The notes: generated by a model not told the origin, from the sequence alone. Numbered from the stretch's first letter, positions 1 through 64,000 are shown. The stretch: DNA of 64,000 nucleotides from an uncultured Haloferula sp. (GCA_965652295.1 CBFGTS010000013.1:51258-115257), one strand, 5' to 3'. Program-made: numbers and translations.

Positions 1-68
1 AATCTCCATCAGCTGCCTGCCTTCACAGCTTGATCCAGCTTCTTGCTCCACCGGAATGCGGCGGAGAC

Positions 69-102
69 GGAGATCACGGTTGCTTCCCCCTCCGTGATCT
101 CC
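69..102 (-). terminator. hairpin immediately after pepP stop
   Basis: GGAGATCACGG (69-79) / CCGTGATCTCC (92-102) perfect 11-bp stem; U-tract weak. Confidence 0.45.
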
Positions 103-1392
103 TCAAGCGTTCATCAGTTCCTCGATCTCTTCGGCTTCGATCGGGATGTTTGCCATGAGATCGCGATTGCCCTCCGCTTCGATGAGCACGTCGTTCTCCA
201 GCCGGACGCCCAGATTCTCCTCACGGATGTAGATCCCGGGCTCGATCGTGAACACCATGCCCTCCGCGAAGGGCTCGTGCGGCGGACAGACGTCGTGGAC
301 ATCGAGCCCGAGGTGGTGGGAAGTACCGTGCATGAAGTACTTCTTCACCAGCGGCTTGTCCGGCCCCTGCTCCTTCGCCTCGCTGGCGGAAATGAGACCC
401 AGATTGACGAGTTCCGCCTCCATCAGTTCGATGACCTGCTTCTGGTATTCCATCGGCGTGTTTCCCGGCCGCAGGATCTCGTTGGCCCCGCGGAACACCC
501 GCAACACCGAGTCGTAAACCTCCCGCTGCCGCGCCGTGAACCGGCCGTTCACCGGCACCGAGCGCGTCAGGTCGGAGTTCCATCCACCATACTCCGCGGC
601 CACGTCCATCAGGACGATCTCGCCATCCTGACAAACCTTGTCGTTCTCCAGATAGTGGAGCACGCAGGCGTTCTTGCCCGTGCCGATGATCGGATTGTAG
701 GCGAACCCACGCGATCCGCGGCGCACGAACTCGTGCAGCAGCTCCGCCTCGATCTCCCACTCGCCCACGCCCGGCTTGATGAAGCCCAGCACCCGGCGGA
801 ATCCCGCTTCGGTGATGTCGCAAGCTTTCTGGATGTAGCGGATTTCCTCCGGGTCCTTGTTGATCCGCAGCCGGTGCATCAGGGGTGCCAGGCGCTCGTA
901 GTGGTGGAGAGGATAACGCGATTGGCAGCGCTTGATGAAACGGTCGTTCGCCGTTTCCACCACCACATCCGCCCGCAAATGCTCGTTGGTCGTCAGGTAG
1001 ATGTGATCCGCCTGAGGGACCAGCCGATGCAGCCACCCATCGAAGGCCGAGGTCCATTCCACCCGCTCGATTCCGGTCGCCGCCCGCGCGTCGTCCTTGC
1101 CCAGCTTTTCTCCATCCCAGATCGCGATGTGCTCGCTGGTTTCCTTCACGAAAAGGATTTCTCGCTCCTTGGGGTCGACCGCATCCGGCATCATCACCAG
1201 CACGGTCTCCTCCTGGTTCACGCCGGTCAGGTAATACAGGTCCGCGTTCTGTTTCAGCAGCAGCGTGCCATCCGCATTGGTCGGCAGGATGTCGTTGGCC
1301 AGCACGATCACGATGCTGTTCGGCTTCAGCAGTGAGCGGAGGCGCGTGCGGTTGCGGATGAAGAACTGGGGATCGATCGGGTCGTAGCGCAT
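103..1392 (-). CDS. pepP: Xaa-Pro aminopeptidase (M24B)
   Basis: AMP_N-type N-terminus; M24 metal ligands in MDVAAE..SDLTR, HGTSHHLGLDVHD, TIEPGIY, GVRLENDV. Confidence 0.9.
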   Translation of the reverse strand: MRYDPIDPQFFIRNRTRLRSLLKPNSIVIVLANDILPTNADGTLLLKQNADLYYLTGVNQEETVLVMMPDAVDPKEREILFVKETSEHIAIWDGEKLGKDDARAATGIERVEWTSAFDGWLHRLVPQADHIYLTTNEHLRADVVVETANDRFIKRCQSRYPLHHYERLAPLMHRLRINKDPEEIRYIQKACDITEAGFRRVLGFIKPGVGEWEIEAELLHEFVRRGSRGFAYNPIIGTGKNACVLHYLENDKVCQDGEIVLMDVAAEYGGWNSDLTRSVPVNGRFTARQREVYDSVLRVFRGANEILRPGNTPMEYQKQVIELMEAELVNLGLISASEAKEQGPDKPLVKKYFMHGTSHHLGLDVHDVCPPHEPFAEGMVFTIEPGIYIREENLGVRLENDVLIEAEGNRDLMANIPIEAEEIEELMNA

Positions 1393-1421
1393 GGTGGGAA
1401 AAGGGGCGTCAAAAAGGAATA

Positions 1422-2273
1422 TCAGCCACCCCGCCAGTTCAGCTTCTGGCGGAGGGCTCCGTAAAACGACCGGCCGTCCAGCCGGACCAGGTTCAGCGAT
1501 CGGGTGTCCTTGCGGATGCGAACCCGGTCGGTCGCGCCGATCTCATCGCAATCGCGGCCATCCACGGTGAAAAGCAAGGCACCTTCCTCAAGTCCGTCAG
1601 GTGCCAGTTCGATTTCGGTCGAGTCATCGATCACCAACGAGCGCTGGCTGAGCGTGTGCGGACAAATGGGGGTGATCACGAAAACGTCGGCCGCCGGGCT
1701 GATCAGCGGTCCTCCGGCGGATAGCGAGTAGGCCGTCGAGCCCGTCGGAGTCGCCACGATCAGGCCGTCCGCCCGGTAACGGTTCAGCAGGTCGCCATCC
1801 ACCGTTGCCTTCATGGAAACCAGCCGTCCCGTCTGGCCCCGGGCCAGCACCGCTTCGTTGAGCGCCAGGTATTCCTTCGTCCGGCCATCGCCCCGCACCA
1901 CCATCGCCGAGAGTAAGGTCCTCTTGCTCACATGAAACCGGCCCGACTTCAGAGCGTCACTGAATTCCTCCAGCTCGTCATCCGTGCAGCTCGTCAGGAA
2001 ACCCAGCGTGCCGATATTCACCCCGGCGATCGGGGTTTCGGTCCCGCCCAGCGTCGCCAGCGCGTGCAGCATCGTGCCGTCGCCGCCGAGAACCACGATC
2101 ACGTCGGAATTCTCTGCCAACTCCGGCCCCGCCAGACCCTCGCCTCCAACCAGCTCCGCGGTGTCCAGGTCCACCTGCGAGGCGATCCCCCTTTGCCCGA
2201 GCGCAGCAACCAAGCGTCCGTAGGCTTTGACCGCGCCGGGTTTGTGGGGATTGGCGATGATGCCGACCTTCAT
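1422..2273 (-). CDS. nadK: NAD(+) kinase
   Basis: GGDGT, GTLGFL, NE, DGLIVATPTGSTAYSLSAGGP motifs. Confidence 0.95.
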   Translation of the reverse strand: MKVGIIANPHKPGAVKAYGRLVAALGQRGIASQVDLDTAELVGGEGLAGPELAENSDVIVVLGGDGTMLHALATLGGTETPIAGVNIGTLGFLTSCTDDELEEFSDALKSGRFHVSKRTLLSAMVVRGDGRTKEYLALNEAVLARGQTGRLVSMKATVDGDLLNRYRADGLIVATPTGSTAYSLSAGGPLISPAADVFVITPICPHTLSQRSLVIDDSTEIELAPDGLEEGALLFTVDGRDCDEIGATDRVRIRKDTRSLNLVRLDGRSFYGALRQKLNWRGG

Positions 2274-2373
2274 CGCTCTTGCTCTAACCGTTCATTGGGT
2301 CGGCCGCAACGCGGTTTCGCGGGGATCTTGCGCAGCGCTGCTCGACCGTCCCCGGGGAAACCGGAACGCACGA

Positions 2374-3297
2374 TCAGTGGCCCGCCAGATACCGCTCCGC
2401 TTCCAACGCCGCGGCACAACCCTGGCCGGCCGCCGTGATCGCCTGACGGTAAACGTGATCGGCCACATCGCCGGCAGCGAAAAGACCCGGGGTCTTGGTC
2501 GCCGTCGAGCCCGGGACCTGAAGGATGTAGCCGTTTTCGTCGAGATCCACCAGTCCGTCCACGAACTGGCTGTTCGGGGTGTGGCCGATCGCCACGAACA
2601 CGCATTTCACCTCCAGCTCCTTCTCCGAACCATCGACCGTGCTCTGCAGCATCACGGCCCGCATTTCCCCGCTCTCATCGGTGAGGTATTGCGAAACCGT
2701 GCTGTTCCACACCGGTTCGATTTTCTCGTTGGCCAGGGCGCGCTCGGCCATGATTTTCGAAGCACGCAGCTCGTCTCGGCGGTGGATGAGATACACCTTG
2801 CTGGCGAAGCGGGTCAGGAAATCCGCCTCCTCGCAGGCGCTGTCTCCGCCACCGATCACGCACACCGGCACGTCGCGGTAAAAGGCGCCATCGCAGGTCG
2901 CGCAGGAGGTCAATCCGTGGCCGATGAGCTTCTCCTCGCCTTCGAGTCCCAGGTGGCGCGGCGCGGCCCCGGTGGCAATGATCACGGTCTTGGCTTCGAG
3001 GGTTTTCTCGGAGGTCTTCACCTCGAAGTGGCCGTCCGGGTGCTTCACCAGCGACTCGACCTTCGCAAACTCGATGCGCGTGCCGAATTTTTCCGCCTGC
3101 TGCTGCATGTTCATCATCAGCTGCGGGCCCATGATGCCGTCGGGGAAACCGGGGAAATTCTCGACCTCGGTGGTCGTCGTCAACTGGCCGCCCGGCTGGG
3201 TGCCGGTGAGCATGAGGGGCTCCAGATTGGCGCGTGCGGTGTAGATTGCCGCCGTGTAGCCCGCGCAGCCGGTTCCGATGATGATGACGTTTTCCAT
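2374..3297 (-). CDS. trxB: thioredoxin-disulfide reductase
   Basis: [11 protein letters not shown] fold, CATC redox motif, [20 protein letters not shown]; start placed at MENVIII (3297). Confidence 0.95.
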
Positions 3298-3407
3298 GAA
3301 GTCTGTGAGTCGTTGGCGCGCGGAGTATTCCGGCGGAAAACCGCGCGGGTCAACCCCCGGCCGCTGCACCGCGTGCTTTGTGTGGAGGTGAAGAGAAGCA
3401 GGCGAAA

Positions 3408-3553
3408 CCTGTCAGTGGCATGATCGCGTGCCCCGACAAGTCGGCGGTCCCGATCATGAACGCGGATGCCGCTGGCATCTCAGGAGATCGAGAGTGGGAG
3501 GCGTGGTTCGTGCCTTCTCTTTTCATGATCGAGACGATCATGCCACTGGCAGG
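3408..3553. other. multi-stem inverted-repeat element (candidate structured RNA or miniature repeat element)
   Basis: 19-bp outer inverted repeat 3408-3426/3535-3553 (one G-U type mismatch), 10-bp inner repeat 3451-3460/3522-3531, plus internal hairpins. Confidence 0.5.
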
Positions 3554-3673
3554 GGGGCAGAGGCTCCATTTGAAATGGCAGCAGGGATGGACTCCAAAAA
3601 TGTGGGGGCGGTGGCGGGCTCCACTCGGATACCTCGCCACCGCCCCCGTCCCTCTCCTGTCTAGGAAATCAAA

Positions 3674-6600
3674 TCAGGCATCGAGCCTCAGTGCGGCTTT
3701 CTGCGCGGCGCTCTTGGCCTCGCCCTTCGGTGCGTTTTCGTCGCTCGCCGTGAGGCGCATGCCGACCGGCTTGGAAATGCCGAACTCCTCCATCGTGACG
3801 CCATACATCACGTCCGCGCGGCTCATGGTGCGCTTGGAGTGGGTCACGATGATGAACTGCGAGTTGTTGACGAAGCGATCGAGCACCTTGACGAAGCGGC
3901 CGATGTTCGACTCGTCGAGCGGCGCGTCGAGCTCGTCGAGCACGCAGAACGGGCTGGGCTTGATCATGTAGATCGAGAACAGCAGCGCCACGGCGGTCAT
4001 CGAGCGCTCGCCCCCGGAAAGCAGGGTGATCGATTGCAGCTTCTTTCCCGGCGGCTTGGCGATGACCTCGATGCCCGATTCCAGCGGGTCGCTCTCATCG
4101 ACCAGGTGCAGGTCCGCCTTGCCCTGTTCGCCGAAGAGTTCCTTGAACATGTCGCGGAAGTTCTCCTTCACCTTGGCGAAGGTTTCGCTGAAGCGGCGCT
4201 GCGTCTCCTCGTTGATCTTCTCGATCACCTGCAGCAGCTCCTCCTTCGAGTTCACGAGGTCCTCGTAGCTACTACGGACATCGTTGTGACGCTGCTCGAG
4301 TTCGTCGTATTCCTCGATCGCGTCGAGATTGACCGGGCCCATCGAATCGAGCCGGCGCTTGAGATCGCCCACGCAGGCCTCGACGAAATCCCAGTCGGGC
4401 TCGCCTTCCATCATCGGCGGCAGCTCGATCTCATCGTCGCCCGTGCCATCGACCACGGTCACGGCGGGCTCGTCGGATTCCTCGCCATCCTCCCCCGCCT
4501 CGACCACCGTCATGCGGCCACGACCGTTGTTCTTCTGCGAGGCGATGCAGGTCAGCAGCGCGTGAGCGTCCGGTTCGAAGCTGGCCAGCTCGATGTTGTG
4601 GCGCTCAAGAATGGCATTCACCAAAGCCTCGATGCGCAGCTCGATCTTGGTGAGGGCGACCTCCTCGCGCCCGCGTTGTTCGGCGGCCCGCGAGTGGCCT
4701 TTGCGGACCTCGGACAGCTCTCGCTCGGCGATATCGATGGTTTCCAGCAGCTCGTTGCGCTGGCCCATGCGCTCCTGGATGTCGGCCTCCAGATCCTCCG
4801 CCTCGCAGCGGTGCTGCTCCAGCTCTTCGGCCAGTGCGGCGTTCTCGCCGGTGGCGGCTTCGATCCGCTGCATGAAGGCACCGATTTCCGTCTCGCGGCG
4901 GACGGCGATTTCCCGCAGCTCGGAAAGCCGGGCTTCCATCGGCTGCTGCTGGGCTTCCTGGGCCTCCTTGGCGCGGCGCTCGACGGCAATCGAGGTGCGC
5001 ATCTCATTGAGCGCCTCGGCCAGTTCGGCTTCGTCGCGACGGGCGTCCTCCAACTCCCCGTTGAGGCGGGATTGATCGCTCTCGCAGGCGTGCAACCGGT
5101 CGCGGGCGGAAACCAGTTCGGCCTCCATCGAGCCCCGGCTTTCCTGGGTGGCGGCCTCGCGCTGGTCGAGATCGCCCCGCTCCCAGCGGACGTTCTCCAG
5201 TTTCGTCTCGACCGCCTCGACCTCGCGCACGGCGAGCGAGCGCTGGCCTTCGAGTGTGGAAAGCTCGACCTTGTGACGCTGCAAGCGGTCACGGGCCGTT
5301 TCATGCTCTTCCTGCAAGCGGCTCAGCTCGCCTTCGAGATGCTCGACGCGGGACTTGGCCTGGGCTTCCGCCTCGGTCAGCGCGGCGACTTCCGACTCCA
5401 AATCGCGGACCTCGTTTTGACGCTCCAGCACGGACACCGAGCCGTCGCCCGCGGTGCCACCGGAGACGACCCCTTCGGCGCCGACCCATTCACCCGCAAG
5501 CGTGGCCATGGAAACACCGGGCAAATCCTTGCGCAGCCTCAGGCCGGTGGCGAGGTCGGGCACGACGAGCACGCGCTCAAGCAGCCGCTCGACCACGCTG
5601 CGAACCTTGTCGTCGATCTTCACCCGGTCCAGCGCCCAGGCGATCGCACCGGTCGGCACGGTCTCCATCTGGGTGCCGCTGGAGGCGGAAACAAATTCGC
5701 GCGGCAGGACCTTCGCCTGGCCGAGTTTCTTCTCGGTCAGGCGGGAAATGACGGCTTCAGCCAGCGCGGCGTCTTCGACCAGCACCGCTTGCAGATGCCC
5801 GCCGAGGGCGGCCTCGATGGCCCGGGCGCACTCCTTGTCGGCATCGATGAAGCCGGCCAGCACGCCATGGATCCCGGCGGAGAAACGATCCGGTTCGCCG
5901 AGCCCTTCCAGCACCTTGCGGGTGCCTTTTTCAAAGCCCTCGCCGCTGGCGACGAGCTGGCGCAGCACGTCCAGACGCGATGACCGCTGGGCGAGCGTCT
6001 TGTGCGCCTCGGCGGCAGCGGTGCGGGCCGCATCGAGGTCGCCGCGGGCATGCTGGAACTGACGTTCGGCCTTCTGCAGGGCTTCCTCGATCTCGCCGGT
6101 GCGGCGATTGTGCTCGTCCAGCTCGGAGAGGATCTGGTCGCGCTGCATCACCATTTCCTCCATCTCGTTCTGGAGGCGCTGTTCCTCATCAGCGAGCTGG
6201 CGCGCGCGTTCGCGGCTGGTTTCGAGCTGGGCCAACGAGCTTTCGATCTTCGCCTGCATCGCGGCGATCACCGTCTGCGTTCGGTTGGCCTCAGCGCGGG
6301 ACTCGCGCTGCTGGTTTTCCAGTGTTTCCCGACGGGCGCGGGCCCCGGCGGTCCGCTCTTCCTGATTGGAAAGGGCGATCTCCATTTCCGCGATCCGGCG
6401 GGCCAAGGCCTCCAACGCCTCGTTGGCCGCCACCACGTCGAACTCCTGCTGGGCGAGCTTTTCGCGGGTCGCCTCGATCTCGGCCTTGTTCTGCTCGATC
6501 CGGCCCTCCAGCTCGGCGCGGCGTTCCTGATTGAAGGCGATCCGACCTTCGGCGCTGGCCAGTGCATTGCGGTGCTCGTTGAGCTCCTGCCGACGCTCGG

Positions 6601-7450
6601 CGAGCTGGCCTTCGAAATTCCTCGCCGCTTCGCGCGCCTCGGCCACCGCCTCCTCCTTGGGCACCATCTGCCGTTCGAGGTGGCCTTCATTGGCCTCCAG
6701 CGATCGGATCGAGGTCCGCAGCTCGGCCTCCTGAGCCGTCATTTCGACGAACTTCTTGTGACCCAGGTGCGTGTCCATGACCCGCACATCGGTCGCCAGC
6801 GTCTGGTAGCGGCGGGCCTTGGCCACCTGGCGCTTGAGCGAATTCATCCGTCGCTCCTGCTCGGCCAGCACATCGCTGACGCGCAGCAGGTTGGCCTCGG
6901 TGTAGTCCAGCTTGCGCAGCGCGTCCTTCTTCTCACGCTTGTATTTCGTGATCCCGGCGGCCTCCTCGAACACCGCGCGACGCTCTTCCGGCTTTGAGGA
7001 AAGGATCTGGTCGATCTGGCCCTGAGCCATGATCGAGTAGGCGGTGCGCCCGATCCCGGTGTCCATGAACAGGTCGTGGATGTCCTTCAGGCGGCAAAGC
7101 GTGCCGTTGATCCGGTACTCGGACTTACCGTCCCGAAACACCCGGCGGGTGATCGCCACCTCGTTGTAATCGACGCCCAGCGATTGCTCACAGTCGGCCA
7201 TGGTCAGCGTCACCTCGGCCATGCCGAGCGGCTTGCGGCGTTCCGTGCCGTTGAAGATGACATCGGCCATTTCACCGCCGCGCAGTGCCTTCGCGGAGGT
7301 CTCGCCGAGCACCCAGCGGATGGCATCGACCACGTTCGACTTCCCGCAGCCGTTCGGACCGACGATGCCGGTCACCCCTTCATGGAATTCGAATCGCGTT
7401 TTGTCCGCGAAGGACTTGAAGCCATGGATATCGAGAGATTTGAGATACAT
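3674..7450 (-). CDS. smc: chromosome segregation protein SMC
   Basis: GFKSF, Walker A GPNGCGKSN, long coiled coils with hinge, LSGGE signature, LDELDAPLD; start at MYLKSL (7450). Confidence 0.97.
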   Translation of the reverse strand: MYLKSLDIHGFKSFADKTRFEFHEGVTGIVGPNGCGKSNVVDAIRWVLGETSAKALRGGEMADVIFNGTERRKPLGMAEVTLTMADCEQSLGVDYNEVAITRRVFRDGKSEYRINGTLCRLKDIHDLFMDTGIGRTAYSIMAQGQIDQILSSKPEERRAVFEEAAGITKYKREKKDALRKLDYTEANLLRVSDVLAEQERRMNSLKRQVAKARRYQTLATDVRVMDTHLGHKKFVEMTAQEAELRTSIRSLEANEGHLERQMVPKEEAVAEAREAARNFEGQLAERRQELNEHRNALASAEGRIAFNQERRAELEGRIEQNKAEIEATREKLAQQEFDVVAANEALEALARRIAEMEIALSNQEERTAGARARRETLENQQRESRAEANRTQTVIAAMQAKIESSLAQLETSRERARQLADEEQRLQNEMEEMVMQRDQILSELDEHNRRTGEIEEALQKAERQFQHARGDLDAARTAAAEAHKTLAQRSSRLDVLRQLVASGEGFEKGTRKVLEGLGEPDRFSAGIHGVLAGFIDADKECARAIEAALGGHLQAVLVEDAALAEAVISRLTEKKLGQAKVLPREFVSASSGTQMETVPTGAIAWALDRVKIDDKVRSVVERLLERVLVVPDLATGLRLRKDLPGVSMATLAGEWVGAEGVVSGGTAGDGSVSVLERQNEVRDLESEVAALTEAEAQAKSRVEHLEGELSRLQEEHETARDRLQRHKVELSTLEGQRSLAVREVEAVETKLENVRWERGDLDQREAATQESRGSMEAELVSARDRLHACESDQSRLNGELEDARRDEAELAEALNEMRTSIAVERRAKEAQEAQQQPMEARLSELREIAVRRETEIGAFMQRIEAATGENAALAEELEQHRCEAEDLEADIQERMGQRNELLETIDIAERELSEVRKGHSRAAEQRGREEVALTKIELRIEALVNAILERHNIELASFEPDAHALLTCIASQKNNGRGRMTVVEAGEDGEESDEPAVTVVDGTGDDEIELPPMMEGEPDWDFVEACVGDLKRRLDSMGPVNLDAIEEYDELEQRHNDVRSSYEDLVNSKEELLQVIEKINEETQRRFSETFAKVKENFRDMFKELFGEQGKADLHLVDESDPLESGIEVIAKPPGKKLQSITLLSGGERSMTAVALLFSIYMIKPSPFCVLDELDAPLDESNIGRFVKVLDRFVNNSQFIIVTHSKRTMSRADVMYGVTMEEFGISKPVGMRLTASDENAPKGEAKSAAQKAALRLDA

Positions 7451-7547
7451 GCAGACAGGAGTGGGTTCGAGGTGAAACCCGGGAGGGAATCCGGGCAGCG
7501 GGCAGCGTATCGGGAAGACCGTTTCAGAAAAGCTCTGTTGGATCAAA

Positions 7548-7595
7548 ACACTATATATAGTATCCGAGAGCGCAAATTACTACCACATCCTGTGC
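7548..7595. promoter_or_regulatory. tandem NrdR-box-like sites upstream of smc
   Basis: ACACTATATATAGTAT (7548-7563) and CTACCACATCCTGTGC (7580-7595), 32 bp apart; match to the NrdR consensus acaCwAtATaTwGtg. Confidence 0.7.
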
Positions 7596-7743
7596 CAGAG
7601 AATCCTTAACCGTCCTGAACCAAATTGCCGGGCAAGCGTCAATCACTCCTCCGGCGGCGCGTCCCTCCTCCGCTGATGGTGCCCTCTCCCCGAAGGAAGG
7701 CGTGACGGTCGCCCGAGGCCGGACGACCCCACCTTTTTCGGCC

Positions 7744-8700
7744 TTATGAGGACCGGCGGCGGCGCAGGAAACCTGCGAGGCCGGCGACGGCGAGAAGGCC
7801 GATCGAAGGCTCGGGCACACCGGTGACGCGGACGTTGTCGATGAGCGTGACGTTGAGGAGCGTGTCGTTCGGATCGGTGGAAGAGCCCGAATTCGTGTCG
7901 GAGTGGCCAAACAGAATATTCGAGCCTCCCAGCGTGACGGTGGAAAGATCGACCGTGGCGAGCGGCAGGCCATCCATCGACCAGGTGGCGAACCCGCCTT
8001 CGACGAGGATTTCCACAGCGCGCCAGGCAAAGGCGTGCTCGCCGGCATCGGTCGTGCCGGTCTGGCCGGCAAAGAGCGCGGTTTGCGCCAGAGGCGCGGA
8101 GGTTCCACCGAAGCCGCTGTAGTAGGCATCGGAGCCGTTGGTGCTGGTGGCGTAATAAACCGGGTCGCCCGCCGGGTAGCTTGTCGGTGCCGCGGAGGAA
8201 TAAGCGCGGTAATCGGAGGCCGATCCGCCATCGAGGGTGACGGCAAAGAAGACACCGTCATCGGTGGCCCCGGAGCCCGCCCAGTGAGCGGTGGTTCCGG
8301 CGGTCCCGAGGCCGGCAAGTGAGAGCTGGGTGGACCCGCTGCCGCCGGGACCGAGCGGACCGACGTAGTTCGACCACATGTGGAAGCTGATGAGGTAGTC
8401 ACCCGTGAAAGACTGGCCGGTGGGCGAGACGCTGAAGCCACTGAAAACGCCGCCGGAATTGTTGGCGGTCATCTTGAGACCCACGGTGCTCCCGCTGCCG
8501 GGGGCAGAGGGCACGCCGATGGCGGAGTAGTCGTAATGAAAATCGACGCCGATGTCCGAGAGACCGGGGTTGTTGACCGTCCAATTGGCGGTGTCGTCGA
8601 TGTCGAAATCCTGCTCGAAAAGCACGGCGGCGGGAGCGGCGAGCGGGAGAAGAAGCGTGGCGGCGGCAGCCACCGGCGAGAAACGGGAGGGAGCGTTCAT
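7744..8700 (-). CDS. PEP-CTERM surface protein
   Basis: signal peptide; C-terminal VPEPS + hydrophobic helix + RRRR. Confidence 0.9.
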   Translation of the reverse strand: MNAPSRFSPVAAAATLLLPLAAPAAVLFEQDFDIDDTANWTVNNPGLSDIGVDFHYDYSAIGVPSAPGSGSTVGLKMTANNSGGVFSGFSVSPTGQSFTGDYLISFHMWSNYVGPLGPGGSGSTQLSLAGLGTAGTTAHWAGSGATDDGVFFAVTLDGGSASDYRAYSSAAPTSYPAGDPVYYATSTNGSDAYYSGFGGTSAPLAQTALFAGQTGTTDAGEHAFAWRAVEILVEGGFATWSMDGLPLATVDLSTVTLGGSNILFGHSDTNSGSSTDPNDTLLNVTLIDNVRVTGVPEPSIGLLAVAGLAGFLRRRRSS

Positions 8701-8789
8701 GAGACTGAAGGATCTGCCCCAATTCAGGACCAAAGGCAAGCCGATGAGACGATAGGATCACCCCTCCATACCGCCGGACGGCTCTGGTT

Positions 8790-9980
8790 TCAGACCCGCC
8801 TCAGCGTGAGATGGAGGATTTCCGCCGGCGCGGCGGTCCGGAGAGGAAACCAGTTGCCCGCGCCATTGCTGATGACGGCGGCTTCGCCGGTCGGCTTGCG
8901 GTACAGGCCGGACCAGTAGCGATACATCCAGGCCCCGGGACCGACCTCAGGGGTGATCATGACCTGGCCGCCGTGGGTGTGGCCTCCGAGCGTCAGCGGG
9001 ATGCCCGCCCGCGCCGCTTCGTCGAAGGCGTGCGGGTGGTGGGCGAGAAGCAGCGGAAAGGCATCGTTGCGTCGCAAGGCGGCGGTGGCGGCGATGTCCT
9101 CGGCCATCTTTCCCTCCGATCGCGCCCAGCGGATACCGAGAACATCCACCGGATGTCCGCGCAAAGTCACGGGCGCGGCGGCATTCCGCAGCAGCGGAAA
9201 TCCGGCGTCCTCCACCCCGCGGGCAAAAGCCTCGCGTCCCTCGAAGAGATCGTGGTTTCCTTCCACGAGAAAAAGGCCGTCTCGCGGATCGAGTCGGCGG
9301 ACCATGTCGAGCGCCTCGGGCAGGTCGGCCAGGGCGTGGTCGATGAGATCGCCGGTCAGCGCGACGAGATCGGCCTTGAGCCCGTTGGTCGCCTCGGCGA
9401 GGTCGGTGAGGATGCGGCCGTTGGTGAATTTGCCGACGTGGACATCGGAAACGTGGGCGATCGTGAGGCCGTCGAGATCCCGCGGCAGCCCCGGCAACGG
9501 CACCTCAAGCCGCCGGACGCGGAAGTGCCGCGTCTGAGGAATGCTGATGGCCGTGGCCCCGTAGGTCGCGATCACCGGCAGGGCCACCGCGGTGGCGGCG
9601 AGGAAGCGACGTCGATCCGGACTGGGTGCTGTGAGATCGGCGGTTTCCTCCCTCCCCCGCGAGGCGAGGTAACGACGGATTCGGACCACCGCCTGCGCCA
9701 CTCCTCCGATAACCAGCCCCGGCAGCGCCACCAGAGGCAGAAACAGCAGCCCCCACAGCAACACCGCCGCCTGAACCGCGGAGGGAACCTGCCACGGCAG
9801 GTGGCCCGAGCGGAACAGCATGATCCACAGCAAGCCGAGGAAAAGAGCGGCGGTGGCGACGGCGAAAGCGATCCGCACGGCCCTGCCCGCTTCGCGCAAA
9901 GCCCGGGTGCGGAACGCCCAGAAGAACCAGATCAGCGAAAGGACCGGAATCCCGAGCAGGATGAGAAGAAAGAACGACAT
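8790..9980 (-). CDS. membrane metallophosphoesterase (YkuE-like)
   Basis: N-terminal TM helices; SDVH, GDLID, GNHD, AHHP, GHTHGGQ motifs. Confidence 0.88.
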   Translation of the reverse strand: MSFFLLILLGIPVLSLIWFFWAFRTRALREAGRAVRIAFAVATAALFLGLLWIMLFRSGHLPWQVPSAVQAAVLLWGLLFLPLVALPGLVIGGVAQAVVRIRRYLASRGREETADLTAPSPDRRRFLAATAVALPVIATYGATAISIPQTRHFRVRRLEVPLPGLPRDLDGLTIAHVSDVHVGKFTNGRILTDLAEATNGLKADLVALTGDLIDHALADLPEALDMVRRLDPRDGLFLVEGNHDLFEGREAFARGVEDAGFPLLRNAAAPVTLRGHPVDVLGIRWARSEGKMAEDIAATAALRRNDAFPLLLAHHPHAFDEAARAGIPLTLGGHTHGGQVMITPEVGPGAWMYRYWSGLYRKPTGEAAVISNGAGNWFPLRTAAPAEILHLTLRRV

Positions 9981-10085
9981 CGACGGGCGAAGATCGCCAG
10001 ACTTTCCCCGCAGTCCAAGGAAACCTCGCACACCGGTGACGAATCCGGCATCACCCGGGAAGGCGGACCGGGCAGCTGACCGCCT

Positions 10086-10862
10086 TTAGAAATCCCGTTT
10101 CGTGACGGCCAACCCGCCCCATGCCAGGAAAAGCGCGGCCCAGCCGCTGCAGAGGAGCGCGAACCACGTCCCGAGGTGGTTGAGGTACCAACGTCCAAGG
10201 TCGGATGCCGAGCCCGCTTCGAAAGGAATGCGGTCGAGTTGGAGGATCGCACTGATGCGGAGGGCGTCGAGGGGGCTGGACATGAGGAAACCCAGCCACA
10301 GGTCGGGATGCTTCTCCGCCAGACCGCTCCGCGCCGCGCCGAGGGCAAGCAGGTCCGGACCGACGAGCAGGGCGAGCCACAGGCAAAGCCCGAGCATGTG
10401 TGCCTTGACGCGGTCGCGAACCGTGAAGCCTACCGCCATCCCCAGCGCCGCGAACATGATGCACGCTCCCAGAGCGTGGAGCCAGAGCAGGGTCATTTCA
10501 TGAAACGGAGCACCGGCGATCGCAGCGGGAAGCACCAGCAGCAGCGTGGCTACGGCAAACATGGTACCAAGTGCCGTGAACTTCCCGAGAATGCGCCCGC
10601 TGCCGCCGATCGGCAGGCTGGCCAGGAAATCCCGCTCCTCCTCCTCGCCTTGGGCGGAGCCGACGCCGGTCAGCAGCGAAAAGAGCGGCACCATCCACAG
10701 GCAGGCCTGGAGCAGCGTGTAGCCGGCGGTCTTTTCGATCCCCGACGACATGACCACCGGGACCAGTCCGACAGTCAGGCACAACGCGGCGAACACGTGA
10801 ACGAACCGGTTCAGCAGAGCGGTCCGGATCTCGCGGGAAAAAAAGGCGCTGAAAGTGTTCAT
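10086..10862 (-). CDS. nosY: NosY ABC permease
   Basis: multi-TM ABC-2 type permease, 4-bp overlap with nosF, nos context. Confidence 0.8.
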   Translation of the reverse strand: MNTFSAFFSREIRTALLNRFVHVFAALCLTVGLVPVVMSSGIEKTAGYTLLQACLWMVPLFSLLTGVGSAQGEEEERDFLASLPIGGSGRILGKFTALGTMFAVATLLLVLPAAIAGAPFHEMTLLWLHALGACIMFAALGMAVGFTVRDRVKAHMLGLCLWLALLVGPDLLALGAARSGLAEKHPDLWLGFLMSSPLDALRISAILQLDRIPFEAGSASDLGRWYLNHLGTWFALLCSGWAALFLAWGGLAVTKRDF

Positions 10863-11551
10863 ACGGCCTGTTGGAGCAAGGGTTTGAGAATCCTCGGACC
10901 ATTCCGGAGATGCTCGGGATCGACCTCGCCCTCCACCCGGCCGTCGCAGCACGACAGGCAGCGGTCGGCCGCGCCTTCCCATTCGGCGAGAAGGTGGGTG
11001 GTCACCAACACCGTCTTGCCGTGGCGGGCTTCGTCACGCAGCAGCGATTGCAGGCGACCGCGCCACTCGGGATCGAGGCTCAGACCGGGCTCGTCGAGCA
11101 GGACGACCGGCGCGTCCGGCAACAGCAGCACGGCCAGTCCGAGGCGCTGGCGGAGGCCGCCGGAGAGCGACCCGGTAGGTTTCCCCCCATGCTCCACGAG
11201 CCCCGTGAGTTCGAGCATGTGATCGATCCGGCCGCGGTCCGCCCCGCGCACCCTCGCGTAAAACGCAAGCACCTGCCGACAGCTGAGCCGCGGATGAAAG
11301 GCCACGCCCTGCGGCAAATACGATAAATGCCGTTGTGCCTTGCGTCGGCCCTTGACCAGATCAACACCGTCCACGACCGCCCGGCCGGCGTCCGGCCGGA
11401 CGAGTCCCGCGAGGATCCGCAGGGTGGTCGTCTTGCCGGCGCCGTTCGAGCCGATCAACAAAGTCACCTCGCCTGCCCGGGCCGTCATCGAAAGCCCGCG
11501 CAGCACCTCCTGCCGTCCGTAGTTTTTTCTCAAGTCTTCGATGGAGATCAT
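10859..11551 (-). CDS. nosF: NosF ABC ATPase
   Basis: GSNGAGKTT, LSGG, LLDEP, H-loop; lies between nosD and nosY. Confidence 0.85.
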   Translation of the reverse strand: MISIEDLRKNYGRQEVLRGLSMTARAGEVTLLIGSNGAGKTTTLRILAGLVRPDAGRAVVDGVDLVKGRRKAQRHLSYLPQGVAFHPRLSCRQVLAFYARVRGADRGRIDHMLELTGLVEHGGKPTGSLSGGLRQRLGLAVLLLPDAPVVLLDEPGLSLDPEWRGRLQSLLRDEARHGKTVLVTTHLLAEWEGAADRCLSCCDGRVEGEVDPEHLRNGPRILKPLLQQAV

Positions 11552-11554
11552 AAA

Positions 11555-12838
11555 TCAGGGGTGGTGGGTGCTGAGCGGGGCGGGATCCCGGATCCCCTGG
11601 ACCCGGGGCAGAGCCACGTGGCTATGGGCGAATTCGATCAGCTTCAGCCCCGGGCTTCCGGAAAGCAGGCCGATCTCCGGCAGCGGCCGGCGTAACCGGC
11701 CCAGCAGATCAACCTCACGATGCGGCAATTCGCCCCTGCCGTCGCCATTGAGATCGATCGGCACGGCACCCTCCCAATGGTTGCCTACGCCGTCGAGCGC
11801 CCAACGGTTCGTGTCGCTCAGACCTCCAGCGAGTTCGGCGGAGTGCAGGTTGCCGGTGAAGACATTACGGGAAAAAACGTTGTCGTTGGAACTCGCCGTC
11901 AGCCGCACGCCGACGTAGTTGTGCTCGATCGCATTGCCCACGAGCACATTGCCGTTGTTGTTTTCCAGATAGATCCCGACGGTGTTGTTGTTGAGCTGGT
12001 TGCCCTCGATCCGGGTGGTGTCCACCGAGTTGAGCAGAAGACCATAAGCACGAAAGCCCTCGTTGGAAACGAAGCGGTTGCCGCGCACGAGCAGGTTCTT
12101 CGAATACATGATCGCCGCTCCTGCCGCATTGTCGGAAAAGGAGTTCCCTTCGAAAACGTTGTGATCGGAATACATGTAGTGCAGCCCATAGCGAACTCCC
12201 TTGATCTTGTTGGCCCGGACCGTGGTGTGATCGGTGAAGGAGAAATACATCCCGTCGCGGGTGTCGGCGATCGTGTTGCCATCGAGTTCGCATTCATGGC
12301 TGTTCCAGAGGTGGATGCCATTGCCGCGCGAGTTGATATTGAGCACCGAGCAAAGGTCCGGGCTGTCGGCGACGATCGCGGTCGAGGTCGGGCGCTTCGC
12401 CGTCGGCAGCGTGGTCTTGCCGTGGATGTCGTTGCGGACCACCCGGCAGCCGGTCACTTTCTTCAGGTAGATTCCGTGCAGCACGTCGATGACCCGGTTG
12501 CCGGCGATGGAGGCGCGGTCGCCGGTGACGTGGATGCCGGCGTGATCTTTCGACAAATCGGTGCCCGAATGGGCGATCACCAGGCCGCGCAGCGTGACGT
12601 CCGCGGCACGGATGGAAATCACGTGGCCGTCCCCTCCGCCATCAATCCGCGGCCAGCCGCGGCCGACCAGCCGGATCGGTTTGTCGATCACCAGCGGGCC
12701 GGCGTGATCGCCGGGGCCGACCTCAAGGGTCGCACCCGGCACCGCGGCGTCAATCCGCTCCTGCAGCTCCGTCGCGCTGGCGCTCAACGCGAGGCCGAGC
12801 GCGGCAACTGCGGCACTTGCTCTTTTCTGGAAATCCAT
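11555..12838 (-). CDS. nosD: NosD periplasmic maturation protein
   Basis: beta-helix repeats; RGNGIHLWN, RDGMY, RYGLHYMYS, GNHW..DLNGDG motifs. Confidence 0.92.
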   Translation of the reverse strand: MDFQKRASAAVAALGLALSASATELQERIDAAVPGATLEVGPGDHAGPLVIDKPIRLVGRGWPRIDGGGDGHVISIRAADVTLRGLVIAHSGTDLSKDHAGIHVTGDRASIAGNRVIDVLHGIYLKKVTGCRVVRNDIHGKTTLPTAKRPTSTAIVADSPDLCSVLNINSRGNGIHLWNSHECELDGNTIADTRDGMYFSFTDHTTVRANKIKGVRYGLHYMYSDHNVFEGNSFSDNAAGAAIMYSKNLLVRGNRFVSNEGFRAYGLLLNSVDTTRIEGNQLNNNTVGIYLENNNGNVLVGNAIEHNYVGVRLTASSNDNVFSRNVFTGNLHSAELAGGLSDTNRWALDGVGNHWEGAVPIDLNGDGRGELPHREVDLLGRLRRPLPEIGLLSGSPGLKLIEFAHSHVALPRVQGIRDPAPLSTHHP

Positions 12839-13428
12839 ATCGCTAGGATGAGCGCCAGCATGAACCCGAAGAGCAGATAGGTGCCCGTTTCGGGGTAGCT
12901 GGACTGGGTGAAGTTGGCGATTTTCTGGGTGCCGAAGATCAGGGGTGTGAACGGTTCCACCGTCATCGGCGCCGCCGGATCGAGGTCGTGCCCGTAGCTA
13001 TACAGCCGGTAGTAGAACGCCCCGATCGAGAAGAGTCCGAAGTACGACGCCAGCACGAAGAGATCGACCACCGCGCCCATGTAGCCGAACACCGCCGCCC
13101 GCAGTGCCAGCAGGATGAACAGCCCCAGCATGAAGGGCATCACCTGCATCTCGGTGAAATCCGCCTCGGAGATCGTCTTCATGCCGATGTAGTGGTTGAG
13201 CATGTTGATCTCCTTGAGGTCCTGGCCATCGTTACCGCCCTCGATCCGATAAGCGTAAATGGTCATCTCCAGGCCCTCGGCGTACTGCGGTGCCACCAGA
13301 TTCAAGCGCCACAGCGGGAAATAAACCGACCCCGCCACCAGCAACGCGCCGAGCAGAAGCAGAAACCGCGATGCGAGATTCAGCGGCTTGTGCAGGAAGA
13401 CATACTCGGCGCGTAGCAATCGGTGCAT
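12784..13428 (-). CDS. nosB: clade II nos membrane protein (NosB-type)
   Basis: PLW..LVAPQY.EGL, EINMLNHYIGM, YGHDLDP.AP motifs typical of the protein following clade II nosZ. Confidence 0.8.
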   Translation of the reverse strand: MHRLLRAEYVFLHKPLNLASRFLLLLGALLVAGSVYFPLWRLNLVAPQYAEGLEMTIYAYRIEGGNDGQDLKEINMLNHYIGMKTISEADFTEMQVMPFMLGLFILLALRAAVFGYMGAVVDLFVLASYFGLFSIGAFYYRLYSYGHDLDPAAPMTVEPFTPLIFGTQKIANFTQSSYPETGTYLLFGFMLALILAIWISRKEQVPQLPRSASR

Positions 13429-13446
13429 CGGTTTGCAAGGTGGTGG

Positions 13447-15435
13447 CTACTCCCCGACATCAACGGCCGGCACGGCCTCGATGTCCTCGGTCGGCTCGGT
13501 TTGCATCGTCGGTTCGACCGGCTCATCAGTCCCTGCACCGGCCGGGGCCGTCCCGGCGGCCTCCCGGACCACCAGATAACCCTGCATCTCCTGGTGCAGC
13601 GCCGAGCAGAAGTTCGTGCAATAGAAAGGGAAGACCCCCGGCTTCTTCGCCTCGAACTCGACCGACTTCGTTTCCCCCGGATCGACGATGATATTGATGT
13701 TGTGCTCATTGACCCCGAAGCCGTGGATCATGTCCGGCGTCTGCTCGATGTTGGTCACGTGGATCTTCACCGTGTCGCCGACCCTCGCTTCGATCTTGTC
13801 GGGCGCGAAACGGCTGCGCACGGCGACGACCTTGGCGTTCACCTCGTTGCCCGTGCGCTCCGCGGTTCCCTCGCTGAGGTCCCAAACCGCGTTGGGATCG
13901 GTGTTTTCCGCCCTCGGGTAAACTTCGATCGGCTGGATGGCATCGACCTTGAGAATCTGCGCGAAGTGCGGCTCCGGCTCGGTGTAGGCTTCGGCCACCA
14001 TCTTCATCTTCTCGCCGGAGATATCAATCAACTGGCTGGATTCCGGCTGCGAGGGACCGACACTGACGTGGCGCCCCTTGGACAGCTTGTTCATCGCCAC
14101 CAGCCACTTGCCGTAGGGCTCCTTGGTGTCGCTGCCGGCAACCACCAGGTGGCCGATGCTGTAATGAACGGTGATCTTGTCGAGCACTACCTTGGACAGG
14201 TCCTGCTTCTCCTCCTCGGTCCACGGCGGCAGCTTCCATTTGGCCACGGCGGAATCGATGAACAACGAGGTGTAGGCGTTGCCCTTACCATCGTATTGGG
14301 TGTGCAGCGGGCCGAGCCCGACCGGCACCTCGCCTTCCACCACGCTGTCGTGGGTCAGGATCGGAATGCCGCGGAAGTCGCCCTCGAAGTCCTTGCCCTC
14401 GATGGCGGCGAGAATCTTCTCGACGTTGAGCACCGTGGTCGTCGGCTGCAGCTTGCCACCGGCCGAGACCCACTTGCCGGTCGGATCGACGTCCATCCCG
14501 TGGGGGGACTTGGCGATGCCGATCAAGTGGACAAGGCCGGGAACCTTCGCCGGATCAAGTACCGGCACGCCTTCCATCGTAGTGGCCTTGCCGTCCTCGA
14601 CCGCCTGCGCGGCCGCCCGCCAGTTGACGATCGCCCCGAGGTCACGCTCCGCTTGGGAGGCATTCACCTCAAGCGTCTCATGCGCCATTTCCGTGTTATA
14701 TGAAGTAAAGAAGACATAACCACTGCTTGGCCCCTTGCCGGTCGAGGCGAGGTCGAAATCGAAAGGCGGCATCAGAATCTGGAAGCCCACGCTCATCTCA
14801 CCGCTCTCGGGATGGACTTTCAGCGCCGTGATCATGCCAGCATACTCCGTCGCATAATCCTCCAATTCAGCCACCCGGCCTTTCGGCAGCGGCGTCGAGA
14901 AGCGGGTGGAAACGAAGAGATACTCCGTGTTCTCCGTCACGAACGACGAGGCGTGGCTGCCGCTCGAGTTCGGCAACGGTCCCAGGATCTGCTTGGTCTT
15001 GAAATCCCGCAGGCTGATGCGCGCCACGCGGTTGTTGGCGTTGTCGTTCACGAAAAGCCAGCGCCCGTCGTACTTGCTGTCGGTCTGCGACAGCGCGGGG
15101 TGGTGGACGTCGCCCCAGGTGTAATCGCCGAGCATCTTCTTGCTCTCGGTGTCGAACCCGTATCCGGTCCCGGGGTAGGGAGCGAAGACCGGGATGGTGG
15201 AGATGTGGCGCATCGACGGGATGCCGGCCACAAACACCTGGCCGGAATGCCCGCCGGAGTAGAAGAGATAGTATTCGTCCTTCTCGCCGGGGGCGACGTA
15301 GGTCGCCTCGGCGGCGCTGGTCCGCTCGGCGGCGCTGGATGCGTCCTCCCCGCCGTTCTGTCTGCCGCAGCCCGAAAGAACCAGCCCGATGGCACCGGCG
15401 CAGACGAGACCGCCCAATGTTGTAATGGTTTTCAT
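13447..15435 (-). CDS. nosZ: Sec-dependent (clade II) nitrous-oxide reductase
   Basis: GGHSGQV, CuZ His motifs (DVHH, SPHG, GPLH, IGHL, EPH), CuA site HGF..CTNFCSALHQEM; no twin-Arg signal; lipobox LSGC. Confidence 0.97.
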   Translation of the reverse strand: MKTITTLGGLVCAGAIGLVLSGCGRQNGGEDASSAAERTSAAEATYVAPGEKDEYYLFYSGGHSGQVFVAGIPSMRHISTIPVFAPYPGTGYGFDTESKKMLGDYTWGDVHHPALSQTDSKYDGRWLFVNDNANNRVARISLRDFKTKQILGPLPNSSGSHASSFVTENTEYLFVSTRFSTPLPKGRVAELEDYATEYAGMITALKVHPESGEMSVGFQILMPPFDFDLASTGKGPSSGYVFFTSYNTEMAHETLEVNASQAERDLGAIVNWRAAAQAVEDGKATTMEGVPVLDPAKVPGLVHLIGIAKSPHGMDVDPTGKWVSAGGKLQPTTTVLNVEKILAAIEGKDFEGDFRGIPILTHDSVVEGEVPVGLGPLHTQYDGKGNAYTSLFIDSAVAKWKLPPWTEEEKQDLSKVVLDKITVHYSIGHLVVAGSDTKEPYGKWLVAMNKLSKGRHVSVGPSQPESSQLIDISGEKMKMVAEAYTEPEPHFAQILKVDAIQPIEVYPRAENTDPNAVWDLSEGTAERTGNEVNAKVVAVRSRFAPDKIEARVGDTVKIHVTNIEQTPDMIHGFGVNEHNINIIVDPGETKSVEFEAKKPGVFPFYCTNFCSALHQEMQGYLVVREAAGTAPAGAGTDEPVEPTMQTEPTEDIEAVPAVDVGE

Positions 15436-15468
15436 GATGTTTCTCAGCTTGTATTCGGCTCGTGATGG

Positions 15469-16014
15469 TTACTTGACGGTGAGAACCCCCTTCATCCCGA
15501 TCGTGCAGTGGCCGGGGAAGGAGCAGAAATATTCGTAGTCGCCGGGCTCGGAGGGCGCGTTGAATGTCACCGTCTCTTTCTCGCCAGGTCCAAGGATCTT
15601 GGTTCGTGCGATCACTTGATCCTCCATGTTGGTCGGAATGTAGTCGTTGCCGGCAAAGGCAAAGCCCTCCTCGACGATTTTGGCGACATCCGCCTCCTTG
15701 ATCAACAACACCCAGTTATGGCCCATGGAGGCTTTGGGCATGGAGCCGACGTTGATGAGCGTCACTTCCAACGGCTGCCCGGCTTGCGCCTCGATCGCCT
15801 CGACGCTGAACTTCATCTGGTCGTTGGCAGTGATCTCGATCTTCTTCAGCGGGAGGTCGGACTTGACCGGTGCCGGCTTCGACGCTGCTTCGGTGGCCGG
15901 TGAGGCATCCTCGTTGGAACCCGCCTCGTCGGAGGACTTGCCGCAGCTGCAAACGAGCGTCGCACCGATCAGGGTCACGAGAAAAAGAGGAAGGCTAGCG
16001 TATTTCGGTTTCAT
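15469..16014 (-). CDS. azurin/auracyanin-like type 1 copper lipoprotein
   Basis: NDQMKF, MGHNWV, YFCSFPGH...M copper ligands; lipobox-like VCSC. Confidence 0.88.
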   Translation of the reverse strand: MKPKYASLPLFLVTLIGATLVCSCGKSSDEAGSNEDASPATEAASKPAPVKSDLPLKKIEITANDQMKFSVEAIEAQAGQPLEVTLINVGSMPKASMGHNWVLLIKEADVAKIVEEGFAFAGNDYIPTNMEDQVIARTKILGPGEKETVTFNAPSEPGDYEYFCSFPGHCTIGMKGVLTVK

Positions 16015-16041
16015 GATTTGATGTGGTTTTCGGTGGAAAAA

Positions 16042-16947
16042 TCAGGGTTTGGAACTGGCCACGGGTGTCTCGCCGAGGGCTTCGATCACTTCGTCGGGTT
16101 TCCAAAAGTTGCCGCGCCAGATCCGGCGGATGGTGCCGTCGGCCTCGACGAGGGCCGTGCACAGCCCATGGTTGATCGTGCCGTTCGCGGTCTCGGTGTA
16201 GACGGAGAACGCCCGCGTCAGCTTCTCGACCTCGGCCGGCTGGCCACAGGCAAAGCGCCAGAAGTCGCCATCGTCGGTGTGGACGGCCGCGTAATCCGCC
16301 AGCACCTCGGGTGTGTCGTGTTCGGGATCGAAGGAGATGCTCAGGAGATGCGTGCGCCCGGCCAGTGCAGGACTCTGTTTGATGCGCTCCTCCAAGGTTT
16401 TGAAGTGGCTCGACATCAGCGGGCAGAAATTCGGCACCGGGCAACGGGTGAAGATGAAGGTCAGCACCAGCGATTTGCCGTCGAATGTTCCGGCGTCGAT
16501 GGCGCGCCCTTTTTGATCGGTCAACTCAAAGTCCGGCAACCTGTCCCCTTCCTCTAGCCGCTTGATCTTCGGAGCCGCCGCCACCGGCACTCCGGCTTTC
16601 TCCGGCAGATGGACCGTGGCGGGATCCACCGGCCGCACGCGCTGGATCCAGGAATCGTCACCGGTCACCACGAACTCAAACGAGACCGCCTCGCCCGTCT
16701 CCACGCCCTCGACATCCTCGCCGGCCTTCACCGTGAAGGGCATCGTCATTGATGGCATGTAGCCGGGAATCTCCTCGTGCTCGATGATCAGGGTGGAATC
16801 CTCACGCTCCACCGCACGCACCACGCCCCGCACTTCGTAGGTCGTCGCGCCCGGTGAGGTCGATGCCGACGGTTCGGAGCGCGAGCAGGAAGTCGGCAGG
16901 ACCAGCAGGGCGGCGAACCCGAAGAGGGCAGGTTTCAAGGTTTTCAT
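16042..16947 (-). CDS. CusF-domain/SCO (SenC) fusion copper chaperone
   Basis: N-terminal HEEIPGYMPSMTMPF (CusF-like); C-terminal FTRCPVPNFCP, SFDPEHDTP, conserved His (SCO). Confidence 0.85.
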   Translation of the reverse strand: MKTLKPALFGFAALLVLPTSCSRSEPSASTSPGATTYEVRGVVRAVEREDSTLIIEHEEIPGYMPSMTMPFTVKAGEDVEGVETGEAVSFEFVVTGDDSWIQRVRPVDPATVHLPEKAGVPVAAAPKIKRLEEGDRLPDFELTDQKGRAIDAGTFDGKSLVLTFIFTRCPVPNFCPLMSSHFKTLEERIKQSPALAGRTHLLSISFDPEHDTPEVLADYAAVHTDDGDFWRFACGQPAEVEKLTRAFSVYTETANGTINHGLCTALVEADGTIRRIWRGNFWKPDEVIEALGETPVASSKP

Positions 16948-16992
16948 GATACGAAAGTTGCGGTGGCTCAGGTCCTTCGGGGCACGTCCGGC

Positions 16993-17718
16993 TCAGGGGC
17001 TTTGAAGCTTCCTCGCGGCCGGGAAGAGCACCGAGTTCTCGAGGTGGATATGCCGGTGGAGGTCTTCCTCCAGCTCGGCCAACCCGGCGAACAGCGCGCG
17101 ATAGGTGTTGCAGGCATCCGGCGGCGGCGTGAAGCCGTTGGTCAGCTCGCGGAGCTTCGCCAGTGCCTCACCGGCATCGTCATGCTCATGAAGCATGCAG
17201 TCGATCGGGCCATCGAGCGGCATGGCGGTGGAGTCCCCCCCGGCGAGCTGCTCGATGGCGGGGAACAGCATCTGCTCCTCCTTCATCAGGTGCTCCGCCA
17301 GTTCGACCGCCATGGCCCGAAAGACCTCGAGAACTTTCACCAAAGAGGGCGTGTGCGGTCCATGCACCTGCGCCACGCGCGCCGCCATGGCATCGAGCCG
17401 CGGCAGCTCCTCGCGCAGGTAGCCGTGATGGACGGCCACGATGTAACGGCTCAGCTCGACCGGCGGATAGGTTGCCGGGTTCACCGCCGGTGCGGGCTTT
17501 TCACGAAGCTCGGCCTCCAGCTGTTCGACCACCGCATCGAGGGCAACCCCCTTCCGTTCGCAAGCTTCACGCAAGGTGCGGCCGCCCTGGCAGCAGAAAT
17601 CGATGCCGTAGCTCTGAAAAATCCGCGACTGCGAGGGCCGCTCGGCCACGATCTCCCCCACCGTTCTTTGCTCCATCGGCGTTCCTGCCGGCGAGAACTC
17701 TATCGTTTTGTGACTCAT
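16993..17718 (-). CDS. ric: iron-sulfur cluster repair di-iron protein (Ric/YtfE/DnrN)
   Basis: IDFCCQG N-terminal domain; hemerythrin HH, HLMKEE, HEH, HIHLEN. Confidence 0.93.
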   Translation of the reverse strand: MSHKTIEFSPAGTPMEQRTVGEIVAERPSQSRIFQSYGIDFCCQGGRTLREACERKGVALDAVVEQLEAELREKPAPAVNPATYPPVELSRYIVAVHHGYLREELPRLDAMAARVAQVHGPHTPSLVKVLEVFRAMAVELAEHLMKEEQMLFPAIEQLAGGDSTAMPLDGPIDCMLHEHDDAGEALAKLRELTNGFTPPPDACNTYRALFAGLAELEEDLHRHIHLENSVLFPAARKLQSP

Positions 17719-17759
17719 AACGACCGCACCATCCCGCCCGTCGGGGCGGTTAACAAGAA

Positions 17760-17781
17760 AAAAAGAATGTTATTTCTTTTT
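17760..17781. promoter_or_regulatory. AT-rich palindrome, candidate Rrf2-family operator
   Basis: AAAAAGAA-TGTTAT-TTCTTTTT perfect 8-6-8 inverted repeat between divergent ric and Rrf2 genes. Confidence 0.6.
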
Positions 17782-17936
17782 AATCGGCCGATGTCAGTCT
17801 CCGGGAGTCCGGAGGCGTTCGCGGTTCACTGGGACGGGGAGCTTCGATTGACAGTGGAATCCCCGTCCGCTCCCTTCGTGGAGGCGGGAATCCCGCCGCC
17901 GCACTCCGGACGAGTCGTCCCTGAAAATGAAATGCC

Positions 17937-18359
17937 ATGTTTGGATACGGTAAAATGAGCGCCTGTGCGGTGGCCGCGATGAGCGCCCTCGCGGAAAAGC
18001 ACGGAACGGGAGAATCGCTCAGCTCGCAGCAGATCGCCGACAGCCGCAACCTGTCGAAGCCGTTGGTCGCGAAGATCCTGACGGTGCTCTCGCAAGCCGG
18101 CTTTGTCGTCGGCACCCGCGGTCCCGGCGGCGGCTATCGCCTCGGCCGCGATCCCGGGGACGTCACGGTGCTCGATGTCGTGGCGCTTTTCGAGGGTCAC
18201 CGGGAAATCAGCGCCTGCCCTTTCGGCCCCGGTTGGTGCGGAGTGGGCGACCCCTGCCCTCTTCACGACATCCTGGCCGATCTCTCCGACTCCACCGCGG
18301 CCACCCTGCGCAACGTGAGCTTCGCCGCCTTCGTGGGCCATGGGAAGGGAAGCCAATAG
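17937..18359 (+). CDS. Rrf2-family transcriptional regulator (Fe-S type)
   Basis: winged HTH, RGPGGGYRL, C-terminal CPFGPGWCGVGDPCPLH. Confidence 0.9.
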   Translation: MFGYGKMSACAVAAMSALAEKHGTGESLSSQQIADSRNLSKPLVAKILTVLSQAGFVVGTRGPGGGYRLGRDPGDVTVLDVVALFEGHREISACPFGPGWCGVGDPCPLHDILADLSDSTAATLRNVSFAAFVGHGKGSQ

Positions 18360-18360
18360 G

Positions 18361-19029
18361 ATGATCGCTGCCGGGATCCGCGCCGTCTTCTTCGACGTCT
18401 ACGGTACGCTGCTCGACGGCACGCGTCATCCGGACCGACACGAAAGAATGGCTGCCGTGGCGGAACGTTTCGGGGTGAAGGCGGAGTGCCGGATCGATGA
18501 GGCCTTCGACCGCGCCGTGGCCGCCGCGCACCGGGCGTCGGGCGAGCCGTTTCCGGAAATCGACGTCCGCGCACTCTGGAGGCTGATCTTTCCGGCGCTC
18601 ACGGAGACCGACGCGTTCGCGCTGGAAATCGAGGAGGCGGTGCATCCGGTGATCGTCCACGAGGAGGGGGCCGAGATCCTTCACCAAGCAGTGCAACAAG
18701 GGCTGCCGATCGGGATCATCTCGAACGCCCAAGCCTACACACGGGTTCTGTTGGAACGGCATTTCCCTGACGTCTGGCCGTGTTTGCGAAAGGATCTGAT
18801 GACCTTCTCCTATGAACATCGGATCGCCAAGCCGGACCGGCGGTTGTTTGAAGAAGCGATCCGTCCTCTCATCCACGAAGGCCTCTCCCCTGGCGAAATC
18901 CTGATGGTCGGCGACTCCCCCACCCATGACATCCAGCCGGCGGAGGCACTGGGACTGCGGACTCTTCTCTTACCTCGGCAGGCCCGCCGCCCAGGGTTTC
19001 CCGTTGCCCGGAACAATGCGCGGCGGTAG
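18361..19029 (+). CDS. HAD-superfamily hydrolase
   Basis: FFDVYGTLL, ISN, KPD, MVGDS..HD motifs. Confidence 0.88.
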   Translation: MIAAGIRAVFFDVYGTLLDGTRHPDRHERMAAVAERFGVKAECRIDEAFDRAVAAAHRASGEPFPEIDVRALWRLIFPALTETDAFALEIEEAVHPVIVHEEGAEILHQAVQQGLPIGIISNAQAYTRVLLERHFPDVWPCLRKDLMTFSYEHRIAKPDRRLFEEAIRPLIHEGLSPGEILMVGDSPTHDIQPAEALGLRTLLLPRQARRPGFPVARNNARR

Positions 19030-19038
19030 AACCGCACC

Positions 19039-20637
19039 ATGGAAGAAAAAGTCCGGGAACTGGTGGAGCGGTTCTTCGAATGGGACAGGGAAGAGGTGAC
19101 CGCGATCTTTCAGGAACTGCTGCTCGGTATGGAAGCCGAAGAAGGCCTGCCTCCCGGCGGGCTGATGTCCCGCAACTACGACACCGCGCAGGCGAATCCC
19201 GAAATCCATACGCTGCCCGGCAATTTGAAAGACGCGCGCGATGCCATCTTCCCCTTCTTCTGGGGCACCGACGGCTGGTATTCGCCGCTGCACCTCGAGA
19301 ACGTCAAGGGTCCGGCCAACCTCGCCTCGCTGATCGGCGCGCTGGCCTGCCTGCTCAAGGACCCGAACCTCTGCGTGGACACCTATTGCCTGCGTTCGAA
19401 CGAGCTTGAGGTGAAATCCATCACCGCGCTGGCGAACCTGGTGTTCTATCACACCGAATCGCCCTGGGGTGTCTTCACCATGGGCGGCACGATTTCGAAC
19501 CTCTACGGCGGGAAGCTCGGCATCGAGAAGATCGTGCCGGGTGCGATGCAGACCGGTCTCGGCGGCCGCCGGGTGGTCGGGATCGTGTCCGAGGCCGGCC
19601 ACTACTCGAACGCCACCCTCGCCGGCTGGCTCGGCATCGGCACTGACAACCTGATCGCGATCCCGACCGATGAACGGTTCGCCATGCGCGTGGACCTGCT
19701 CGCCGAAAAGCTCGACCGCCTCTACTCCGAAGGCGCGGCGGTGGCTTTCGTCATCGGCACCTTCGGGACCACCGACGCCTATGGGATCGATGACATCGCC
19801 GCAATCCGGCGGACGATCCGTGAGGCCGCGGAAAAACACGGCGCGATCGAGCCCCACCTGCACGTGGACGCGGCCGTCGGCTGGGTCAGCTGTTTCCTCA
19901 CCGACTACGACCTGGATGCCAACCCGCTGCGGTTTCCGGACACACTCAAACCGATCGTGCGGGCGACTCAGGAACTCACCGTCGGTTTCCGCGAGGCGGA
20001 CTCCGTGACCATCGATTTCCACAAAATGGGATGGGGGCACTACCCATCGAGCGCGATGATCGTCAACCGCCGCGCCGACTTGTCCCGCCTGTTCCGCGAG
20101 AAGAAGGACGTGCCTTACTTCTCCGAGGCCGATTACCGGCACGATCCGGCGCTGTTCACGCTGGAATGCTCACGCCCGGCGATCGGCCCCTACACCGTGA
20201 TGGCCTCGCTCAATGCGATCGGGCTCGACGGCTACCGCCTGCTCATCGCCGATGCCTTCCACAAAGCGCGCTTGCTCAAGGAGCGCATCGAGGCGCTGCC
20301 CTACTGCAAGGTGCTCAACATGGAAAACCCCGGCCCGTCCGTGCTGTGGTGGGTGTTTCCCAAAGGACGCGACGCCAAGGCGATCCATGCCGACCTTCTG
20401 GCGGGCAAGCTCGGCGAGGGCGACCGCACCCGCTATTTCGGCGAGATCCATCATCTCTATCAGAAACGAGCCGAAACCATGGACGTGAGAAAGGATGCAC
20501 GACTGAGCTACACCTCCAGCACCGGATTCAGCCCCGGTGGATGCCAGGTGCCGGCGTGGAAAGCCGTGTTCTTCAACCCGAAAACCGACATGGCGGTCCT
20601 CGACAAGGTGATCGAGAGCATCGAGGAACTCGCGTGA
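19039..20637 (+). CDS. group II PLP-dependent decarboxylase
   Basis: GGTISNL, HYS, GTT...DD, HVDAA, DFHK (PLP lysine); substrate unknown. Confidence 0.85.
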   Translation: MEEKVRELVERFFEWDREEVTAIFQELLLGMEAEEGLPPGGLMSRNYDTAQANPEIHTLPGNLKDARDAIFPFFWGTDGWYSPLHLENVKGPANLASLIGALACLLKDPNLCVDTYCLRSNELEVKSITALANLVFYHTESPWGVFTMGGTISNLYGGKLGIEKIVPGAMQTGLGGRRVVGIVSEAGHYSNATLAGWLGIGTDNLIAIPTDERFAMRVDLLAEKLDRLYSEGAAVAFVIGTFGTTDAYGIDDIAAIRRTIREAAEKHGAIEPHLHVDAAVGWVSCFLTDYDLDANPLRFPDTLKPIVRATQELTVGFREADSVTIDFHKMGWGHYPSSAMIVNRRADLSRLFREKKDVPYFSEADYRHDPALFTLECSRPAIGPYTVMASLNAIGLDGYRLLIADAFHKARLLKERIEALPYCKVLNMENPGPSVLWWVFPKGRDAKAIHADLLAGKLGEGDRTRYFGEIHHLYQKRAETMDVRKDARLSYTSSTGFSPGGCQVPAWKAVFFNPKTDMAVLDKVIESIEELA

Positions 20638-20677
20638 TGGAAACATCCGGCGTCCGCCGGGCTCGTCCCCACAATGA

Positions 20678-20690
20678 ATAGAACGGTTTA
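20678..20690. promoter_or_regulatory. LacI-type operator (degenerate)
   Basis: ATAGAACGGTTTA upstream of the GPH transporter. Confidence 0.5.
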
Positions 20691-20735
20691 TTTTCTTGCT
20701 TGTGGCGGACAAAACCGGCTTGAAACCCCCAACGC

Positions 20736-22256
20736 ATGAATTCTCATCCGGCGCCCGACACCAAGCTCTCCTTCCGGGAGAAAGCAGGCTACAGCTTGGG
20801 AGATGCCTCGGCCAATTTCGTCTTCCAGATGTTTCTGGTGTTTCCCACGGCGTTCTATGTCGACGTGATGGGGATCAGCGCCGCCTCGATGGGCACCATG
20901 CTGTTGCTCGTCCGCTTCAGTGACGCGATCACCGACCCCATCATGGGATTCATCGCCGACCGCACGAAGCATCGCTGGGGAAAATTCAGGCCCTGGCTGC
21001 TGTGGTCCGCCCTGCCCTTCGCCTTGTTGTTCTGGGCCGCCTTCACCGTGCCGTCCGGACTCGGTGACACCGCACGCCTCTGGTACGCCGTCGGCACCTA
21101 CACCTTGCTCATGATGGCCTACACCATGAACAACGTGCCGTATTCCTCGCTCAACGGCGTCATGACGAGCGACGGCATCGAGCGGACCAGCGTGTCCTCC
21201 TACCGGTTCTTCGCGGCGATGTGCGCCGCCTTCATCGTCCAGGGTTTCACCTTGCCGCTGGTGAGCAAGTTCGGCGACGGTGACCCCGCCCGTGGCTGGT
21301 CGGTCACCGTCGCCCTGTTCGCGGGCATTTCGGTGATCTTTTTCATCATCACCTTCTTCAGCGTGAAGGAGCGGGTCGAGCCGCCGGCCAACCAGAAGCC
21401 GGACCTCAAACAGGATTTCAGGGACATCGGACGCAACCGGCCGTGGCTGGCGATGTTCGGCATGACCCTGTTCGTCTTCATCACCCTCGCGCTCCGCGGA
21501 AACGCCGGATACGTGCATTTCAAATACTACCTCGACTCGGAAACGTTGAGGACCTTCATCGAAAGCCTCGGCTTCTATGCCACGCCCACCGCACTGGAGA
21601 GTCCGGGCCTCGGCTTCAAGGCGCTCGATCTCTTCGGGCTGATCCTCAAGCCCGGCGACAGCCCTGTGGCGATCGGCTTCAGCCTCTTCAATATGACCAG
21701 CAGCCTGGTCAACATCATCGGCGTGCTCGCCGCCAAACCGCTGGCGCGGATCTTCGGCAAGAAGATGGTATTCGTCGTCGGACTCGCCGGAGCCGCCCTT
21801 TGCCAATCGTTGGTTTCCTTCGCGTCACCGACGGACATTCCGTGGGTGTTCCTGCTCACCGTCCTCACCAGCATGTGCTACGGCCCCACCATTCCCCTGC
21901 TCTGGGCGATGATCGCGGACACCGCGGACTGGGGAGAGTGGAAGTCCCACCGCCGTTCCACCGGCTTCGTTTTCGCCGGAATGGTCTTCGCGCTGAAGGC
22001 TGGTCTCGGTGTCGGCGGAGCCCTGGCCGGTTGGCTTCTGGCAGCCTACGGCTACAGCCCGGAAACCGCCACCCAGCCCGAGGTTCTCCGCGGCATCCGG
22101 CTGCTCGTGGGTCTCTGGTCGGGAGGATTTTTCTCCGTGGGCGTGGTCTTCATGCTCTTCTATCCGATCACCAAACGGATGGAGCAGCGGATGGCCGAAG
22201 AGCTGGAAAGCCGTCGCCGAGAGGTCATGCCTTCCGCAATGCCCGGGGCGGTCTAG
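20736..22256 (+). CDS. glycoside-pentoside-hexuronide (GPH) MFS symporter
   Basis: EKAGYSLGD, DAITDPIMG..ADRT..RWGKFRPW, WAMIAD..D; xylan context. Confidence 0.9.
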   Translation: MNSHPAPDTKLSFREKAGYSLGDASANFVFQMFLVFPTAFYVDVMGISAASMGTMLLLVRFSDAITDPIMGFIADRTKHRWGKFRPWLLWSALPFALLFWAAFTVPSGLGDTARLWYAVGTYTLLMMAYTMNNVPYSSLNGVMTSDGIERTSVSSYRFFAAMCAAFIVQGFTLPLVSKFGDGDPARGWSVTVALFAGISVIFFIITFFSVKERVEPPANQKPDLKQDFRDIGRNRPWLAMFGMTLFVFITLALRGNAGYVHFKYYLDSETLRTFIESLGFYATPTALESPGLGFKALDLFGLILKPGDSPVAIGFSLFNMTSSLVNIIGVLAAKPLARIFGKKMVFVVGLAGAALCQSLVSFASPTDIPWVFLLTVLTSMCYGPTIPLLWAMIADTADWGEWKSHRRSTGFVFAGMVFALKAGLGVGGALAGWLLAAYGYSPETATQPEVLRGIRLLVGLWSGGFFSVGVVFMLFYPITKRMEQRMAEELESRRREVMPSAMPGAV

Positions 22257-22380
22257 GAACAAAACTCCCACTCCCGCCGAAATCCGATGCGACCGCCGTT
22301 CCACCACCCAACCCAGGCCCCGAAAACCAACGCTGCCGACCGTCTTTCTCCGGCTAAAGCCTTGCAATCCGTCGGTGTAA

Positions 22381-22393
22381 ATTAAACGTTTCA
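22381..22393. promoter_or_regulatory. LacI-type operator
   Basis: ATTAAACGTTTCA just upstream of GH43. Confidence 0.7.
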
Positions 22394-22399
22394 ACCGAG

Positions 22400-24070
22400 A
22401 TGAAGCCAGTCTCCTCCCACTCGTCACGAAGCGTCGCTCCTTCCATGGTGAATTCCTGCCCGGTCAAGCCCGGCGACATTCGGAATCCGATTCTGAAAGG
22501 CTTCAACCCCGATCCCTCGATCCTCCGTGTTGAAAACGACTACTTCATCGCCTGCTCCACCTTCGAGTGGTATCCCGGCGTCCAGATCCATCACTCCCGG
22601 GATTTGGTGAATTGGCACCTGCTGGGCCGCCCGCTCGACCGGCCGGGCCAGCTGGACATGATCGGCAATCCGGATTCCGGCGGCGTCTGGGCACCGTGTC
22701 TTTCCTACGCCAACGGCCTCTACTATCTCATTTACTCCGACATGAAGGCGTGGAAGGGCAACGCCTACAAGGTCGCCCGCAACTACCTCGTCACCGCGCC
22801 CTCCCCGGAGGGTCCGTGGTCGGACCCGGTTTTCCTCAACGCCAGCGGTTTCGATCCCTCGTTTTTCCATGACGACGACGGCCGCATGTGGCTTCTCAAC
22901 ATGCTCTGGGATCACCGCACCGGCCACAATCGCTTCGCCGGCATCCTGCTTCAGGAATTCTGTCCCGAGACCCATCAGCTGATCGGTCCCGTGACGAATA
23001 TCTTCAAAGGCACCGAGCGGGGTCTCGTGGAAGGCCCCCACCTTTACAAACGCAATGGCTGGTACTATCTCCTGACCGCCGAGGGCGGCACCGAGTATCG
23101 CCACGCCTGCACCCTGGCCCGGTCCCGGCGGATCGAGGGACCTTACGAGTTGCACCCGGACGGGCATCTCCTCACTTCGGACGGATCGCCGCAGCTTCCC
23201 TTGCAGAAGGCCGGGCACGGATCGCTGGTGGAAACGCCCGCGGGCGAGTGGTATCTCGCTCACCTTTGCGGTCGCCCGGTCGATGGCAAACACTGCACCC
23301 TGGGCCGGGAAACCGCGCTGCAGAAGTGCGTGTGGGGAGATGACGATTGGCTGCGTCCCAAGCAGGGAGGCACGTCGCCCGACGTGTGTGTCGAAGGTCC
23401 TCTCGGACTCGCAGCCGCGCCGTTTGACTCATCCCCCTGGAACGGCCTCTTCGATGGGCCGGCGCTCGATCTTCATTTCCAGAGCCTGCGTCGCCCGATC
23501 ACGGATGGCTGGCTGAGTCTGACGGAACGCCCGGGATACCTGCGGCTCAAAGGCATGGAGCCCACGGTCAGCTGCTTCCGCCAGAGCCTCATCGCCCGCC
23601 GCGTCCAGGCCTTCGACATCACGGCGGAAACGTCCGTCGAGTTCGATCCCACCAGCTTCCAGCAGATGGCGGGCCTCATCGCCTACTACGACACGGAAAA
23701 CCACTACTACCTGCGGCTCAGTCACGACGAAGACCTCGGGCGCTCCCTTAACATCATCGCCACGGATGCCGGTCACAGCGGTGAAGTGCTTGATGAAGAT
23801 ATCGCCGTCCCCGCGACGGGCCCAATCGGCATGCGGCTGCATTTCAAGAAAACCGAGCTCCGTTTCGAGTTCCGCGCGCCGGAAGGAAGCTGGCAGGCGA
23901 TCGGCCCTGTCCTCAACGGCGCGATCCTTTCCGATGACTACCATCATCTCGGGTTCACCGGAGCGTTCGTAGGCATCTGCTGCCAGGACCTCACCGGACG
24001 GAAGCTCCACGCCGACTTCTCCTGTTTTCATTATTCCGAGAACGACAACGTCCCGGCGGAAGACGGATGA
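22400..24070 (+). CDS. GH43 beta-xylosidase (XynB-like, no signal peptide)
   Basis: [31 protein letters not shown]-terminal beta-sandwich ending FTGAFVG. Confidence 0.9.
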
Positions 24071-24086
24071 ACCCACATTCCTTCCG

Positions 24087-26237
24087 ATGAAGTTGAACTG
24101 CCGCAGCATCTTGTGGACGCTGGCACTCCTGCCGCTGTCCCTCATCGCGGAGGATGGCTATCGCCTTTGGATGGGCTATGACACCCTGGAGCCCCAGGCA
24201 GTGCGCCGGCTTTCGCCCCACCTGACCGCCCTGTGTGCACCGGGTGCCTCCGAAATCCAGCGATCCACGCGCCGCGAAATCCTCAAAGCCATCCCCGCGC
24301 TGCTGGACACGGATTTTCCCGAGATCGACGCCGTCACGCAGGATGGCGTCGTCGTTGTCGGAACACCCGAAAGCTCTCCCACCATCGCCCGGTTGGAACT
24401 GGCCGACGAACTGGCAGGGATCGGACCTTCCGGGTTCCTGATTCGCTCCACGGAGGTCGAAGGTCACCGCGTGACGGTGATCGCGGCTCCCGACGACCAA
24501 GGCGCTCTCTACGGCGCTTTCGCTTTCCTCCGCCACCTCCAGAACGGCCACCCTCTCGACGCCCTTTCCCTGAAAGAACGGCCACGATTCCAGCTGCGCC
24601 TGCTCAATCACTGGGACAACCTCGATGGCACGATCGAGCGGGGCTATGCCGGCAGCTCCCTTTGGCCATGGGCCGAGCTACCGGACGAGGTGCCCCCCCG
24701 GCTCACCGACTACGCCCGCGCCAATGCCTCGGTCGGACTGAACGGCACCGTGCTCAACAACGTCAATGCCAGCTCCAGGAGCCTCACGCCGGAGTATCTT
24801 GAGAAAGCCGCAGCGATCGCCGGCACCCTGCGACCCTACGGCATCCGCGTGTTTCTCAGCGCCCGGTTTTCCTCACCCATCGAACTCGGCGGACTCGACA
24901 CCGCGGACCCGGCCGACCCGCGCGTGCTCGCCTGGTGGGAGAAAAAGGTCTCGGAGATCTACTCGTTCATTCCCGACTTCGGCGGCTTTCTCGTGAAGGC
25001 GAACAGCGAGGGCCAACCCGGCCCCCTCACCTACGGTCGCACCCATGCCGACGGTGCCAACATGCTTGCCGCCGCCCTGCGGCCCCATGGCGGCATCGTG
25101 ATGTGGCGGGCCTTCGTCTACGACCCGGCACCCGGTTCCGACCGCATCGCCCAGGCTTACGATGCGATGAAGCCGCTTGATGGCGGGTTCGCGCCCAATG
25201 TCATCGTCCAGGTCAAGAACGGCCCGCTCGACTTCCAGCCGCGCGAACCTTTCCACCCCTTGTTCGGAGGCATGGCGAAATCCCAGATCATGCCCGAACT
25301 GCAGATCACCCAGGAATACCTCGGCCACTCCCGGCAGCTCGCCTACCTCGCGCCCATGTGGGAGGAGTTCTTCAACGCCGACACCTTTGCGCAAGGCAAG
25401 GGATCCATCGTGGCGGAGACCGTGGATGGGTCCCTCTTTCCCCAGAAACTGACCGCCATCGCCGGCGTCGCCAACACGGGCAGCGACCGCAACTGGACCG
25501 GCCATCCCCTCGCCCAGAGCAACTGGTATGCCTTCGGCCGCCTCGCATGGAATCCCGACCTCGATCCGGAAAGCATCGCGCGGGAATGGATCACCATGAC
25601 CCTCACCCGCGACGAAACGGCCGTAGCGACCCTGGCTGAGCTGTTGATGGAATCCCACGAAGCCGTCGTGAACTACTCGATGCCCCTCGGCCTTCACCAC
25701 CTCATGTGGGAAGGCCACCACTACGGTCCCCAGCCGTGGTGCGACCATCTCCCGCGGGCCGATTGGAACCCGACCTACTTCCATCGTGCCGCCGCGGATG
25801 GCATCGGCTTCGATCGCACAAAATCCGGCAGCAACGCCGTCGCCCAGTACCACCCCGAGGTCCGCGCACGCTTCTCCGATCCCTCCACCTGTCCCGATGC
25901 ATACCTCCTCTGGTTCCACCACCTGCCGTGGGATTTCAAAATGAAGTCAGGCAAGACCCTCTGGGACGAACTCTGTCTTCACTACCAGCAGGGCGTGGAC
26001 TGGATGGGCGAAGCCCGCGACCAGTGGTCGTCCGTGAAGGATCAGATCCATCCGGACATTCATGCGGAGGTCGGTCGACGGCTTGCCATCCAGCAGCGGG
26101 ATGCCATCCGCTGGCGCGATGCATGCCTCCTCTACTTCCAGACGTTCTCCGGTCTGCCGTTCCCTTCACGAGTCGGACCCGTGGTAACTCCGCTTGCAGA
26201 AGCCAGAACCATCGATCCCCTCGAATCGGATCGCTGA
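24087..26237 (+). CDS. aguA: GH67 alpha-glucuronidase
   Basis: [45 protein letters not shown]. Confidence 0.93.
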
Positions 26238-26278
26238 CGGAAAGCGGACGGCGACACTTCCCCTCCAGTCTGAAACCC

Positions 26279-26306
26279 GGACGGCCGCGATCTCTCGCGG
26301 CCGTCC
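26279..26306. terminator. hairpin between convergent genes
   Basis: GGACGGCCGCGA-TCTC-TCGCGGCCGTCC perfect 12-bp stem. Confidence 0.55.
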
Positions 26307-26339
26307 ATATGATAAGGGGGGGATAAAAAACAGGGCGGA

Positions 26340-27059
26340 TCAGGCCCGGCGGCGGCGAACCAGTGCCGGGAGGGCGAACGCGCCAAGCAGCACCATGGAG
26401 CTGCTCGGTTCCGGGACGGCGGTGAAGCCCACGGAAACCTCGCCCCACTGCCAACCTCCGTTCCATCCGACCTGCTGCGATCCGGCCACGCCGCCAAGAC
26501 CCGAGCCGGCGGCTACCGAACCACCGCCGATTCCCGAGTTGGCATCCGCCCAGCCGTCCTTGTCGACGACGGAGGTGGAGAAGGGATTCACCGTGGCGTC
26601 GTCGGACGGTCCGTTGTTCACGCCCAGGAAGTTCACGATGTACTGGTTGTCCGCCCCTGTAGCAATCGTTTGCCCGCTTCCGGTGGCAACAGGTGCAGCC
26701 GTATCCACCCCACTCAGCTCATAGATGAAGTAGGCCGTGTTGGCGGAGGCCGAGCCAAAGCTGTGAACGAAACTGGCGGACGTTCCCGCATTGTGGAAGT
26801 AAGCCAGAGAAGTCCGGCTGTTCTGCACCGTGCCGTCTGCCGCGACACCGTTGTAGGTGGCACCGACCAGGCTGTAGTCGGCGTCAGCATAGGTTCCGAA
26901 CACCAAAGTGTTCCCTGGACTGGCCAACGTGTAGCTGACGGTGCCCGTTCCCGTGGTTGCGTCGAAGCTCCCGCTCTGGGTGTTGACGACCGAAATGGCC
27001 GCGGAGGCGGTGCCAACAATGGTCAGACTGATCAATGTAGAGATTGCAGATGCCTTCAT
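26340..27059 (-). CDS. PEP-CTERM surface protein
   Basis: signal peptide MKASAIS..; VPEPS + TM + RRRR. Confidence 0.9.
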   Translation of the reverse strand: MKASAISTLISLTIVGTASAAISVVNTQSGSFDATTGTGTVSYTLASPGNTLVFGTYADADYSLVGATYNGVAADGTVQNSRTSLAYFHNAGTSASFVHSFGSASANTAYFIYELSGVDTAAPVATGSGQTIATGADNQYIVNFLGVNNGPSDDATVNPFSTSVVDKDGWADANSGIGGGSVAAGSGLGGVAGSQQVGWNGGWQWGEVSVGFTAVPEPSSSMVLLGAFALPALVRRRRA

Positions 27060-27145
27060 TCGTTTGGGGTTTTTGTTTGGGGGCCGAAGGCTCCCGCGCC
27101 AGGAATGCCCGACGTGGGGAAACATGACCTTCGAATCGCACTCTA

Positions 27146-27191
27146 ATTAAACGTTACAGCTTCGGCCGCAAGCAAAAAATAGAACGTTTCA
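27146..27191. promoter_or_regulatory. two LacI-type operators upstream of PEP-CTERM gene
   Basis: ATTAAACGTTACA (27146-27158) and ATAGAACGTTTCA (27179-27191). Confidence 0.7.
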
Positions 27192-27237
27192 TTCCTGATG
27201 GGCGTTCCGTCTCGGAAGCGACCCTTCCGGCACAAGC

Positions 27238-28368
27238 TCAATGGCCTTTTCCCAACTCCACCACCGCCTGGAACGCGGGTTTAGGGTCGCGGTTCCGGTC
27301 GAAGAGCAGCGGGTGGTTCGTCCGGCCCCGGATCGGAAAGCCATTGAGCCACGACTGACCGTCGTTCAAACCCCAGAACGTGATGCGATCGATGCTCCGG
27401 CGGTGCTTCAGATAGACTTCGAAGATCTCGCGGTATCGCTCGGCCAGTTTTTCCTGCATCTCTTCCGGCAGACCCTCCGTGTAGGGGTTGGTGGCGGAAT
27501 CCCCCTCCTCGCGGCGGCTGATGTCGGCGTTGCCGAAAGCACCACGGTTGGGAAGCACATCGACATCGAGCTCCGTGATCATCACTTTCAGCCGCAGCCC
27601 GGCGAATGCCTTGATCGTCTTTTCGATTTCGTCGACCGATGGATGGTTCAGGTGAAAGTGGGACTGGGTGCCGATCCCATCGATCGGAACTCCCCGGCGC
27701 AGCAGCCCACGCACGAGCTTCACGCAGTTCTCGCGCTTCCGTTCGTTTTCGAGACCATAGTCGTTGTAGTAGAGCTCCGCCTTGGGGTCGGCCTCGCGGG
27801 CGAAACGGAACGCGTGGTCGATGAAATCATCGCCAATGATCCGACGCCACGGCGAGTCCCGGAGGATGTCGTCGCCCCCGTCGGAAAGAGCCTCGTTCAC
27901 CACGTCCCAGCCCTTCACCTTCCCCTTGTAGCGGCCGGCGACTTTGAAAATGTGCTCCTTCATCCGCGCCAGCAGCTCCTCCCGCGTCGCGTCCCCGCCG
28001 TCCTCCCCTGCGAAGACCCAGCGCGGCGTCTGGCTGTGCCAGACGAGCGTGTGTCCGATCACCTCCATCCGGTGTTTCCGTGCGAACCGGATGTACTCGT
28101 CCGCCGCATCGAAGCGATACTCCTTCGGCTCCGGATGCAGCGACTGCCACTTCATGTCGTTTTCCGCGGTGAGCGACGAAAACTGTTCCCCGGCAAGCTC
28201 TCCTGCCGCCTGGTTCTGTCCATTCACCATGGAGGTGTTGAGAGCCACTCCGATCGAAAAGTCGTTCTTGAAAACCTCCCTCAGCGTTGGCTCCGCGGCA
28301 GCGGCAATGCCGCAGGCGATGGAGACGGCGGCGACGGAGGACAGGGCGGATTGGAATCGTTGGATCAT
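27238..28368 (-). CDS. GH10 endo-1,4-beta-xylanase
   Basis: ENDMKW, GHTLVWHSQ, WDVVNE, YYNDY, ITELD; signal peptide. Confidence 0.93.
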   Translation of the reverse strand: MIQRFQSALSSVAAVSIACGIAAAAEPTLREVFKNDFSIGVALNTSMVNGQNQAAGELAGEQFSSLTAENDMKWQSLHPEPKEYRFDAADEYIRFARKHRMEVIGHTLVWHSQTPRWVFAGEDGGDATREELLARMKEHIFKVAGRYKGKVKGWDVVNEALSDGGDDILRDSPWRRIIGDDFIDHAFRFAREADPKAELYYNDYGLENERKRENCVKLVRGLLRRGVPIDGIGTQSHFHLNHPSVDEIEKTIKAFAGLRLKVMITELDVDVLPNRGAFGNADISRREEGDSATNPYTEGLPEEMQEKLAERYREIFEVYLKHRRSIDRITFWGLNDGQSWLNGFPIRGRTNHPLLFDRNRDPKPAFQAVVELGKGH

Positions 28369-28408
28369 GCTCTTCTAAGAGGTCGCAGGTGAAAAGGTGG
28401 TCTCCGAT

Positions 28409-29311
28409 TCATTTGAAAAGGCGCCCGGCGAAGTAGTGGAGACTGCTGGCCCAGTGGGCGGGATCATGACCGTGACCGTCCACGTGCCAGACGTGGGGAA
28501 CATCGTGCTCCTTCAGGTAGCGGTGCGTATCCTGGCTGTAGTTGATCAGCCCGTCCTTGTTGCCACAGGTGATCACCAGCAGCTTGATCTTGTCCCTGGC
28601 TGCGGCGGGATCGGGCACCAGCTCCGCAGCGGGCCGGGTGTTCGGAGCGGCGGAAAAGGCACCGATCCACGCAAAGGAATCCAAGTGGGTCAGCCCGAAG
28701 TTCAAGGTTTGCCCGCCGCCCATCGACAGCCCCGCCAAAGCCCGGTGCTCAGGGCCCGCCTTCGTTTGAAACTCCTTCTCGATCGCCGGGATCACGTCCT
28801 CCAGCAGATCGCGTTCGAACACCGCGAAGGCCGGAGCCGAAGCGAACACGTCTCCTTCCGCCCGGTCGTTCTTCTGCGCCCGGCCGTTGGGCATGACCAC
28901 GATCATCGGAACCGCCTTCTTCGCCGCGATCAGATTGTCCATCAATGCATCCACCGCCGCGAATCGCTGCCACTCCGTCTCATCCCCTCCGATCCCATGC
29001 AGCAGATAGAGCACCGGATACCGATCCTCCTTTGAATAGCCGGGCGGCGTGTACACCTGCATCTTCCGCGTCGTGCCGACGGTCTTCGACTCGTATTCCA
29101 CCATCTGCAACCTCCCGGCGGGAATTTCCGGATTCCGCCGGTTGAAGCCCTCCGGCGGCGCTTCGAACGCAGGTCGGTCATCCGGCTGCAGCGCAATGGG
29201 ACGTGCGAACGCCTCCGCAGGGTCCGGCCCTTTCGTGTCCTGAGCCCCAGCGGGGTGGACTCCGACGAGAGGGGCTAGAATCGAGCCGACTACGAGGATC
29301 TTCACGCGCAT
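28409..29311 (-). CDS. CE1-type esterase (feruloyl/acetylxylan esterase-like)
   Basis: VYTPPGY, YLLHGIGG, GLSMGG nucleophile elbow; start uncertain (ATGs at 29311/29314/29317). Confidence 0.85.
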   Translation of the reverse strand: MRVKILVVGSILAPLVGVHPAGAQDTKGPDPAEAFARPIALQPDDRPAFEAPPEGFNRRNPEIPAGRLQMVEYESKTVGTTRKMQVYTPPGYSKEDRYPVLYLLHGIGGDETEWQRFAAVDALMDNLIAAKKAVPMIVVMPNGRAQKNDRAEGDVFASAPAFAVFERDLLEDVIPAIEKEFQTKAGPEHRALAGLSMGGGQTLNFGLTHLDSFAWIGAFSAAPNTRPAAELVPDPAAARDKIKLLVITCGNKDGLINYSQDTHRYLKEHDVPHVWHVDGHGHDPAHWASSLHYFAGRLFK

Positions 29312-29315
29312 CATC

Positions 29316-29328
29316 ATTAAACGTTTCA
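29316..29328. promoter_or_regulatory. LacI-type operator
   Basis: ATTAAACGTTTCA at the start of the CE1-GH10 unit. Confidence 0.7.
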
Positions 29329-29526
29329 CTGCCCTGAGTCCTATCGATCCATTCCCGGGAAATCAAGTTCCGTCCCTGAGTTCTCAATGACATCCTTCCT
29401 TACGCGGCCGAACGACCGTTTCGGCGGTCCGAGCCGCCCTTGGGAAGCCTCCGGGCTCGGAGAAAAGGGCTTTGCCAAACGCGCTTGAGCGCGGGGGTCG
29501 GATTTTTCTTGATCGGGCCAAGACTC

Positions 29527-29539
29527 TTAAACGTTCTAT
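29527..29539. promoter_or_regulatory. LacI-type operator
   Basis: TTAAACGTTCTAT (reverse complement ATAGAACGTTTAA) 4 bp before ATG 29544. Confidence 0.65.
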
Positions 29540-29543
29540 CCCC

Positions 29544-30992
29544 ATGCGGCACCTGTTCCCCGTTCTTCTCAGCTTTTTCATCGCCGCCGCTGCGCTGGCC
29601 CAGGACGGAGCCCAGCTCTACACTCTCTATTGCAGCGCCTGTCACGGGGCCGAGGGCGAGGGGGCGGGCGACGGGACCTTCCCTCCTCTGGCACACAGTC
29701 CCTGGGTGACGGGAGCACCTGATCGGGCGATCAAAATCGTCCTCCAGGGCCTTCACGGACCCATCACCGTCAAAGGCAAGACCTACGATCTCGAGATGCC
29801 GCCGCAAGGGGCGATGCTGCCCGACGACCAGGTTGCCGCCATCCTCAGCTACGTCAGGACTTCGTGGGGAAACCAGGGGGAGAAAGTCGAAACCGCCTCG
29901 GTCTCGAATCTGCGTGCTGCCACCAGCTCGCGGAAGGGCCCTTGGACGGCGGAGGAACTTCTGAAGATGCATCCCCTGCCGCTCGAAAAGACGGCTCTGT
30001 CCGACATTATTTCCCGGAGCTTTCCCGGTCGATGGAATGAGATGCCGGATTTCTCGAAGCTGACGCCGGCCAATGTCGAGGAGGAGCATGATGGCATCCT
30101 CGATGTCAGCGACGCACCTTTCGAGAACCACTTTGCCATCCACTGGGACGGGCGGTTCCATGCTCCACAGGATGGCGATTACGAATTCCTCGTCGATGCC
30201 GACGATGCCGCCACCGTCTGGCTGGAAGGCAAGGTGGTGGTTTCCGTCGTCGGGACCGGGAAGATGGACGGCTCACGGGCCAAACTGGGCAAGGTGTCTC
30301 TAACAAGAGGAGCGCACCCGATCCAAGTTGGCTTTCTCGAAGTCGCCGGGGAACAGACCCTCGCCCTCGGGTGGCGACTCGCGGGAGACACGGATTTCCA
30401 CTGGCTCTCCGCCCGGCGATCGACGCTGGGCCGCCACAGTGTCTCGATTCCGGTCATGCCCGAAAGCGGCCGACCCGTGATCTACCGCAACTTCATCGAT
30501 GGTACGAGCCCACGCGCGATCGGTGTCGGCTTTCCTGAAGGGCTGAATCTCGCGTGGTCGGCGGACCACCTCACTCCGGAGCTCTTGTGGACCGGCGACT
30601 TCATCGACGGTGCCCCGAAGTGGCTTGATCGGGGGACGCGGCCCTCTCCACCCGCCGGATCGAATGTTACCAAGCTGGTCTCAGAGCGCTTCCTCTCCGA
30701 GGAAGCCAGGTTCCGCGGCTACAAGCTGGACGAGCATGGCAACCCGACCTTCGTCGTCACCCTGGGCAGCCAGACTCTCCACGATTCGTGGCGCGCCGGA
30801 GCCACCAAGAACGGGCATCCCTGCCTCGTCCGGACTCTCCTTCTCAGCGGCGGCGCCGGGACCCTCCGGGTTCCCTTGGGCGACTTCGACGCGATCGAAT
30901 CCGAAGCCCCGACCACTCGCGACAACGGAATGCAGGTCGCGATCCTCGAGCCCGGCGCTTCGTCCACCCATTTCTACATTTTCGCCCCCTGA
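29544..30992 (+). CDS. secreted cytochrome c + PA14-domain protein
   Basis: signal peptide, CSACH haem motif, distal MPP, PA14-like segment (W.G.F.AP.DG.Y.F..ADD). Confidence 0.8.
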   Translation: MRHLFPVLLSFFIAAAALAQDGAQLYTLYCSACHGAEGEGAGDGTFPPLAHSPWVTGAPDRAIKIVLQGLHGPITVKGKTYDLEMPPQGAMLPDDQVAAILSYVRTSWGNQGEKVETASVSNLRAATSSRKGPWTAEELLKMHPLPLEKTALSDIISRSFPGRWNEMPDFSKLTPANVEEEHDGILDVSDAPFENHFAIHWDGRFHAPQDGDYEFLVDADDAATVWLEGKVVVSVVGTGKMDGSRAKLGKVSLTRGAHPIQVGFLEVAGEQTLALGWRLAGDTDFHWLSARRSTLGRHSVSIPVMPESGRPVIYRNFIDGTSPRAIGVGFPEGLNLAWSADHLTPELLWTGDFIDGAPKWLDRGTRPSPPAGSNVTKLVSERFLSEEARFRGYKLDEHGNPTFVVTLGSQTLHDSWRAGATKNGHPCLVRTLLLSGGAGTLRVPLGDFDAIESEAPTTRDNGMQVAILEPGASSTHFYIFAP

Positions 30993-30999
30993 TCTACTC

Positions 31000-32448
31000 A
31001 TGCATCCCTGTGTCCTGCTCTCCTTCGCGGCCGCCAGCCTGTTCACGACCGTTTGCCAGTCCGCGACCCAGTCGGACTTCTATCTCCGGGAGGAGATCCC
31101 CCTCCCTCCCGATGAGGTGATGGAGATCGGCTCGATCGCCCTGATGCCCCAGCAAATGGTGGCAGTCGCTACCCGCCGTGGAGACATTTGGATCTGCGAT
31201 GGCGCCTATGGTGAGGATCTTTCACAGGTGAAATGGCACAAGTTCGCCCGCAACCTCCACGAGCCTCTGGGGATGTTCTGGAAAGACGGGTCGCTCTGGC
31301 TCACCCAGCGCCCCGAAGTCACGCGCATCACGGACACCGATCACGATGGCCAGGCCGATCGGTTCGAGACCTTCTCGTCGGCATGGGGCATTTCCGGCGA
31401 CTACCACGAGTATGCCTTCGGAAGCACGCCCGACAAGGAGGGCAACATCTGGGTGGCGCTCTGCCTGACGGGTTCGTTCACCTCGGAGGTCCCGTGGCGG
31501 GGATGGTGCGTCCGGATCACGCCCGGCGGGGAAATGATCCCGACCTGCTCCGGCCTGCGCTCGCCGGGCGGCATCGGCTTCAATGCAGCCGGCGATTGTT
31601 TTTACACCGACAACCAGGGCACCTGGAATGGTTCATCATCGCTGAAGTGGCTCAAACCCGGCAGCTTCCAAGGGAACCCGGTGGGCAACAAATGGCACGA
31701 GCTCGCCGACCTGCCGAAGCCTCCCGAGCCAAAGGACAAGTCGAGAATTCTCAGTCAGCGGAAGCGATTCCCCGATTTCATCCCGCCCGCCGTCATTCTT
31801 CCCCACGGCAAGGTCGGCCAATCGCCCACGGCCGTCATCCATGACGACACCGGAGGCAGATTCGGACCTTTCACCGGCCAGATGCTGATCGGCGAGCAGA
31901 CCCATTCCCAGGTCCAGCGGGTCTGCCTGGAGAAAGTCAACGGCCTCTATCAAGGTGCCGTGTTTCATTTCCTCGACGGCTTCGAGTGCGGCATCGTGCC
32001 CATGCGCCTCGCCGCCGGCGGCACCCTTTTCGTCGGCGGCACCAACCGCGGATGGGCCTCGCGGGGCTCGAAGCCCTTCACCTTCGAGCGGGTCCGCTGG
32101 ACCGGCAAGGTGCCCTTCGAGATCCACACGATGTCCGCCACCCCGGATGGCTTCGAGTTGACTTTCACTCAACCGGTGGACCGCACCCTGGCGACCGATC
32201 CCGCCTCCTACTCGATGGATGCCTGGACGTACATCCATCAGAGCGAATATGGCTCTCCCGAAGTCGACCCAGCCACGCCACAGATCGAGGCGGCGACCGT
32301 TTCTCCCGACAACCTCAAGGTGCGTCTCACCATCGATGATCTGGTTCAGGGGCACGTCCATCACCTCGACGCAAGCAAGCTGAAATCCGCCGCCGCCGAG
32401 CCACTCTGGCACCCGGAGGCGTGGTACACCTTGAACGAAATCCCGTAG
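31000..32448 (+). CDS. secreted beta-propeller protein (sugar dehydrogenase-like fold, PVC type)
   Basis: signal peptide; LHEPLG, DTDHDGQAD, GLRSPGG, DNQG repeats; function unassigned. Confidence 0.65.
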   Translation: MHPCVLLSFAAASLFTTVCQSATQSDFYLREEIPLPPDEVMEIGSIALMPQQMVAVATRRGDIWICDGAYGEDLSQVKWHKFARNLHEPLGMFWKDGSLWLTQRPEVTRITDTDHDGQADRFETFSSAWGISGDYHEYAFGSTPDKEGNIWVALCLTGSFTSEVPWRGWCVRITPGGEMIPTCSGLRSPGGIGFNAAGDCFYTDNQGTWNGSSSLKWLKPGSFQGNPVGNKWHELADLPKPPEPKDKSRILSQRKRFPDFIPPAVILPHGKVGQSPTAVIHDDTGGRFGPFTGQMLIGEQTHSQVQRVCLEKVNGLYQGAVFHFLDGFECGIVPMRLAAGGTLFVGGTNRGWASRGSKPFTFERVRWTGKVPFEIHTMSATPDGFELTFTQPVDRTLATDPASYSMDAWTYIHQSEYGSPEVDPATPQIEAATVSPDNLKVRLTIDDLVQGHVHHLDASKLKSAAAEPLWHPEAWYTLNEIP

Positions 32449-32499
32449 GAGCCTCAGGCGCGTATCTCCCGTAGCACTACGAAGCCCCTTCCTCCATCA

Positions 32500-34071
32500 T
32501 CACTCGTCCCCGTCGGGCGAAACCCGGAAGTAGGCAAAGTCCGCCGCACCTCCCGCTTCTTCGGTGGCGAAGTTGAACAGGCCGAACCGATAGCCCATGA
32601 AATGGCTCAGCCTGTAGGACATCTTGAGCGGCTGTCCGATCTCCTGCCATTCCTTGCCATCAAGGCTGTAGAAAAAGCGGGCGATGTCCGCCTGCTCGCG
32701 GAAGTCACAGTCCGTCCGAAGAAAAATCGTCTTCTGCTCCAAAGGCACCCGTTCGAGCTCCACGGGCGACCCCGATACGGCGCTGACCATCACGACTGCC
32801 AGAGCGCCTTCCTCGCGTTTCACGCCGGCCAGTCCGTAGTGTTCCTGCAAGAGTCCGAGGCCTGCAAAGTCACCGTCCCTGAGGCGGGAGAGATCGATCG
32901 CCGTCGCCCCCGAACACTCCGGCCCGAAGGTCCGCTGGGTAAGCGTGTTGCGGGCCGAGAGGAAATCCTTGTCCACCCGTCCAGTGGTGATGCGCAGGAA
33001 ACCGGGTCGCTCCGTAAGCGACCAATGTTCATCATCCGGATTGTGGTTCCACTGCCATACCAAGGGCAGGGGACGGTCGCCCCGCTTCCTCTCAAACTCA
33101 TCCGAGGCAACGATGCCGGGACGGAGTCCCATGCTGGGAGGTAACTCCCCGAGTTCCTCAGGGGCTTCGCCCTTCTCACCCAATACCGGCCAACCGTCCT
33201 CCCACTTCACGGGAACCAGCCATGGAGCGCGACCGACGGCACCCGTGTCGCGGAACAGGTAGGCATACCATTTCCCCTCCGGCGTGTCGATGAGCCCACC
33301 CTGGGCCACCCCCTTGTCCTGTAAAGCCACACGGCCCTCCCATGGACCGGTGATCTTGTCGGCACGGTGGATCAGCACCGAGCGCATCCACCGGCTTTGG
33401 GGCGACGCGATGTGGAAAAGATAGTATTTCCCATCGACCTTGAACAACTGTGAGCCCTCCGCACTGAGCCCACCCGCTTCGTCCTCGCCGAACAGCAGGT
33501 TGGCGTTTTCGATGATCACCTTGTCCACCCCGCCCGACTTGACGCCGGAGACATCGGACATCAGCTCGGTGAGCATGATTCTTCGTCCTCCATGCACCAT
33601 GTAGACCCGTCCATCGTCGTCGAAAAACAACGAGTGATCGTGCATCTTGGGCTTGAAAGACGACGCCTTCCACGGGCCTTTCTCCAGATCCTTGGTCGTG
33701 TAGACGTGGTTCTCCCCGGTGGAGTTCGAGAACGTCGCGACGTAGTAGGTGCCATCGTGAAAACGCAGGCTGCTTGCCCATGAGCCACGCCCGTAATCAC
33801 TCCTCCCCTTCCTGAGGTTGAGTTCGTCACTATCCTTCAGCGTTCCGTAGGCGTAGTTCACGATCTTCCAGTTCACCAAATCAGTGGACTTCATGATCGG
33901 CACTCCCGGCGCCATGTGCATGGTGGTACTACTCATGTAATAGTTCCGACCGACGCGAATCATCGAAACGTCCGGCACATCCGCCCAGATGATCGGATTG
34001 ATGGCGCTTTCAGCTGCAATGGTCAGGCTGGTGACGAGGAAAAACCGGAGATGGAATCGAAGGAGTCTCAT
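32500..34071 (-). CDS. secreted GH43 beta-xylosidase/arabinofuranosidase
   Basis: NPIIWADVPD, SSTTMH, WAS, HDHSL, EGS; C-terminal HFMGYRFGLFN domain. Confidence 0.88.
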   Translation of the reverse strand: MRLLRFHLRFFLVTSLTIAAESAINPIIWADVPDVSMIRVGRNYYMSSTTMHMAPGVPIMKSTDLVNWKIVNYAYGTLKDSDELNLRKGRSDYGRGSWASSLRFHDGTYYVATFSNSTGENHVYTTKDLEKGPWKASSFKPKMHDHSLFFDDDGRVYMVHGGRRIMLTELMSDVSGVKSGGVDKVIIENANLLFGEDEAGGLSAEGSQLFKVDGKYYLFHIASPQSRWMRSVLIHRADKITGPWEGRVALQDKGVAQGGLIDTPEGKWYAYLFRDTGAVGRAPWLVPVKWEDGWPVLGEKGEAPEELGELPPSMGLRPGIVASDEFERKRGDRPLPLVWQWNHNPDDEHWSLTERPGFLRITTGRVDKDFLSARNTLTQRTFGPECSGATAIDLSRLRDGDFAGLGLLQEHYGLAGVKREEGALAVVMVSAVSGSPVELERVPLEQKTIFLRTDCDFREQADIARFFYSLDGKEWQEIGQPLKMSYRLSHFMGYRFGLFNFATEEAGGAADFAYFRVSPDGDE

Positions 34072-34104
34072 GATGATCGCGCTGGGTGGTTCCAAGGGAG
34101 CCGC

Positions 34105-35454
34105 TTACTGGAAAACCCAGAAGTCCACGTTCATCAGCTGACCTTCGCCGCCTCTGAACACCAGACAGAGGTCCTGGACCCCCACCCCGCCACTGACGTC
34201 GCACAAGGCATTCTTCCACTCCTGCCACCCGCCGGTGCCGGGAACCTCGCAGGTCCCCATCAAATCGCCTTCCGGTCCGCCCAGCCGGATCTCGATCTGT
34301 CCGCCCTGGGTTTCACTGGCGACCTTGGCGGCGAAGCGCTTCGCGCCGACCTTGCCGAAATCCACTCCCTTGATCGTCACCCAGTCGCCATCTTTGATCG
34401 ACGACAACGCCATCCCGCCCTCCGAGCTCGCTTCGGTCTCGATTCCCTTCTGGGCGGCAAAGGTCTCGCCCTCCACCCGTTTGAACGGATTCACATGGCC
34501 GAGCTGCTTCACTCCATCCTTGGTGTATTCGACCTGCTTGATGCTGCCATCGGCCTCATAAGTGAACTCCTCGATCGCCAGATTGCGTCGGAAACCCGTG
34601 GGGATGCCGGCCTCGGTGGCCACGATGCGATTGTGGTAGACGTGATACCAATGCCCCTTGAACTCGAACTCCGCCGCGTGGTTGTTGTTGTTGTTGAGCG
34701 GCGGCTGCGCGGCCACGATCCCCGCGTACTCAAACTCCAGCGGACTGTCGCCGGTCATGTAGTCGATCCGCATTTCTGCCTTCGGTGTCGTTGAGTAGGA
34801 GAAATAATATCTCCCGTCCCGTCTCCAGACCCATGCCGCTTCGAAGAAATTCGGTGCGTGCAACTTGATGACATCGCCGTCGATCGTGACCATGTCCTCC
34901 TTCAGCTTCGCCACCCGGACATTGTCGTCCCCGTTCCCACCGAAGTAGATGTATGCCTGCCCGTCGTCATCGATGAAAACCCCGGGATCGAACAGCCACA
35001 TGTTCTCCGCCGGCTGGACGCCCGGAGTGCCATGCTCGATGAGGGGCTTGCCCAGGACGTCCTCGAACGGTCCGGCAGGGTCCTCCGCCACCACCACACC
35101 GATGTTGCCGCCGCCATTGCCGAAATAGAGGTAGAATTTCCCGTTTCGCTCGATCGCCGCCGGCGCCCACGTCTTCTTCGCCCACTCCGTCGAGTCTTCG
35201 GCCCGGAAGACCGACCCATGGTCGGTCCAGTTCTTCATGTCGGCGCTGGAAACGCAGACGACATTGGGAATGTTGTAGCTGCCCTCGACCGGGCTTTCGT
35301 CGTCATTCGAGCAGTAGATGTACACCCGGTCCTTCGTCACCAAGGGGCTTGGATCCGCGAGGTAGCGATGAGAAGCGATGGGGTAGTCGGCCCATGCGAA
35401 AGTGGCACTGGCACCCAGCAGGACGAGGGGAACGGATACGGTGGTGGTGTTCAT
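34105..35454 (-). CDS. GH43 + CBM6 (arabinoxylan arabinofuranohydrolase-like)
   Basis: ADP, WAP, FDPGVF, FFEA, NNH; C-terminal CBM6-like NPFKRVEGET..TGGWQEW. Confidence 0.87.
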   Translation of the reverse strand: MNTTTVSVPLVLLGASATFAWADYPIASHRYLADPSPLVTKDRVYIYCSNDDESPVEGSYNIPNVVCVSSADMKNWTDHGSVFRAEDSTEWAKKTWAPAAIERNGKFYLYFGNGGGNIGVVVAEDPAGPFEDVLGKPLIEHGTPGVQPAENMWLFDPGVFIDDDGQAYIYFGGNGDDNVRVAKLKEDMVTIDGDVIKLHAPNFFEAAWVWRRDGRYYFSYSTTPKAEMRIDYMTGDSPLEFEYAGIVAAQPPLNNNNNHAAEFEFKGHWYHVYHNRIVATEAGIPTGFRRNLAIEEFTYEADGSIKQVEYTKDGVKQLGHVNPFKRVEGETFAAQKGIETEASSEGGMALSSIKDGDWVTIKGVDFGKVGAKRFAAKVASETQGGQIEIRLGGPEGDLMGTCEVPGTGGWQEWKNALCDVSGGVGVQDLCLVFRGGEGQLMNVDFWVFQ

Positions 35455-35500
35455 GGCAGGTGGGATGGAGGCACGGGCCCGAAGCGGGCCGCGAGACTGG

Positions 35501-35513
35501 ATTAAACGCTTCA
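35501..35513. promoter_or_regulatory. LacI-type operator
   Basis: ATTAAACGCTTCA upstream of the GH43-CBM6/GH43 unit. Confidence 0.65.
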
Positions 35514-35716
35514 TCCGACGTCGAATTTGCAAGCAATCGAAAACATGTCACGGAAAAATTCCGTCTTTAGCGCGCGCCGCGGAGCCCCTGCAATTTTTCC
35601 AAGAGCCACCTGAATGGAAACTCCAAGGAGGCGGGGACGGCTCCGCCTTCACGACGTTTATTCTTTCAACGCCCTGGTCGGCTTGGCTCCCCGGAATCCA
35701 CAACCGTCCGTTCGCA

Positions 35717-35779
35717 ACGCTTTCTACCGCAACAGCGACCTGATCCAGACGGACCACTACGCCCAAACCGTCGACGTGA
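35717..35779 (+). pseudogene. remnant of a GH51 gene
   Basis: 55/63 nt identical to 47105-47167; reads AFYRNSDLIQTDHYAQTVDV vs AFYRNSDLIQMAHYAQTVNV. Confidence 0.8.
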
Positions 35780-35834
35780 CCCCTTCGAGGAAAGAGTGCC
35801 TCCACCCTGATGGCGGAGGCACTCCACTTACCCA

Positions 35835-38807
35835 TCAACGCAGTGCCGCAAATGCCGACACTGCCCCAGAGAATCCGGACTGGAAAAACTCGCGACCCGT
35901 GAATCCGGCCTTGCCAACCGCGTAGTCCTGCAAGGTCAGCCAACCCTCCAGATCGCCACTTCCCGCGACCTGAAAATAATTTGAACCAGCGTTGGCGTCG
36001 TTCGCATTTCCCGGGGCATCCTCGGCGGGATAATAGAAGTTCAGGACATTTCCCCCATAGACCGAGGTGGTGACCACCTCGTTGGCATCGGCGATGAAAT
36101 CGGCAACGGTTGGATACTCACCCAGATTCCCCTCGCCACGCGAGCTACTACTCCCTCCGTAGACCACATAGACTCCGCCGGTGGCAACATCGTAGCTGAT
36201 CCCGTGCAGCTCGTCCGCGCCGTAGGCACCATTCGAGGCAACCGTCGGGCTGCCGCCCTTGATCCAGCTCTGGATGCTCGTCCATTCGTGGACATCTCCG
36301 TCCGCCGTGACGCCATAAACCTGGCCGCCCGCCATTTGCGTGAACCCCTGATAGCTCCCGTAGCCGGGAACCGTGGCTGCGATGACTCCGCCATCCAGGC
36401 TATTCCCCACAGCCGGCGTGCCACCCGCACCAATGCCCGTGAAGACCCGGATCTCGCCGGAGGAACTCACGAAATACACCGGGTTGATGTTCATTTCGGC
36501 GAAGCCGCCGATCAGGCCGCCGAATCCAGCCTGGAGAAACTCACGCCCTCCGGCGGCAGGCTTGTTCACGGTGTAGTCTTCCAAGGTCAGCCACCCTTCC
36601 AGAATGCCATTGCCGGCGACCTGGAAGAAGTTCGAGCCGGCATTGGCCGCATTGGCGTTCCCTGGGGCGTCCTCCTGGGGATAGTAGAAGTTCAGGATGT
36701 TGCCACCATAGGTCGAGGCGGTGACGACGGGATTCGCGTCGTTGATGAAGTCCGTGATCGTCGCATATTCGCCGAGGTCGCCATCGCCGCGCGCGCTGTG
36801 ATCTCCTTCATAGATCACGTAAACCCCGCCGGTGATGCCGTTGTAGCTGAGGCCGTGCAGCTCGCCCGCATTGTAGGCTCCGGTCGATGCCGTCACCGGA
36901 GTGAGTCCGTCGAGCCAGTCCTGCAGAGTCGCCCATTCGTGGACGTCACCATTTCCGGCCACGCCGTAGACCTCACCGCCGGGCATCTGGGTGAATCCCT
37001 GGTATCCCCCGTAGGCGGCCACGGTGGCGACCGTCTCGCCGCCGGCAAAACCGAAACCTACCAGAGGAAAATCTCCGGCCGCGACTCCACTGAACCGGCG
37101 AATCTCTCCACCGGAAGACACCAGATAGACCGGCGCGCCCTGCGATCCCACGCCGGCAGGCAGCGGAGCTTGAAAGAACGCTCGCTCCTCGTAACCGGCG
37201 GGCAGGGAGATATCGAGGAAGTGCAGGGTGCCGAAATCGACCTCGGCGTCGCGCGCCTCGAATGCGACCGGCTGCCAGTCCTTCAGGTCCGTGGAGATCT
37301 CCGGCGGCAGCCATTCCCCCGGCGCGCTGTCCCAGAACAGGCGCACCGAATCCACTCCCACGACACCGGTTTCAGTCGAGGAAATCCCTGCCTTCGGGTC
37401 ATCGTGCTGCCCGAGAACCGCCTCGCGATACCATGCCAGGAGACGCTCCTCCATCGACGCGATCATTGCCGCATGCGCAGGCTCGTCGATCAGGTTCCCG
37501 TTGTCGCTCTCCTCGCGGTTGGTCGTCATGTCGAACAGACGGCGATTCGAGCCATCCGGGTCGCGCAGCAGTTTGAAATTCCCCTCGCGCATCGCCAGTT
37601 TCGGCCCTTGCGCCGTGATGTTCGGATTCGTCGAAAACTCCCAGAACTGGGCGGTTCTTCGCGCCCGTGTGGCACCGAGAAACACGTCATGCATGTTCTC
37701 GCCCACCAGCGGTGCGTCCGGCAGCGGCAGCCCGGCCATCGAGCAGTAGGTGGGAAAAAGATCGAGCGTCGAAACCGCGGTGGTCGTGTTCACCACGCCC
37801 GCCGGCACCGTCCCCGGCATGCGAATCATAAAAGGGTTGCGCAGGCCACCTTCCCAAAGGCTTTTCTTGCCGCCGCGTAGTCCGCCATTGCGGTTGAGAA
37901 GCGTTTCGATCGCATCGTCCGGCGCGCCGTTGTCGCCGACCACCACGATCAGCGTTTCCTCGGCCACGCCCAGGGCGTCGATCGCATCGACCAGTCGTCC
38001 GATCTCCTTGTCCAGCTCGTGCAGCTCGGAAAGGAACAGCTTGCCGTTGGCATTAGTCGTGATGTGGTCGAAGTCGTTCACCTTTTCCGGATCCGTATCG
38101 TAGGGGGAGTGCGTGTCGTCGTGCGGCACATGCACATAGAAGGGCTTGTCGTCATTCACCGCGCGGGTGATGAAATCAATCGCCGCATCGGTGTGCCGGT
38201 CGGCTCCGAGCTCCCATTCGACCCACTCGATCGATCCCGGCACGTCGGCATTCTGCTGGGAAAGCCCGTGCACATTTCCATCATCGAGATAGAGGATACG
38301 GTCTCCCATCCCCTCGAAGGAAGTCAGCGATTCATCAAATCCATAGTCCTGGATGAAGGGCGCGTTGTTCACGTCGCGACCACCGCCCATGTGCCATTTC
38401 CCGAACATTCCGGTGGCATATCCCGCCCGCTGGAACCAGCGCGAGGACGTCACCGTGTGCTCGTCCAGCCAGTCGTTCATGTTGCGGTTGTCGTTCTCGC
38501 CCTTGCCGCTGAGAAAGTCGTGGATGGCGAAACGGCAAGGCTCGATCCCCGTAAGCACCCCCACCCGCGAAGGCGAGCAGACCGGCGAGGCCACGTAACC
38601 ATCCGTGAAGCGGATGCCCTGGCCCGCCAGCGAGTCGAGGTTCGGAGTGATCGGATCGCCCGACTTGGTGGTATGCCGGCTGCCGTAGCAGGACATGTCT
38701 CCCCAGCCGATGTCATCAATGAAGATGAAGACGATATTGGGAGCCGCGGTGGCGAAACCGGCAGACATCAACAGGCCGAGGAGAGCCGCGCGAAAAATTG
38801 AAATCAT
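35835..38807 (-). CDS. secreted formylglycine-dependent (S1) sulfatase with two tandem C-terminal domains of unknown function
   Basis: PNIVFIFIDD, CSPSR, GKWHMG, DNG, K.SLWEGG; two ~217-aa repeats after the catalytic domain. Confidence 0.88.
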   Translation of the reverse strand: MISIFRAALLGLLMSAGFATAAPNIVFIFIDDIGWGDMSCYGSRHTTKSGDPITPNLDSLAGQGIRFTDGYVASPVCSPSRVGVLTGIEPCRFAIHDFLSGKGENDNRNMNDWLDEHTVTSSRWFQRAGYATGMFGKWHMGGGRDVNNAPFIQDYGFDESLTSFEGMGDRILYLDDGNVHGLSQQNADVPGSIEWVEWELGADRHTDAAIDFITRAVNDDKPFYVHVPHDDTHSPYDTDPEKVNDFDHITTNANGKLFLSELHELDKEIGRLVDAIDALGVAEETLIVVVGDNGAPDDAIETLLNRNGGLRGGKKSLWEGGLRNPFMIRMPGTVPAGVVNTTTAVSTLDLFPTYCSMAGLPLPDAPLVGENMHDVFLGATRARRTAQFWEFSTNPNITAQGPKLAMREGNFKLLRDPDGSNRRLFDMTTNREESDNGNLIDEPAHAAMIASMEERLLAWYREAVLGQHDDPKAGISSTETGVVGVDSVRLFWDSAPGEWLPPEISTDLKDWQPVAFEARDAEVDFGTLHFLDISLPAGYEERAFFQAPLPAGVGSQGAPVYLVSSGGEIRRFSGVAAGDFPLVGFGFAGGETVATVAAYGGYQGFTQMPGGEVYGVAGNGDVHEWATLQDWLDGLTPVTASTGAYNAGELHGLSYNGITGGVYVIYEGDHSARGDGDLGEYATITDFINDANPVVTASTYGGNILNFYYPQEDAPGNANAANAGSNFFQVAGNGILEGWLTLEDYTVNKPAAGGREFLQAGFGGLIGGFAEMNINPVYFVSSSGEIRVFTGIGAGGTPAVGNSLDGGVIAATVPGYGSYQGFTQMAGGQVYGVTADGDVHEWTSIQSWIKGGSPTVASNGAYGADELHGISYDVATGGVYVVYGGSSSSRGEGNLGEYPTVADFIADANEVVTTSVYGGNVLNFYYPAEDAPGNANDANAGSNYFQVAGSGDLEGWLTLQDYAVGKAGFTGREFFQSGFSGAVSAFAALR

Positions 38808-38862
38808 GGGTTGAGGCGGGTTGAAAGGAGCGTCTTATCAGGAGACTCCTCCGAAGAAAGAT

Positions 38863-38892
38863 GAGGGTCGGCCCGGGCAAATGCCGACCCTC
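38863..38892 (-). terminator. hairpin after PEP-CTERM gene
   Basis: GAGGGTCGGC / GCCGACCCTC 10-bp stem followed on minus strand by ATCTTTCTT. Confidence 0.5.
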
Positions 38893-38901
38893 GTCGGTCA
38901 T

Positions 38902-39669
38902 TCAAGCGGAGCGTCGGCGCCGAAGGAACCCAAGCAGACCGATGCCGCCGAGGAGCGCTATCGACGGCTCGGGAACTGCAAACGTTTCGAAGGTGATGCC
39001 ATCGACCCGAAAACCTCCGACATCACCGGAGAAGATGGCGGCGACCGCCCCGGAATCTCCGCCAACGCGATACATGTTGAGGCTGCTCACATCGAAGGTT
39101 CCCGCAGCCAGGCTCTCTCCGACCGGGTTGAAAGTGATCGAGTCCCGGGTCAGCAGGTTGACGACCGTGAAGGTCTCGTCCACCGGGTCGGCCCCACGTC
39201 CGACATTCTGCACGTTGATTCCGGTGATACGCACTCCGACCGAAGAAGAGATCGAGGTAAGCTCGTCGAGATAGATCGTGATCCCTTCGTGATCTCCGCC
39301 GAACGCGCCACCGATCCCTCCCGCATTCGGATTGCCGACCACTCCCATGTAGCCGTCACCATCACGGTCGAAGGTGCCCTCCGTCAGCTCGTCCCCGATA
39401 TTCGCGCCAAAGACGCTCATGTTCTTGGCGGCATCGAAGGTGACACCCACCGTGCCGCCAAAGGCTCCGGGTTCACTGACGCTTCCGCTCAGACTGAACC
39501 ACGGACTTCCGGTGGTCACGACACCGGTCCCGTCGATGAAAACATTCAGGTCGATCTGGGACTGGCCGTCGGAATCATTGATCGAATCGATCAGCACGGC
39601 TCCGCTGGCCGCGGGAAGGGACAGAGCGCCGAAGACAGCGGCGAGGGGGAGGAAGAAATACTTGCTCAT
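38902..39669 (-). CDS. PEP-CTERM surface protein
   Basis: signal peptide MSKYFF..; VPEPS + TM + RRRR. Confidence 0.9.
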   Translation of the reverse strand: MSKYFFLPLAAVFGALSLPAASGAVLIDSINDSDGQSQIDLNVFIDGTGVVTTGSPWFSLSGSVSEPGAFGGTVGVTFDAAKNMSVFGANIGDELTEGTFDRDGDGYMGVVGNPNAGGIGGAFGGDHEGITIYLDELTSISSSVGVRITGINVQNVGRGADPVDETFTVVNLLTRDSITFNPVGESLAAGTFDVSSLNMYRVGGDSGAVAAIFSGDVGGFRVDGITFETFAVPEPSIALLGGIGLLGFLRRRRSA

Positions 39670-39848
39670 GTGATTGGGTTGTTTTGGGGCTTTCGTGTTG
39701 CGAGGTCGGTATTTCCACCCTTGGTCAAGCGTTCGGATTTTTTGAGAAATTCCTGCTTCCCCCATTCGTGAGCACAGGGGTGATCCACACCTTGGAAGCA
39801 CCGATCTCCAGATCACCCGGAGTCGCCTCGGCCTCACAAAAGGAATGC

Positions 39849-41369
39849 TCAGCGAGGACCCTTCGCGATTTCACGGATGCGCGCCTCACTCAGGGCCGCG
39901 TCGAAAACCATCACCTCGTCGATCGCTCCCTGGAACGCCTTTGCGATGCTTCGCGGATGCGCAGGGACATAGCCGATCATCAGTGGCGCTCCGCCTGCGC
40001 GGGTGCTCGGCATCCGCGGACTGGTGGTAGTGCTGGTCAACGTCGGATGGAAGGCCTCCCGGAATCCATCCACATACAGCCTCACCATGTCCGCCTCGCC
40101 GCTCCCACCTGCGGACCCACCCTGCCCTTCGAACACCCCCGCCACATGATGCCAGCGCCCGTCGGCCAGGTCCGTGGTGCCTGTGAAAAGAAATTGGTCG
40201 AAGGACAGACGCAGCCGGGCCGGAGCGCCGGGCTTGTCGCGGATGACCAGCAGCTCTGATTTCCCCGCAAAGCCGATCGTCGGAACGCCCCAGCCGGCGA
40301 TGGACTGGTATTGCTGCCATGGATGATCGGGGGCACACCGGATCCACGCACAGATGGTGCGCGGGCGGTCGCCGAGGATCCCCTCCCAGTTGGTCATCAC
40401 GCGCCCGTTCTTCCCGGGGCTCACGGCACGTCCCGCGCGGCCGTCTTCGAAGCCAACGCCACCCTTCGTCCACGACCGGGTCGAGCCGATCGCCGGATGA
40501 TTGCCCCTCACTTCCAGCCCCCCTCCATCAAGGGCCTCCATGGTGAAGCGCATATAGGGCAGGTCGTCCGGCAACGCGGTGTAGAAGCCCGAGGCATCCA
40601 GCTCGGTGGCCTGCAGGCGGCCGATGAATGAGATTCCGACGGCCTCACCCGCGCCGAGTTCCCGCTTCTCCTTCACTCCACTGCGTGCGGAAACCGAAAC
40701 CCGCCCCTCGAACACATGCACCTCGCAGTTGCGGGCGGGATCCCGTGGGAAATGAACTCCGAACGAGGTCCCCAGGTCCACCACCTCCACACGCGGCGAG
40801 CTGACCTTGAAGCCCACGGCCTCCGGCGAAACCAGGAACCGGCCGCTGCCATGACTCATCGTAAGCTCACTGCTGCTCTTGAAAACCAGCTGTGCCGGAC
40901 CCGAAATGATCCCGTGCACGCCTTTGCTGAAGCTCAGTTCCAGCGTGCCGGATTCGATCCGCAGGGCATCGCCCGGCTGGATCTCCTTCCCGCTCGCCGC
41001 GTCCTTCTTGACCAGGGACCATTGCGAGTTCGGCGCCGCCCTGACGGAAACCATCCGGTCGGGCTCGGACATCACCAGCCGCATCACCACGCCCACCAAC
41101 AGCAGGACGGCCGCCGCCGCCAGACCGGCCGACCACAACGCCCGACGCCGCTGGCGGATCATCATCGCCTCCATCGGAATCAGCGGCTTCAAATCACACC
41201 CCGCCTCCATTTCGCGTATCAGAAACTCATCGACAAGGAAGCTCTCGCGAAAGATCCGCCGAAACTCCGATGAATCCCGTAGTTCCTCCTGCACCAGACC
41301 GAACTCCTCCGCCGTCGCCGATTTCTCAACGACCTTCTGGACCAGCTGTTCGAACTCAAGGCGCTTCAT
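39849..41369 (-). CDS. FecR-like anti-sigma factor with C-terminal LamG/ConA-like domain
   Basis: single TM, VVDLGTSFGV..EVHVFEGRV (FecR), RTICAWIR..WHHVAGV..FQGAIDEV (LamG); overlaps ECF sigma stop. Confidence 0.85.
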   Translation of the reverse strand: MKRLEFEQLVQKVVEKSATAEEFGLVQEELRDSSEFRRIFRESFLVDEFLIREMEAGCDLKPLIPMEAMMIRQRRRALWSAGLAAAAVLLLVGVVMRLVMSEPDRMVSVRAAPNSQWSLVKKDAASGKEIQPGDALRIESGTLELSFSKGVHGIISGPAQLVFKSSSELTMSHGSGRFLVSPEAVGFKVSSPRVEVVDLGTSFGVHFPRDPARNCEVHVFEGRVSVSARSGVKEKRELGAGEAVGISFIGRLQATELDASGFYTALPDDLPYMRFTMEALDGGGLEVRGNHPAIGSTRSWTKGGVGFEDGRAGRAVSPGKNGRVMTNWEGILGDRPRTICAWIRCAPDHPWQQYQSIAGWGVPTIGFAGKSELLVIRDKPGAPARLRLSFDQFLFTGTTDLADGRWHHVAGVFEGQGGSAGGSGEADMVRLYVDGFREAFHPTLTSTTTSPRMPSTRAGGAPLMIGYVPAHPRSIAKAFQGAIDEVMVFDAALSEARIREIAKGPR

Positions 41370-41962
41370 GCTCCGGCACCTGGCAGTGGTTTCATTTCAC
41401 GTTCGATGCAGCGTCGCAACGCGATCCGGAGGCGGAAAAGCATCCCCCTCACCGAGGCCGACGACACCCCCATCCGGCCCGCAGCGACCTCCAGGTTCCC
41501 GTGCTTCCTGTATCTTGAGAGAAGCAATCCACGGTCTTCAGTGGGCACCTTGAGAAGGCAGCGTCGCAGGGCATCCAGCCGCTCGTCCGCGTCGGGCTTG
41601 TGATCGGAGAACTCCCCGGCCAGGACCTCGATCACGTCCGGGTCGAAGGCGAACTCCCGCCTCTCCCGCGCCCGCTTCTGCCACTTCATCGTCACGTTCC
41701 GTGCAAAGGTGAAAACCCACGCACGAAAGTTGGTGCCGGGCTCGAAATGGCGCCGTTTCTCCATCACCAGCAGATTCACCTCCTGCACGATATCATCGCG
41801 GAAATCCGAGAAGGGAATCAAGTGACCCACGAAGGCGCGCAGCTCCGACTGGATCGCCAAAAGCTCGCAGACGAAGGTCCCCAGCTCCGCATCCCCCCGG
41901 TCGGGAGACGCCTCATCCGCTGATCTCTCGCGGGCTTTGGAAGCGGTCTCGGCGTTGTCCAT
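41366..41962 (-). CDS. ECF sigma-70 factor
   Basis: DDIVQEVN..FEPGTNFRAW region 2; region 4 HTH ..LFRLRIALRRCI. Confidence 0.9.
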   Translation of the reverse strand: MDNAETASKARERSADEASPDRGDAELGTFVCELLAIQSELRAFVGHLIPFSDFRDDIVQEVNLLVMEKRRHFEPGTNFRAWVFTFARNVTMKWQKRARERREFAFDPDVIEVLAGEFSDHKPDADERLDALRRCLLKVPTEDRGLLLSRYRKHGNLEVAAGRMGVSSASVRGMLFRLRIALRRCIEREMKPLPGAGA

Positions 41963-42121
41963 CGTCGTAGAGATTTCCGAAGTCGGGGAAATGTTCGGAA
42001 AAATCAACCGACGCCCGGTTTTTACGAACGGATTCGTCATCCGGGGAATGCAGCCACCGTGGAACGCCATTGGCCCGATCCGTCGGGCCCGAAGCCGGAC
42101 CACGACCCAAAATCCAAGACG

Positions 42122-43837
42122 ATGAAAGCCCTCGCTCTAGCCCTAGCCTTCGTGACAACGACTCATGCCCAAGTCATCATTTCGGACGATTTCGACATCC
42201 CGGGCGATCACTCCACGACGACAGGATTCGATACCGATGGAGTGAACACCGACCTCGTCAACCGTCTTACCGGCCAGGCAGCCATCGACCAGCCCCTCTC
42301 CTACTTCGCCAGTGCGGCCTTCAAGGTCGACACGGCCTACTCGATCGCCAACAACACCCTGCAGGCGACCGCGGTGACGGGAGTCGGCGCGCTCGAATAC
42401 ACCGCCGACGGGTTCACCGCCTTCGACTTCGGCGACTACCTTCGGGGGAAGGTCTACGAGATCCAGCTGACCTTCGACAACGACTCGGTGAACACCGCCA
42501 ACCGGCGTTTCTCCTTCACCCTCGGATCGGCACCAGGCCAGGCTGTCAACGCCTCCCCCTTGAGCATTCAGTTGCAGGCGGACGCCGACCAGGCGGGTGC
42601 CCGGCTCTACAAACGCGTTCGCGCCGCGTCCGACCCCGGTGGCATGGACATCAATCAAGCGATCAGCCCGTCTCTTCCCTATGGTGACCCGGTCGACGTG
42701 CGGCTGGTGATCACCGATGTGGACACCCTTCTCGGCCTTGAGTCTTCTTATGAGATCTATGTCAATGGAGGAGCCACACCGGTTGATAGCGGCGACTTCG
42801 GCATCTCGTCGACCAGCCGCCATCTGATTTTCGATGTCGCCCCGGATACGGGCCCTGTCAGCTACGATGACTTTTCGGTCACCGTCACCGGCGACGCCCC
42901 GGAGCCGCCGGCAATCACCGGAGATCGCTATCTCTACTTCATTGGAAACGACGGCGCGATCTATGGTTTCACCGGCATCGATACCGGCGACGCCCCGGTC
43001 ACCGTCGCCGGCAACTTCACCGCCGGAGTCCTTGAAGCCACCCAGTTCGACTACGCCAGCTACCAGGCATTCACCTCGGACCCCACATCGGGCATCATCT
43101 ACGGCATCAATAGTTTCGGCGATGTCGTCACCTGGCCCACGCTCGCCGATTGGCTGACGAACACCAATGCGGACGTCCCCGCCGATGGCGACCCGCGATT
43201 CGAAGCCTACGGCTCCACCAGCGTCCATGACGCCTCCTACGATGCCAACACCGGCGGGTTCTACGTCGTCTATGAGGGCGGCCCCGAGATCGACGGAGAC
43301 ATCGGCGAATACGCCACCGTCCACGATTTCACCACCAACACGAACGCGGTCGTCACCACCTCGGTTTATGGAGGAAATCTGCTCAACTTCTACTACTGGG
43401 GTGAAGACGCCCCCGGTACCCGCGAGGCACCCAACGACGCACCGGGAGCCAACTACTTCCAGGCCGCCGGCTCGGGCGCACTGGAAGGATTCCAGACGCT
43501 CGCCGACTATGTTTCGGACCCGAACAACCGCACCTTCGGCAAGGGCGGCTTCGCCACCGGTGCCATCGCCGCCTTTGCCCTGCCGATGCCGGTCGAGCCG
43601 GACCTCGACTTCCACATCAGCGACGTGAACCTCGACGGCAGCGGCCTCGTCACCGAAGCCACCCTGGAGTTCCTGCCTCAGCCGTCCACGTCGTACTCGC
43701 TGCTCGCGTCACCGGACCTCGCCACCCCGTTCACGCCCGTCTCTGGATTTGAAAACATCACCTCCTCACCCGTGACGGTTCCGGTACCCGCCGGCTTCGC
43801 GACCCGCGGGTTTTTCCGACTGATGGAAAATCCATGA
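42122..43837 (+). CDS. secreted multidomain protein of unknown function
   Basis: signal peptide; middle domain homologous to sulfatase repeats; C-terminal SPDL...FFRL domain. Confidence 0.8.
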   Translation: MKALALALAFVTTTHAQVIISDDFDIPGDHSTTTGFDTDGVNTDLVNRLTGQAAIDQPLSYFASAAFKVDTAYSIANNTLQATAVTGVGALEYTADGFTAFDFGDYLRGKVYEIQLTFDNDSVNTANRRFSFTLGSAPGQAVNASPLSIQLQADADQAGARLYKRVRAASDPGGMDINQAISPSLPYGDPVDVRLVITDVDTLLGLESSYEIYVNGGATPVDSGDFGISSTSRHLIFDVAPDTGPVSYDDFSVTVTGDAPEPPAITGDRYLYFIGNDGAIYGFTGIDTGDAPVTVAGNFTAGVLEATQFDYASYQAFTSDPTSGIIYGINSFGDVVTWPTLADWLTNTNADVPADGDPRFEAYGSTSVHDASYDANTGGFYVVYEGGPEIDGDIGEYATVHDFTTNTNAVVTTSVYGGNLLNFYYWGEDAPGTREAPNDAPGANYFQAAGSGALEGFQTLADYVSDPNNRTFGKGGFATGAIAAFALPMPVEPDLDFHISDVNLDGSGLVTEATLEFLPQPSTSYSLLASPDLATPFTPVSGFENITSSPVTVPVPAGFATRGFFRLMENP

Positions 43838-43922
43838 CGGTGGATCGGTAAGCGACCTGATGCCTGGCCACAAGGGCTCCCGTCCCAGATCCCAGCCGGA
43901 GCCCTCAAAAAATCATCCTGAC

Positions 43923-45326
43923 ATGTCAGCCGTCACCTTCCGCATCCTGCTCGCCTCCACCCTGCTCCCCGGCACCCTGGCGCTGGCGAAACCCGCGCCG
44001 CCGAACATCGTCCACATCATCGCCGACGACCTCGGTTGGAACGATGTCGGCTTCCATGGCAGCGACATCCCGACGCCCCAGCTCGACCGCCTCGCCGCCA
44101 CCTCCGTGGAGCTCCACCGTTTCTATGTCGCCCCCATCTGCTCGCCCACCCGCGCCGGCACCCTGACCGGCCGCTACCCCTTCCGCTTCGGCATCTGGGA
44201 TGGCGTCTGCAACCCCACCTCACGCCACGGCCTGCCACCCGCCGAAACGACCCTTCCCGAGATGCTCGCCAGCACCGGCTACCCGCAGCGCGCCCTGCTC
44301 GGGAAATGGCATCTCGGCCTCGCCTCTTCGATGTTCCACCCCCTCGAGCACGGCTTCACCACCTTCTACGGCCACTACAACGGTGCCATCGACTACTTTT
44401 CCCGTAGCCGCGCCGGCGAGCTCGACTGGCACCGGGGCCGCGAGGCGTTCATCGAGGACGGATACTCGACCGACCTGCTCGGCAGCGAAGCCGTCCGCAT
44501 CATCCGGGAAAACGAAACGCCGTTCTACCTGTTGATCTCCTTCAACGCACCGCACTCACCCCTGCAGGCGGCTGATGCCGACCTCGCCGCTGTCGGGTTC
44601 GACCCCGCCGCCCCCATCGCCCCCCATACCGAAGCCGACATCGCCAGGCGCGAGAAAGCGCCGCGATACGGCCTCGCCGGCAAGGGCAATACCAAGCGCC
44701 AGACCTTCGCCGCCATGACCCGCGCGCTCGATCGGAACATCGGCCTCATCCTCGACGCCATCGACGCCAGCCCGCGGGCCGCCGATACCCTCGTCATCTT
44801 CCACAGCGACAACGGTGCCGACCCCCACCGCGGCGGCAGCAACTCGCCGCTGCGCGGAAACAAGTTCTCCACCTGGGAAGGCGGCACCCGCGTCGTCGCC
44901 CTGCTCCGCTGGCCCGCCCGCCTCAAGGGCGGCCGCAAGTTCGAGCCACCCACCTGCTACCTCGACCTGCTACCCACCCTCGCCGCCGCCAGCACGACCG
45001 AGCCTCCCTCCGATCTCGATGGCCTCAACCTGCTGCCCGCGCTGGAAGGCACGGCGGAGCTGCCGCAGCGCGACATCCTGCTGGGCAAGGATGCCGTCGT
45101 CTCCGGCCGCTGGAAGCTCCATGGAAACCAGCTCTTCAACCTCGAAACGGATCCACGCGAGCAGCACGACCTCGCCGCCGGACACCCGGAAATCCTCGCC
45201 CGACTGAAAAGTTCAGCCGCTTCCTTCTCCGCCCTCCGCGGCCCGGCCTTCCGCTCCCGCCTGCCCCTGCCCGACGCCTGGCCGCCTGCCGACTGGTCAC
45301 TCCCCGCCGAGCCCGCGGGCCGCTGA
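43923..45326 (+). CDS. arylsulfatase (S1)
   Basis: PNIVHIIADDLG, CSPTR, GKWHLG, APHSP, SDNG, WEGG. Confidence 0.92.
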   Translation: MSAVTFRILLASTLLPGTLALAKPAPPNIVHIIADDLGWNDVGFHGSDIPTPQLDRLAATSVELHRFYVAPICSPTRAGTLTGRYPFRFGIWDGVCNPTSRHGLPPAETTLPEMLASTGYPQRALLGKWHLGLASSMFHPLEHGFTTFYGHYNGAIDYFSRSRAGELDWHRGREAFIEDGYSTDLLGSEAVRIIRENETPFYLLISFNAPHSPLQAADADLAAVGFDPAAPIAPHTEADIARREKAPRYGLAGKGNTKRQTFAAMTRALDRNIGLILDAIDASPRAADTLVIFHSDNGADPHRGGSNSPLRGNKFSTWEGGTRVVALLRWPARLKGGRKFEPPTCYLDLLPTLAAASTTEPPSDLDGLNLLPALEGTAELPQRDILLGKDAVVSGRWKLHGNQLFNLETDPREQHDLAAGHPEILARLKSSAASFSALRGPAFRSRLPLPDAWPPADWSLPAEPAGR

Positions 45327-45478
45327 TCTCGCGGCCGGTGGTGGCTGTTGCGGATGTCACGGGCCAAATACCCCTTCAACACGGCCGGTAGAACGAGTTT
45401 CCGGAGAAGAAGGCGGAGCCCCCGCATTCCCAGTCGGCTCCGCGCCCAATCCCGAAGTTCTGCATTGCCGGCTTCAAA

Positions 45479-45491
45479 CTTAATCGTTTTA
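45479..45491. promoter_or_regulatory. LacI-type operator (degenerate)
   Basis: CTTAATCGTTTTA upstream of GH51. Confidence 0.55.
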
Positions 45492-45549
45492 TTTCGACCT
45501 ACCTTCAACCGACCTGTCCTTCCGTCCTTTTCTCATGCTTCTTCGATTG

Positions 45550-47565
45550 ATGAAAATCCCTGCCCTCACGCGCCTCACCCTCGGACTCTCACTCGCCAGC
45601 CTTCCCTGCGCGGCAGGCACGATCGAAGCGGCGCTCGACGTCTCCAAACGCGGCGCTCCCATCAACCCCTTCATCTACGGCCAGTTCATCGAGCACATGG
45701 GCCGCTGCATCTACGGCGGGATCTACGCCGAAATGCTTGAGGACCGGAAATTCTACTTCCCCATCACCGCGGAGTACTCGCCCTACCGGGGAATCGACAA
45801 TCCCGATTTCCCCGGCCAGCTCGTCGGCGGGGATTTCCCGGTCGTCGGAGCCTCGCCATGGCAGGTCTTCGGGGAAAATGGAAGCGTCACGATGGTGACG
45901 GACGCCGAGCACGTGTTCGTCGGCCGCCACGTGCCGAAGCTCGCCTCCGGCACCGGCATCCGTCAGCTCGATCTCGGTGTCGTGGCAGGCAAGGCCTGCG
46001 AGGGATACATCTGGGCGAAGCCGTCGGACGGTTCCGCCGAGCTGGAAGTCTCCCTGGTCTGGGGGAATCAGCCCGACCAACGGGCCAGCGAGACGTTCGC
46101 CGCGCGGGAAGACGGTTTCACGAAATTCACCTTCTCTTTCACGCCCGGCATGACCTTGCCCACGGGCGCGATCTTCGAGATCCGTAGTATTTCCGGAGAT
46201 GTCTTCCTCGGCCCGCCCTCCTTGATGCCGGGGGACCATGTCGGCGGACTCCGCGCCGACACCCTCGCACTGCTCAAACAGCTCGACGGCACCATCTACC
46301 GTTGGCCGGGTGGAAATTTCGTCAGTGGCTATGATTGGCGCGATGGCATCGGCGACCGCGACCGCCGCCCTCCCCGCAAGAACCCCGCCTGGACAGGCGT
46401 CGAGCACAACGATTTCGGCACCGATGAATTCATCGCCTTCTGCCGCGAAATCGGCACCGAGCCGATGATCGCCGCGAACACGGGCTTCGGCGACGACTAC
46501 TCCGCCGCCCAGTGGGTGGAGTATTGCAACGCCGCCGCCGACACCATCGGAGGCAGCTGGCGCGCCGCCAACGGCCATGCCGAACCCTACGAGGTGAAAC
46601 ACTGGTGCGTCGGCAACGAAATGTTCGGTCCCTGGCAGCTGGGCTTCATGCAAATGCAGCACTACGTGCTGAAGCACAACCGCTTCGCCGAAGCCATGTG
46701 GAAGGTGGATCCGTCACTTGAACTTGTGGCCGTCGGCGACCTCGCCACCATCAACACCGCCTATGACCCCGCCCAGGCGAAGTCGGGCAAGACCTGCTCC
46801 GAGATCATGCTGGAGGAGTGCGCAGATCACATGACCTATCTCTCCGAGCACTTCTACGTCGGCCGTGTCCCTTGGGAGCAGAGCGGCCGCACCGATGTCG
46901 TCACCCACGTCGGCCTGGTCGCGGAAGCCATTCAGAAAAAGGCCGATGGCCACCGCAAGCTCCAGGCCCGCCTGCCGAACCTCGATGGCCGGCTCGTTCC
47001 CCTCGCCATGGACGAATGGAACTACTGGCACCGCGAGTATGCTTACGGTGAACTGGGCTGCATTTACGAGCTTCAGGACGGCCTCGGCATCGCCGCAGGA
47101 CTCCACGCCTTTTACCGCAACAGCGACCTGATCCAGATGGCTCACTATGCCCAGACCGTCAACGTGATCGGCGCGATCAAAACCACCAAGATCGCCGCCG
47201 GCATGGAAACCACCGGCCTCGTGCTGCAGCTCTACCGCGCCCATTTCGGCACGACTCCCGTGGAAATCTCACCCGCTCCCCGGCCTTACGATCTCGCCGC
47301 CGCCCTCAGTTCGGATGGAAGCAAGCTGACCGTGAGCGTGGTCAATCCCACCGCAGAAGCCGTCGCCCTGAAGCTCGCCTTCGGCACCATCGCACCGAGC
47401 GGTTCCGCCACCCGCTGGCATATCAGCGGTCCCGAGGCCACCTCGCACAACACGCCCGGCGAACCACGGACGGTCGACCTCCAATCCAAGGACGGCATCG
47501 ATGCCACCGCGCCTCTCGAGGTCCCCGCCTTGAGCTGTTCGCTGTTCGAAATCCCGATCCGTTGA
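45550..47565 (+). CDS. GH51 alpha-L-arabinofuranosidase
   Basis: YGQFIEHMGRCIYGG, RWPGGNF, VGNE, MDEWN, AQTVNVI. Confidence 0.92.
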   Translation: MKIPALTRLTLGLSLASLPCAAGTIEAALDVSKRGAPINPFIYGQFIEHMGRCIYGGIYAEMLEDRKFYFPITAEYSPYRGIDNPDFPGQLVGGDFPVVGASPWQVFGENGSVTMVTDAEHVFVGRHVPKLASGTGIRQLDLGVVAGKACEGYIWAKPSDGSAELEVSLVWGNQPDQRASETFAAREDGFTKFTFSFTPGMTLPTGAIFEIRSISGDVFLGPPSLMPGDHVGGLRADTLALLKQLDGTIYRWPGGNFVSGYDWRDGIGDRDRRPPRKNPAWTGVEHNDFGTDEFIAFCREIGTEPMIAANTGFGDDYSAAQWVEYCNAAADTIGGSWRAANGHAEPYEVKHWCVGNEMFGPWQLGFMQMQHYVLKHNRFAEAMWKVDPSLELVAVGDLATINTAYDPAQAKSGKTCSEIMLEECADHMTYLSEHFYVGRVPWEQSGRTDVVTHVGLVAEAIQKKADGHRKLQARLPNLDGRLVPLAMDEWNYWHREYAYGELGCIYELQDGLGIAAGLHAFYRNSDLIQMAHYAQTVNVIGAIKTTKIAAGMETTGLVLQLYRAHFGTTPVEISPAPRPYDLAAALSSDGSKLTVSVVNPTAEAVALKLAFGTIAPSGSATRWHISGPEATSHNTPGEPRTVDLQSKDGIDATAPLEVPALSCSLFEIPIR

Positions 47566-47585
47566 AACGCCTGTTGCGCCCACCC

Positions 47586-48434
47586 ATGAAATTCCTCCTC
47601 ACTCTTTTCACTGCTCTCGTCTTCCACGCGATGCCAGCCTCGGCGCAGGATCCAAACTTCCATATCTTCCTCTGCATCGGGCAGTCGAACATGGACGGGT
47701 TCCCCGGCCTGCTGGAAGAGGACAAAGGTCCGGTGGACGAGCGCTTCCGCCTGCTCCCGGCCTTGGATTTCCCCGGACAGAACCGCAAAGCGGGCGAATG
47801 GGACACGGCGGTCCCACCCCTTTCCCGCCCATCCTCCGGATTGGGCCCCGCCGACTACTTCGGGCGGACGCTCGTGGAAAACCTCCCGAAGGATCACCGG
47901 GTGGGCGTGATCCTCGTCACCATCCCCGGCGGCAGGATCGAGGCCTTCGATCCCACGAAAGTCGAAGCCTATGCGGCGGAAGCGCCGGATTGGCTCAAGA
48001 ACTTCATCCGTGAATATGATGGCAATCCTTATCAGCGACTGGTCGAACTCGCAAAGGAAGCCCGGAAGAGCGGAGTCATCCGGGGCATTCTCCTGCATCA
48101 GGGGGAGTCGAACACCGGCGATCAGGAATGGCCGGCCAAGGTGGCGGCGCTCTACAACCGCCTTCTCGACGACCTTGACCTCCAGGCCACTGAGGTTCCG
48201 CTGATCGCGGGCGAAGTGGTGCATGCCGACCAGAACGGAGCCTGCGCCGGCATGAACGCCATCATTCAAACGCTTCCCGAATCCATCCCCACCGCCCACG
48301 TCGTGTCATCGAAGGGATGCTCCGCCGGCGACGATCGCCTTCATTTCACTCCCGAAGGTTACCGGATCCTCGGGAAACGATACGCCGGGGTCATGCTCGG
48401 CTTGCTGCGGGATACGCCCACCCTCAGGGAGTGA
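47586..48434 (+). CDS. CE6/SASA-family acetylxylan esterase
   Basis: GQSNM, HQGESN, DRLHF. Confidence 0.88.
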   Translation: MKFLLTLFTALVFHAMPASAQDPNFHIFLCIGQSNMDGFPGLLEEDKGPVDERFRLLPALDFPGQNRKAGEWDTAVPPLSRPSSGLGPADYFGRTLVENLPKDHRVGVILVTIPGGRIEAFDPTKVEAYAAEAPDWLKNFIREYDGNPYQRLVELAKEARKSGVIRGILLHQGESNTGDQEWPAKVAALYNRLLDDLDLQATEVPLIAGEVVHADQNGACAGMNAIIQTLPESIPTAHVVSSKGCSAGDDRLHFTPEGYRILGKRYAGVMLGLLRDTPTLRE

Positions 48435-49656
48435 ACAAACTGAGATCGACCGCATCGGCCAAAGCCTGGAGACCCGTCGGATTCAAGTGGAGTCCGTCCA
48501 TGCTGTAAGCCGGCAGCATGACCTCCGGATTGCCGGGATCGCGCACCGCTGCATCGAAGTCGATGAAGCCATCGAAGTCCGAATTACGACGAATATAGTC
48601 GTTCACCTTCTGGCGGGCGGCCTCGCGGGCAGGCGTGTGATAACCGCCCAACGGAGTAATCGTAGCCGCATAGGCCTTGATGCCCTTCGCCTTCGCGCGC
48701 CTGGCGAAATCCTTGTAGGCCTTGATCAGCCGGCGCGCACCCTTCCTGGCATTCTTTTCGTCAAAGCTGCCGATGTCATTCACCCCTTCGAAAAGAAGGA
48801 AGTAGCGGACGCCCGCCAGCTCGAGCACATCCCGCTCGAAACGGTCGACCGCCGCTGGTCCCAGCCCGCCGAAAATCGCGTTGCCGCCGATGCCCATGTT
48901 TCCCACGGCGACATCGTCGGTGGCAGGATGAGCGATGAAGCGTTTGGCGAGTTGATCCGGCCACCGGTTCTGGGCATTGGTCGTCGAGCCCAGCCCGTCG
49001 GTGATCGAATCGCCGAGGATCGACACCACCCTGCCCTCCGGCCCTTTCAAGACCTCGACCGCCTGGATGAGATACCAACGCGTGGCCTTGGCCGAGGACG
49101 GCAGCTCGGCCGCCTCAAGCTCGTTTCCCTGCGCAATCAATGAATCGGTGCGCGATCCCCGGTGACCGCTGATCTTCGTGTGGGAAATCTCGCCGAAATG
49201 CAGGCTGATCGCCAGATCCGCAGTGGCCGGCAGACCGAAGGGCAACGGATCGGACACTACATCCTCTCCCGGCATCACCACCGTGCCGGGAGCCCCGAGG
49301 AATGACAGCCGCTTTCCGGTCGATGCCTCGATGGCTCCAGTGCCGATACTCGCCTCATCCGGTGCGAGGGCGATATGAGCCGCGCGGATATGCACCGGCC
49401 CGTCACCGTAGGCGTTCGAGAAACGCACCCGGACCCGGTCTCCCGGAATGGACGTCCGGACGTATTGCCGGAGCGTCGTTTCCGCGAGCGGAACCGGAGG
49501 CAGATCGCCTCCTTGCGCGGTTTCGATCGCCGTGGCCCAGCTTGCAACCCAGTGTTCGTCCACGGCCTCCGCCGCCGCAGCGGGGCCTGACCAGGTAAAG
49601 AAGCCGGCCACGATGGCACCAGCCGGAAGAGGAAGTAAAAATCGCAATGCTTTCAT
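48424..49656 (-). CDS. secreted SGNH/GDSL esterase
   Basis: GDSITDG, GIGGN, EGVNDI, DGLH. Confidence 0.88.
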   Translation of the reverse strand: MKALRFLLPLPAGAIVAGFFTWSGPAAAAEAVDEHWVASWATAIETAQGGDLPPVPLAETTLRQYVRTSIPGDRVRVRFSNAYGDGPVHIRAAHIALAPDEASIGTGAIEASTGKRLSFLGAPGTVVMPGEDVVSDPLPFGLPATADLAISLHFGEISHTKISGHRGSRTDSLIAQGNELEAAELPSSAKATRWYLIQAVEVLKGPEGRVVSILGDSITDGLGSTTNAQNRWPDQLAKRFIAHPATDDVAVGNMGIGGNAIFGGLGPAAVDRFERDVLELAGVRYFLLFEGVNDIGSFDEKNARKGARRLIKAYKDFARRAKAKGIKAYAATITPLGGYHTPAREAARQKVNDYIRRNSDFDGFIDFDAAVRDPGNPEVMLPAYSMDGLHLNPTGLQALADAVDLSLFTP

Positions 49657-49729
49657 GATCGTTGTTGATCCATTCCAAGAGCGCCCGCCCCTGTGGACTC
49701 CCCTTTCCATCTCTCCTTCCCTCTTTGCG

Positions 49730-49817
49730 AACAGCAGCAGATCACGGTCTTTCATCAATCAACGGGTTTCAAAAACAGCAGCAGATCACGGTCTTTCATC
49801 AATCAACGGGTTTCAAA
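49730..49817. repeat. perfect 44-bp tandem duplication
   Basis: AACAGCAGCAGATCACGGTCTTTCATCAATCAACGGGTTTCAAA at 49730-49773 and 49774-49817. Confidence 0.95.
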
Positions 49818-49833
49818 GCTTGGTTCAAAAAAC

Positions 49834-52794
49834 TCAAGGGGCCTCCAAGGGTGGCTCTGCCGGCGGACCGAAATAAGTCGGCTTCACCTCGCCGCGATGG
49901 ACGATCACCTTCTCCAAGACGACTCCCGGATCGACCATCCAGACCTTCACCGTATGCACTCCCGGATCATCGATCCGGTGAACCGAGTGAAGGCTGCGGG
50001 CATTGTCCCGCACCCAGTCGCCCCAGTTTCGGATCGCCGGGGCGCTGGGATGGGGGTTCTCCACTTCCTGGTCCTCGAAGGCATCAAGCACCCGGGGAGC
50101 CTCGTCATCGATCGAAACGGCCAAGCTCACCCCGCGCTCCGGCTGAAAGTTCAAGGTCGGTCCCGTCACCAGCTCCAGCCGGATCTCACCCGCCTCGGGA
50201 ACCAGAATCGGATACTCCAGGCGAGGTGAATTCCGGGGCGGCTTCACGCTCTCCGCCGTGACCGGAAAAACACTCATCCCCGATTTCCCCCGCCCATAGT
50301 CAGGGATGGCTTCCCATCGGACATCTCCCGCGGCGAACTTGGCCGTCGCGTCCTCCGCTGCGATCGCGAACGATCCCGTGAGCCCACCATACGCTTTCGC
50401 GCCCTCCCAACGGTCGGACCGGACCGCCTTCACATGCACCGGCACCGTTTCACCACCCGGTCGGGAAATGGAGATCGTCGCCCGGTTCTCTCCCTCAGGA
50501 ACGTGAGCCCAATCGATCGCCACACTCAGACACTGGTCCTGCTCCACCTCTCCGGCGTCCTCGCTAAGGCGGACCCACGGCTGATCTGCTTTCGCCTGGA
50601 AGCGAAAGCCCGCCCTGCCGCGGCGGAAGATCGTGATCTCCCGGACCTGGCGGTTGATCGAATCGAAGGGCGGCAGCGACGCCAGCTCGTCCGCTCCCGG
50701 CCAGGCGAGTTCGGAGCCCTCCACCGCCACACCCATGGCCGCGCCCGGCGGCACCTCGATCTCCACCACCTCCGGCATGATATCCCTCGGCGGCTCATTC
50801 CAGCTCGTGTAGCCGATCCGCGTCTGGGCCATCATGTGGTTCCACTTTCCATCATTCAGCCGATGATAGGCTTCCGAAAGCTCGCGGTTCCGCGCGAACA
50901 ACTCGTGAGCCCGCTCCGCCTCCCGATTCGTGCCCGCCCGTCCCTGGCTTGCGTGGAGCCGGTTGAGGCCCACTTGAATGTACAGCTCCACCACCGTCGC
51001 CGAGGCCTTGGTCGGGTAGAGCACCAGTTGGAAGAATGCATCGCGGAAATCTTCGGGAAGCTCCTCATGGATCCGTTCCGCTTTCTCCACAATCTCGCGC
51101 CAAGCTTTCAAAACCCTCTCGGCCTCGCGGTCATGCACCAGGCTGAACGTGGTCGGCTCCAACAACTCCGGCTTTCTCCAGCCGTTGTATTTCGCGTATC
51201 GGGAAACGATGTCGGCGATCTCCGCGGCATGCCCGGCACCGAATTCCCGCTCGGCCCATCGTTCCGTGAACTCCGCGATCTTCTCCTTCGGCAGGGCGTC
51301 CGGGTTCCAGGCCATCCGAAGGAAGAACTCGATCGGTAGCTCCATCGGCTTCAGGTCACCCACATTCACGATCCAGATACGATCCGCGCCGTACTTGTGG
51401 GCCAGATTCATCTGCTCCCAGATTTTCGGCAGCGGATTGGTATTGATCCAGCGATAGGAGCGTGGACCGCCGACGTAGTCGAAATGGTAATAGATGCCGG
51501 CCCCGCCGGATCTTCTGCGCTCCGCTTCCGTCGGCAAACGCCGGAGATTCCCCCAGTTGTCGTCGCACCACAGCAGCGTCACGTCGTCCGGCACCCGCAT
51601 CCCATGGTCGTAGTAATCGGACACCTCCTTGTAGAGCGCCCATACCTGCGGAACCTTCGCCACGTCGCGGTTCAAGTGCGTGGCGATCAGCTTCCGTTGG
51701 TCGGCCACGATCTCCTCCAGCAGCCTCGTGTTCGCCTGCATCTCACCGCCTTCCACCATCGGCTCGTCGCCGTCGCCCCGCATCCCCAGGGTGATGAGGT
51801 TCTCGTAATCCTTGTTCCGCTCCAGGCCGTCGCTCCAGAAGTCGTAAAGCCCCTTGCGGTTGGTGGCGTAGTTCCACTCGCCGTTTCCGATCTCCTCCTT
51901 GCGCTTCGTCCACTCCTTCTGCGCCCGCATCATCGGTTCATGGTGGGAGGTTCCCATGACGATACCGTACTCGTCCGCCACCTTCGGATTCAACGGATCG
52001 TCTTCATTGAACGCCTTCCCCCACATCGCCGGCCACAGGTAGTTGCCGCGCAGCCGGAGAATCAGCTCGAAGACGTAGGAATACATCTCCGAGTTGATCC
52101 CTCCGAACTTCTCACGCGCCCATCCTCCGAAGGCCGGCTCCTCGTCATTGATGAAAATCCCGCGATACTTCACCGCCGGCGGTCCCTGCATATATCTCCC
52201 CTTTTTGATCCAGACCACCTCCCGCGTTTTCACCGGTACATCCGCCCACCAGTGCCATGGGGAAACCCCGAGCTGCTCGCAGATTTCGTAGATCCCGTAC
52301 ATGGTGCCCCGCGGATCGCTGCCAGCCACCACCAATGCCTCGGAGATACCGGGTGCCGGATTCTTGAGGGTTACGATGGCGAACGACTCCCACTTCCCAT
52401 GAATCCCGTCCACATCCAGCGCTCCGGATTTCGCCAGACGGTCGATCAACCGGTGACGACCCAGCGTCCCGGCGATGACCATGGCGGGAACGTCGGGCAG
52501 ATGGTCCACCACCTGCTCCGGTCGACGCCCGGTGACCCGCTCAAGATCGTTCTGCAAGTCGCCCGCCACACGTAACACACCGGGATGGTCCTGGGAATCG
52601 AGCACCACCACAGCGGCGTTCGTTCCCACGGACAGGGGGAAATCCGACGGTGCCGGCTGGCCCGTCACAAAGTCGCCAACAAATCCAAGGCTGGGACTCG
52701 CCATTGCGGCCGAAGCCAGACCGCCTATGACCATCATGGCAAACACATGGGCCCGCTGGTGAGCCGTCGCCATTTGAAGAATCCGTCGTGTCAT
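49834..52794 (-). CDS. GH115 alpha-(4-O-methyl)-glucuronidase
   Basis: GVSPW.WWAD, YRGIFINDE, PAMW, GTSHHEPM, RGDGD, DDNWG, YYHFDYVG; start uncertain. Confidence 0.92.
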   Translation of the reverse strand: MTRRILQMATAHQRAHVFAMMVIGGLASAAMASPSLGFVGDFVTGQPAPSDFPLSVGTNAAVVVLDSQDHPGVLRVAGDLQNDLERVTGRRPEQVVDHLPDVPAMVIAGTLGRHRLIDRLAKSGALDVDGIHGKWESFAIVTLKNPAPGISEALVVAGSDPRGTMYGIYEICEQLGVSPWHWWADVPVKTREVVWIKKGRYMQGPPAVKYRGIFINDEEPAFGGWAREKFGGINSEMYSYVFELILRLRGNYLWPAMWGKAFNEDDPLNPKVADEYGIVMGTSHHEPMMRAQKEWTKRKEEIGNGEWNYATNRKGLYDFWSDGLERNKDYENLITLGMRGDGDEPMVEGGEMQANTRLLEEIVADQRKLIATHLNRDVAKVPQVWALYKEVSDYYDHGMRVPDDVTLLWCDDNWGNLRRLPTEAERRRSGGAGIYYHFDYVGGPRSYRWINTNPLPKIWEQMNLAHKYGADRIWIVNVGDLKPMELPIEFFLRMAWNPDALPKEKIAEFTERWAEREFGAGHAAEIADIVSRYAKYNGWRKPELLEPTTFSLVHDREAERVLKAWREIVEKAERIHEELPEDFRDAFFQLVLYPTKASATVVELYIQVGLNRLHASQGRAGTNREAERAHELFARNRELSEAYHRLNDGKWNHMMAQTRIGYTSWNEPPRDIMPEVVEIEVPPGAAMGVAVEGSELAWPGADELASLPPFDSINRQVREITIFRRGRAGFRFQAKADQPWVRLSEDAGEVEQDQCLSVAIDWAHVPEGENRATISISRPGGETVPVHVKAVRSDRWEGAKAYGGLTGSFAIAAEDATAKFAAGDVRWEAIPDYGRGKSGMSVFPVTAESVKPPRNSPRLEYPILVPEAGEIRLELVTGPTLNFQPERGVSLAVSIDDEAPRVLDAFEDQEVENPHPSAPAIRNWGDWVRDNARSLHSVHRIDDPGVHTVKVWMVDPGVVLEKVIVHRGEVKPTYFGPPAEPPLEAP

Positions 52795-52931
52795 GTCTCT
52801 TTCGGTGAAACCGGTTCCAAGGTCAGAAATCGCGGCGAACGGGAGGAGGCAAAACCCTGGCACCTCCACCCGTCGCCGCGAACCCCGGAAAAACTGTGAT
52901 CTCAATCGATGCCCTTCCGAGAGCAGGCCGA

Positions 52932-55900
52932 TCAAGGTTCAGGTTGGGTTCCTTCGAGACGTCCGAACAAGCGGCCCAATTCGTTCAGGCTCTTCGGGAG
53001 CCTGACGGTGACTGCATCATAATCCGAGCCGGAAGCACCCAGGTCCTCCCCGACAGTGACTTCGACCCCATCACCGTCCGTGGCACCCGTGGCTCCGATG
53101 ATCACGTCGTTCCAGATCCCAAGATCCGTGGACCACTGGAATGTCAGCACCGAATCCGATTCCGAAAGGTCATAACGTTCGAACGTAAGGATGAGATGGG
53201 TTTCATCCTCCGTCGTGGTCACCAGTGCTTCATCGAAGCTGAGTGGATCGCCGTTGAGCTGATATTCGAGGAGGTTGGGATATCCGTCGCTATCGGGATT
53301 GTCCTCCGCTCCGTCGTTCACTGCCGGGGTCAAGCCCGATGTAGCCGCCCATCCTTCGTATCCGACCACGGTGCCGATGAAGCTCAGCATGCCGGTGAGT
53401 TCGTCGAATTGGAAGTCGCCGCTGGCGTCGGTCCAGATCCGCTCGCCCACCACTCCCGCGTCTGCGGTGAAACCCGAGCCGGTCACCGTGAAGCCCGCGT
53501 CGTAGTTCACCAGTGAGGTGCTCACGATGTTCCACGTCGCTCCATTCGTGGGCGTCGTCGCCGACAGATCGATGTCGAGCGTGCCCGCGAGATTGATCGT
53601 GCCGATTCCGCCGATCGAGTTCGAAACGCCGGTCGCGCCGGGAGCGATGTGGTAAACGCTGCCTGCACCGGGACTCAAGGTCCCGTTCACCACCAGGCTC
53701 GCCGTGCTACCCAGGGTGATATCGCCCGAATACGGATTCGTCGCGCTGTCGAACTGGATCGCCGCCGGCCCCATCAGGTCCAACGCGCCCGCACCGGACA
53801 CCGGAGCGAGGAAGGCCACCGGACCATTCTGAGCCACAATCTCCGAAGCGGTCTGGAACTCGACGTTTCCTCCAAGGGTAACCAATCCCCCCGCATTGAC
53901 GATCTGAGCGATCCGGGGGATGGAAAACTCATCGGAAAAGACATAGTCCGCATTGAAGGTGCTGTTATCTCCCTTCAGGGACAGCTGCCCGGCAATCACC
54001 AACTTGGATCCGGCGAAGGTCTGGGATGTGGTGGCAACATCGGGCGTCCGAAGCACCAATCCGAACGGAACCAGATAGTTCTTGCCCGCCACCGGCGCGA
54101 CCGCATTCGCCCAATTGGTGCCCGCATTGAACGACGTTTGCCCGAAGCCATCCGTGGCCACCAGCAGGATGCCGTCGAAAAGCCCGTCACCGTTCGTGTC
54201 CCGGAAGTCGTTCCCGTCCGCGGGATCGGTTTGGTCAGCGAACTCGGAAGCATGATCGGCTCCGTCATTATCAAAGTCGTTCGAACCATTGAAACTCCGC
54301 CACAACGGGTTCTCCGGATTCGACCCGACACCGAGCACCGGCTCGAAGTAGGTGAACTCCCAGAAATCCGGAAGTTGATCACCATCCACATCCCGTCCCG
54401 AGAACTCATCCAAAGGATCGGAGCCGTTCTGGAACTCCTCAAGATCGATGTCGAAGTCCCCGTCCTGATTGGTGTCCACACCCCCATCGCGGAGCGTGGA
54501 GTCCGCCGTCGTCAGGTCGCCGAACAAGGCAAGTTCCCAGCCGTCGGAGATGCCGTCCCCGTCAAGGTCAGGGCTTGAATTCAAATCGGTGGGGTCGGTG
54601 CCTTCGGTTTCCTCAACCTCGTTGGACACGAAGTCTCCGTCGTAATCCTCCGATCCGATCTGCAGCAGGTTGTTGAAGAAGAGCATCTCCCACACGTCGT
54701 CCAGGTCGTCGTTGTCGACGTCGAGAGTGGTCGACGCGATGTCGTTCGGATTGCTTTCATCGATCAGCTCAAGGTCGTCGTCGTCGCCATCGTTATCCGT
54801 ATCCACACCCACGGCCGCGGTGGTCGTGTTGCCGAAACGGGCGAGTTCCCATTGATCCGGAAAGCCATCGTCATCAGCGTCCGTGCGGTCGATGTTCTCC
54901 GGACCGAGCAACTGGAAGAGTTCACGCTCGGTTTCCGTCAACGCTCCCTTCCAGATCCGAACCTCATCGTAGGAGGCGGATGCCGTCGCATCGGGCCACA
55001 TCGAGCGGCCCAAATAGCAAACGTTGTCGAGGAGAGCACGCAGGTCGGAACCCGAGTTGAACGTGCCTTTTCCACCATAGAGCGGATGACCGGCTGCCTG
55101 GCTGTCGCTGGCCGGGGCGGAGTACCATGTCACCGTGGCTCCCTGGGTGAGAATCCCATTGGTATAGATAGCCGGGACGATGGTCATGACGATGTGGTAG
55201 GGGATCGTCTCGACGTAGGGGGCATTGGTCCCGGCGACCGTGCCATTGCCACTCCATGCGACCTGATCGTCATTTATCTCGGTTCCGGTCGACCACGTCA
55301 TGCGCAGCGATCCATTGGCACCAGGGTCGCCATTGGCATCCGTGCCGAAGGCGAAAATCCGGCTCCAGTTCCCGACGAACTGCTGGGTCGCCCAAAGCTC
55401 GATCGTGACCGGCTTCACACCCCCGTCCTGCAGGTTGCTCAGCAGATGGCTTCCCAGGAGGATGTAGTCACTCGTGGCTTTGGCGCCGCCGTAGAGCTCG
55501 ATGCTCTCGGGATTCTGCACCGACGAGAGCCCCAGGGAACCCGCATCGTCGTTTTGAATCTGGGCGTCGCTGCCTCCCACCGAATCGGTGAGGTCACCAT
55601 TGAAACTCCAGCGATGGGCAAGAATGGCGTGCTCCGGCGTCCAGTTCGGATCCTGCGGATCCGAGCCGGCCAGGAATTCCGAAAGGTTGGAAAAGTCGTC
55701 CACATCCTCGTCATCCCCCGAATCATCCACTCCGACTTGCAAGCCTTGGGCGGTTTCCCATCCATCTGCCATGCCGTCCGGCTCGATGTCGGGCCATGAA
55801 GAGGCATTGGCAGGCAAGGTGCCGCCGTTGATTTCATCAATGTTCGAGCTGAAATCCCCGTCGAAATCCCCGTCCGGAAGCTGGTTCAGATTTCCAAAGG

Positions 55901-56834
55901 CAGCGACCTCGTCGTCATCGGACCATCCGTCCCCGTCGATATCTCCAGGAACCGAGACCGGATCGGTCGGGTTCGAGCCGGCGGTGAACTCCGCGAGATC
56001 CGTGTGGGTATCTCCGTCCCAGTCTCCGGAACCGTCACCGGATCCCGACGGAGATCCGATCGTCCCGTCGAGCTGGGTGAGTTCCGTGATATCGTCCCAG
56101 CCGAGTTCCCAGGCATCCAGCAGACCGTCACCATCCGAATCGGGATCGGCGGTCGTCGGAAAGGCCAGCGAAACCTCGCCCGTCGCCGAGCCATTGCTAT
56201 ACAGCCAGCCAAGCGTCTGGCTCCCCATGGCACCGGAATAGCCATAGCCATGCGCCAGTGCTCCTCCGCCCACGCCGCCGTTGATATCCAAAACCCCGAC
56301 ATTCATGCCCGAAATGATCGAACCCACGGCAGGCACGGTGCCGGCTCCTGTGCCGAAATTGATACCGGTGAAGTCGACCACGAACTTCGAGGCGCCGGTC
56401 GTGACGATCGTGGCCGCCGTCCCGGCATCCACCGAAGCCGCACCACCCGAGGTGTCGATACCCCCTAGCTCATAAACAAACAGGCCGGTGTTGGTCGCAT
56501 TGGTCCCTGCAATCGTATAGGTGATGGCGACCGAGGCAGGGGCCGGACTCGGGAGGAAGTAGCAGGCCGTCGTGGTCCGGTTGTCCGTGGCGGATTTCAC
56601 CGCCGCATTTCCGTTGAAGGTCACCACCGGAGAGGTGACCGAGTGGTCGTTGTAGATCCCCACGACGATGACGTTCGAACTCGCGGGATTCGTCAGATTG
56701 TAGGTGAACGTCGCGCTACCGGGGGTAGTGGAGGTGTTGGTCAGCAAACTCCCCGTGCCCATCACCTGGGCAGGAAGGGTGGAAGTGCCTGCCATGGAAC
56801 AAGCCACAGCGAGAACGATGGTTTTCAACTTCAT
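52932..56834 (-). CDS. 1300-aa secreted surface protein (novel N-domain, Asp-rich TSP3-like repeats, LamG, passenger-like region)
   Basis: signal peptide; about 15 D-x-D-x-D-G-like repeats; HRWSF..TIELW..YDEVRIW LamG; C-terminal STDL..W..FGRL domain. Confidence 0.85.
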   Translation of the reverse strand: MKLKTIVLAVACSMAGTSTLPAQVMGTGSLLTNTSTTPGSATFTYNLTNPASSNVIVVGIYNDHSVTSPVVTFNGNAAVKSATDNRTTTACYFLPSPAPASVAITYTIAGTNATNTGLFVYELGGIDTSGGAASVDAGTAATIVTTGASKFVVDFTGINFGTGAGTVPAVGSIISGMNVGVLDINGGVGGGALAHGYGYSGAMGSQTLGWLYSNGSATGEVSLAFPTTADPDSDGDGLLDAWELGWDDITELTQLDGTIGSPSGSGDGSGDWDGDTHTDLAEFTAGSNPTDPVSVPGDIDGDGWSDDDEVAAFGNLNQLPDGDFDGDFSSNIDEINGGTLPANASSWPDIEPDGMADGWETAQGLQVGVDDSGDDEDVDDFSNLSEFLAGSDPQDPNWTPEHAILAHRWSFNGDLTDSVGGSDAQIQNDDAGSLGLSSVQNPESIELYGGAKATSDYILLGSHLLSNLQDGGVKPVTIELWATQQFVGNWSRIFAFGTDANGDPGANGSLRMTWSTGTEINDDQVAWSGNGTVAGTNAPYVETIPYHIVMTIVPAIYTNGILTQGATVTWYSAPASDSQAAGHPLYGGKGTFNSGSDLRALLDNVCYLGRSMWPDATASASYDEVRIWKGALTETERELFQLLGPENIDRTDADDDGFPDQWELARFGNTTTAAVGVDTDNDGDDDDLELIDESNPNDIASTTLDVDNDDLDDVWEMLFFNNLLQIGSEDYDGDFVSNEVEETEGTDPTDLNSSPDLDGDGISDGWELALFGDLTTADSTLRDGGVDTNQDGDFDIDLEEFQNGSDPLDEFSGRDVDGDQLPDFWEFTYFEPVLGVGSNPENPLWRSFNGSNDFDNDGADHASEFADQTDPADGNDFRDTNGDGLFDGILLVATDGFGQTSFNAGTNWANAVAPVAGKNYLVPFGLVLRTPDVATTSQTFAGSKLVIAGQLSLKGDNSTFNADYVFSDEFSIPRIAQIVNAGGLVTLGGNVEFQTASEIVAQNGPVAFLAPVSGAGALDLMGPAAIQFDSATNPYSGDITLGSTASLVVNGTLSPGAGSVYHIAPGATGVSNSIGGIGTINLAGTLDIDLSATTPTNGATWNIVSTSLVNYDAGFTVTGSGFTADAGVVGERIWTDASGDFQFDELTGMLSFIGTVVGYEGWAATSGLTPAVNDGAEDNPDSDGYPNLLEYQLNGDPLSFDEALVTTTEDETHLILTFERYDLSESDSVLTFQWSTDLGIWNDVIIGATGATDGDGVEVTVGEDLGASGSDYDAVTVRLPKSLNELGRLFGRLEGTQPEP

Positions 56835-56973
56835 GGGTTTTCTGGGGTTTTTAGAAACTCTGAGCCACGTGTCCGTGAGGCATGAACCTCTTCGAGAGCG
56901 TCCGGATGAAGGAGCACGGTTTCCGAGCGTGCTGGAGTAGATGCTCCATCCCTCAGGGTGCCGTCAAGCTCAT

Positions 56974-56986
56974 ATTAATCGTTTCA
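56974..56986. promoter_or_regulatory. LacI-type operator
   Basis: ATTAATCGTTTCA upstream of the surface protein-GH115-SGNH unit. Confidence 0.65.
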
Positions 56987-57129
56987 TCGAAAGATCCGTC
57001 GGGCAATGCATTTCGCCTTCCGAGACCCTTCAATCCGGGCTCGTGAGAGGCTTGAGAGCCTCCCCCCGCAGCAAACCTCAATGACCACCTCTTTCGACTC
57101 CTCCTCCGGCGTCTACCGCGAGCCCATCG

Positions 57130-57480
57130 TCATTCCCGCCGTCTGGCGCACTGATCTCGACCGCTCCGAGCCGTGCGCCTAGCCGGATTTTGACGGCTAT
57201 TTTCCCGACGTCCGCCGGCTTCGCCTGACCACCCCGAGGCTCGCTGACGATCATCGTTCCCGATGAGGCCCCATTCTTCCGCGTCGGCACGCCCCGCTCT
57301 CCCGATTGGAAACTGATGTCGAAGATGGCCGTGACCTACCCTCCGGGGAACCTCGCCGTTCTGGGAGACATTCCGGCCATCGGCACCAAGTTCCAGACCG
57401 CGGGCCAGACCGGGCTCCAGACCACCACTCTCCTGGTCACCGCTCCCTATCCGGGAACCGTCTATCTCCGCTCGATCAGT
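57130..57480 (+). pseudogene. degraded C-terminal fragment of a GH2-type glycoside hydrolase
   Basis: reads EPCA*PDFDGYFPDVRRLRLTT (TAG at 57180-57182), frameshift near 57235, then YPPGNLAVLGDIPAIGTKF..GTVYLR; resembles GH2 C-termini as I recall them. Confidence 0.55.
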
Positions 57481-57732
57481 GAGCGTTCCCCCGGGAAAGC
57501 ATCTCTGCAATGGGGGGTGTTAAAACCACCACTTAGAGCGATGGACACGGGCTTCACGTCGCCTGCATTCTTCATGATGTCCCGGAGACCAGAGACCGAT
57601 CCAGGAATCATGACGAGCCGACCCAAATTCCGTTGTTTCACCGCCTGCCTCGCCGCCACGGCATCCGTGTTCGCCGGCGACAGCCCGTACTCCAGCTCGT
57701 CTGGCACGACGATCGCCTGCCAACGCAGGATC

Positions 57733-57745
57733 ATAGAACGTTTTA
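57733..57745. promoter_or_regulatory. LacI-type operator
   Basis: ATAGAACGTTTTA about 100 bp upstream of the Verru_Chthon-A-like gene. Confidence 0.6.
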
Positions 57746-57842
57746 TTTTCCCTTGCTTTGGCGGAAGGATCCAGCCCAAAGAATTAGCAATAGCCTGATC
57801 ATATTGCCCAACCCGCCCACGAAGTTCCATTTACCATAAACC

Positions 57843-60800
57843 ATGAAACCCGGATCTTCGAATCACTCCACTCTCAGCAGGATGGAGTCCGGCTTCGCCC
57901 TGATCGTCACGATCTCCCTGATGGTTCTCCTCACGCTCCTGGCGGTGGGGCTTCTCAGCTTGTCGTCGATCAACCTCAGGAGTGCCGGACAAACAAGCAA
58001 GGTCGCCCAGGCGCGCGCCAATGCGCGGCTGGCTCTCATGATGGCGATCGGCGACCTGCAGAAACTGGCCGGCGTGGACCAACGGATTACGGCCCGCTCC
58101 GACATCCGCGACGAACACATTCAAAACCCCCGGCTCACCGGCGTATGGACCGGATGGGAGCTGGATGTGAACAGCCCGCCCACTGCGAGCGACTATGATG
58201 AGGGAAGCAAAGATCGCGAATTCCTCGGTTGGCTCGCGTCGAGCCGCAACATCCGGGAAAGGCAACAAGCCGACTACGCCACGAAAGAACTGACTGATCC
58301 CGTCGAAGTTCTCGGCAAGGGGACATTGGGCGAACTCGCGAAGGATGAAGACATCGTCCAAGTCGAGAAAATGCTCCTTTCGTCCAGCTCCGGCGGCATG
58401 GCCTGGGCGGTCTTCGACGAGGGCGTCAAAGCCCGCATCAACACCCCCTACTCCGACGAGCCGGAAACGGATGCTCAAAAAATGGCGCAACTCGGTAGCG
58501 GCGTTCGCGCCAACACTTCCTCCATCACCGGTTTGGAAGCCCTCGACCGCTCGAAGTTCAAACAGGACTCCCACAGCTATTCGCAGCTCGCCAAAAGCGT
58601 CACGAGGAACACCCTCCATCTTGCGGCCGAGGAGGTCGGCGGGACCAAGAAGGAAGAGATCGAGCCGCTTTTCCACGACATCTCCACGGAATCCTCAGGC
58701 ATCCTCGCCGATGTCGCCAATGGGGGCCTCAAGGAAGATTTGAACCTCGCCCTCAGCGGTGACGTTGCCGAAGACTTCAAGGGCAAGGGGGTCTATGAAA
58801 CCCTGCTCGATTTGGACGACGATGCCGACCCATCGTGGGACACCTTCGCCGAGTTCGCCAATCTCTTCACGAGCAGCGGGTCGATCATCGAGCGCGGAGA
58901 CATGCCCACCCTGCGCGCCACCGCCCCTCGAACCTGGCTCGCGGCCCGCGGATCCAACCCGAACACCGGAAACCCCGGCCGCGTCACGACCGTCGCGCCG
59001 GACGGAGCCCTCCTGATGCCTAACATCGCCAAAGTGCAGATCGTGTTCAGTCTCCTCACCCGGGATATCTACAATTATTCACGCACGGCCGACACGGCGG
59101 GCATGCCGGGGTCCGCCCCCGAAAACCCCTTGCACAGTCCTTGGGGTGAAAACTTCAGAGGCTCACAGTACGACTATCTCCTTCACCTGCTCTACACGCC
59201 CGTCGTCACCCTGCACAATCCCTACAATGTCGCCCTCGAGTTCTCGCAGTTCAAAGTCAACTTCGGCAACGTCCCCTTCGCTCTGAAGATCTATCGCAAT
59301 CGAGTGGCCCAGACAGCCGACTTCGCGCCGCTCGATACCATGTATTATCAGCAGTCCGAGACCGGCAGGCAGCACAAGCGCTTCGGCATGAGTCTCAAAA
59401 CCAATGCCGGAAACGCCGACCGGCCCCGGCCCGGTTCCACGACGTTCCGCCTGCTGCCGGGGGAGGTGATGATGTTTTCCCCGTACATCGATCCCGACCG
59501 CACCTGGGCTCAGGAATACCAGAACCGCACCTTCTCCGACTGGGACACCGGCTCCGGCGCCACGCGGACTCTCACCATCGATGCCATCCCCGGCTGGCGG
59601 GGCGATGGCATCGGCTTCGACCTCGATTGGTTCTGCCCGTCCTACGCGAAGCCCTCCTCGACCTACGAAAGAGAGGGCTCGAAGCAGATGCACCGCGGCG
59701 GCTGCATCGGGGCGCGGCGGCAGGATGAATTCTATGTCGAATTCGCCCCGCTCAGCGTCCCCAACCTCAGCCAGAACAAATACACCATCGAACTCTTCGG
59801 GCAGACCGCCGGATCGAAAAGCCAATCGTCGTTGGTCGTCGTGGAGATGGACTACGAAAGCCCCACGGGTCTCCAGGAGCTTCTGCTGGGCGAGCGCGGA
59901 CGGCTTCGCTATCCGCCGGACGGCACCATCAACGCCTTGGAAATGCACTCCCACTCGCAGACACCGATCAAGGAGATCGCCACCGCCAAACCCTTCGCAG
60001 TGGTCAGCGCCCAGGCAAAAGCCACCTACGGCGGCCTCGAGCAGAGCGGCGAGGACGGAAGGCTCGCCACCATGCCGTGGGCCTTCGCCCACGCCTCGGT
60101 GGGAGCCGCTTCCCAGAAGATGCTGAGCGAGCATCACGCCAACCATTCTCATGAGTTCGACATCACCATGCTGGAAAACGGCACCACCAATCTGATGCAG
60201 TACGACCCGGAAACCGGACGCGGCAACGCCATCACCGGCCAAACCGGTGCCACGGGCCGCAAGTTCGGCATCATGTATGAGATCCCCTTCGCACCGTTGC
60301 AGAGCTTCTCCCAGCTCAACGGCTACAACCCCGGCGGCTCGACGATCCACCTCCCGCGCTTCGCCCAGCCCATCGGCAACTCCTGGGCCCACCCGCTTCT
60401 GCCGTCCCACAGTTTGAAGCAACAAGGAACCACCGGGCCCATGCTGGACCACTCGTTCCTCCTCAACACCGCCTTCTACGACCGGTTCTACTTCTCGGGA
60501 CTCGCCGACCACGGCGGTGCCTATGGCGACAGCTCCCTCACCAAGGACAAGCTGGCGCAGGACTTCGCCGATGGCGAACCCCTCACCGACCCCCGCTTCT
60601 TCTTCGCCCCGCCGACGGGAAAGACCGAAAGCGATTTCCTCGATGTCGTGGACGCCGACGATGGCTACCGCCAACTCGCCGCCTGGCAGAAGTTCAAGGG
60701 GGCTTTCAACATCAACTCCACCTCCGTCGAGGCATGGAAGGCGATGCTTTCCTCCGTGCACGACGACGAAGCCGTCTTCAACCGGATCGACGAAAGCGGC

Positions 60801-61502
60801 GAAAGCACCTCCCTCGCCAACCTTCCGCAGGTCGACTCCAAAGCCAACGAGACGAGAATCAGCCGCTTCCGCCTTCCTGCCTCGGAGTCCGTGGACGATG
60901 CCAGTCAACCCCTCCAGGCCTACTGGCTGGGTCCCCGGGAGTATTCCGAAGACGAGATCGAGACCCTCGCCGAACGCATCGTGGAACAGGTCAGGGAACG
61001 CGGTCCGTTCCGCTCCATGTCCGAATTCGTGAACCGGCAGTTGAACTCCGGCGACGCCGCCCTCTGCGGAGCCCTGCAACAGGCGATCGACGAAAGCCGC
61101 CTCAACGAATCCGTGGCCAACGAGAATGAGGCCGGCTTCGCCATCAGCTCCTCGCAGGTCGATGAATACCACTACGCCTTTCCCGAGGCCGGCACCGGAC
61201 TCAGCTCTCGCGGCGCTCCCGGTCACCTCAGCCAGGCCGACCTCTTGACCGTTCTGGGCAACGCCGCCACCCCCCGCTCGGACACCTTCACCATCCGGGC
61301 CTACGGCGAGGTCACCAACGAGGCGGGGCAGACGATTGCTTCCGCCATGTGCGAAGCGGTCGTGCAACGCGATGTCGAATACCTGGACCCAGAGGACGAA
61401 CCGCACATCAAGCCCGACGAACTCTCCAGCGAGGTGAATAAAACCATGGGACGCCGATACGACATCGTCTCTTTCCGCTGGCTGACCAAAGACGAAATAT
61501 GA
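57843..61502 (+). CDS. Verru_Chthon cassette protein A-like (PilX/pseudopilin-type N-terminus)
   Basis: GFALIVTISLMVLLTLLAVG N-terminus, ARANARLAL..LQ..G.DQR.TA, DEGVKA, NINSTSVEAW, RSDTFTIRAYG, C-terminal FRWL..DEI. Confidence 0.75.
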   Translation: MKPGSSNHSTLSRMESGFALIVTISLMVLLTLLAVGLLSLSSINLRSAGQTSKVAQARANARLALMMAIGDLQKLAGVDQRITARSDIRDEHIQNPRLTGVWTGWELDVNSPPTASDYDEGSKDREFLGWLASSRNIRERQQADYATKELTDPVEVLGKGTLGELAKDEDIVQVEKMLLSSSSGGMAWAVFDEGVKARINTPYSDEPETDAQKMAQLGSGVRANTSSITGLEALDRSKFKQDSHSYSQLAKSVTRNTLHLAAEEVGGTKKEEIEPLFHDISTESSGILADVANGGLKEDLNLALSGDVAEDFKGKGVYETLLDLDDDADPSWDTFAEFANLFTSSGSIIERGDMPTLRATAPRTWLAARGSNPNTGNPGRVTTVAPDGALLMPNIAKVQIVFSLLTRDIYNYSRTADTAGMPGSAPENPLHSPWGENFRGSQYDYLLHLLYTPVVTLHNPYNVALEFSQFKVNFGNVPFALKIYRNRVAQTADFAPLDTMYYQQSETGRQHKRFGMSLKTNAGNADRPRPGSTTFRLLPGEVMMFSPYIDPDRTWAQEYQNRTFSDWDTGSGATRTLTIDAIPGWRGDGIGFDLDWFCPSYAKPSSTYEREGSKQMHRGGCIGARRQDEFYVEFAPLSVPNLSQNKYTIELFGQTAGSKSQSSLVVVEMDYESPTGLQELLLGERGRLRYPPDGTINALEMHSHSQTPIKEIATAKPFAVVSAQAKATYGGLEQSGEDGRLATMPWAFAHASVGAASQKMLSEHHANHSHEFDITMLENGTTNLMQYDPETGRGNAITGQTGATGRKFGIMYEIPFAPLQSFSQLNGYNPGGSTIHLPRFAQPIGNSWAHPLLPSHSLKQQGTTGPMLDHSFLLNTAFYDRFYFSGLADHGGAYGDSSLTKDKLAQDFADGEPLTDPRFFFAPPTGKTESDFLDVVDADDGYRQLAAWQKFKGAFNINSTSVEAWKAMLSSVHDDEAVFNRIDESGESTSLANLPQVDSKANETRISRFRLPASESVDDASQPLQAYWLGPREYSEDEIETLAERIVEQVRERGPFRSMSEFVNRQLNSGDAALCGALQQAIDESRLNESVANENEAGFAISSSQVDEYHYAFPEAGTGLSSRGAPGHLSQADLLTVLGNAATPRSDTFTIRAYGEVTNEAGQTIASAMCEAVVQRDVEYLDPEDEPHIKPDELSSEVNKTMGRRYDIVSFRWLTKDEI

Positions 61503-61519
61503 TCCAGTTCCAAAATCCC

Positions 61520-62212
61520 ATGATGAGATCCGCCCGCCTCGCCCTTTTCGTTTTATCCGCTCTCATCTCCGGTACTCATGCGGAGGAAAGTAGAAACATC
61601 TCTTGCCGCTTCGTGAGCTTCGCAGGCGGTGCCAGCGGCAGCACCGAAATCGTCACCACCGGCCCGGCCGGCAACTCGGCACCGATCGCCGTCTCCAGCT
61701 CCCGGATTTCCAAACCGATCGCTCTCAGCGTTCCCGGCACGCAACTGCCGTTTCTGAACGCGGACGACAAGACTCCTCTCGCCACCGCCACGCTCCCTCC
61801 CGGCCTGAAGAACGCGCTGATCGTCTTCGTCACGAATCCCTCGAAGCGACCCGGCGCGGAAAACACAACCCGAGCCCTCGTCATTGACGATAGCTCCAAG
61901 TCCTACCCCGATGGAGGCGCGTTCGTCGCCAACTTCCAGCCGGGAGTGATCCGCTTCGTGCTCGGAGAGCACAAAGGCATGCTGAAGCCCGGAACCGCCC
62001 ACGGCTACCCGATGCCCAGGCAACGGAACAGTTTCAACATGGCTCCGGTCATCGTCGAATTCGAAACGAAAGAATCCAAGTGGGTCACCGCCAACGAAAG
62101 CGAACTCCGGTTCCTCCCCGGACTTCGCTATCTGATCATCGCCTACACCGATCCCACGAGCGGGCGGCCCAAGATCAAGACCTTCCAGGACCACTCCAAG
62201 CCCGCCACCTGA
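61520..62212 (+). CDS. secreted hypothetical protein, partner of Verru_Chthon-A-like gene
   Basis: signal peptide; directly follows upstream gene. Confidence 0.7.
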   Translation: MMRSARLALFVLSALISGTHAEESRNISCRFVSFAGGASGSTEIVTTGPAGNSAPIAVSSSRISKPIALSVPGTQLPFLNADDKTPLATATLPPGLKNALIVFVTNPSKRPGAENTTRALVIDDSSKSYPDGGAFVANFQPGVIRFVLGEHKGMLKPGTAHGYPMPRQRNSFNMAPVIVEFETKESKWVTANESELRFLPGLRYLIIAYTDPTSGRPKIKTFQDHSKPAT

Positions 62213-62346
62213 ATCCCTCACAACCCGGCTCCGCCCTGTTGCGAACGGCGACGAGCACAAGGCGGGAGGGCACAGGTGATAGCGCGGAACGATCGCCACG
62301 CCCCTTGCACCCCTGAAGCGATTTCCCCATGCTTCCCGGGAAATCC

Positions 62347-63510
62347 ATGAAAAATCTCCATCGCCTGATCCCCGCCCTACCGTTCCTCGCCGCCCTCGCC
62401 CCGGGGGCCGAACTCACGGTCAAAGCCACCAACCCGCTTCACACGGAACGCGAGGTGGAAACGCTCGAGCTCACGGCCGCCCAGCTCGCCCCCCTCGGAG
62501 CCGCCGACCTGCGCACGATCCACGTTAAGGACGGTTCCGGCAACAAGGTGCTCTGTCAGGCCGTGGACACCGATCTCGACGCTCTTCACACCCCGGACAT
62601 CGTTGTTTTTCAATCCAGCTTCGGACCCGGTGAGTCGAAGACCTTCACCGTGACCACGGGCGAGAAGCAGGTCTATCACAAGGACGACTTCAAGGTTTTC
62701 GGCCGCTTCAATCGCGAACGCTTCGACGACTTCGCGTGGGAAAACGACCGCATCGCCCACCGCACCTACGGCCACGCGCTGGAAACCTGGAAAGGCGAAC
62801 CCTTGATCAGTAGCACCATCGACGTCTGGTCGAAGCGCACACCGAAGATGGTGATCAACGACTGGTATCTCGCTGACGACTACCACGCCGACCACGGCGA
62901 GGGCGCCGACCTCTACTCCGCCGGTCCCACCCGCGGCTGCGGCGGCAGCGGCATCTGGGCCGGCGACCGACTGTGGACGTCACGCAACTTCGTCGAGTCC
63001 CGCGTGCTCGCCAACGGCCCGATCCGTCTCATCTTCGAACTCGATTACGAGCCGTGGCGCGTCGGCGACATCGCCGTCGCCGAGGTCAAGCGCGTCACCC
63101 TCGACGCCGGCTCGCAGCTCAACCACATCCGTAGTACGTTCAAGCAGTTCACCCGCCCCGGACAGGCGGTGGCACTCACCGCCGGCATCGGCTTGAAAAA
63201 AGTCCCCGGAGAAGTTCGCGCCTCCGATCCCGCCGCCGGCTGGCTCGCCAAGTGGGAACCGGTCTCAGGAAACAACGGCCACCAAGGGCTGGCAGTGATC
63301 GTCCATCCGGCCGGCTTCCAGCAGGCTGAGGACGAACTCAACCACCTCGCCCTCTCACCGGTCCCGGTCCCCGGCGCGGTCGACTACTGGACCGGCTTCG
63401 CCTGGGACAAAGCCGGCCACATCACCGACTTCGACGCGTGGAAAGCCTACCTCGCCGACTTCGTCCAACGCCGCGACGCGCCGATCGCGCTGACGATTTC
63501 CGCGCGGTGA
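62347..63510 (+). CDS. DUF4861-like secreted protein
   Basis: ERFDDFAWENDRIAHRTYG, DVWSKRT, YH.DHGEG.D.Y..GP.RGCGG. Confidence 0.8.
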   Translation: MKNLHRLIPALPFLAALAPGAELTVKATNPLHTEREVETLELTAAQLAPLGAADLRTIHVKDGSGNKVLCQAVDTDLDALHTPDIVVFQSSFGPGESKTFTVTTGEKQVYHKDDFKVFGRFNRERFDDFAWENDRIAHRTYGHALETWKGEPLISSTIDVWSKRTPKMVINDWYLADDYHADHGEGADLYSAGPTRGCGGSGIWAGDRLWTSRNFVESRVLANGPIRLIFELDYEPWRVGDIAVAEVKRVTLDAGSQLNHIRSTFKQFTRPGQAVALTAGIGLKKVPGEVRASDPAAGWLAKWEPVSGNNGHQGLAVIVHPAGFQQAEDELNHLALSPVPVPGAVDYWTGFAWDKAGHITDFDAWKAYLADFVQRRDAPIALTISAR

Positions 63511-63666
63511 GTTGCATGACGATCTGGCCACCAAGTCCTGCCTCTTCTCCTCTCATCCCTAGATCCGTTCTTCGTTTTTGCCAGAGGATTCAAGCCACCC
63601 TCCCGGCACAACCTTACTCATGACTGGCCTACCATTCGTAGCTTTCGCGAACGCGAAAGCGAAGAA

Positions 63667-63685
63667 TGGTCGGGGTGGCGGGATT
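63667..63685 (-). repeat. duplicated 3' end of tRNA-Pro (att-like direct repeat)
   Basis: TGGTCGGGGTGGCGGGATT identical to 63850-63868. Confidence 0.85.
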
Positions 63686-63810
63686 GACTTCGCTGCACTC
63701 CGTCCAATCCAGTCAGCAACCTGCGGTTGCCCCAGGATTCGGTCGTGAAACTCCCGGGAGCTTTCAAATCCCTCTCGCTTCGCTCAAGAGGGCTCACTTG
63801 CCACGCGGAA

Positions 63811-63853
63811 ACCAAACTCCCCCGCCCAGGCAAGCTGGGCGGGGGAGTTTGGT
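63811..63853 (-). terminator. hairpin downstream of tRNA-Pro
   Basis: ACCAAACTCCCCCGCCCAG / CTGGGCGGGGGAGTTTGGT perfect 19-bp stem that includes the tRNA ACCA end. Confidence 0.7.
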
Positions 63854-63926
63854 CGGGGTGGCGGGATTCGAACCCACGGCCTCTTCGTCCCGAACGAAGC
63901 GCGCTACCAGACTGCGCCACACCCCG
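63850..63926 (-). tRNA. tRNA-Pro (CGG)
   Basis: 77-nt cloverleaf, anticodon arm CTTCG-TTCGGGA-CGAAG, GTTCGAATC T-loop, encoded CCA. Confidence 0.97.
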
Positions 63927-63933
63927 AGGAAAA

Positions 63934-64000
63934 TGGCGCACCCGCAGGGATTCGAACCCCAAACCTTCTGATCCGTAGTCAGATGCTCTATCCAATTGAG
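63934..64000 (-). tRNA. tRNA-Arg (ACG), 5' end beyond window
   Basis: anticodon arm TCTGA-CTACGGA-TCAGA, GTTCGAATC, encoded CCA. Confidence 0.93.

Follow-up and report, generated by a model that had tools for sequence, protein, structure and literature searches.

A 64,000-nucleotide stretch of DNA from an uncultured Haloferula sp. (the window) carries ten copies of a CG-centred pseudo-palindrome among genes for xylan breakdown. An earlier note read these as operators of a LacI-type xylan regulon that takes in, besides a transporter and enzymes, a PEP-CTERM protein, a cytochrome c-PA14/propeller pair, a 1300-residue surface protein and a pilin-like protein. The locus raises the question of whether the sites define one regulon, which protein reads them, and which of the non-enzymatic genes belong to it. 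Below, G000 is the genome that holds the window, C numbers are its contigs, and other G numbers are related genomes.

Probable operators and enzymes of the xylan cluster

The ten sites are as follows.

20678..20691, operator, upstream of the GPH/MFS symporter gene, with a T-tract and TTGCTT, a -35-like box, downstream
22381..22394, operator, preceding the GH43 xylosidase gene
27146..27159, operator, lying across TTTAAT (27151-27146), the -10-like element of the PEP-CTERM gene
27179..27192, operator, directly upstream of TTGCTT (27175-27170), the -35-like element of the PEP-CTERM gene
29316..29329, operator, where the esterase-GH10 operon starts
29526..29539, operator-like site, 5 nt ahead of the start of the cytochrome c-PA14 gene
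35501..35514, operator, ahead of the GH43-CBM6 gene
45479..45492, operator, preceding the GH51-CE6 operon
56974..56987, operator, upstream of the 1300-residue/GH115/GDSL operon
57733..57746, operator, upstream of the pilin-like gene, in the T-tract/TTGCTT context of the symporter promoter

The transporter and enzyme genes are these.

20736..22256, plus strand, GPH (glycoside-pentoside-hexuronide) cation symporter (PF13347; TIGR00792 351 bits, cut-off 231)
22400..24070, plus strand, GH43 beta-xylosidase-type enzyme (GH43 + GH43_C2), no evident signal peptide
24087..26237, plus strand, GH67 alpha-glucuronidase
27238..28368, minus strand, GH10 endo-xylanase (PF00331, E 1e-105)
28409..29317, minus strand, CE1-type esterase, feruloyl/acetyl xylan esterase-like (PF00756; partial NF041944)
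32500..34071, minus strand, GH43 + GH43_C2 enzyme
34105..35454, minus strand, GH43-CBM6 arabinoxylan-type enzyme (start set at Met21; longer ORF ending at 35514)
45535..47565, plus strand, GH51-type alpha-L-arabinofuranosidase
47562..48434, plus strand, SASA/CE6-type acetyl esterase
48424..49656, minus strand, GDSL/SGNH esterase
49834..52935, minus strand, GH115 alpha-glucuronidase (start uncertain), directly downstream of the 1300-residue gene, an order kept in G046

The substrate of the symporter is likely to be xylo-oligosaccharides. The host resembles soil bacteria of the Haloferula/Luteolibacter type, and cultured relatives named among the protein matches include Haloferula sp. BvORR071 and Luteolibacter arcticus.

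All ten copies were confirmed as real sites. Five fit the originally proposed consensus exactly and four more fit it with one mismatch on the plus strand; the copy first placed at 29527 matches best on the minus strand, its plus-strand 14-mer being 29526-29539. The central CG is present in 10/10, and 8-12 of 16 positions are self-complementary. All five exact matches in the 4.37-Mb genome fall inside the window, as do 11 of the 24 one-mismatch matches (10 distinct sites). Leave-one-out scores were 16.1-23.6 bits, each reached at only 1-16 genome positions. A second matrix was built without the window sites, from relatives whose consensus, AATTAAACGTTTAATT, was found under a palindrome constraint. 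With this matrix the ten sites are the only window positions scoring at least 8 bits, so that the sulfatase/ECF block (35835-45326) is free of copies, as had been noted. Genome matches of at least 17 bits fall in the window in 7 of 13 cases (0.19 expected), and intergenic matches of at least 13 bits number 9 in the 3,757 nt of the cluster versus 8 in 597,782 nt elsewhere. When 18 intergenic segments were shuffled 500 times with their composition preserved, matches averaged 0.014 (maximum 1) versus 7 observed. A 17-bit site precedes only 16 of the 3,242 called genes, which speaks against the general promoter element that the earlier note had named as a refuting outcome.

A matrix trained on the window found five held-out matches of at least 17.5 bits outside it. 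Three precede a PEP-CTERM/GH43-CBM6-GH30 operon, the 1200-residue paralog and GH98-GH95, the last of these being divergent from a Gfo/Idh/MocA gene. The matrix scan gave no site upstream of xylA, araA, araB or lacI in G000, nor at its second hemicellulase locus on C3; the best score upstream of G000 xylA is 2.1 bits, and that of G002 xylA is 17.4 bits.

Conservation was seen at several promoters. Orthologous loci of the 22381 operator score 24-27 bits in 7/7 cases, a 25-bit site precedes the symporter ortholog of G046 and is likewise followed by TTTTCTTGC, and the GH43-CBM6 ortholog of G046 has a 24-bit site. The 29316 operator has counterparts in G044 (17.1 bits) and metagenome contig L112 (17.9 bits). 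The sites are placed either shortly before a -35-like box or across the spacer or -10 element. Their placement at the 5' ends of transcription units needs small corrections: the 22381 site lies between two same-strand genes, at the position where relatives hold lacI, and the 29316 and 35501 sites overlap possible start codons. The 35501 site is probably upstream of the true start, since the G046 ortholog aligns from Met21.

Such overlaps might suggest that the sites are AT-rich promoter parts or coincidences of MKRL/MKRF start codons, a reading to which we give next to no credence. Two window sites and the held-out C1:38662 and C15:85320 do overlap ATG/GTG-AAA-CG starts, and a GH39 case is not conserved (0/5 orthologs), but eight window sites are fully intergenic, TTA makes up 0.3% of leucine codons (1.5% within the first ten codons), and CGTTT occurs in just 2 of 52 MKR starts. 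The shuffle and genome controls, the lack of an ACGTT positional peak before 3,240 starts and the conservation of sites before orthologs contradict it further.

The candidate regulator

The window holds no lacI gene, as first noted; the assignment of the sites as LacI-type operators of a xylan regulon is nevertheless supported, and the gene was located on another contig. The protein encoded at C5:134325-135368 likely reads the operator, with about a dozen promoters predicted as targets. It has an N-terminal LacI helix-turn-helix (PF00356, 38 bits, cut-off 27; 34.7 bits in a second search) and a C-terminal periplasmic-binding-protein-like effector domain (PF13377 and PF00532 above cut-off), with CcpA, RbsR and PurR as relatives in the PDB. 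In six genomes (G046, G044, G007, G016, G002 and G050) its ortholog immediately precedes that of GH43, the operator standing between them, and L112 has the same arrangement. The orthologs are 65-75% identical and share an identical recognition helix, LSTAAVSQALR. Binding to the sites and release by a sugar are predicted from this synteny and co-occurrence.

It is improbable, in our estimate, that some other or wider-ranging sugar regulator, whether another LacI or a repressor of the catabolite type, reads the operator and that the C5 gene is a passenger of the cluster. G000 has five LacI genes, i.e. four besides this one, and its own lacI has no site. G045, which lacks this LacI, has sites of up to 26.4 bits flanking a different LacI and non-xylan genes, the motif stands beside cytochrome-PA14 genes of genomes lacking this LacI, and G001 and G047 have single high-scoring sites without evident xylan context; the motif alone, therefore, does not name the regulator. 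Against this stand the embedding of the ortholog beside the site in six genomes and L112, the invariant recognition helix, and the GH10 loci of canonical-GH10 genomes without this LacI, where no site was found near GH10 in the 6 of 7 examined. A global regulator is unlikely because a strong site at 16 of 3,242 genes is too few.

The 1300-residue protein and its PEP-CTERM twin

Two of the non-enzymatic genes encode related proteins.

52932..56834, minus strand, 1300-residue secreted protein, no recognised catalytic domain
26340..27059, minus strand, 239-residue PEP-CTERM protein, a free copy of the N-terminal domain of the 1300-residue protein (34% identity, E 8e-24)

The 1300-residue protein begins with a signal peptide and an all-beta cargo domain (56148-56771), followed by acidic DxDxD repeats, a LamG-like domain, more repeats, a beta-rich region and a C-terminal domain common to 12 other proteins of the genome. 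Its place in the regulon is strongly supported: the operator precedes 6/6 orthologs examined (13.6-24.8 bits), versus a background of 21/3,199 genes. The cargo domain is found in 7 of 35 genus genomes, the same seven as this LacI. Descent of a single gene block may alone explain that co-occurrence; G002 carries the block yet gives no GH10 match, and in seven genomes GH10 occurs without the scaffold.

In the 239-residue protein a signal peptide, VPEP, a transmembrane helix and a basic tail are visible, although PF07589 scores 16.6 bits, below its cut-off of 20.7; the genome encodes an exosortase (PF09721, 167 bits). Regulon membership of the gene is moderately supported, two operators flanking its -35/-10-like pair. 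This twin occurs in G000 alone among 35 genomes; a second PEP-CTERM gene carries the site in both G000 and G046.

A second twin pair, on C9, stands under the same operator, and its PEP-CTERM protein passes TIGR02595 (21.1 bits, cut-off 16). The window and C9 scaffolds are 49% identical, and their N-terminal domains are unrelated. The C9 domain best matches Bacteroides SGBP-B (Z 12.3, rmsd 3.1, 154 of 182 residues aligned to 7k44) and next CBM11 (Z 11.8), in its beta-sandwich fold only, with no sequence match; this CBM-like fold also occurs in non-glycan binders such as a complex I assembly factor (Z 11.5). The window domain lacks a clear solved relative: its first 102 residues reach at best Z 6.5 over 93 residues, to generic jelly rolls, and the structures most like it are those of uncharacterised and minor-tail phage proteins (TM 0.5-0.67).

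The 1300-residue protein and its PEP-CTERM copy likely bind glycan at the cell surface and are predicted to help in capturing xylan. They might instead be general adhesins or matrix proteins, co-induced under the same regulon and regulator to attach cells to plant particles or to one another and without xylan recognition, which we consider unlikely. The phage-like rather than CBM-like fold of the window domain would suit such a role, as would the spread of these twins: genome-wide, 13 of the 23 PEP-CTERM proteins for which a non-PEP-CTERM homolog exists have it within 30 kb, and several pairs, judged from N-terminal sequences, lie beside ECF-sigma/kinase-like genes and not CAZymes. Among homologs of the cargo domain, 47 of 70 representatives are ordinary PEP-CTERM proteins of unknown context. 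In other organisms, however, the domain is fused to GH115 (P0061) and to a pectin-lyase-like domain, in the planctomycete Aeoliella sp. SH292 it lies between lacI-MFS-GH3 and DUF1559-GH98 and so adjoins GH98, and the C9 domain has a CBM/SGBP-B-like fold.

The cytochrome pair and the pilin-like gene

29544..30992, plus strand, secreted cytochrome c (CxxCH)-PA14 protein
31000..32448, plus strand, DUF7133-like propeller protein, partner of the cytochrome; sequence search found no solved relative
57135..57676, plus strand, broken duplicate (82% identity) of C3:100981-101535, GH2 gene 3' end and GH12 gene start
57843..61502, plus strand, 1219-residue protein with a prepilin-like G|FALIV N-terminus, multi-copy family
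61499..62212, plus strand, exported partner of about 230 residues accompanying the pilin-like family

Whether these genes are integral to a machine for xylan capture, secretion and oxidation, as the earlier note had it, is a separate matter, and we regard that fuller reading as very improbable. The G000 sites are strong (pilin-like 22.6 bits, cytochrome 19.1 bits), a proximal cytochrome site of at least 11 bits occurs in 5/8 LacI-positive versus 1/24 LacI-negative genomes, and in G044, G016 and G050 the site is found at another heme-c/DUF7133 protein, that of G044 passing TIGR02604 (PVC-type heme-binding CxxCH protein) at 219 bits. Yet the cytochrome pair is near-core in the genus (32/35 genomes), the LacI-positive genomes are kin, and the site overlaps an ACGTT element that is partly genus-wide and also seen in genomes without this LacI. 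With the relatives-only matrix it is the weakest of the ten (11.8 bits), and it may alternatively serve the divergent esterase promoter as an auxiliary operator. Membership of the pair is uncertain. The window propeller scores 29.2 bits to TIGR02604 (cut-off 122.2) and is on a separate gene, not fused to the cytochrome.

For the pilin-like gene, a DUF1559 prepilin in the Aeoliella locus and the tie of Type IV-like pili to glycan use in the bacterial family (PMC13174399) speak for a role. As a conserved member of the regulon it does not hold up: none of 16 homologs has the operator, the closest are among pectin genes, and the site abuts the broken duplicate, which marks a rearrangement. The 57733 operator is likely a recent acquisition. 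The protein resembles Verru_Chthon cassette protein A (TIGR02600) in its length (about 1200 residues there), prepilin-like N-terminus and several paralogs per genome; the match covers the first 59 of 1296 positions (23.4 bits, cut-off 332.3). That cassette has adjacent proteins B, C and D, which the neighbours at 61499 and 62329 do not match, the upstream neighbour being the broken duplicate; here there is a two-gene cassette with the 230-residue partner.

Discussion

We favour, on balance, a model in which the C5 LacI represses a xylan regulon that includes the 1300-residue protein and a PEP-CTERM twin binding glycan at the surface. A LacI dimer would block sigma-70-type promoters until released by xylose or a short xylo-oligosaccharide. 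Secreted GH10, GH98, GH30, GH43, GH51, GH67, GH115 and esterases would free xylo-oligosaccharides, to be imported by the GPH symporter and cut by the GH43 xylosidase. The polymer would be kept near the enzymes by the large acidic scaffold, which probably binds Ca2+, and by its membrane-anchored twin, much as Bacteroides SGBP proteins act. In G000 lacI would have left the cluster, and the pilin-like gene would have come under the operator late, at a rearrangement.

The suggestion that glycan capture is independent of SusC/D fits the 98%-complete genome, in which no SusD (PF07980) match was found; that these proteins themselves effect capture or uptake is a proposal only. Xylan systems of Caulobacter and Xanthomonas include TonB-dependent receptors, whereas here the window has none and 0/11 in the genome carry the operator. 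Bacteroides SGBPs are lipoproteins that serve a SusC/D pair; the anchor here is PEP-CTERM or an unnamed C-terminal domain, and identity is 14-16%. SGBP-B (PDB 7k44, 5e7g) and CBM11 are non-catalytic and co-regulated with hemicellulases, and the C9 domain shares their beta-sandwich fold (Z 11-12); the window cargo domain shows no clear likeness to SGBPs.

Among known regulons, XylR of Caulobacter and Xanthomonas resembles the system proposed here in being a LacI repressor with a CG-centred 14-bp operator, control of xylan degradation genes and release by a xylan-derived sugar; in the portion of that source used here (PMC10380989) its xyl-box is TGGTAGCGCTAACA, which differs from the present operator outside the central CG, and its regulon covers xylA, which lacks a site in G000 and has a 17-bit site in G002. 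XynR of Anaerocellum/Caldicellulosiruptor bescii, likened by description and not by motif or orthology, is a LacI-family protein with a multi-locus regulon of xylan enzymes and uptake transporters that leaves xylose isomerase to other control, as here; this Gram-positive thermophile has no PEP-CTERM or scaffold pair in the part of the account drawn on (PMC12285236). The same excerpt describes xynP-xynB of Bacillus subtilis, an oligosaccharide symporter beside a xylosidase under a xylose-type repressor, which is a ROK-family XylR, unlike the LacI here (PMC12285236). The MUL1/MUL2 loci of Akkermansiaceae share the bacterial family, SusC/D-independent glycan handling and pilus-like parts, MUL2 being a conserved four-gene pilus locus for fucose-rich glycans; that paper describes no LacI regulon or PEP-CTERM/scaffold twins, and the likeness to MUL2 is by description only (PMC13174399).

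The locus is a known type of regulon in a new lineage, plus an undescribed surface module, and its regulatory logic is itself ordinary. Polysaccharide uptake by Verrucomicrobiota outside Akkermansia has been described as largely understudied (PMC13174399). The operator, being sharp and having a named candidate regulator, offers a direct means of predicting the uncharacterised genes that respond to xylan. Most PEP-CTERM proteins are without an assigned ligand, and here two unannotated surface domains gain a candidate one. A broader idea, tentative and in our view doubtful, is that SusC/D-less Verrucomicrobia and planctomycetes capture polysaccharides with twin modules, an anchored PEP-CTERM protein and a Ca2+-repeat scaffold sharing a glycan-binding domain that is exchanged among loci on one chassis, the window domain being a new binding family of phage-tail-related fold. 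If this were true, the xylan operator would name the ligand of two such domains, the common C-terminal RxFxR-like end would be an undescribed sorting signal, and the 13 neighbouring pairs would form a readable catalogue of substrates.

Specificity of the predicted operator

The window (G000:C13:51258-115257) lies in a genome of 4.37 Mb with 63% GC that is 98% complete, for which our own hexamer model called about 3,240 genes with approximate start positions. All ten sites (10/10) of the CG-centred LacI-type operator proposed in the earlier note were found in the window sequence. Genome-wide, 5/5 exact matches to the consensus given there and 11 of the 24 one-mismatch matches fall inside the window. 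A symmetric matrix of the ten sites gave leave-one-out scores of 16.1–23.6 bits. For a second matrix, with the consensus AATTAAACGTTTAATT, 21 upstream regions taken from relatives only were aligned iteratively as palindromes; at ≥8 bits this matrix recovered the ten operator positions in the window and no others, although this test is not fully blind because several of the 21 regions had been picked after first-matrix hits there.

The motif could have been a general promoter element or an artefact of start codons. The former is ruled out by its rarity, since a 17-bit site lies upstream of only 16 of 3,242 genes genome-wide and the operator is thus not equally common before unrelated genes, and the latter by the intergenic density (9 matches in 3,757 nt of the cluster vs 8 in 597,782 nt elsewhere) together with a shuffle control (7 matches observed vs 0.014 in shuffled sequence). 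The sites are real. Genus-wide counts of the degenerate pattern separate genomes poorly, with matches in 31/35, and only its position beside orthologs is informative in relatives.

Predicted targets and non-targets

In the window, sites precede genes for a GPH symporter, GH43, GH67, GH10, a CE1-type esterase, two more GH43s, GH51, CE6-type and GDSL esterases, and GH115. Such an enzyme array is a debranching set for glucuronoarabinoxylan. The other features discussed here are as follows.

26340..27059, minus strand: PEP-CTERM protein
29544..32448: cytochrome c-PA14/propeller pair
52932..56834, minus strand: 1300-aa secreted protein
57843..61502: pilin-like gene
C5:134325-135368 (another contig): candidate LacI regulator

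Outside the window there were five held-out hits at ≥17.5 bits, three of which are listed below; the remaining two overlap MKRF starts.

C9:62242: upstream of genes for a PEP-CTERM protein and for a GH43-CBM6-GH30 enzyme
C9:66212: upstream of a 1200-aa paralog of the 1300-aa protein
C2:222658: flanked by GH98-GH95 on one side and a Gfo/Idh/MocA gene on the other

In Bacteroides ovatus, complex xylan is a substrate of GH98 and GH95 enzymes. The match at C1:38662 before GH39 was rejected as an MKRF coincidence, with a site in 0/5 orthologs. The match at C2:74673, before a TIM-barrel/Gfo-Idh-MocA/ThuA operon, reaches 21 bits under the relatives' matrix, yet it is present in only 1/30 orthologous loci (that of the host genome itself), and for this reason the oxidative glycoside pathway was left out of the regulon. 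Across the genus the region upstream of this operon (L123-L152) carries a strongly conserved block, ATGTCGCA...GGATTTT...GAAAGG...CAATCT, which is unrelated to the xylan operator. No site was found upstream of xylA, araA or araB in the host genome, nor at its C3 hemicellulase locus (GH2, GH12, GH5, GH62, CE1, GH43). GH67 was found in 2 of the 41 relatives searched; the copy in the relative G046 was missed because that genome lay outside this draw. Phage- or integrative-element-like genes separate the xylan cluster from an ara/xyl catabolic operon in G046 (C45:17153-28402; L010-L011).

As the earlier note had stated, the sulfatase/ECF block lacks the operator, there being none at ≥8 bits in 35835-45326 with the relatives-only matrix. 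This insert contains an ECF sigma factor, a FecR-LamG anti-sigma, a PEP-CTERM protein, two sulfatases and an unannotated 571-aa secreted protein, and forms a second regulatory unit within the xylan cluster. Elsewhere in the window, a nitrous oxide reductase cluster occupies 10086-18359 and comprises nosZ (13447-15435), nosD, an ABC transporter, and azurin-like, SCO1-CusF and hemerythrin/ScdA genes.

Candidate regulator

There are five LacI genes in the genome and, in agreement with the earlier reading, none is in the window. The gene at C5:134325-135368 is likely to encode the regulator of the operator, as judged from the following comparisons. Its orthologs occur in 9/35 genus genomes and lie directly upstream of a GH43 xylosidase in six of them (G046, G044, G007, G016, G002, G050) and on the metagenome contig L112, in each case with a 24–27-bit site between lacI and GH43 that is equivalent to window site 22381. 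In G013 and G024 the LacI copy is found only outside any xylan cluster. The recognition helix LSTAAVSQALR is common to all copies. Among the seven GH10-positive, LacI-negative genomes, six were examined and showed no site near the canonical GH10, although in one of them the contig supplies just 129 nt of upstream sequence. Sites of up to 26.4 bits also flank a distant LacI in G045, where they precede genes unrelated to xylan, and the motif is therefore common to more than one LacI. This locus (L041, G045:C99) has near-identical operators before SSS transporter, GH38 and URO-D-like genes.

Sites 20678, 27179 and 57733 are followed downstream by a T-tract and then a TTGCTT −35-like box, site 27146 covers a matching TTTAAT, and site 22381 is downstream of a TTGCAA box. 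These predicted operator positions would suit repression.

The cytochrome pair and the pilin-like gene

Two further members had been proposed. The cytochrome c-PA14/propeller pair is present in 32/35 genomes, and a proximal site of ≥11 bits was found in 5/8 LacI-positive vs 1/24 LacI-negative genomes, which favors membership; against it, the ACGTT at the site position belongs to a conserved element of wider extent, and the site is also present in G013, where the xylan cluster is lacking. Membership of the pair is thus unproven. Upstream of cytochrome c-PA14 genes in many genus members (L054-L073, L094-L106), TGTCAT...GGATAG-N~16-ACGTT is conserved and is possibly an alternative-sigma promoter. 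A PDB sequence search with the propeller gave no match. A different ThuA-DUF7133-cytochrome protein has the site in three relatives, and the regulon may therefore have an oxidative role.

The pilin-like protein, which matches TIGR02600 at its N-terminus only, is probably not a core part of the regulon as had been supposed. It has five paralogs in the host and homologs in 29/35 genomes, the closest of which sit among pectin methylesterase and GH28 genes. The operator precedes none of the 16 homologs with a called start (three loci without one were left out), and no position exceeded 10 bits in the 19 loci scanned. The site before the window gene lies downstream of a disrupted copy (82%) of a C3 segment, in a region resembling the symporter promoter, and for these reasons its operator looks like a recent capture. 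Contigs from one independent soil run cover 30/30 bins of 56000-59500, with no joint among the matches listed; this argues against misassembly at the rearrangement junction, if weakly, because no single piece spans it.

Cassettes of a pilin-like gene (about 1150–1200 aa) and a partner of about 230 aa recur in the host genome (C1:27311-38676, C2:115335, C5:80709, C6:72064), and one adjoins a GH39 gene both there and in G046. In the window, the pilin-like pair is followed by a DUF4861/BT3233-like gene (62329-64000; 310 bits, cut-off 320), and a tRNA-Pro lies at 63850-63926, at the contig end.

Twin proteins of the predicted surface module

The inclusion of both the 1300-aa protein and the PEP-CTERM protein in the regulon is supported. 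A site lies within 400 nt of 6/6 orthologs of the former examined, at 13.6–24.8 bits, the G046 locus being interrupted by a contig end; the background is 21 in 3,199 genes. The PEP-CTERM protein is a free copy of the N-terminal domain of the 1300-aa protein (34%, E 8e-24). The 1300-aa protein has named homologs in Haloferula sp. BvORR071 and Luteolibacter arcticus. In it, a signal peptide and the 208-aa N-terminal domain are followed by a LamG-like domain set among 14 DxDxD motifs, then by a beta-rich region and a C-terminal domain common to 13 proteins of the genome. The N-terminal domain occurs in 7/35 genus genomes, precisely those with the LacI-linked cluster; the co-occurrence does not count as independent evidence, since the seven are kin and probably have one common gene block.

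The N-terminal (window) domain is confidently predicted to be all-beta (pLDDT 88.6). Foldseek gave no clear match in the PDB (TM at most 0.32); the fold resembles uncharacterised and minor-tail phage proteins (TM 0.5–0.67), and ESM Atlas matches are unnamed clusters, viral for the most part (0.92–0.93). A PEP-CTERM-like motif ends 47 of the 70 homolog representatives, and one fusion each with GH115 and with a pectin-lyase-like domain was seen. In Aeoliella sp. SH292 the domain forms the N-terminal part of a PEP-CTERM protein encoded between lacI-MFS-GH3 and DUF1559-GH98; another copy (L118) lies outside any xylan context. The planctomycete locus (L117:14436-20375) combines the cargo-domain protein with a DUF1559 prepilin and with a GH98 that is 60% identical to the host enzyme, which suggests that xylan loci are exchanged among members of the PVC superphylum.

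The pair on contig C9 repeats this arrangement. Its large protein has a chassis 49% identical to that of the 1300-aa protein over 719 aligned positions, with an unrelated N-terminal domain that the adjacent PEP-CTERM protein matches at 58%. This C9 domain is found in 2/35 genomes, and a PDB sequence search with it gave no match. Its predicted structure (pLDDT 86) matches SGBP-B, CBM11, CBM22 and CBM15 at Z 10–12, level with a non-glycan protein (Z 11.5). Invariant positions in the cargo domains are Tyr-x-Asp, Arg, Glu-Leu and Asn. Putative glycan binding is a supported guess, on account of the fold matches, fusions and genomic context, and is stronger for the C9 domain than for the window domain.

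The genome encodes 68 strict PEP-CTERM proteins, 23 of which have a non-PEP-CTERM homolog; for 13 of the 23 the best such homolog is ≤30 kb away (0.28 expected). Twin partners are adjacent secreted proteins of 520–1300 aa with the same domain at 23–81% identity, for example at:

C1:419381-422780
C1:582144-591796
C5:177180-180713
C11:160404-164402

Several pairs lie downstream of ECF-sigma/kinase-like genes. An [FY]x[RQ][LVI]-type motif, a pattern defined after examples were seen, ends 68 of 1,121 long secreted proteins vs 4 at an internal control position (window instance at 52935-53369), and is possibly an undescribed sorting signal.

Relation to known systems

The regulon resembles in its working the LacI xylan regulons of Xanthomonas/Caulobacter and of Anaerocellum, as portrayed in PMC10380989 and PMC12285236, respectively, but its operator differs and, in the host genome, xylA is not covered. 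It leaves oligosaccharide passage across the outer membrane unexplained: SusD had no match in the 98% complete genome, and 0/11 TonB-dependent receptors have a site. There is one exosortase. A pilus-based system, MUL2, is described in the same family, where uptake in aquatic members is termed understudied (PMC13174399), and PMC4960237 reports PEP-CTERM proteins of Akkermansia that vary with carbon source. The literature searched, with most subscription papers outside its scope, held no description of the xylan regulon or the twin architecture. This is a known type of regulon in a lineage for which that literature contains no previous description, and what stands out most is the predicted surface module of twin proteins, with its exchangeable domains.
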